A stretch of 35,140 nt of DNA from Seison nebaliae (lineage: Eukaryota): NCBI GenBank assembly GCA_023231475.1, contig JALJEE010002321.1, positions 1 to 35,140 of the forward strand, given 5' to 3'. The translations under genes were made by a program, and so were the position numbers. Shown in pieces: positions 1-35,140 of the stretch; position 1 is the stretch's first letter; each line of letters begins with the position of its first letter. Below the pieces are notes generated by a model that was given only the letters and a program-made list of their open reading frames with translations, did not search any database and was not told where the DNA came from.

Positions 1-210
1 AGTAGGAATTTAAAGTAATCGGACACTTTTACGTTTTTATAAAACCGGTCATAACTTCTGTCCTATGAAGTATCTTTCGTAAAGGTGGATATCGCAAAAT
101 AGCCCTATTCAAGCTCTTAAACATAGTGCAAAAAAATTTGAAAAATTTTTAATATTTCATGCATAAACAGGGCATTTACATTAACATTTCTTAACATTCC
201 ATTAACAGGG
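1..210. mobile_element. Probable end or subterminal region of a DNA transposon/MITE (runs off the window)
   Basis: Non-coding. Carries a motif (89-127, ATATC..AAA.AGC.C....GCTCT..AACATAGT) also seen beside the MULE relic at 9461-9497. Ends in three short TTAACA-containing repeats (180-210) followed by AGGG. No partner TIR is visible. Confidence 0.35.
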
Positions 211-468
211 TTGTCGGAAATTATATACAAACCGCGATAAGGTAAGGAAGATTCAACAGTTATACAATGCAGTAATGACTAATGAAGAGGACGAGTCGTA
301 GTGAAGGAAGAAGAAAAGAAATGAAGAACGAACGTATGTAGAAGAAGAAAGCTCTACACATACTCCATTGATCGTCGTATCATCGTCCTCTTCATTAGTC
401 ATTACTGCATTGTATAACTGTTGAATCTTCCTTACCTTATCGCGGTTTGTATATAATTTCCGACAACC
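209..468. repeat. Perfect 86-bp inverted repeat (arms 209-294 and 383-468, 88-bp spacer)
   Basis: 209-294 (GGTTGTCGGAAATT...GAAGAGGACGA) is the exact reverse complement of 383-468, read base by base. The duplicated segment encodes the cytoplasmic tail of the env-like ORF. Confidence 0.97.
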
Positions 469-1449
469 TAGGAACATAGCGAGGAGCACCATCAACAATG
501 TTGACGAAACTACTGATACGATTATCAATAGTCCTCGTCTTTTAGTATGATATTCCAAAGAGCTCCAATGGAACGGTATTGTCTCCACATCCTTGATCTC
601 CGCCGTCTTTATTGGCTTCCTGAATCCGTATGTTTTATCTATTACGTAATTCAGTTGCATGTTCGCATGCCGTTCCAGTATAATCTCGTCTTTCTCGTTC
701 CGTACTATTATAGTGGTATTGGCCGCGATATAGACATTACCTGGCGGTGAGATATGTCGTTTTTTAAACGAATGCGTGGGTGTCTCCGTTTCAATTGTTA
801 ACTTCTCGTTAGTTGATATCATGACATTTAATTCATTATTTCCTATGAATGTTATTCGATCATAGGGTAAACATTCTTTATAACATGGTGTTCCGGTGGC
901 ATTCTTTGGGTCCCGTATCATTCCTTCCGGACAGTTTACGTTATGGATGGGGTGTAGATACTTTCCTGGACATGCTAAGTCATTCACCGTCTCCTTGCAA
1001 TGTTCCTTCTTTATTTCGATGAATTTGGCGTTAGTTGTGTCATAAATTACTTCCTCTGGAAGTTTTACCTTGCAATGGTAGTAGACGTTCTCAAAATAGC
1101 CCAAGTTTGTGATATCATATTCCATTAGGTCTGCCTGTAGAGGGGCTGCAGGAATTATTATTAGCAGAGACAACGTTTTTGTCGTCTGATTTACCTGGAC
1201 TAAATGTGCCCTTGTCATTGCGTAGAAGGTTGCTACGCCCTTGCATGGCAGCATGTTTTGTATATTCCATCGTGCACAAACTTCTGGAATGTGATGAGGA
1301 TGTAACATTGTCGTAGTCAACTGACTTTTTTCCATTAATTCCAACAAGGCATTCATGACGTCCTTCGAATTAATTGCTTCTTGAACTCCGTGCAGTTTTT
1401 TCCCTGTGTCCGAAGTTCTTTCCAGCATCTCCTCCATCACTTGCAACAA
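253..1449 (-). mobile_element. 5'-truncated viral/LTR-retrotransposon envelope (class I fusion, F-like) glycoprotein fragment
   Basis: Long intronless ORF, less AT-rich than its flanks. It has a helical N-terminal part, an LSLLIIIP strand, a spaced Cys-rich ectodomain, N-glycosylation sequons, one C-terminal TM helix (LLIIVSVVSSTLLMVLLAMFLG) and a basic tail. The listed start is TTG and there is no signal peptide. The last ~40 aa are read through the inverted duplication. Family call is by pattern only. Confidence 0.65.
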
Positions 1450-1598
1450 CTTGTCTTTGTCAACAACTTGTCTGCAAGTTACATTCTGTAACTTAACTAG
1501 AACTTTGCATAGTTTGTAGGATCATTACGCGTCGTATAAGTTACTTCCTGTAACTTAACTAGAACTTTGCATACATTGTGAGTTTGTAGGATCATTAC
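1444..1598. repeat. Local direct repeats at the env truncation point
   Basis: CAACAACTTGTCT at 1444-1456 and 1461-1473. A 53/61-bp unit at 1476-1528 and 1538-1598, each copy starting with the hairpin AAGTTAC-N5-GTAACTT. Confidence 0.9.
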
Positions 1599-2251
1599 AT
1601 AAGTATATAATTATAAATGATTATAAATTATTTTATTAACAAGTAAATTTATAAAGCTTGTAAATCAATCAGTATATCTTTGTCGTTCTAAAGCTAAAAA
1701 ATGATATTTTTATATTATTCCGTATTATTATCCTTCTACACATTATTAAAAATCCTTCTAAAGAAATCCTTATGGCCTTCCGTGTCGTAGGCCATTTTGA
1801 GGGACTGTCATGTTTTCCATTGAGTCTCATTTGGTCGCTATCTAAGAATAGTTTAATTTTTTTATTTCCCCAAATTCTAACAATATGAACTTACTTTGCT
1901 ACTCTCATAAATTATTTCACGGATTGTATTTGATTACATAATAATAATAATTATATAATAATCTGACATATATATATATTTCGTAATTAAATTTAAAAAT
2001 CAGAAACACTTATTTTCTTGAATAATATCGAAGGAATAAATAATGTGCATTTTACGTGCATTTAACGTGTAGTTTTAGATAAGAGAAATAAATAAGCGAT
2101 AAGTCAAGCTTACCATCTGATAATTTGAACGTGACGACATCTGAGTTGTTGATCATAGAAGAAGAATTAGAATCGTAATTTTTCATAAAATCTACTAATC
2201 AATAAATTGCCCCTAATTGTACAGAAAGTGCAAATTGATTCAATTGCTCTG

Positions 2252-2700
2252 ATGTTGATTCCCATTACTGGCGCGTGTCTTTACAATTATTTCAAGTCTA
2301 AAAATGAAAAAGAAAAAAGAGAGCGACAAAAGAAACGAGCCAGTAATCGAGTTGTCGTTAATGATGAACCACTACGATATCAGTTGAAGAAGGATCGGAG
2401 ATGCTGGAAGAATTGCAACGGAGTTTATATCAAACAAAATGTCTATTATGGTGAAAACGAATTGAATGAGATGGAGGAGGAAGATGAGGAAGAAGATCTG
2501 ATTTGGGGAATCCAGGAGATCTATATGATGATCGTACTAGTGTTCATCGTTCTCATGTTCCTCTTTGTTTTTTATCATCGTTGCTTATCACCCGTTACGA
2601 ACCATATGTGGAACCATTTCTCCAAATGGTTTCCATTCTTCTTTTCATTTAATTGTTTAAATATCTTTTCCTTATATATTATAGGAGGTCGGAATTGTGA
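2252..2700 (+). CDS. Small orphan single-pass membrane protein (tentative model 2252-2628, 2685-2700)
   Basis: ATG at 2252, then a basic stretch, an acidic stretch and a strong TM segment (IYMMIVLVFIVLMFLFVFY). A T-rich 56-nt GTTTCC...TATAG segment (2629-2684) looks like an intron; splicing gives a ...KWRSEL* end. Unspliced, the frame runs to 2728. No recognisable family. Confidence 0.5.
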
Positions 2701-3420
2701 AAGTCATCAAAACATTAATGTCGAATAATTTGAGTCGTTTTTCATTCGTTTGTATTTCAATCATTCTGTATTTCATTTCATCATTTTATAAAACTAAATA
2801 ATTGATTTGAATAAACTTTATCTTTTCTCATTCACAATCAGTTCTTTCTTTTATGAAAGGATATATAGAATAATTGTATATATATATCAATTGAATTGGA
2901 ATCAATCGAAGAAGGAGATTTTACTATATTTCATTTTTATTTTTTGAAATCTCAATCTGGACAATTGAATATATTTTGATATTAAAAAATTAGTTGTTAT
3001 AAAATTCATGAATTATTTTAGTTAGACATTTAATTGACTTATTATTATTAAATATTATATATTCATTAAATTTATTGAGAATATTAAATGAAGTATCCTT
3101 CTTTTATACTTAGCCAATATTTTAAATCAACTTTCTCCCAATTTCCGATGTACTATATGGAGAAATATATTAATGCTAAAAAAGGAAAATATGTTGGAAA
3201 AAATTTGAAAAAAATGTACGAGTAATAATTGGTATATTACTCAGTTTTTTAATTTGAAAAGAAGCATTTCTTTTTCCCACATCAGTTAGTTATCGATGCT
3301 TTCTTTATTAATGTTATCATCATATTGTTTAGCATTTACTTTAATTGATGATTATTAACGTTAATAATTTCGTTCTTCTTTTTTTCATGATTATCGAATA
3401 GAGTGAAAGATTGAGTGACG

Positions 3421-4374
3421 ATGTCGGGAGATAAATTGTCAAATTATCAGATTGGTAAATATTTAGGAAGTGGACGATTTGGAACAGTTTTTTTAGCGAG
3501 AACGGCATGCAAACCTCATTTCGTTGTAGGATTAAAAGTTTTGGAGAAAGAACAGGTTGCACTTTACAAGATGGAGAGACGAGTGCAGAAAGAGATTGAA
3601 ATAATGTGTCATACAAATAGTCATCCAAATGTTCTCAAATTGTTCTCTTGGTTTTTTGACGAGGAACGATTTTATTTAATCATCGAATATGCTTTCCATG
3701 GAGAGATGTTCAGTTTACTTCAAGATTTAGAACATTTTAATGATGATCGAGCCGCGACTTATATTTACCAGTTTTCAGATGGAATGAATTATCTTCATGA
3801 ACGTGACGTTATTCATCGAGATATCAAACCGGAAAATTTACTTCTTGGATTATTTGGTGAAGTGAAAATTGCAGATTTCGGATGGAGTGCCCATTATACT
3901 GGACGTCCAAGGAAAACGTATTGTGGAACGCCAGAATATCTCGCACCGGAAATCGTCGAATCAACTGGTCATTCGAAAGAAGTAGATTTATGGTGCGCTG
4001 GAATCCTTCTCTTTGAAATGTTGACAGGATATACTCCTTTCCACAACAGCGACAATGAACAACAGAGGAATAGAATTCGTGCTTTAGATTATTCCTTCCC
4101 TGCTCATATGGATCGAGGAGCTAGGAATATCATTCAAAACTTATTACAACTGGAAAAGAAACGAATGAATTGGAGACAAATTATGGAACATGAATGGACA
4201 CACAATTTTAGAAAAGTCGATCCTCCTTATTTCGTTGAACATCCTACCCCAGAGAAAAAATATATGGAAATCGAATATTTTGAAACATTTAAGAAAGATT
4301 ATCGTTCGGATAAAATGAAGGAGAATCAAAAAACTATCAGAATGGGTCCAAGATTAGACGTAATTGAAGAATGA
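3421..4374 (+). CDS. Aurora-family Ser/Thr kinase, divergent, intronless CDS
   Basis: LGSGRFGTV, KEIEI, HPNVLKL, VIHRDIKPENLLLG, KIADFGWS (Aurora signature), CGTPEYLAPE and VDLWCAG. First in-frame ATG is at 3421. Confidence 0.9.
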   Translation: MSGDKLSNYQIGKYLGSGRFGTVFLARTACKPHFVVGLKVLEKEQVALYKMERRVQKEIEIMCHTNSHPNVLKLFSWFFDEERFYLIIEYAFHGEMFSLLQDLEHFNDDRAATYIYQFSDGMNYLHERDVIHRDIKPENLLLGLFGEVKIADFGWSAHYTGRPRKTYCGTPEYLAPEIVESTGHSKEVDLWCAGILLFEMLTGYTPFHNSDNEQQRNRIRALDYSFPAHMDRGARNIIQNLLQLEKKRMNWRQIMEHEWTHNFRKVDPPYFVEHPTPEKKYMEIEYFETFKKDYRSDKMKENQKTIRMGPRLDVIEE

Positions 4375-5277
4375 ATCATCACAACTTCCTATCTCAATTC
4401 TTTTTATCTACAATATTATCCCTATTATTATTCGATTCAAGTGAAAATTAATTTTTATTATTTAGTTCAATTTCAAATAAATTTCATTGTAAATATGAAT
4501 AATAAAATTGACGTTGTTTCATATTTACCTCATTTGTAACCAATTACACTTATTAAACTTATTTTCATTTAAATTTTAATGGAAATTGGTTGAAATAATT
4601 ATTTTATTTTTTTCAAATATTCATCGATTATTAGTTGGATTGAATATAATCATTCCAACATCACCTTGTAGATATCGTTCATTATGATATATGTAATTTA
4701 AATAGTATTTCCTCTAATGAATCTAAACAAGTAAATTTTCTATTTTTCTTCCTAATATCTCTTCATTGGATATTCATCATTGAAAAATTAAATGAAGATA
4801 TCAGCAAATATCAGATATTTGAATAATTTATATTATGAAAAAATTTTATTCGTTTATAACATTCTCAATTCATAAAAGGTCTGAATGAAATAAAAGTCCT
4901 CAAAATTCGAATAAAGGTCTATAACCGAATGAATAACCTTATAATATGGAGTGTTCATAATTATCAAAAAAAGAAGTAGAATAATTTGGTGGATGTTCTC
5001 TATTATTTTACAAGTTGATTGTTAGATAGTTTTAAGAAAAGTTAGGCTCAATTTGATTGTGGTATGAGGAGAGTGTGTAATATTGGTTAAAAGAAATGAC
5101 GAAAAAAATATTTTAATATATTTCTCATTTTAGAAAGAAGCTTAATAGATCAAACAGTTCAATTGGTTGTGTCATTTTTAAAGAGTATGATGAAAGTATT
5201 TGATGGATGATGAATTGATTAAATTTAAATTTCTTTTTTTAAATTGACAGATCTATTCAGTTTATCTTCAACTAATT

Positions 5278-6105
5278 ATGGCGACATTGAGAAGAGTGGT
5301 GAACAGAATGACTGTGTCAGTTGTCAGTGCTGCCTCCGATAATTATATGTATATTGTCCGAACACCGGAAACAGTCGTTGTCATCGATGTGACAGATGGT
5401 GAGAAGATGGTGAAGGAATTGGAGAGTCAGCAAGTGGAACCGATGGCATGTTTGACTACACATCATCATCCTGATCATTGTGAAGGAAATGGTGCGTTGT
5501 TCGCTCGTTTTCCCAAATGTGTCTTCTATGGTGGTGATGAGCGGATAGAAGGCGTGCAGAAAATCATGAAACCGAATGAACATTTACAACTGAAAGATCA
5601 GACATATCTCTCTTTGCATACTCCATGTCACACTCATGGTCATATGTGTTACTATATCGAGGAGAAACGGTACGGTAATCAAACTCCTCAGCGTGCCGTC
5701 TTCACTGGTGACACTTTATTTATGGGCGGATGTGGAAAATTTTTCGAAGGTGATGCAAAACAAATGGTATCTGCAATGCGCATTCTCTCACAATTGCCCA
5801 ATGACACCGAAGTTTTTTGTGGACATGAGTATACGAAAACGAATTTGCTTTTTGCCATTAAATCCGTAGGTATTGACAAAGAGAAAATGGAATCGACATA
5901 CAAAAGAATTTGTCCATTATTGAAAGAGAAGAAACCTTCCATACCATCCACCATTCAATTAGAGAAAGATATTAATGTATTCATGAAATCAGCAACATCT
6001 CCAGATTTTCTTAAACAAATAAATTCTAATTTCTCTTTGCAATTATTAGACGAAGTTGAATTGATGCATTGGCTGCGACAAAGGAAGGACACTTTTACCG
6101 TATAG
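5278..6105 (+). CDS. HAGH: Hydroxyacylglutathione hydrolase (glyoxalase II), intronless CDS
   Basis: DNYMY, THHHPDH metal motif, HTPCHTHGH, FTGDTLFMGGCGKFFEG, VFCGHEYT and PSIPSTIQLEK. Confidence 0.93.
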   Translation: MATLRRVVNRMTVSVVSAASDNYMYIVRTPETVVVIDVTDGEKMVKELESQQVEPMACLTTHHHPDHCEGNGALFARFPKCVFYGGDERIEGVQKIMKPNEHLQLKDQTYLSLHTPCHTHGHMCYYIEEKRYGNQTPQRAVFTGDTLFMGGCGKFFEGDAKQMVSAMRILSQLPNDTEVFCGHEYTKTNLLFAIKSVGIDKEKMESTYKRICPLLKEKKPSIPSTIQLEKDINVFMKSATSPDFLKQINSNFSLQLLDEVELMHWLRQRKDTFTV

Positions 6106-6542
6106 TCTGACATGATCAATATTCATGTTTTACAAATTTTCTAGACAGTTCTTTATCATCAAATTATTTAATATTAAATTATTTAAAAATAAACGATATT
6201 TTTCCAGTTTTCCATTTTAACCCATTTTTCATTTGGATCGATTGAATTATTATTATTAACTATTCAAAATTCTCAACAATATTCCTGAAGAATATTTTAT
6301 CGAAATTTTACTGTTTCAGTTTTAAATTTCCAATTTATAATTTCGAAGAAATATAAAATGGATTTATATCTTTAAAAGAACAAAGAAAGTTGCAATTAAA
6401 GAAAAATATTTCTCTTTTATTCGTGAAATTGTTATCGAAACTTTTTTTTAATTCTCAATCGGTTCATTTGACGAAAATATTCTATCATTTCTTCCAATCA
6501 TCATTTTACTCCTCCAAATCGTTGTCGAAATAAGAACGGAAT

Positions 6543-8258
6543 TTACAGATCATTCTCAATCTTCTCCAATAAATAATCACATTCAATGAATCCTTCTTGT
6601 TCAATTTCGTTAATAAATAATTTGATGTAATGTTTCCGTTCTCTATTGGCGATGAGAAGGAAGCCGATATTGGCAGCAAATGGACAATATCGATCGATAT
6701 GAAGATGCTTCTTCGACCATTTCATTAATTTGGAGAAACATAGAAATGAGAATAATGGTAATATCGTTTCCAAATGACCAAATCGTAGAAAGAGAATTCT
6801 TTTCGATTGATAATCGTATGAACATCTTCGAATGAATCGTTCGATATCTTTCAGTAGTGGACGTCGAGCTCGTCTCAAATGATTGGTCGGGTAGAATTTT
6901 GTATGAAAATTCTAATGGAAACGAATTTTTAAGAATGATCGACAAAGGAAAATAGAAACTTTAAAATCGATGAATTCATTCATAGCCTTCCTTAGTCGTT
7001 GGTCGAATATGTTGAACATGGCAGGCACATCCGACGACTCATTAATGGAGTTGGGGAAATTCATCGAATTGGCTATGTAATACCCAAGGAATTTGAAGAG
7101 AACAAGAATGTCTGATAAATTCAAATGTTTCTTCTCAACCATTTGATTACAATTCTTCCTTTTGATGAAAGTGTGTCCACAATTCATATTGTTGTACATA
7201 TTCCTCCTACTAAATGATTGTTGTATTTCGATGTTTGACTGTCGTCGTATTAGAGTAAAGAACGTGGAATTATCTCTGTCAATTAATCGAATACAGATTG
7301 GATTGATACGTTCCTTATTCTTCTGAAAGCAATGGAAGTCTTCTAGAAACATATTTGTTAATTCTTTAAAATCCACCGGGATCGATCGGGCTGTAAGCTT
7401 AGAAAAAGTTTCATCATTTCCATAAAATTGGATGATGTTCTGATGAAATTCGATTGTGTAAGTGTTGACGATAAATGAATCGTTGGAAGAACTTCTCTGT
7501 CTCCATATGAATTTCTTCGGTTTTTTCCTTCCCGTCGAATATGATCGATGTCGACCTGGTTTTATAGGTAAATTATCATATGATGGTTCATTGTTCATAT
7601 GATTGATGATATCGGTGAACCAAAAATTATTATTCAGTTTCATTAATTCGAATTTATTCAGATATTGCTCGTAGAAGACGGATGAGTAATAATTTGAAAG
7701 ATGGTTCTCTAGCAAAATAGATTTGTTGATTTGGAGATGCTTAATCGAATGAACGAAACATAAAATCGAATCGTCGATATCGATATTGTTGATGTGACAA
7801 TTGATTTGTTGTAAGAAGGCGAGTGCTGATTGCAATGTTCGTTGTCGTGTACTACAAACAATTTCAATGAACTGATTCACACTAAATAAATTGGGTAAAC
7901 GTTTTTGATAACGCTTCGCTATCTCCTTCATATTCTTCTCACCGAAATTAGTCAATTTCCTATTGAGATCATTCTCCTGAAACTTTTCATGAATCATTTG
8001 AACGAACTGATGGATTGGCGTGCCACTGCGGAACTCATTCAGAGGGAATTTCAAATTTAAATCTTTCAAGTCTGAAATATGAGGTTGTCTAGCACCATGT
8101 CGTAGCAAGAGATAAAATCCACGAATCTCATAGCCTTTCGGGATGTTTATCTCTCGTTCTCTCAAAAACAATTCGGTAGAATCGAAAGTATCATCGTAAC
8201 TGGTTTTGGAAGCAAAGAGCCGATTTCGTTCCGTACTGCTATAAGCCTGGTCGCCCAT
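6543..8258 (-). CDS. MINPP1: MINPP1-like histidine acid phosphatase (exons 8258-6960, 6911-6543)
   Basis: FASKTSY, RHGARQP catalytic motif, RQRTLQSA, FGHLET (cf. FGHAET) and PFAANIGFLL. A 48-nt intron at 6959-6912 (GTTTCT...ATTAG) joins the two ORFs in frame. The N-terminus may be incomplete. Confidence 0.82.
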
Positions 8259-9911
8259 CGATGTTATAGTTCTACTATTTCCTGTTTACTTCCAACAAAT
8301 GATCAATTTCCATTTCTTCTAATTAAATTCAGTTCGTAAACGATTCAATTCCATGTCCGTCCAAAAACCTTCCTCTTCATCATACCGATACGAACGTTTT
8401 TTTTCCTAACAGTACACAATTCGAATAAATTATAATCGACATAGACATCATCCAACTACATAGAGCTATATCTACAACTCCTTTTAATAGAAATTTAGTC
8501 AAGAGAAGTTCATTTCAATTCCCTCCAATGCTATTCCACAACTGAAAGAGTTCGATACTTCCATTATGAAACCATCATATTATATTCCCTTTTAATGTAT
8601 TAAGCACAATCTTCGGTTCGACATTAATTGTCTTCCACAGTAACACCCTCACCCAAATACACTAATCAAAAACGAAGCTCCTGATCCAAATTTCTCTTAT
8701 TGTCCTTGTTGTGGAACATGGGATTTTTTTTTGTTTTCATGGATATCGGACACTGCTTTATTCTACATCTTACCTCCATTTCTAACAATTATAATTTCAT
8801 TCTTCTTTATATTTATCAACTCCTTCTGTATTTCACCATTTTTTAGATTTTTCTTTTTCTCATCAAATGGTTTCATCAATTACCAATTTTCTTGTAGCTA
8901 AAACATAGTTTTCTTCCAATCTTTCCTCAAAATTTCAAATTATTTATAACTTTTATATATTTTCAATGTAGAAACTTTCTTTCATAAACAAGTGACATGT
9001 ATAGGTGTCAATTAAATCGATTATTCAGCGATAGAATGCATTTATATAATTTCTTATATAATTTAATTGATCATACTCTTTAAATCATCTATACATACAT
9101 CAAATCACACACGATTTTTGTTAGCATGTGCTTCGTCCTCATATTTCTTCTTTACATCAACTTTTGTGTTAGAAAATATTACGAAGATTTACAGCTAATG
9201 TAGCTTAATCATTAAATAATGAGCATTGATGTAGTTTCATATAATTTATTTCTTAAGTAAGAAAATGCAAACGAAAAAAAGAAGGGAAATAAACAATTGA
9301 AAAATATATGGATTAGTGCACCATTGGCGGTTCGATTAGTGTCATTAAGATTGTAGGACATAAGGCATGTCTCTGTTGTCGAATTTGTCGAATTTTTCTC
9401 AATTTTTTTTTAAACTTCATTTTCTATCAGAAATATTTAACTTACCATTTTAAATTTAATATATCTGGAAAGAGCTCGGAATGCTCTACAACATAGTTAT
9501 TTCCGCTTTTTATTTTATTCTAAAAATCTAATCATAATTAAGAGTTTTTTAGTTAAGCATATTTAAAAAAATCAATTTTTCATAAGACAGTTTGAACCCA
9601 AATACATGGGTCTTATATTAATTCGATTTTCTTGAAAATTTTTTTATAACTTCAGACCATCCTTCTGATTTATTTTTAAAAAAATGAAGTAAATTCTTTC
9701 ATTTTGAAAATTTAGACAAATCCCCTACCAGGCATTTTCCTTATCTTTTGCAAAAACCGACAAACACGATAAAGAGAAAAACGAGAAAATAGAATTTTAT
9801 TGCACAATTTAAGAAAACGAAAATATAAAAAAGTTATTACAAAATCTTTACAGTTTAAACTATTTAAACAAAATTCAATCGCATTCTCTTTCGTATAATT
9901 CTCTAATTTAC

Positions 9912-10470
9912 TCAATGTGGTTTGCGATAATGTTCTCTTGCTGTATAAGTTTGGGCCATTTTGATCTTAACTATTGTAAATTGCTTCTTGATTGATTGTA
10001 TAAAACTGAAAATATCCGGATTGTTTTCTCCAAATGTTGATGCGAATCCGTTATGATTTGCCTCCGATAAGTTGTTGGTGAGGGGTAGATTGGAGATCAT
10101 TCTTTCATAGTTACTCCATAGCTTTATGTTATATCTACTCTGAATATCGGAACCTATGTAAGTTTTACCAAAATATGAGAATGATGGTTTCAATATTTCG
10201 GGAATCATGTATTTCGCGTTTTCGAAAACTTCCAATACATTCTTCCGGAGGTATAAAACTCAAATTTCCCAGAAAATTTACCCACTCTTGTGCTTCATTG
10301 ATGTTCTGTTTATAGCTTACTATTAATCCATTTCTTTGAATAAATTTTATAATATTCTATTTCAAGTGGAAATAACAACCGTGGACCGATGTGTTTTGGA
10401 ATACTTTGGTTGCTGCATTAATTGACGCCATTTCAAAATCAAAGGTAATTGTATGTGGGTTCATTTTCAT
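9912..10470 (-). pseudogene. MULE (Mutator-like) transposase pseudogene, C-terminal half
   Basis: Minus strand reads TFDFEMASINAATKVF...HGCYFHLK* (stop at 10357-10359). After a frameshift near 10240 it reads WSNYER...PLTNNLSEANHNGF...PDIFSFI. These match the DFE, CxFH and RTNNxxE motifs of MULE transposases. 9350-9900 is probably the non-coding end of the element. Confidence 0.88.
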
Positions 10471-11492
10471 TGAATTTTTAAAAAAATTGAATAAAGTCTT
10501 AACTATTATTTGCATTAAACGAATTTATAAATCGTTCTGATTATGATGAATTTCGTTCAAAATTCTACTTTCGTATGTTCCATTTGATCAATTCTTCCAA
10601 ATGTATTTCGTAGTTCTACGGACTCTTCTATCAACATGCTTGTGACTATTGAGGTGTGGATTGTTTTTGTTTATTGTGATGATTTAGTTCGTCATTGTTA
10701 GACATATTATAATAACTTTTCATGTTTCATTGTCCTTCTAACTACAGATTCAGACATTGCTGTTAAATGAATAAGTTTCATCTAGCCTAATAACTGACAT
10801 AATAATAAGGAATAATTATTTTTGACCGAATCCTTGATTTTATATAGTGAGTTAGTGAAAGTTGGTTATTTTCTTAAAATGTGAAATAAAAACTATGAAA
10901 TAGAAATGTGCTAATCAGAAATCATCCCAAAAGTATAAAAATTTACGAAGTTTATGATTTTTTCAAGTTTATAGTTTGAAATTTTTTGCTGTTACTATGA
11001 CCGAATAATATTTTTGAAATTTGAATAAAGCTTAAAATTTAAATGATTAAATTAGAAGATAATAAATTTCAATTTAAATTAATAAATTAAGTTTCTTAAA
11101 TTTATTATAAAACGTAATTAATGTGCTGGTTGGTTCAACGAGAATAGATGACAAATATAAATGAAATCATGACTGTAACATGATTAAAGAAATATTTTCA
11201 TCAATCGTTGAAATGAGGCTAAGAATTTCAATTGGGAATTTTGAATGATATCGAGGAATTTGGAAGGATGATAACTGTTTTAAAAAAACTGGAAGAAATG
11301 TGAACTGCTGTTATAAGCGAAACGAATTATAATCAAGTAATTTCTTTTTCTAAATCATCTTGAATGTATGTGGTTTTTGATTGTTCATTTTTCCTTCTAA
11401 TCTAATTGTAAGTTGGATGAGATAAATTTATTTATTTTCTTTTCAATAACAAGATCCTTTTTTATTTTTACCACTTCCAAAGAGGTGCAGAT

Positions 11493-12403
11493 ATGTCGAA
11501 CCTTGCGAACAAGATTAAATTTGCATCGACTCGTCTCTTTTCTACTTCATCATCAGCACTTGCCGGTTTAGAGACGACGGTCAATGAAGAAACTGTTCAA
11601 CAAATGTTAAAAGATAATCCTCGCCTTAAATTACATCCGCGTATTGGTCGACGTGAAATTGTTGGGTTCGGAATTAATGGAGAACCGACTTATTTCGATT
11701 GGGCCTGTCTCCCATGTCCCGCTATTCGCTACAAGGAAGAAGACGCAAAACTTGTCGAATTGAGAAAGAAGGAGAAAGGCGATTGGAGCAATTTGTCAAT
11801 CGAAGAGAAACGTGAATTATATCGTGCCAGTTTCCGATTGACATTGGCGGAAGTTGAAGCACCAACAGGAGAATGGAAAGCAATTGTTGGACTTGTGGGA
11901 ATTTTCTTGTCGTTAACATTTTGGATGTATTATGGAATCCGAAAATCTGGTTATTATTCATCTTAAGCTAATTGAAAATTAATCAAGTGAATTCCCATTT
12001 TTCATTTATATCAAATTTCATCTTTTCTTCTTCATTTCTCCAACTCTTGGAAATATTTCATCAAATTATTCTATTTATAGTATCATCCAAATTCTCTTTA
12101 TCAATTCAAATAGTTTTTAACATTCATTCAATCTTTTCCACCATTTTCTATATATCTCATTATTCATATTTTTTCCAATATCGCGTGCACTATTTGACAC
12201 AATATGTAATTGGACATCAAAACAAAATTTTTAGAAGAAAATTAATAATTTCCTTTTTCCTTCTAGTTTATCCACCATTACCACATACGTTATCGCCGGA
12301 ATATCGTGAACAAACAATGGAACGTATGATTCGTCAACGAGTTGCACCATTGACTGGTCCAGGCTGGCAATGGGACTACGAGAAGGGAGACTGGAAACAA
12401 TAG
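11493..12403 (+). CDS. COX4: Cytochrome c oxidase subunit 4, mitochondrial (exons 11493-11949, 12267-12403; 197 aa)
   Basis: Transit-peptide-like N-terminus, GRREIVGFG, PAIRYKE, KEKGDWSNLSIEEKRELYRASF, TGEWK, a TM helix and C-terminal WDYEKGDWK. One 317-nt intron at 11950-12266 (GTTATT...TCTAG). Confidence 0.95.
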
Positions 12404-13716
12404 AGAATTTTGGGAGAATTGAAAATTGAATATATTTTTATTCATTTTTAAACTATTTCTTAGTGGAATGATAACTCTAATAAAACGAAAGTTATGGCAT
12501 AGTAATAATATAAGATTGTTGTTGTTGTTATTGTCGTTGTTTTTGTTGTTGATGATGACAGTATTAAAACTTTCAATGTTAATTTCCTTCATTTTACCGG
12601 TTTCTCACAAACATATTTCCCACCCAGACAAAAACACAAAAGTCCTTCTTCTCCCCCAATTTCTTTAGCAGGAACGACCAATCCGTGATTGCATTCGTTT
12701 CTATTTCGAAATGAAGAAGAATAAATTTAGATGGAAAAATTTCGTGATTAATATGAGAATCATGAAGATGAGAACTTGATTTGTCTTAAAAGAATAAATA
12801 GAATAATAAGGAAATAAATGAATTTCATGATAATTGTGAAATTGTTTTATGTAAGTTCAATATAACAATAATTTCTTTCCTGCTAATTGTGAATTGTTTT
12901 GGAGGTAGGAGAGTTTCATTCAACAGTATTCGATCGATATCCTTGAAAAAACATTTCCCCAAATATTATTTACTATTAATCGATTTACTTTTGTGAGATT
13001 TTAAGAATGATTTGTAACATGTTGTGCAATATGTTGTCGAGCAAAAAGTTCAAGTAATTCCTGTCCACTTGTATAACGATCTATATGTCTTTGTTGTAAA
13101 CGAAGGTAAACGAGGTGGTATACTGTTAAGATGAAGAAAAAATAATAAGTCCTTTTTCACTTCATCTTCAACTCAAGAGAATTGTGTAACAGCTTATTTT
13201 GTAGATGAGTGTGAATTGGAAACGGGAAAAAAGTTTCTTCTAAAAATTTAATTGGGCGTCAGTTCGTTATTGTCTCAATGTTTACCTTTTTATAGTGTGC
13301 AGGTTGGTGAAGTGAAGGGAAAAGGTAGTCGATTTTTATGAATATTTGACAATTATGCAAAAAGAAGTTCCAGATACAACACGAAATTTCGATTTTCCTT
13401 TAAAAATAGACCGAATGTCCAACATAAAAATTTCTTCCGCTCACTTTCCCTACCGGCAGGACGACGACGACATAGATATTATTAGTTTCTTATTAAACTT
13501 CTCTCATGTACAGTATATGATGTGTGAAGGCAAGGTAAGTCCGAATAAATTGGATTCGACAACAAATACTTTGATATAGGAAGGAATTGTAATTTAAAAG
13601 AAAAACACGTTTCCATAATGACAAATGACGTTACTATAGTATCAAACGAAATTGGACACAGGATAATATTCAGAATGATTAAAGTTAATTTATTTTAAAT
13701 CAAACATTATTTTAAT

Positions 13717-16700
13717 CTACATCGAAAGTTTTATTGAACCACCACTTTTCTCCATATTATTCGTTGTCAGCAATTGTTGACCACGTTCTTTATTCTCATT
13801 CTCTTCATCTCGCATTCGGGCGAACATCTTTGTCAACTTTATGTGAATCAGATGAGCTTCCGACACATTCACTAATTGAGATTCTTCTTTTTCTATTTCT
13901 TTCTTCTTCTTCGTCTCGTCATCATCTACCAATGGAAGGTAATTCTTCAATAACTTCTCCTCCAACTCCTTCCCATGTTTCAATTGATTAATCTCATTCT
14001 GTTGATGATTCATTAGCATAGGGAATTGAGATAACAATCGTCTCCATATTCTCCCATTACCACTTCTTATCAATGGAATACGCAAATTAATCACATTCAC
14101 CGACTTGTTATATTTACACCAATTTTGGAGACTTTCTATCGTAAATTTCTGTCTCACCGAATTTAAATGAATTCGAATAAACCAAAATAAGAAAACTTCA
14201 ATTAAATTACCTCGAATATGTTTCTTCTGAACTTCACTGATATCACGACGACGTAATTCACTTCCTCGTGATGGATCGAACGGTAATTGATAATACAACT
14301 TCTTCCATGTTAATCCATCGATCTCTTTCGCTATAATCAATATGGCTTGACCGATTTCATCTGAAAAATTAAAATTAAAATTTCTTCTTTAAATTCTCAT
14401 TCAAACCGGAACGTTCGTTTATCGGAATAGTATTGAGTCGATTAGTTTGATTTATTAATGGATATCGGAAGAAGATTTTACTAATCGATGATTCACATTG
14501 TTTGAGATGAATTATCTTCTTCAATTTCTCGATACTGTTCTCCGTGTGACGTATGTCTGCTTCGATATTGAAACGATCTTGTCGAATAGCTCGACTTCCA
14601 TATAAATAGTCTTTCCAAATCACAAACAATTTCTTTATTTCATTCTCATACGATAGGAAGCGATTGTATATTCTCGTTAAATCTCTCTCCTTCTCATCGA
14701 ACTTATTGATTTCTTTCTGTACCATTTCCATTTCTCGAACTAAAAAAAATGAAGAATTTGATTATTTCTCTTATTAAATTAAATGGTTAAACTGATAGAA
14801 TCTCTCGTTTTGTTAGTTGAAGCATCATATAAATTATTACAATCCATTTTTTGTTTATTTAAAATATTATATTTTATTCGTTTCAAATATTTATTCTGTT
14901 TCTTATCAATAATTTCATTCTTCATCGCATTGAAATCATATCGATATTCTTCCAATTTCCCATCTCCAATGTTAGTCAATGCGAATGCATGTTTCAGAAA
15001 TCTTCTCAATTCTTCTTCGATCGTTTTCAATCGAGCTTGAGTTGTTCGTCGAATATAATCCAATTTCTGTTCTTTCTCAATTAATTGACTAACATTTTCT
15101 TTCTAAAAAAAAAATTGTTTATTCCAAAAAACTGACAAAATGGAAAACTTGAATTTTTAATTTTTTTTCTAAATTCAGAATATCAGTTCGAATGTGATAA
15201 ACGTAATTCTTATCCATATCAATCCAATCAGTGAGAAGTTGAATAGATTTCCTAAGAATGGCAATACTTTCCGGTATGAGGAAGAGTATTGGCCATGAAA
15301 ATGCATCAGCTCTTAAAGCAATATATTTGACAGTTGAAGAGAATTTCAATTTGTATCGTTCATCATTCTCATTCGACAATTTATTCTCTTTCTCTAAAAT
15401 CTCTTCTCGTTCGGTTGAACGAAGACCATCACGTGGTTTTGGAATATCATTCAAATCATCATAGAAAGTAAAGACTGGAGTCTCCGAATTAGAAGTGTCA
15501 TTAAATTTTAATTTTATATATTGCAACTCTTCCAATAATCGACCACTCTCTCGATTAATATGATCTTTCTTCGCTTCGTACACTTTGGGAGCTCCCATCA
15601 TTTCATTCATCCATTTCGCTTCTCTATCATTCAATTTCCTATTTTCAGCCCAACTGATGCCAGTCTTCTTTGGTGATCGAGTTGACATAGAAATAATATC
15701 ATCGTTTGCCTTCTCTCGTAAGAGATGAAGTAAATTCAATCGATTCGGATAATCACATTCTTGAATGAGTTCGAGAAAAATTTCTTGATATTCATAAAAC
15801 TCTTCGATCATTTGTCGATTACGATTATCTTCCCCCGACGAATAATTCGATTGTTGCATAAACTTCTTTTGTGTCTTCATTTCCATGTTTTCATATTGAT
15901 TGAAATATGATTGTAGATAAAATAACATAATCTCGATAACTGGTTGCAATTCTTCAGATAACGGTAAAAATAATGATGTTAAACATTCATTACATAATGA
16001 CAACATTTGTTCGAGGAGTTCCGCAGCGAATATTTGTTGATTAGTGAACATTGAAGACAATTGTTTCTTTCGTTTACTTTCTGCGTCGAAATCTTCCGTC
16101 GAATTTTCCACTTCGAGATCGAAAGTATTTCCATGAATATTGGTAGGATGAGTGATGTAAGATATCATATCGTAAGCAATTCGACTAGTACGAACTTCTT
16201 TGATTTGGAAGATGTCTTTGAGTGGAGATAACGCTTGAATCCATTGGCGATAGATATCGGTAGCGATGGAAGTTTCAATAGATGGTAATCGAATGAAATT
16301 AGAAGTCGATTCTCGAATTGATGGAATTCTCGATTCTAAATTCTCCACTAGAATATTATTGATGATTGATTGATCGTTCGTCTCGAATTTGGAGCTGAGT
16401 TGAGTGAATGCATCGTATGCATTCTCATAAGAACGATTGATGAGTTCGTTTATGATATAATTGTTAATTTCACTTGTATTGAAATAGAAATTGTTGAGGT
16501 CGTTCTCTGTTTCGAGTTTGATCAATTTCGTTTTCTTTATATTTCTACCTTGCTCATAACTGAATAATTGGAGATGTTTCAACAAGAATTCGATGGAACT
16601 AAAAGAGGAGGATGAGAGAATCAATAAATTGAGAACTTCTTGTTTGAGAGCGGCCGAATATTCTAAGACATCCGGCGTTAACTTCACTCGATTGACAATG

Positions 16701-17599
16701 GAAACACTTTTCGATTTAGTCAAATGAGAATGTCCTTCATTCTTCCGTCTCCTCCTACTAATCTCTTGTTTCGATGGATTAATTGTGACATTCGTTTGCC
16801 GTGTAATTGACGGGAGAATAGGCGACGTACATTTCGCTATCGGGATCGTGGCTAATGAGTCCCAGAGTTTGAAGTCAGCATAATTTGGTTTATTTTTCAA
16901 TGACGCATGATTCTGATATTGTCCTCCCTCCATTTCATCCATCGACGAATATTTTTCGTAAATAGAAGAAACTGTTCGCTTTGTTTCCGCCGTTCTCAAT
17001 TTCATATTCTCCCGAGTAATTTCAACATCTTTCAAACTTTCTTCCTCATCATCATCAACATCATCATCTTCCAATTCATCACCGTTATCTTCTAATAAAT
17101 TCCGCAATTTCTCCGAATTTTGCATTCGTTTCTGCAATTGCTCCCGAATTCGATCACGCTGATTTCTTTCTCTTTGTAATTGACTGCGCGAATTTTTTAT
17201 GGCTCTCGAAACCACCGTTCCCGATTTCTTATTATGCTCAAATGCTAAAGAGTCGACAATACGATGACTACTCAGTTTAGTACCATCACCATAATTCATG
17301 GAATTGGAAAGATTGTTACTAATTTCGTTCAAGTTATTCTTATTCTTTCTTCGTCTCTGTCCATCATGTCCATTCGTGTCTGGACTATCTACCAGATTGG
17401 TGATGGTTCCATTCAACAATAATCGATAAGCATAAAACTTATGTTCAATTTTATTGAGTCGATACTGAAACTCTTCCAATTTGACTTCGACACAAGAATA
17501 GAATTGAGACAGATTCTTAGGTGGAATCTGATAATTGATGAGAGATTTCAATAAATTCTCATTCTCATCATGTTTAGTTAGAGCAAAATTCAATGCCAT
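13717..17599 (-). CDS. Large coiled-coil protein with a C-terminal death-fold-like domain (exons 17599-15149, 15102-14793, 14739-14407, 14360-14197, 14148-13717; 1229 aa)
   Basis: Four ORFs join in frame through 46-53-nt GTT...AG introns. E/K/Q-rich heptad regions are present. The segment IAKEIDGLTWKKLYYQLPF...DISEVQKK...ESLQNWCK...VINLRIPL fits a death-domain pattern once the 14149-14196 intron is removed. Confidence 0.75.
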
Positions 17600-18780
17600 T
17601 CTTTCCAATGATTATCGAAAATTTCACCTTTCCTTCACCGTCATTCGTCCTTCGATATTATTCCGCTAAAGTCAAATTCTTCTTTCTTGTTTCTATTTCC
17701 TATAATTGCTTAGCAACTAACACTCATTGGTTGGATGTTAGCTTTATTCCATTTAATGTTTCTTTTCAAGGTTCGATCTAATACTTTCAATCTAGTATAG
17801 AGCAGATTCATGACTTTCTTTCTCATAAGACAATTCTAAATTTTCATATTCGCTACTACAAAATTATTAGTTCTTATTATTATTTTCATGAATGTTTCCC
17901 CCACATTACTCCTCACTTATTGTCTCAAACCTTTAACTGTTTTATCTCATAACATTCGTTTGTTGACATTGAATAGTAATCGATAGGAAATTATTATTAA
18001 AAAAACATTCTGTCTGAAGAATTGTAGTTTCTTCCGTTTTGAGCTAACGGAAATTTAATTTAGCGTAACCGACCAATTACCTGAATGAAATAAGGAAATT
18101 CTCTTATAAATTCTCCCAATGTCAATTACGATTGAACTGCTTTATAAATTGGTTAATCGAATCTTATTGATAAATTTGTTTAATCCATACTCTCTTTCCT
18201 TTAAAACATTTGTTTTTCTAATCTTCCATTATAATAATATATTACCCATTTATTCTTTCAAATTATTCCGTATAATGTTTCTGTGGACAGTTTTAGTTGT
18301 GCAATTTCCAATTAATTTTTTGAAATTATTTTATCAGTAACTCAACAACAGTTGAAGATTTACTTATTTCCTACAAGTTCTACGTTAGCTCAAGTTAGTT
18401 AAAGTTATATTTAATATTTCATTTTAGATTGAAATATCTCAATTTAACTATCAAATTAACTTATTCTTCTGGTAAGTCTTCAAGTTAACTTCTGTATTAT
18501 TACTAATTATACTATTACTTAAATATAATTAAATACCAATTAATCTTCCTCAATTCTCCAACATCAGATATAGATAGAACGACGATTATTTATGTAACGA
18601 ATGAGGAAAAAGGAGAAAATGAAAAATGAAAATAAGAATGAGTAAGAAAGGAGCAATACAAACTGCGCCGTATGAAGCACACATTATGGAAACTGGCGAA
18701 GCGTTCAGGAGGCATACAAGACGGTTCTCGTTGGAAGACAAGCTGTGACCCGAATCAATGTTCCAGTAACGGGCCATGAT

Positions 18781-19233
18781 GGTACAGCAATAACTTTCAA
18801 CGTGGCAGAATAACGCCACCATAAAAGGCGCCATGTTCCGAGAGACAAATTATTTTGGTAAAAGTCTGTTTGAACGCCACAGAAAAAAAATTTTTTTTGA
18901 CTGAAAATAAACGTATACGCATTTGAAACGATTCTGAACATGATAGTGTTTTTAAAATTTCAATTTTCGAATTTCTAAAAAATTTAGTTCAAAAAACTTT
19001 TCGAAAAATTTTAGGCTTAACTCAAAGAGATTGTCTTCGGACTATATCCCGGTTTCTTCTTCAGAAGAAGAGCTAGAAGAAGAATTAGTCAATCAATCAG
19101 AAACACCAACTACTACATCATCATCATTAGCCTTATCTTCACCGAATAATATCGTGAAGGCGGTATTGGCGACGTCGTCGAAATTGACGAAACCGTTGCG
19201 GTGAGGTCAAAAAAGATGATAGGAATGACATAA
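18781..19233 (+). mobile_element. Merlin/IS1595-like DNA transposon relic, internally deleted
   Basis: 19156-19233 reads EGGIGDVVEIDETVAVRSKKMIG, matching the GGxGxxVEIDE[ST] first-catalytic-Asp motif. It is preceded in another frame by an acidic SDYIPVSSSEEELEEE segment. A candidate left end GGTACAGCAATAACTTT lies at 18781. The boundaries are inferred. Confidence 0.55.
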
Positions 19234-21484
19234 ATTCTCAATTTTATTTCCTTCATTGATAGCGGTATGGTAGCCTTTGTATAATAAAACCAAGACCTAC
19301 GATTATCTGAATATCATCTATCATTCATTGAATAAACTAATGTTGCACTTTATTACTGTATTACCATTTTTTTAACAAAATTTTAATATTAATAAAGTAC
19401 ACCCAAACATATAATTTTCAAATTTTGACCTTTTACATTTTTCCAATCCGATTCAATTCAACCAAGCAATAATTGCCAATATTAATTCATCAAACAAGAG
19501 TTTAATTATTCTATTTATTAATTAAAAATTTTGCAACATATAAAATTTATTAATAATGAATAAAATTTTTAATTTTTCAGTCAGAAACTTATTTTGGAAA
19601 TGTTATGTTGTATGTTTTAAAAACAGTTTAAAATTTTTTTTAATTAAAGAAATTTGATTTAACAATAATGATAGATTTTAAAATTATACAGATATGTCAT
19701 AGATAAATCAATGATAAGAAAAGATGACCTTGTAGTCATTTTGTCATTAATTAATTTGATCACATAAATTTCTCATCAAAATTTTGACGTATCTTTATTT
19801 AAAAATTAATATTCCGTTCTATAACAGAAAAATCATTGATTAGGGAAATTATGCTCAAATGAAAGAAATTTTCATTTGGCAGATGAGGGAATATGCGAAG
19901 AAATTTCGGAGGAACGACTTTTACATAACTTAAACTTACTGTTAGAGACATGTGGACAAAGTAGAAGATAAATAAAATGGTAAGAATAATTTCTTAAGTA
20001 TAATAATTCATATCGGAATCGAACGTGGGAGGGTATGAAACATTTGAATTAATGGAGGAGAGTATAAAACTGAATAATAGATAATTCTTATACGTATAAT
20101 TGAAAACATTCGTTTTATGAAATAATTATAATTGTTCTTACAAAACTTTTTATAATCAAATTCTTTCTGTCCATAGCGGTAAGTATGTCATTTAATATAT
20201 TATTCCATTATTGGTAGACATTATGCGGTTTCCTCTTGTTGTGTATAATCGATATCATAATTCTTCTTATCTCTCTAAATGAACGGTAATGTTGATGGTG
20301 CATAACAGACACAATATCAATATCAAACACAAGTGCCCAAATTATCTTCCGTCAACTGGATGGTTACCTTTTTATTATTAATTATTGAAATGGAAAATTA
20401 TTTATAGTTCTATGCTTCATAACTTTTATATTTGAAACATCGATATTATTAGCTCATTCCTCCTTATATTTATTACTTATTCTAATTCCTCCTATAAATA
20501 ACTATTATTTCCCCATATAAAATTAAAGTATCACGATTTGTGTCAATATCTTACTCACCTTGATGATTAACCAATATCATACAGCAATCATTTGAGTTCA
20601 CAGAGAATTGATGTATGAGATTGAAAATAATTCCATTAATATGTGACCATTGTGAAGTTATTCGTCATGGACATGATGTCATTGTAAAATTGTTAGGCAT
20701 TCACATCAGAAATAAGATGGAATTAAAGTAAGATAATTGAATTAGAACATTTCTTTAACAGGATATTGACGGCAAGAATTCCATCTTGCATCATTGGATT
20801 AATCATTATATGTCTTTTTTTTTGATTTTGTCAAAAAGTTTTGATGATATCAGATAGTCTAATACATTTCATATGATGGGTGTAAAAAGCAGAACGATTC
20901 TCTTAAACAGAACAAATACTGCTGTGCAACTATTCCGTCTTGAGATTAGTGAGACGGAGAAATTATTTAATTCGAAGAAGATATGGGCAGTATATTTTCA
21001 AAAAAATTAGAAGAATTTAATTTCGTTTCTGATGAGAATGGAATTTCCACAAAGAATTCCAGTAGAATTATAGAGCAATAAAATTTGCGTGATGTGATTA
21101 ATTCGCAGCATTTACTTATAACATTCGAATGATGTATCAATTAGATAGCAAATAAGTTAGAATAATGTCTGCATTGTTGTGAAGTTAGTTTTGTCCTTAC
21201 ATCACATATGGCTGAATGAAAATGGATTAATTCGCTAAAAAATCCATTTGATACATGCGAAACATATATTATTCATTCATTGCTTGTGCGTACAGATGTG
21301 TATGTATTATCTTAATTTCCATAATACTTGCAGTAATTGATTGAGCAATAGTAATAAATTAATAGATTAACTCAAATAATAATAAAACTTTTTTATTTTC
21401 ATTATTCACTAAACAACAATATCTATTATTTTGTTGACTTTAATATTTCCTGTAAAATAGAGATTTAAGTGTTGGTTAAGCACG

Positions 21485-23573
21485 ATGCAATTAACGATGA
21501 TATTGGTCATCGCTTTCCTTGCATCGATTACTTCGTTATTATTGACACTTTTTAGTATCATTTCCAATTCATGGGTGAATATTGTTGAGATTACTCGAAT
21601 ACAAATGAAGACTCGTGCTCCTTTGCGATTAGTTCATTCATTCTCCTTTTTTACCGTTCTATATTTTTGTAGCGTCCCACATCAATGCCAGATGTTCTAG
21701 CCTATAATCGTCAAGTTGGAAATAATGAATCGAAGATATGGAAGAATCTCATATCGACACATTTGAGACCGATCTGTCGAAACAATTGTTCATACAAATC
21801 ATTCGAATATACGAGTGAGGATCGTATTCAAAAATTCCGAGAAGCTTTTAACATCACAAATACACCCATTTCATTGAGATTCACTCGACAAATCAAATAT
21901 GGAGCTAATCAAGTGAATGATCTTACAACATACCGTATGAAAAAGTTTCAGTTTGCAACAACTACTCAAGTTTCTCCATCCGCTTCACCTACAATAACTG
22001 GGAAGAATATGAACAACAAGAAATTTCAATTATCCAGTCGACAACTATTATTTCGAAGAAAACAATTTGAGAAATTTAGGAAACGAAAAAAGAAGAAGAT
22101 GAAACATCGACTTCCACAATATATCAAAATGGAAGTAAGTGCTGATTTGGGATTGTGGTATATCTGCATCTATCAAACGAATGGGAAACACACATGTCAA
22201 GCGAATAAGAATTATAATATCGTTTCAGGACGAGTGGCTGATTCGAGTGTTATCTCATCTGTAGCTCGTTAATAATTTCTATATATAATATTTTATATTC
22301 CATTTAATCTCTCAATTACAGATTCATTAAAACGAGCAGCATTTAGTATTTGCGTTGCATTTATTGTTCACCTTGGGGCCTTCATCCTCTTCATCTACAC
22401 ATTGAACGATACAAGACTTAACCTTCAGAAATCTCAGATGATGAATGAAATTGATAAGATTGACAAGTCGTTCAATGAAACCATATCAAAAGATTCTCAA
22501 ACCACCATCATGAATTCAACCGCATATTCCATCAGATCTGAACCTGATGCAAACGCAAAAATAGATTGTCATGATGAGAGTGTACCTAATGACAGTTTCC
22601 GAATTAAACCAGAATTACCTCCAAGATTAGTTCGATTGAAAATTACTTCATTCAAATTCGATTCCGATACTTTGTCCGATGGAAGTTCAACAACTCCTTC
22701 CCAAAGAGTAAAAGTGAAAAAAGTTCAAACGATCAATCACAAAACATCACTATGTGTAAACACCAATTTGGCATCGGCACATTCTACTTCATATGATATG
22801 ATTAATAATTATCAATCAGTTCTTCTCCAAACAAAACTAGTTTGAATTTAAATTCTATCGATTTTAATTAAATATTTTTATCATCAGAATTATAGTCCAG
22901 TAAAATTAGGAAATTATGGAAGTTCATGTTTGTCAGAAATGAATTTTCCTATGAATATCAGAAGAAGTAGCAAACGATCAAATACATCGAAAACATTCTC
23001 CAATTTATTAAAGAATAAAGACGATTGTGTTTCGATGAATGAAATTAATCGAATTCCTACCAGTCGTGCTAAGTTGAGTGATAAGAATTTGAAAATTTTG
23101 GTAACTCAAAAAATTCCAAGACTTCCATCACCAACCAACGATTTGACAACAAAATGGAAATCAACTAACGATAAACGGATGGCAATCGTTGACGTTTCCA
23201 CGAAAGAGATCTGCTACAAAATGTATAGACAAAATCAAATGTATACTGTCTCAATTACATTGATTACAGCGAAGCATCATTCGTTAATCGCTGCAACACT
23301 TCTTCTAACGACATCATGTTAAATGGATTTGTTTAATGAAAATAATATTTTAAATTCATTTTAAATTTAGGTTTACTACAAACTCTGGCATTGTTATTTT
23401 CGGTGTTAAGTATTTCCGATGAAAAGTTCGTTAGGAATGCAATCAACTTTAAATTCGGTTATGGAAATGGTTTTTGGTGTTGTTATGTGGCGTTGTTGTT
23501 TCTTGCAATTAATCTCATTGTGACTACTTACCTTGCTCTATACAATACGGTGAAGAAGAATATAAAGACATAA
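21485..23573 (+). CDS. Claudin/PMP22-EMP-like tetraspan protein with greatly expanded loops (exons 21485-21631, 21673-22267, 22322-22839, 22888-23317, 23371-23573; 630 aa)
   Basis: TM1 followed by SNSWV, then the GLWYIC...HTC signature, TM2 (AAFSICVAFIVHLGAFILFIY), TM3 (AATLLLTTSCLLQTLALLFSV) and YGNGFW plus TM4. Five ORF pieces join in frame by four 41-54-nt GTT...AG introns. Confidence 0.78.
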
Positions 23574-23744
23574 AGATAAATTGTCTAATTTCATTAAACA
23601 AATAAATAAATAAATGTGCTGTTCAATAAATTGGAAGATCACTGTCGGTGTAAATTAAACAATAATACAAACACTAAATATTCTCCATTCGGATGTAATA
23701 ATTTCGATTTCTATGTCGTTTACCTAATTCAACAATTGTCAAAA

Positions 23745-23820
23745 AGAAGAGGAGAAGGAAGAGGAGAAGGAGAAGGAGAAGGAGAAGCAGAAGGAGAAGG
23801 AGAAGGAAAAGGAGAAGAGG
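23745..23820. repeat. Polypurine (GAAGGA)n-type microsatellite
   Basis: Roughly 75 nt of almost pure A/G hexamer repeats between two convergent genes. Confidence 0.9.
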
Positions 23821-23876
23821 TTGTTAGATGAGAAGAAAAGACTAAAAGATTTTTCCAATGAAGAAAGTTTGGAAGT

Positions 23877-25103
23877 TTAAAGAGATTGATTGATAAGAAA
23901 ATTTCCAAAACTATTTCCGGGTAAGAGACGATTGCAGAAACCCAGCACTAAAATAGAGGAATAATAATATCGGAAGAATTTCGAATAAATAAGAAGATAT
24001 GTTATCCATAAAAGGAAAGCGATCCAACCACTTAATCGAATTGGTGCAGTCCAATGGAATAGTGAATACTCTTCTCTGTAGACATCAACTGTCTTGTTGT
24101 CAGAGAAAACTTCTTGTGTCAACATTTCATTTGTATAATGATGTTCGTCATTGTTATTTATTGCTGTTTTGTAGAAATGTTTCAATAAATTGTCTTTCCG
24201 TCTCCACAATTTGAATAACCAGGTTTCGATAGGTTTCTCTCCATTCAACTCGCCCAATTGTGTAAGAAATTGTTTTTTCGAATATCGTTTGATGACGAAA
24301 TGAATTTTGGGTGGGAGGATATTAAAGAAGATATCTGTTTCGCCTTGTGCCATTTCATGTTGTTTGTCAAATGAAATTGTAATATCATAAATTGCATCGA
24401 ATATATCGAGTCGATTCAATTCATTTACGATGTAGATGAGACCGGTTGATCGTGGACAAATGACATGTCGTATTCCTTTCAATGGAATATCATTCTCTTC
24501 GATGAAATTATTACTACGTACAATGGTCGATTCGCTGAAATCGGTGCCTTCTGGAAATAGTAGAATATAATTATCATTAGTTTTACTGCAAATCTTCTCG
24601 TAATATTTTAAGTAATTACAGATTGTCTCTTGATCTAAATTCCATCGACGTTTCAGGAAGATGTATGAGGCGACTTGCATCGACCATCCCAATCCAGGTA
24701 ATTTGGATAATGTCTCTTTTAATATTATTCTCATTCGTCCACATCTATTCGAACGGACACATAACGGGAACCATAGATACATCCAATCCAATCGTGTCCG
24801 ATGATTCATGAGAACTAGAGACATTCGCTCACCGTTATCCTGATGGTAATTCCTCAAATCCTCAATATCCCCATAAATGACAATACGGATATTGTAGAGG
24901 ATAGCCAATATGTCATACATGGCTAACATCCATTGATTGATAACGAAATCGATACCATATCGAACGATATAAATTTGAATAAATCGTTTTCGAATAGGAA
25001 TTAATGAAATCAAAACAAAAACTCCCAAAAGACTAATGAATCCGTGGAGAGTGGATATTCCGATAAACAATCCAAGCAATATTCCATTCCATTGAATCAT
25101 CAT
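23877..25103 (-). CDS. LCLAT1: Lysocardiolipin acyltransferase 1-like, intronless CDS
   Basis: MNHRTRLDWMYLW (NHX4D), IILKETL..LPGLGWSMQ, YIFLKRRW, LFPEGTD, PRSTG and DAIYDITI, with N- and C-terminal TM segments. Confidence 0.92.
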   Translation of the reverse strand: MMIQWNGILLGLFIGISTLHGFISLLGVFVLISLIPIRKRFIQIYIVRYGIDFVINQWMLAMYDILAILYNIRIVIYGDIEDLRNYHQDNGERMSLVLMNHRTRLDWMYLWFPLCVRSNRCGRMRIILKETLSKLPGLGWSMQVASYIFLKRRWNLDQETICNYLKYYEKICSKTNDNYILLFPEGTDFSESTIVRSNNFIEENDIPLKGIRHVICPRSTGLIYIVNELNRLDIFDAIYDITISFDKQHEMAQGETDIFFNILPPKIHFVIKRYSKKQFLTQLGELNGEKPIETWLFKLWRRKDNLLKHFYKTAINNNDEHHYTNEMLTQEVFSDNKTVDVYREEYSLFHWTAPIRLSGWIAFLLWITYLLIYSKFFRYYYSSILVLGFCNRLLPGNSFGNFLINQSL

Positions 25104-25920
25104 TCAAATCTAAATTCACTTCAATGAAAATTAAAGTGTTTTCATTAACATAAAATTTCAAAAAAAAAATTCAAATTTTCTTTCGCCGAATACGAAAGAA
25201 AAAGTGAATTTCTTAACAAAAAATTATCCAAACTAAATTTTTCGACTTTTCTTCCTCCTCTTCTTCCTTTTATCAATATCTCGAAAAAAATTTGTTATGT
25301 TATTCGGATTCTTTTTCTTCGCATATACATGCGCGTGTCATGTATAAGAAATGTACACACTTCATTCGGTTTGTGTCGACTGAATGGAAATTGTTCGATT
25401 AGCAATTATTTCATAATTATAATGCGACGCATTATGAAGTGCATATGTGTCGCTCTAATCGGAAAACAAAAAAATTATGTGACTATGTCGATTTCTCACG
25501 AAGAAGAATTTGTGAGAGATATCTCGACATTTGACGACGTGATGAGAGAAGAGGAATGGAATCTTACGGAGAGAAGATTCTCAGCTTAAATTTAGTAATT
25601 CTAATTAAACGACGACACAACATGTAAAGTAAGGTTGGAAGATCGAGATAATTATAACATGTTCAATAAAAAGGGAAATGGAAGATTAAAAATATAGCTT
25701 AAAAAATTACTCATGAAATGGAATATTCTTCTTCCTAATTCAAAATTCAATTTCTAGTACTAAATGTGCAATAAATTTTTGTTTTTATGAATATCTATCA
25801 CCTACTCTCGTGTATGGACAGATTTGGGATTGCAGACGAAATTCATTCCACGAAAGAGGAAGAGACCTCACGACTAGAACACATATGTTACTTAGGCATG
25901 TACATATACATCCACTCCAC

Positions 25921-25946
25921 ATATATATATATATATATATATATAT
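25921..25946. repeat. (AT)n microsatellite
   Basis: Uninterrupted AT dinucleotide run. Confidence 0.9.
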
Positions 25947-28048
25947 CATGTGTCTATGCATTAAGTAATAAAATGTTATTTATTTATTCCTTTCATAACA
26001 TTTCTCTTTTGTAACTGAAAATAAAAGATAGAACGAATAATTATGTAATAATTTATTGCTCTAACAATTTATTAATCATTACTTGTCTTTATTGGAATAT
26101 TGTTTTTCTTTTTAATGTTATCTGTCATTGGATGGTAATATCATCCGCATTTCTACGGTCAATTACACGTTCTCCTTTTAACTCATCCACTTCGTTTGGA
26201 TGAACACTTTTAATCGGTGACAATCGTCTGCAATGTCCATTTAGAGGAATGTATTGTTTCTTCTTTTTTTTAGTTACTTCCTTCTTCAATCAATTTAACG
26301 AGAATTAATTCAACATCAACATAAAGTTAAAGGTGTATCTCGAAATGATTGTTACACGTATGTAGATCGGAGTGTGGAGTGTACCGTCTCTTTGTACATG
26401 TGTGTTCGTGTAGACATGCGTACTCGGACATCGTGTACAGAAGAATTCATTTGTATATTTGTGATAATAATTTTAAAATAATAATAAAGTTATATTCCAA
26501 TCATCATCCTATTTCATCACATTAAATTCTGTTATTTCTCTCTTTCTTTTCGACCTTTTCGAAATAAATCTCGTTTATTCTCATCGATTTCCTCAATATT
26601 CATGTAAAAATTTGCATCAACATATTCGTCAGCATCCCTCTCCTTCTCCCTCTCTCTCCCCCCTCCACATTCATTTACTTTCTTCTTCTTCTTCTTCTTC
26701 TTCCCTAAATTATTGGTTCGAACTTCATTTCTTAATTTCATCTATATTCTAGAACGTTTAATTTTGAAAATGTCCTCTCCTCTCCCTCTCATCAAATCCT
26801 CTTCATTTCAAATCTTTCTTCTCTCTCGTTTGAACATCGATTGGAATAGAATTAGAATTTAACGAAGTTCCATATCGATTCCATCCGCTCAATCTTCATT
26901 CATCCTGATGATGATGGAGAGAGAAGATTTTTATGTAAATGAATTAATTGTTTATAAAATTTCAGTTGAAATTTGAAAATAAACAAACAAATTTCTTTTG
27001 ATCGTCCCATCATGTAGATCGGTCATTAATTTTCTTCGTGTTCGTGACATTAAATTTCTGGTATTGAATCCAATTAGGATGGTAGATGGTAAATGATTCA
27101 TTCGTTGAAGAATTGTGAATAGAATACTAGGAGGAAGGCGATTCTTCTCCGATTGTAATTCATGTGTAAATTAGATATAATTAGATAAATATAATCGACT
27201 GATTATTTAGTTTATTGGACGGATATGTTTTGATGGCATCGTCATGAGATTATGATTGGGAGGAAAAGGAGGAGGAGGAGGAATGAATAAGATTTAATCT
27301 CAAATCCTTCTTATCAATACCAAGTAAATCAGTAAATATTGTAATTTTTGTTTTCGTATAATTTCAGTTGCTTTCAATTCGATTATATTCTCCTCAACAT
27401 ATTGTTGTATATATATTGTTCAATTGCTCATCGACCTTTTATGCATAGAATTACGTCCTAATTTTTACTATATATAGTTTGTTTAGATTTCTTTCTAATT
27501 TCTGTTCTTCTAATGACTTTTTAATGTTTCCACCAATCTCTCCTTTTCCAATTAATCCAATTATAACCTCACATGACAAACACACATCGACATTAAGAGT
27601 GAGACATTTATTTTTAAATTAAATCTCAAAAAATTATTTACATTTGCTGAAAAAAAAGTTCGAATATATACATTCTCATTCGATATTCACTCGCTCTTAT
27701 TAAACACCGATAATTATATGATAATATTCATCAACGATAATTTGTAAACGATTTCTCTTCATCAAAATTATTCTCTTCACCAATCACCAAAAAAAGACTT
27801 TCTTTCAGAGAAGATTTTCGGAACAATCATCAACATTATCATCGATTCATCACCACTCAATATTCTCAACTATTATTCGGTGAAACAGAATTACATACAA
27901 GAAATCGTTATTTGAACGTCGATTGACAAAGGATCATTGTTTCCATCAATAATCTCTCAATTCTGACAATTGAAATTTTTATTCCGATAATTCCAAATAA
28001 AAGTTTAGAAGAAAGACAGTTTAGAAACAAAAGAATTATTCCAACTAT

Positions 28049-29386
28049 ATGGGTGCGTTTCTCGATAAGCCAATAGTCGATAAGGTGAATGCATCCGGTT
28101 CTGGAAATGGACTTAGATTTGCAGTCGCTGCCATGCAAGGATGGCGCATCGAAATGGAAGATGCACACTTCTCCCAAATCGGATTAAAAGATTTACCCAA
28201 CTGGTCATTATTCGCCGTGTTCGATGGACATGCAGGTAGTGGAGTCTCCACTTTTGCTTCCGCTCACATCGAAGAAGAAATATTGAATCATAAACAATTC
28301 CTGCCATGTGTGACGGAATTGGAGAGGAAAATGGCATCAGATGGGAAAGCTGATGTCAAATCGGAAATCTCCTGTTTAACTGATGTGTTCCGACAAGTCT
28401 TTCTTGATATCGATGTGCGTATCAAGAATTTGCCTGAAGTCCAAAATGGTAATGATCGTTCCGGTTCCACAGCTGTCGTAGCTGTTATTGGACCGTCACA
28501 TATATTCCTAGTGAATTGTGGAGATTCGCGTGGAATCATCGTTTCGGATAATCAAATCGTTTGTAAAACTGAAGATCACAAACCTCATCTTCCGTCCGAA
28601 CATGAACGTATTACTCGTGCTGGTGGTAGTGTGATGTTACAACGAGTTAATGGTTCATTGGCCGTTTCGAGAGCGTTGGGTGATTTCGAATACAAATCCA
28701 ATAATCGTATGGCTGCCACTGAACAATTGGTGTCTCCTCAGCCCGATATTTACGTACATGAACGAAATGCGGTTGATGAATATATGGTGTTGGCATGTGA
28801 TGGTATTTGGGATGTGATGACAAGTGATGAAGCTAGGCAATATCTTAATCATCGTTTACAAAGAATTAATGAATATCCAAATCTGGTCAATGAAACTTTA
28901 GATACATGTCTCTACAAAGTTCAAATATTTTATTTTTTTTTTAAATTTAATTATTAATTTTAATTCAATCTATGTTTAGGGAAGTCGGGATAATATGAGT
29001 GTTATCTTTGTGGCATTCGATGGAATAACGAAAGTAGACGCCGAACAAGTAGAACGAGAGAAAGTTCTGGATAATTTGATTGAAAGAAGAATTAGAGGTT
29101 CCGTTTCATTAGTGAATTATTGGGAATTCTATTAATTGTTAATGGACATTAAAGATTATCTAACCGAACCAAATCAAGTAGAATTAGCCTACATACTTCA
29201 CACACTATCCAGTGACAATGAATTATTTTCGTACTTGCCGCCCGTGGGAGGAATTCTGACGAAGTTAACATTTTAAACTTTTCTTTCATTCAATCTATTC
29301 AATCTATTCTTTCAACTTTCCCGCATATCAGGAGGAATGTTGTTGAAGAATCATTAAAAAGACTAAGTCCACATGTGAGCGATTAA
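28049..29386 (+). CDS. PPM1B: Protein phosphatase 2C, PPM1A/PPM1B type (exons 28049-28918, 28980-29097, 29155-29263, 29332-29386; 383 aa)
   Basis: MGAFLDKP, MQGWRIEMEDAH, FAVFDGHAG, NCGDSR, DHKP, RVNGSLAVSRALGDFEYK and LACDGIWDV. Splicing restores CLYK|GSRDNMS and LPPVGGILTK|RNVVEE. A versus B paralogue naming is not meaningful outside vertebrates. Confidence 0.95.
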
Positions 29387-30124
29387 ATAAAGATGTATTT
29401 GAAAAACACACAACTCCGATTTCTCTTATTCTTCTTTTGTACTGATTCATTTGACTGGCAACAAGATGTCGAAAATTAATTTTTCCTGATTTCATTTCGT
29501 CAATCAGATGACGTTGTTTTCTCCCAGTATTCTATATTATTTATTTTATTTTATACATGAAACGTTCGAAAGGACACTTGGTCAGCTGATTGACAAAGAA
29601 AAACACGATGAAACACATTTATCTTCTCCATTTGCTCTGATTTCGATACCAATAACAATTCGGAAGATGATGTTTACATATCCATCCTCATTCCCTCGTA
29701 TATCTTACAACACAACAGTTTATGTATATAATACACATAATTAATACGGTTGAAATTATTGCCAATTAGATATAAACAAAGAACTATACAAATATATTTA
29801 TTTGAAAACGATTCTTATCGAATCGATCGATTCATTCATTATCGATCATTTAATTACTACAACATTTATTATTATTATTTTTTTATTATTATGTTAATTC
29901 TTCAATTTCTATCAAATTATATAATTTATTATACATATTTTGATTTAAGTTTAATTATTCTACTTGTTAGAGAGATTTGTTGCAATTAATTATAAATCAA
30001 TTTATCGATATTTGAAGTAAAATTAAATTTTGATGCACTACACTAAAAGTTCTCAAAATTCAATATTATTTATTTATAAAACAATTTAATGATATTATAT
30101 TCATTTCATAATTTTCGTTTATTA

Positions 30125-31939
30125 TTAAACTTTGCTAATCTTTTCACTTTCCTCACTCGACCAACAACATTCCTTCACCCACAATCCACAAATGCAAGTC
30201 ATCTTACAAATCCAATAATTTTCGTCATTATATCAAAAACGAACAATTACTAACCATCAGTAGGAATAAACATGAGATTGCAAATGTCGATTTTGGAAAT
30301 GAGACGTATCGTACCATGATGCCACCACATAACGGTCCTAGTGTTAATCTGTAGGAATTGAGTATAAAATAAAAAATAAATTCGAAGGTAACCCAAGTGC
30401 AATGGCCGTCATATGGATACCAGATAATCGTGTGTAAAAATCTTCATCATCGGCTAGAATATATTTTTCGTTTTTGATTTTCAATATTTGGACAAAAGAT
30501 GGTGTATAGATGAAACTGAGGGCTAAACCCATCAACGACGAACTGACATATATCCAATATTTCGATCTAATATATTTCATATTAGACTACAAATTCATTT
30601 AATGGTACGAACAATTTAATATGTAGAATAGGTGCTGGTCCAATGATGGAGAAAGCGGCAGAGAAAAATAACAATCCTGCCATTATAAACGGTAATGTGA
30701 ATTGTTTCTTTTTGTCCATAAAGAAACCAATAGGAATTGTAAGGACTGTATAGGATAGGGCGCTTACGGCAAAGCCAATTCCAAAAACCTTTTCCACGTT
30801 TTTAATTTTTGTCTATATAACAGAACAATATGTTTAAGGGGAATGATACGACGAAATAAAACTTTTTTTAAATGTAGAAGATATGTGGAATCGATGGTAT
30901 TAATGGCGAACATTGATAAGAAGATAGTTATGAGAACAATAAGTACATTAATGTTCCGTATAATTTTCGAAATTCTTGGTGTCTTTCCACATGAGATCTT
31001 TGAAACTTCACGACGCACAGACTTGTAATTCTTATGATTATTAAATGCGACTGAAATTTTTTGAAATAATAATGAGATTATAACTTAGGAAGATGTGAAT
31101 AATGCCAACTTTGAACCAAAAGAAATATTTGGAGAAGTGCTCCAAATATTATTTCTGAAAGCCCGACTGGCCAATATCGAGAACTATAACTAAGTCCTTT
31201 CAACAGATTCGTATTAAAATACGAACCAATTGCTAATCCAATACCGGAGGAGAATTCTAAAGATGACTAATTTTGAGAATTAATAAAATTCACGTTTGAA
31301 GTAAGTGGCTAACTGAAAGAGAGCCTAATTGATCAAAATATTGGTTGGTAATATAAGATTTTATAACGGTCCAAAATATACCATTGCCAATTCCTCTCAA
31401 GGTGGCTATGAGTATTGTTACGGACATGAAAGTCCAATATTCACTGATTGCAGATGAATAACTAGTAGAATCAAAGATGGTTATTCGGGTTGTTAAAACG
31501 AAAAAAAACCAAAATATAAAAGTGGCTATTCCATGGACATATAAGCCGATTGGTGAGGAGTGTTGTGTATTGAAAAATTTATTCTGTTAAATTTGAACAA
31601 ATAACTGATGTAGGGAATTAGGAAGAAGATGATTAAAGTGTTTAACATATTTGGAGATGGTTATTGAAGATATTGCCAAGAACACACTACATGTTGTTTC
31701 AATAGTTCCAATTGATATTTCTGCTCCTTTCTTCTCTTTAACCTTTTCACATATCAAGAGAATTATTAGAATTCAATAACGAAGATAATTTTTGATTTAA
31801 CGATTAATGGTAATGTGTTTACATAGACTGAGATGGTGAATGAGTTAATGAATGCGCAAAGAATAATAATAAATTTTACACAAACACCTATAGCAAATTC
31901 GGGTGTTAGTTTACTTTCCTTTTTATCTTTCTTCCCCAT
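30125..31939 (-). CDS. MFS transporter, SLC18B1-like (exons 31939-31802, 31742-31647, 31583-31510, 31461-31314, 31266-31110, 31050-30863, 30812-30613, 30566-30393, 30348-30255, 30202-30125; 448 aa)
   Basis: Ten hydrophobic exons join into one stop-free frame through nine 44-63-nt GTT...AG introns. Motifs include LRGIG, LEFSSGIGLAIG, IGFFMDK, IIGPAPIL, LSGIHMTAIALG and LGPLCGG. The start codon and intron 5 boundaries are less certain. Confidence 0.82.
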
Positions 31940-32678
31940 TTCTTTTACCAACGACTCGTTTGAGTGACCAGTCTCATTAATTGATTGATAAAATTAAAAG
32001 TATGATAAAATTAAGATTCAATTATTCCACTCAATTATCAATGATTATATAAAATCGTTAAAATTCATTCAATTTCGAACTTTGTTAAATAACTCTAAAA
32101 GTCCAATACTCTTTAAAAGAAGTTCAGAGAGGTTGTAAATAGAAGTTGAGTAATTTTAAATGATTCATAAATTCAGTAAGGGATGAAGTAATGATTGAAT
32201 GTATCTGTTCGTCAATTGCTTACAATAGTCACATGACCACTTAATTGAGTTATCCAATTAAGTCACACGAATTTCAATTAGTGAAAAGTGAATGGTTAGA
32301 AAATTTGCTAAATGACCGAGGTATAAATAGCCTCATGATATTATCAATAATTTTAATTAAATCATGTAATTTGATTGAAAAACTTGATAATTTAATTAAA
32401 ATTTAACAAAAAGATTTTTATTAAAATTTAACGTTTTCATGAAATTTATAAAGGAATTATATAAAATTTTATAATAGAAAATTAATTTGAATCTATTTAC
32501 TAATGGATATCGGAAGCCATCAGTTTAGTTTACTAAATTTCCACAAATCGAAATATGACGTATGTATGAAAAGATTTAACTGGATTCTCATTTGGGAGGT
32601 GTCCGTGCGGAATAATTAACGTTTAACAAACCTTCAAATATTAATTAGTAGACCATATCATCGTAATTAGAATCAGCA

Positions 32679-33506
32679 ATGTTAAAATTGGGAGGCATTC
32701 TACTCAAAAATATCATCAGTAAATCAAAAATTCCTCAACGGTCATTATCGATTGATCAGAACGTTATATTTCGGCAGTTGTTTGATAATGACACTAAAAC
32801 TTATACGTATATTTTGGGAGATAGACAAAGCAAAGATGCGATTGTCATCGATCCGGTATTCGAATTAGTCGAACGTGATATAAAGACGATGGAAGAATTA
32901 GATGTTAAAGTGAAATATCTAATTAATACACATGTACATGCTGATCATATCACAGGATCTGGTCGAATGAAGAAGTTGTTGAACAAACAAGACAAACAGT
33001 GTGAGAGTGTAATCAGCAAGAAGAGTGGAGCTATCGCAGATAAGTTTGTGGACGAAAATGACACATTGGATTTTGGATCGATGTCTTTAAGAGTTCTTGC
33101 AACACCTGGTCATACTGCTGGTTGTATATCATTAGAATGGCATGTCAATAATAAGATTGAAGCAGTTTTTACTGGAGATGCAGTTTTGATACGAGGATGT
33201 GGTAGAACTGATTTTCAACAAGGCGACGCAGGTCTTTTATATGATGGCGTTCATAAGAAAATTTTAAGTTTATCAGACGACGTTAGTATATTTCCTGCTC
33301 ACGATTATGTCGGTCAATCGGAAAGTTCAGTTGGTGAAGAAAAGAAATTTAACAAACGATTCACGTTAAACAGAGATGATTTCATTAAGTTCATGGAAGA
33401 ATTATCTCTACCATATCCAAGATATATCGACAAATCATTACCAGCTAATTTAGTTTGTGGAATACAAGACAGCCATGGAATGTTTATCAAACTATCAAAA
33501 AATTAA
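32679..33506 (+). CDS. ETHE1: Persulfide dioxygenase, mitochondrial, intronless CDS
   Basis: Transit-peptide-like N-terminus, IFRQLFD, TYTYIL, IDPV, NTHVHADHITG, TPGHTAGC, FTGDAVLIRGCGRTDFQQG, PAHDY and PANLVCG. Confidence 0.95.
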   Translation: MLKLGGILLKNIISKSKIPQRSLSIDQNVIFRQLFDNDTKTYTYILGDRQSKDAIVIDPVFELVERDIKTMEELDVKVKYLINTHVHADHITGSGRMKKLLNKQDKQCESVISKKSGAIADKFVDENDTLDFGSMSLRVLATPGHTAGCISLEWHVNNKIEAVFTGDAVLIRGCGRTDFQQGDAGLLYDGVHKKILSLSDDVSIFPAHDYVGQSESSVGEEKKFNKRFTLNRDDFIKFMEELSLPYPRYIDKSLPANLVCGIQDSHGMFIKLSKN

Positions 33507-34485
33507 TTTTTTTAAGTTTCAAAATATTTGCTTTACAATATCAGAACTATAACGAATTTCAGAACATGTTCTAATAGTCTCAAAAGAAGAAATTTATTTC
33601 TTCTTATTCTTCTTTTTTTAATTTTCCCAATAATCTGACTTCCAATTTTCAATGCTATTAAATAACTCAAAGAGATAGGTGTTCACTTCGTCGGAAACTG
33701 ATTGTTCTTTTCTTCACTGATGTTTCGACGAAGAAATGTTCAATTGAAATGATTCAAGGTTAAGAATGAAGGAAATAAAGAAGCGTTTTTGACATTTCTT
33801 TCAAATGTTTATTGATTTGTATATTAACATCAATGACATAATTGATGACGGTTGAAACAATTGTCGAACCTGATAGCACAATTATAATATTTTCTCTAAT
33901 CTATAATTTATGGCACATTGTTATTGTCATGAAATCTTTGGAAACTATACCAAGTTCTGAATAAAACGCAATTAAAATTTTACTTGAAATATTTTTATTT
34001 TAATATCATGATATTCATCATATATACACATTCTTTATTCTTCCAAATTGTTTATGATAATAATAAATTTCTTATTTTTAGTGAATGTTCATTAGTCATT
34101 CATCATTCGATTATTAAGTTATTAATAAGGAAATTTCGTGGAATCCTTTAGATTTTAGAAATTCAAACGAGAAAAATATAATTTATTATAACAGCAGTTA
34201 TTTGTTATTATTATTATTAAATTTATTGAAATTCCCGACGGGATAAATTGGAAAAAAGATTAAAAAAATTACGATCATTGCCATCATCGATCATGTGGTG
34301 TAATACGGTAAGAGATTCACGATCAATTGGCATGGATGAAATTGGGTCGTAGGAAAAAATGAAATGTCTGGAATCATGAAGAGAAATGTCACGATATATA
34401 CTATATACAATACTATATAGTTGTATATACCATATACAATGTTTAGTTGATTTTGGGTTACATTTACGTTGATTTGTTATTAATA

Positions 34486-35140
34486 TCAAATTTGCCTTAT
34501 ACTCCATTTCAACCTTAAACGATCGTTGCATGTTTGCAAATTTTGTACGGTAGGGATATGTTGCGAATGAATTAGAAATTCGGTTGGTTGTAAGTTCTTA
34601 CGGACGAAAATGATCATGTCTCACGAACATCTACCTTTTCCATTCAAACTGTTCGGAGGAATTGAAGGTGAAATGAAAATTTGATGTGAATTAATATCGA
34701 TAAATGACAACGGAATTGACATGAGCCAAATTTGTTGAAGAAAAATGACATCCAATCGGAGAGGATCGTAGATATATGTCATAAACCCGCTGGGTCCATG
34801 ACAATTAAAAGAAATTAGAGAAATACTAGAAGACCTGTCACTACTACTTCCATCAGGACCGGTTGGAAGTCATAACATTGGTGTATATTTTTCATTCTCA
34901 ACATTGTTCATTGACGAGGGAAGGATTGAGCTATTATTGTTCAAGAGTTGTTGACTCCACTTGTCACATCGTTCACCAAAAAAGGAAGTAGTTGATTTCG
35001 AGAAGAAGAATTCTCGAACAAATGTGTTGATCGGCCAATTTGCAGGGTTGAAAAAAGTTTCGGCATTCTTTTCATCAAATTTGACGATGAAATATTTTGT
35101 AGAACTTTGGGAATCATCCATTTGCTCACGTCGAAGTCTC
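34486..35140 (-). mobile_element. Degenerate non-LTR retrotransposon (CR1/L2-like): ORF1 C-terminus plus start of the APE endonuclease
   Basis: FIVKF...FFNPANWPINTFVREF resembles the WPxxxxVRxF motif at the end of CR1/L2-type ORF1. After TGA (34870-34872) the same frame reads ISLISFNCHG...DVIFLQQIWL...GKGRCS*DMIIFVRKNL, the APE N-terminal motifs, with a further stop at 34621-34623. Confidence 0.75.

Follow-up and report, generated by a model that had tools for sequence, protein, structure and literature searches.

Introns in a Seison nebaliae contig uniformly begin with GTT and point to a reduced donor code in an animal

In animals, recognition of the intron start (the donor) by pairing of U1 to an AG/GURAGU-like site is treated as general. 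The portion of a preprint drawn on here divides the U2-type donors of plants and animals into two classes, AG//GU, linked to U5, and //GURAG, linked to U6 (bioRxiv 10.1101/2022.04.05.487178). The closest precedent for the donors described below is Entamoeba, with which they share a near-universal +3 U in GT-AG introns. According to the sections of the preprint used here, Entamoeba is intron-poor and has a strict donor of six to seven bases, GUUUGU(U), with 88-90% of sites being GUUUGU and fully paired to a co-evolved U1 arm, AACAAAC; GUUUGU could also pair better with the U6 ACAGA box (bioRxiv 10.1101/2022.06.08.495308). GUU starts are likewise known from humans, where, in the excerpted account (PMC4856993), shifted-register and U-pseudouridine donors form a small minority that keeps strong U1 pairing. 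Cyanidioschyzon merolae has, as far as it is described in the material consulted, a spliceosome that lacks U1 and carries a modified U6 box. It is a precedent for selecting donors without U1 and for changing U6 ACAGA to match the donor; it has very few introns. Its donor motif is strict.

We analyzed a 35,140-nt stretch of DNA from Seison nebaliae, a tiny marine relative of rotifers (contig JALJEE010002321.1), hereafter the window; NCBI lists proteins encoded there under this species name. Of its introns, 26 could be checked, and all of these, belonging to eight transcription units on both strands of this one contig, start with GTT, that is, with T at +3 (Table 1). Eighteen are defined by published transcript-to-genome alignments (PMC8351084, supplement 2, rows 13993-14010), and all of these are GTT..AG. 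The remaining eight were pinned by homology or annotation. Introns are plentiful in the window, with up to nine per gene, and 24 of the 26 measure 39-75 nt. As in U2-type introns, GT..AG termini and removal from the mature RNA were found in all 18 transcript-defined cases, and the extended 5' motif of U12-type introns is absent, as every one of the 26 has GTT with +4 onward free. A literature search found no report of a GTT consensus for Seison.

A sequence-only reading had listed 23 GTT donors, and each hexamer occurs where it was placed. Twenty-two hold as donors; the one at 2629 lacks a transcript row, a homologue or Pfam match and any constraint from a reading frame, and was left out of all counts. 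Fourteen (6959, 14196, 14406, 14792, 15148 and the nine of the MFS gene) coincide to the base with transcript-alignment gaps, each of which admits a single GT..AG placement. A junction search that scored candidates on non-Seison proteins alone and gave +3 no weight found the three PPM1 donors again, and these agree with the NCBI protein; their introns share position and phase with those of other animals and, therefore, old introns were converted to GTT. For COX4, residue 149 of exon 1 aligns to residue 93 of the bovine protein (1occ_D) and the split Val to residue 103, so that colinearity pins the donor at 11950 with zero gap in the residue count between anchors. The four donors from 21632 to 23318 yield an open 630-aa frame identical to the database protein P0176, which is a gene model and not RNA. 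Four further introns, not listed before, come from the transcript table (donors 12775, 13018, 13190 and 25233, minus strand); all are GTT and all lie outside long reading frames. A gap at 23789 (D6) was dropped as an intron, being a repeat-length difference.

Table 1. Introns and unused textbook-type donor sites in the window; the slash marks the exon-intron border, and donors are written in the sense of their gene.
Feature	Position	Strand	Length (nt)	Sequence	Basis
Intron, MINPP1-like histidine-phosphatase gene	6912..6959	-	48	AA/GTTTCT..TAG	transcript gap, open frame
Intron, COX4	11950..12266	+	317	TG/GTTATT..TAG	colinear with bovine COX4 across junction; Pfam positions 94/93
Intron, transcript without long ORF	12701..12775	-	75	AA/GTTCTC..TAG	transcript gap; newly listed
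Intron	12973..13018	-	46	AT/GTTACA..TAG	transcript gap; newly listed
Intron, shortest	13152..13190	-	39	CT/GTTACA..AAG	transcript gap; newly listed
Intron, 1229-aa gene of no Pfam family	14149..14196	-	48	AA/GTTTTC..CAG	transcript gap
Intron	14361..14406	-	46	CG/GTTTGA..CAG	transcript gap
Intron	14740..14792	-	53	CA/GTTTAA..TAG	transcript gap
Intron	15103..15148	-	46	AA/GTTTTC..TAG	transcript gap
Intron, 630-aa membrane-protein gene	21632..21672	+	41	TA/GTTCAT..TAG	open frame, P0176; no transcript row
Intron, 630-aa gene	22268..22321	+	54	TC/GTTAAT..CAG	open frame, P0176
Intron, 630-aa gene	22840..22887	+	48	TA/GTTTGA..CAG	open frame, P0176
Intron, 630-aa gene	23318..23370	+	53	AT/GTTAAA..TAG	open frame, P0176
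Intron, 5' UTR of acyltransferase gene	25119..25233	-	115	TA/GTTTGG..AAG	split transcript rows; newly listed
PPM1 intron 1, phase 0, ancestral position	28919..28979	+	61	AA/GTTCAA..TAG	blind homology junction search, NCBI protein
PPM1 intron 2, phase 1, ancestral position	29098..29154	+	57	AG/GTTCCG..AAG	homology junction search, NCBI protein
PPM1 intron 3, phase 2, ancestral position	29264..29331	+	68	AA/GTTAAC..CAG	homology junction search, NCBI protein
MFS intron 9	30203..30254	-	52	TG/GTTAGT..AAG	transcript gap, NCBI protein P0121
MFS intron 8	30349..30392	-	44	GG/GTTACC..CAG	transcript gap, P0121
MFS intron 7	30567..30612	-	46	TT/GTTCGT..TAG	transcript gap, P0121
MFS intron 6	30813..30862	-	50	AA/GTTTTA..TAG	transcript gap, P0121
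MFS intron 5	31051..31109	-	59	AA/GTTGGC..CAG	transcript gap, P0121
MFS intron 4	31267..31313	-	47	CA/GTTAGC..TAG	transcript gap, P0121
MFS intron 3	31462..31509	-	48	TG/GTTTTT..TAG	transcript gap, P0121
MFS intron 2	31584..31646	-	63	AT/GTTAAA..CAG	transcript gap, P0121
MFS intron 1	31743..31801	-	59	TC/GTTAAA..AAG	transcript gap, P0121
Tentative intron, unverified, not counted	2629..2684	+		GTTTCC..TAG	intron-like sequence only
Unused textbook-type site	14205..14210	-		AG/GTAATT	within transcript-covered exon, 14 nt upstream of used donor 14196; use would shift frame
Unused textbook-type site	22135..22140	+		AA/GTAAGT	in coding exon, sense strand; exon supported solely by open frame and P0176

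T follows 39% of the GTs across the window and 21 of the 40 GTs inside introns, which sets the background at 39-52%. With +3 T in 18/18 transcript-defined introns, p=4e-8 at a background of 0.39 and about 1e-5 at 0.52; the four newly listed introns, taken alone, give p=0.023 and 0.08, respectively. If the contig is typical, the GTT share has a 95% lower bound of 0.85 when estimated from the 18 introns and of 0.89 when estimated from all 26. It had been argued that AT richness fails as an explanation because GTA would be just as likely. This premise was wrong, as GTA accounts for 24% of GTs in the window and GTT for 39%, but the 18/18 observed is still very improbable by chance. These results support the view that the donor code of Seison has changed in the introns of the window, from which we infer, on sound grounds, that its splicing machinery is altered.

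Outside the GTT, AG stands at -2/-1 in 1/26 donors and GURAG in 0/26; therefore, the Seison sites fit neither of the two described donor classes, with which they have GU..AG termini and a residual G+5 in common. Near-fixed +3 U is shared with Entamoeba, but the strict U+4 G+5 U+6 of that lineage is not (GTTTGT, or GUUUGU, 0/26): Seison is an animal with many introns and three fixed donor bases. Residual signal was detected at +5 (G in 7/26 against a 9% background, p=0.007) and at +7 (A in 13/26, p=0.03). A+4 (11/26, p=0.15) and A-1 (13/26, p=0.12) were not significant, G+6 occurs in 2/26, and GTTNNGT in 1/26. Matches to the U1 complement averaged 5.2 against a background of 4.4. The sequence-only reading had overlooked that the AG at -2/-1 and the consensus at +4 to +6 are almost lost.

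As controls we used 16 donors from loci found by scanning metagenomes for genomic DNA of rotifers (80 loci, 13 of them with split matches and used). From 22 junction rows, six were dropped: L061 and the second of L058 for poor scores, L071 and the first of L077 for want of a candidate, and both of L075 for being the same as L069. No intron was seen in the seven rotifer-like loci among the 80. The control donors carry G at -1 in 15/16 and at +5 in 13/16, and 7/16 are GTTTGT at the same PPM1 positions as in Seison (L062-L065, L073 and L078), six of these coming from five closely similar loci. In these invertebrates +3 T is optional, and every GTT donor retains an AAG just upstream of the cut as well as GT at +5/+6. 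Seison has +3 T as its sole option, uncompensated (Fisher p=3e-5 for +3 T, with controls that are not independent).

We then modeled U1 pairing with duplex energies that leave out proteins and pseudouridines and let pairing take more than one register. The standard U1 arm gave a mean of -1.5 kcal/mol for used donors and -1.8 kcal/mol for 606 unused GT sites (AUC 0.44), against -7.4 kcal/mol and an AUC of 0.98 for the control donors. Thus, a consensus complementary to the U1 arm, as expected of U2-type donors, was not found. An arm with A at nucleotide 6 gave -2.7 kcal/mol for used donors (AUC 0.60 against unused GT and 0.63 against unused GTT) and -6.0 kcal/mol for controls. None of the fitted 11-nt arms separated used donors from 232 unused GTT sites (leave-one-out percentile 0.53). 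A Rfam search found no snRNA in the window.

Textbook-type sites are present and unused. Within 9457 nt of transcript-covered exon, nine unused GTA/GTG sites match the textbook donor at 7/9 positions, whereas used donors average 4.2/9 matches; splicing at most of the strong unused sites would change the reading frame, so decay could mask it. Across the window, GTRAGT occurs about as often as expected (17 times, against 19). AGGTRAG occurs six times against 2.8 expected, a count reached by 5/100 shuffles; no recognised sense-strand exon ends at any of these six. Of 109 short intergenic frames, 108 were scanned together with Pfam, which returned a MULE remnant alone and no overlooked gene with textbook donors; the remaining frame was covered by another Pfam scan. 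The sequence downstream of used GTTs is richer in AT (0.75) and poorer in G (0.09) than that downstream of 125 unused exonic GTTs (0.66 and 0.18; p<1e-4). Exonic GTT is not avoided, making up 38% of Val codons and occurring at 223 sense sites within 14,184 nt, and none of 11 branch-point patterns upstream of the acceptors of the 26 introns beat shuffles at p<0.05. Consequently, the choice of the right GTT is only partly accounted for.

Our model, to which we give a probability of roughly 0.45, is that the major spliceosome of Seison no longer selects donors by extended U1 pairing and instead checks GUU in its catalytic centre, where the facing U6 base would recognise the U at +3. The spliceosome would be positioned across the intron (intron definition) by the acceptor together with the narrow range of lengths and the AU-rich composition, and the nearest suitable GU would be accepted only when +3 is U. 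This U may be read by a wobble with G44 of the U6 ACAGAG box, or by an A that has replaced G44; in the parts of the cryo-EM work cited here, U6 G44 pairs with +3 in the Bact complex. Recruitment of U1 may persist, whether or not its sixth base is A, but would contribute little to sequence choice. An invariant +3 among free neighbours would resemble +1 and +2 rather than one pair in a helix where pairs trade off, and the residual G+5 fits pairing with U6 C42. On this reading, GUU would be all that is left of the donor code; the U6 base opposite +3 would probably check it, and intron length and AU content would fix its place. We regard as unlikely the stronger version, in which Seison would be an intron-rich animal that gave up U1 base-pairing, possibly the U1 snRNP itself, and finds donors by a GUU check against a rewritten U6 box together with an intron-length ruler. 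As a counterpoint to a U6 reading, the residual G+5 and A+7 suit normal-register U1 equally, and matches to the U1 complement exceed background. U6 changes are rare, because ACAGA stayed invariant across 240 fungal species whose +4 preference switched. The only known +3 U lineage, as presented in the sections of the Entamoeba preprint used here, altered U1 and not U6 (bioRxiv 10.1101/2022.06.08.495308).

Co-evolution of the Entamoeba type is a tentative alternative: U1 with A at nucleotide 6 would form a three-pair seed with GUU, proteins of the U1C/LUC7/TIA1 type would stabilise it on U-rich intron starts, and U1 would be the main reader of +3. Entamoeba and Mastigamoeba offer direct precedent, an unchanged U1 would favour +3 A (seen in 0/26), the weak G+5 and A+7 suit the normal register, and with A at nucleotide 6 the AUC rises to 0.60, against 0.44 for the standard arm, and pairing strengthens to -2.7 kcal/mol, against -1.5. 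This pairing is, however, far weaker than in controls (-6.0 kcal/mol), Entamoeba donors keep the full GUUUGU that no Seison donor has, and such a helix should permit AG/GTAATT-like sites to offset the +3 mismatch, of which none is used. The earlier proposal of a U1 with A opposite +3 thus explains the fixed U, but not which GTT is used.

Improbable, by comparison, is that the snRNAs are unchanged and that an altered protein (the PRP8 pocket, U1C, LUC7, SNRNP27, SF3B2 or a U5 protein) accepts only +3 U. In yeasts, +4 switches track METTL16/SNRNP27K and not snRNAs, and U5-40K and LSm2 are absent from Seison by BUSCO and kept in both acanthocephalans, although such absence may reflect mere divergence. 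In the published BUSCO table rows, PRP8, PRP6, SLU7, SF3A3, U2A', SNRNP27 and SmD1/D2/G score Complete, so loss of SNRNP27 or PRP8 outright does not account for the pattern; ZMAT5 is scored missing, and that table yielded no entry for U1C, LUC7, METTL16 or the U1-specific proteins. An unchanged U1 should also leave the -1 G and +5 G signature of the controls, which is nearly gone in Seison.

We consider it quite improbable that the pattern is local or holds only for a majority, with AT bias and small numbers inflating the invertebrate GTT class and many donors being GTA or GTG genome-wide. The data come from a single contig, 7/16 control donors are GTTTGT, and on other contigs 9/81 short transcript gaps were called introns by GMAP and could be textbook sites. 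Against this, 72/81 of those gaps are written as deletions, matching 17/17 here; the uniformity spans eight transcription units, both strands and the four newly listed introns; and Seison GTT donors lack the context that control GTT donors keep. A slimmer chance still falls to an unchanged U1 bound one base out of step and reading GUU-AAGU, as is known in humans in the excerpted account (PMC4856993): A+4 and A-1 lean that way, but it is largely refuted by the scarcity of the key G+6 and of GTTNNGT, by the non-significance of both leanings and by a shifted-register match near background (4.96 against 4.72). Hardly credible is an origin of the introns as recent copies of a mobile element that generates introns and happens to start with GTT: their lengths are short and similar, but no repeat family joins them, and the conserved placement of 3/3 PPM1 introns refutes it for that gene.

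Seison is thus likely to locate the starts of its introns by a route for which no animal example has been described. In practical terms, alignment and gene-prediction software trained on textbook donors would give such introns wrong scores; the majority of short gaps in the published transcript alignments are entered as deletions. Old introns that converged on a bare GUU would offer a natural experiment for telling which spliceosomal part reads +3, and also what minimum of donor information is tolerable in an intron-rich genome.

The sequence-only reading had proposed 23 intron donors, all starting with GTT, and every one of the listed hexamers is present in the sequence as it was given. The strongest check on these donors, and one independent of that reading, came from transcript-to-genome alignments published as a supplement to the paper on the species' genome (PMC8351084), of which at least 14 rows, among the 19,906 covered, lie on coordinates matching the window. 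These rows contain at least 19 distinct gaps, one being a 6-nt GAAGGA repeat difference. For each of the remaining 18 there is just one possible GT..AG placement, and it begins with GTT every time (p=4e-8 at a background of 0.39). Fourteen of the proposed donors are gaps in these alignments. Four transcript-defined introns are new, one within a 5' UTR and three within a transcript without an ORF longer than 55 aa; thus, reading frame cannot have steered their choice.

Protein comparisons supported other introns. Scoring every GT/GC..AG pair on ten non-Seison proteins ranked the three PPM1 junctions first, the COX4 intron is colinear with bovine COX4, and the four introns at 21632-23370 yield a frame identical to P0176, the database model of a 630-aa membrane-protein gene. 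Donor 2629 gained no support. Altogether, +3 is T in 26/26 supported introns from eight transcription units, while T follows GT in 39% of cases in the window and in 21/40 within introns. The feature is real, and it lies in U2-type introns.

Beyond GTT, the 26 donors carry little signal. Position -1 is A in 13, G in 6, T in 5 and C in 2, with AG at -2/-1 only once; +4 is A in 11, T in 9, C in 5 and G in 1; and +6 is G in 2 and T in 7. G at +5 (7/26) exceeds the intron background of 9% (p=0.007). The acceptors are TAG (13), CAG (8) and AAG (5), and the 3' splice signal also looks relaxed. Most introns (24/26) measure 39-75 nt, the remaining two 115 and 317 nt, and no branch motif better than shuffles was found in the 26. 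Sequence downstream of used GTT is AT-richer and G-poorer than that downstream of unused exonic GTT. Avoidance of GTT in exons was tested and not found, which counts against GTT as a sufficient signal.

In the window (GC about 31%), ten coding genes can be recognised, and four of these have no introns in their coding parts. Two exons, the first of PPM1 and one of the MFS gene, agree at 100% with Seison nebaliae proteins SNEBB_009922 and SNEBB_009923.

Further features of the window
Feature	Position (strand)	Observation
Inverted repeat	209-294 / 383-468	perfect, 86 nt; overlapped by end of the 422-aa frame; possibly an assembly or rearrangement feature
422-aa open frame	253-1521 (-)	no Pfam family above cut-off; hydrophobic stretch close to end; may resemble a retroelement envelope-type gene
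Direct repeat	1476-1579	42 nt, spacing 62 nt
MULE transposase remnant	10360-10524 (-), 9912-10259 (-)	Pfam E 7.5e-6, slightly short of curated cut-off
Spliced transcript	12427-13450 (-)	three GTT introns; no ORF >55 aa; convergent on COX4; either long non-coding RNA or 3' extension of upstream gene
Five-exon gene, 1229 aa	13717-17599 (-)	no Pfam family above cut-off; coiled-coil-like middle; C-terminal stretch possibly like a death domain
GAAGGA repeat	23750-23815	one-unit (6-nt) difference, assembly vs two transcripts
AAG acceptors	13152, 25119, 29154, 30203, 31743	pyrimidine tract not fixed

With the standard U1 arm, as printed in PMC4856993, predicted mean duplexes were -1.5 kcal/mol for used donors, -1.8 for unused GT sites and -7.4 for control PPM1 donors of other animals. 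A U1 with A opposite +3 (nt 6), the compensatory change proposed earlier, does raise the pairing of used donors to -2.7 kcal/mol, but it separates them from unused GT sites with an AUC of just 0.60, and of 0.63 from unused GTT. A price of so simple a compensatory change could be that the arm, if altered at nt 6 alone, would include UACUAAC, the U2-pairing motif of textbook branch sites. A greedy search over any 11-nt arm gave no better separation (leave-one-out 0.53). Transcript-covered exons contain nine good textbook sites that go unused, one of them only 14 nt away from a donor in use, although frame shifts might mask any use of such sites. From the pairing energies, the arm search and these unused sites, we infer that extended pairing with U1 is not what selects the GTT donors.

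In the GTT donors +3 is invariant and its neighbours are free, a pattern suggestive of a check for which no compensation is possible. Once the spliceosome is activated, U6 G44 lies opposite +3 (bioRxiv 2022.04.05.487178). Therefore, we place first, at a probability of roughly 0.45, a check by U6 or the active site combined with intron definition. U6 G44 could wobble with +3 U, and a change of nt 44 to A would allow a full pair. Against this reading, U6 ACAGA is invariant across 240 fungi (as reported in PMC10581693), the known +3 U precedent, Entamoeba, has a changed U1 (as described in bioRxiv 2022.06.08.495308), and U1 is also compatible with the weak signals at G+5 and A+7. We rank an Entamoeba-type U1 change second, as a tentative alternative to the U6 check.

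A change in proteins only comes third and seems unlikely. In the portion consulted of a published BUSCO table (PMC12256650), SNRNP27 and PRP8 are scored Complete in Seison, and U5-40K (SNRNP40), LSm2 and ZMAT5 Missing; U5-40K and LSm2 (rows 240, 852) are Complete in both acanthocephalans, making these two candidates for lineage-specific spliceosome change or divergence. A term search of this portion found no row for U1C, LUC7 or METTL16. The supplement of bioRxiv 2024.08.22.609214 reportedly lists 124 RNA-binding proteins for Seison and may bear on LUC7/TIA1-type factors. The literature searched, which covers few subscription papers, described no donor motifs for Seison, rotifers or acanthocephalans.

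This one contig is the source of all the sequence evidence on Seison. As a rule, GMAP labels a gap shorter than 100 nt an intron only if its internal splice-site model gives high scores at the two ends. Here, 17/17 such gaps are given as deletions; on other contigs, 72/81 distinct 41-99-nt gaps are deletions and 9 introns (PMC8351084 supplement), as counted by hand in two parts of the 400-part transcript table, with no other species as control. These labels hint weakly at weak donors genome-wide and leave room for about a tenth textbook-like sites. We consider it very likely that the GTT pattern holds genome-wide; a local or majority-only pattern is improbable, a shifted register of U1 more so, and introners as the source of the introns the least credible.

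The controls comprised 16 junctions that share position and phase with the three PPM1 introns, from eleven metagenome loci, none rotifer, after six rows were dropped. Their +3 is A in 8, T in 7 and G in 1. All seven T donors read AAG|GTTTGT, six of them from five closely similar loci; this sequence occupies 7/10 PPM1 donors in L062, L063, L064, L065, L073 and L078. A GTT class with compensating bases is common in some invertebrates, and 7/16, albeit mostly from closely similar loci, tells against +3 T being rare there. G+5 occurs in 13/16 controls versus 7/26 in Seison (Fisher p=1e-3) and G-1 in 15/16 versus 6/26 (Fisher p=1e-5), and the exon-final Lys codon of PPM1 intron 1 is AAG in 8/8 controls and AAA in Seison. 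By this comparison, ancestral introns turned to GTT and lost the compensating bases. Bdelloid introns may often begin with GTT, and the change to GTT may date from an earlier point in the clade.
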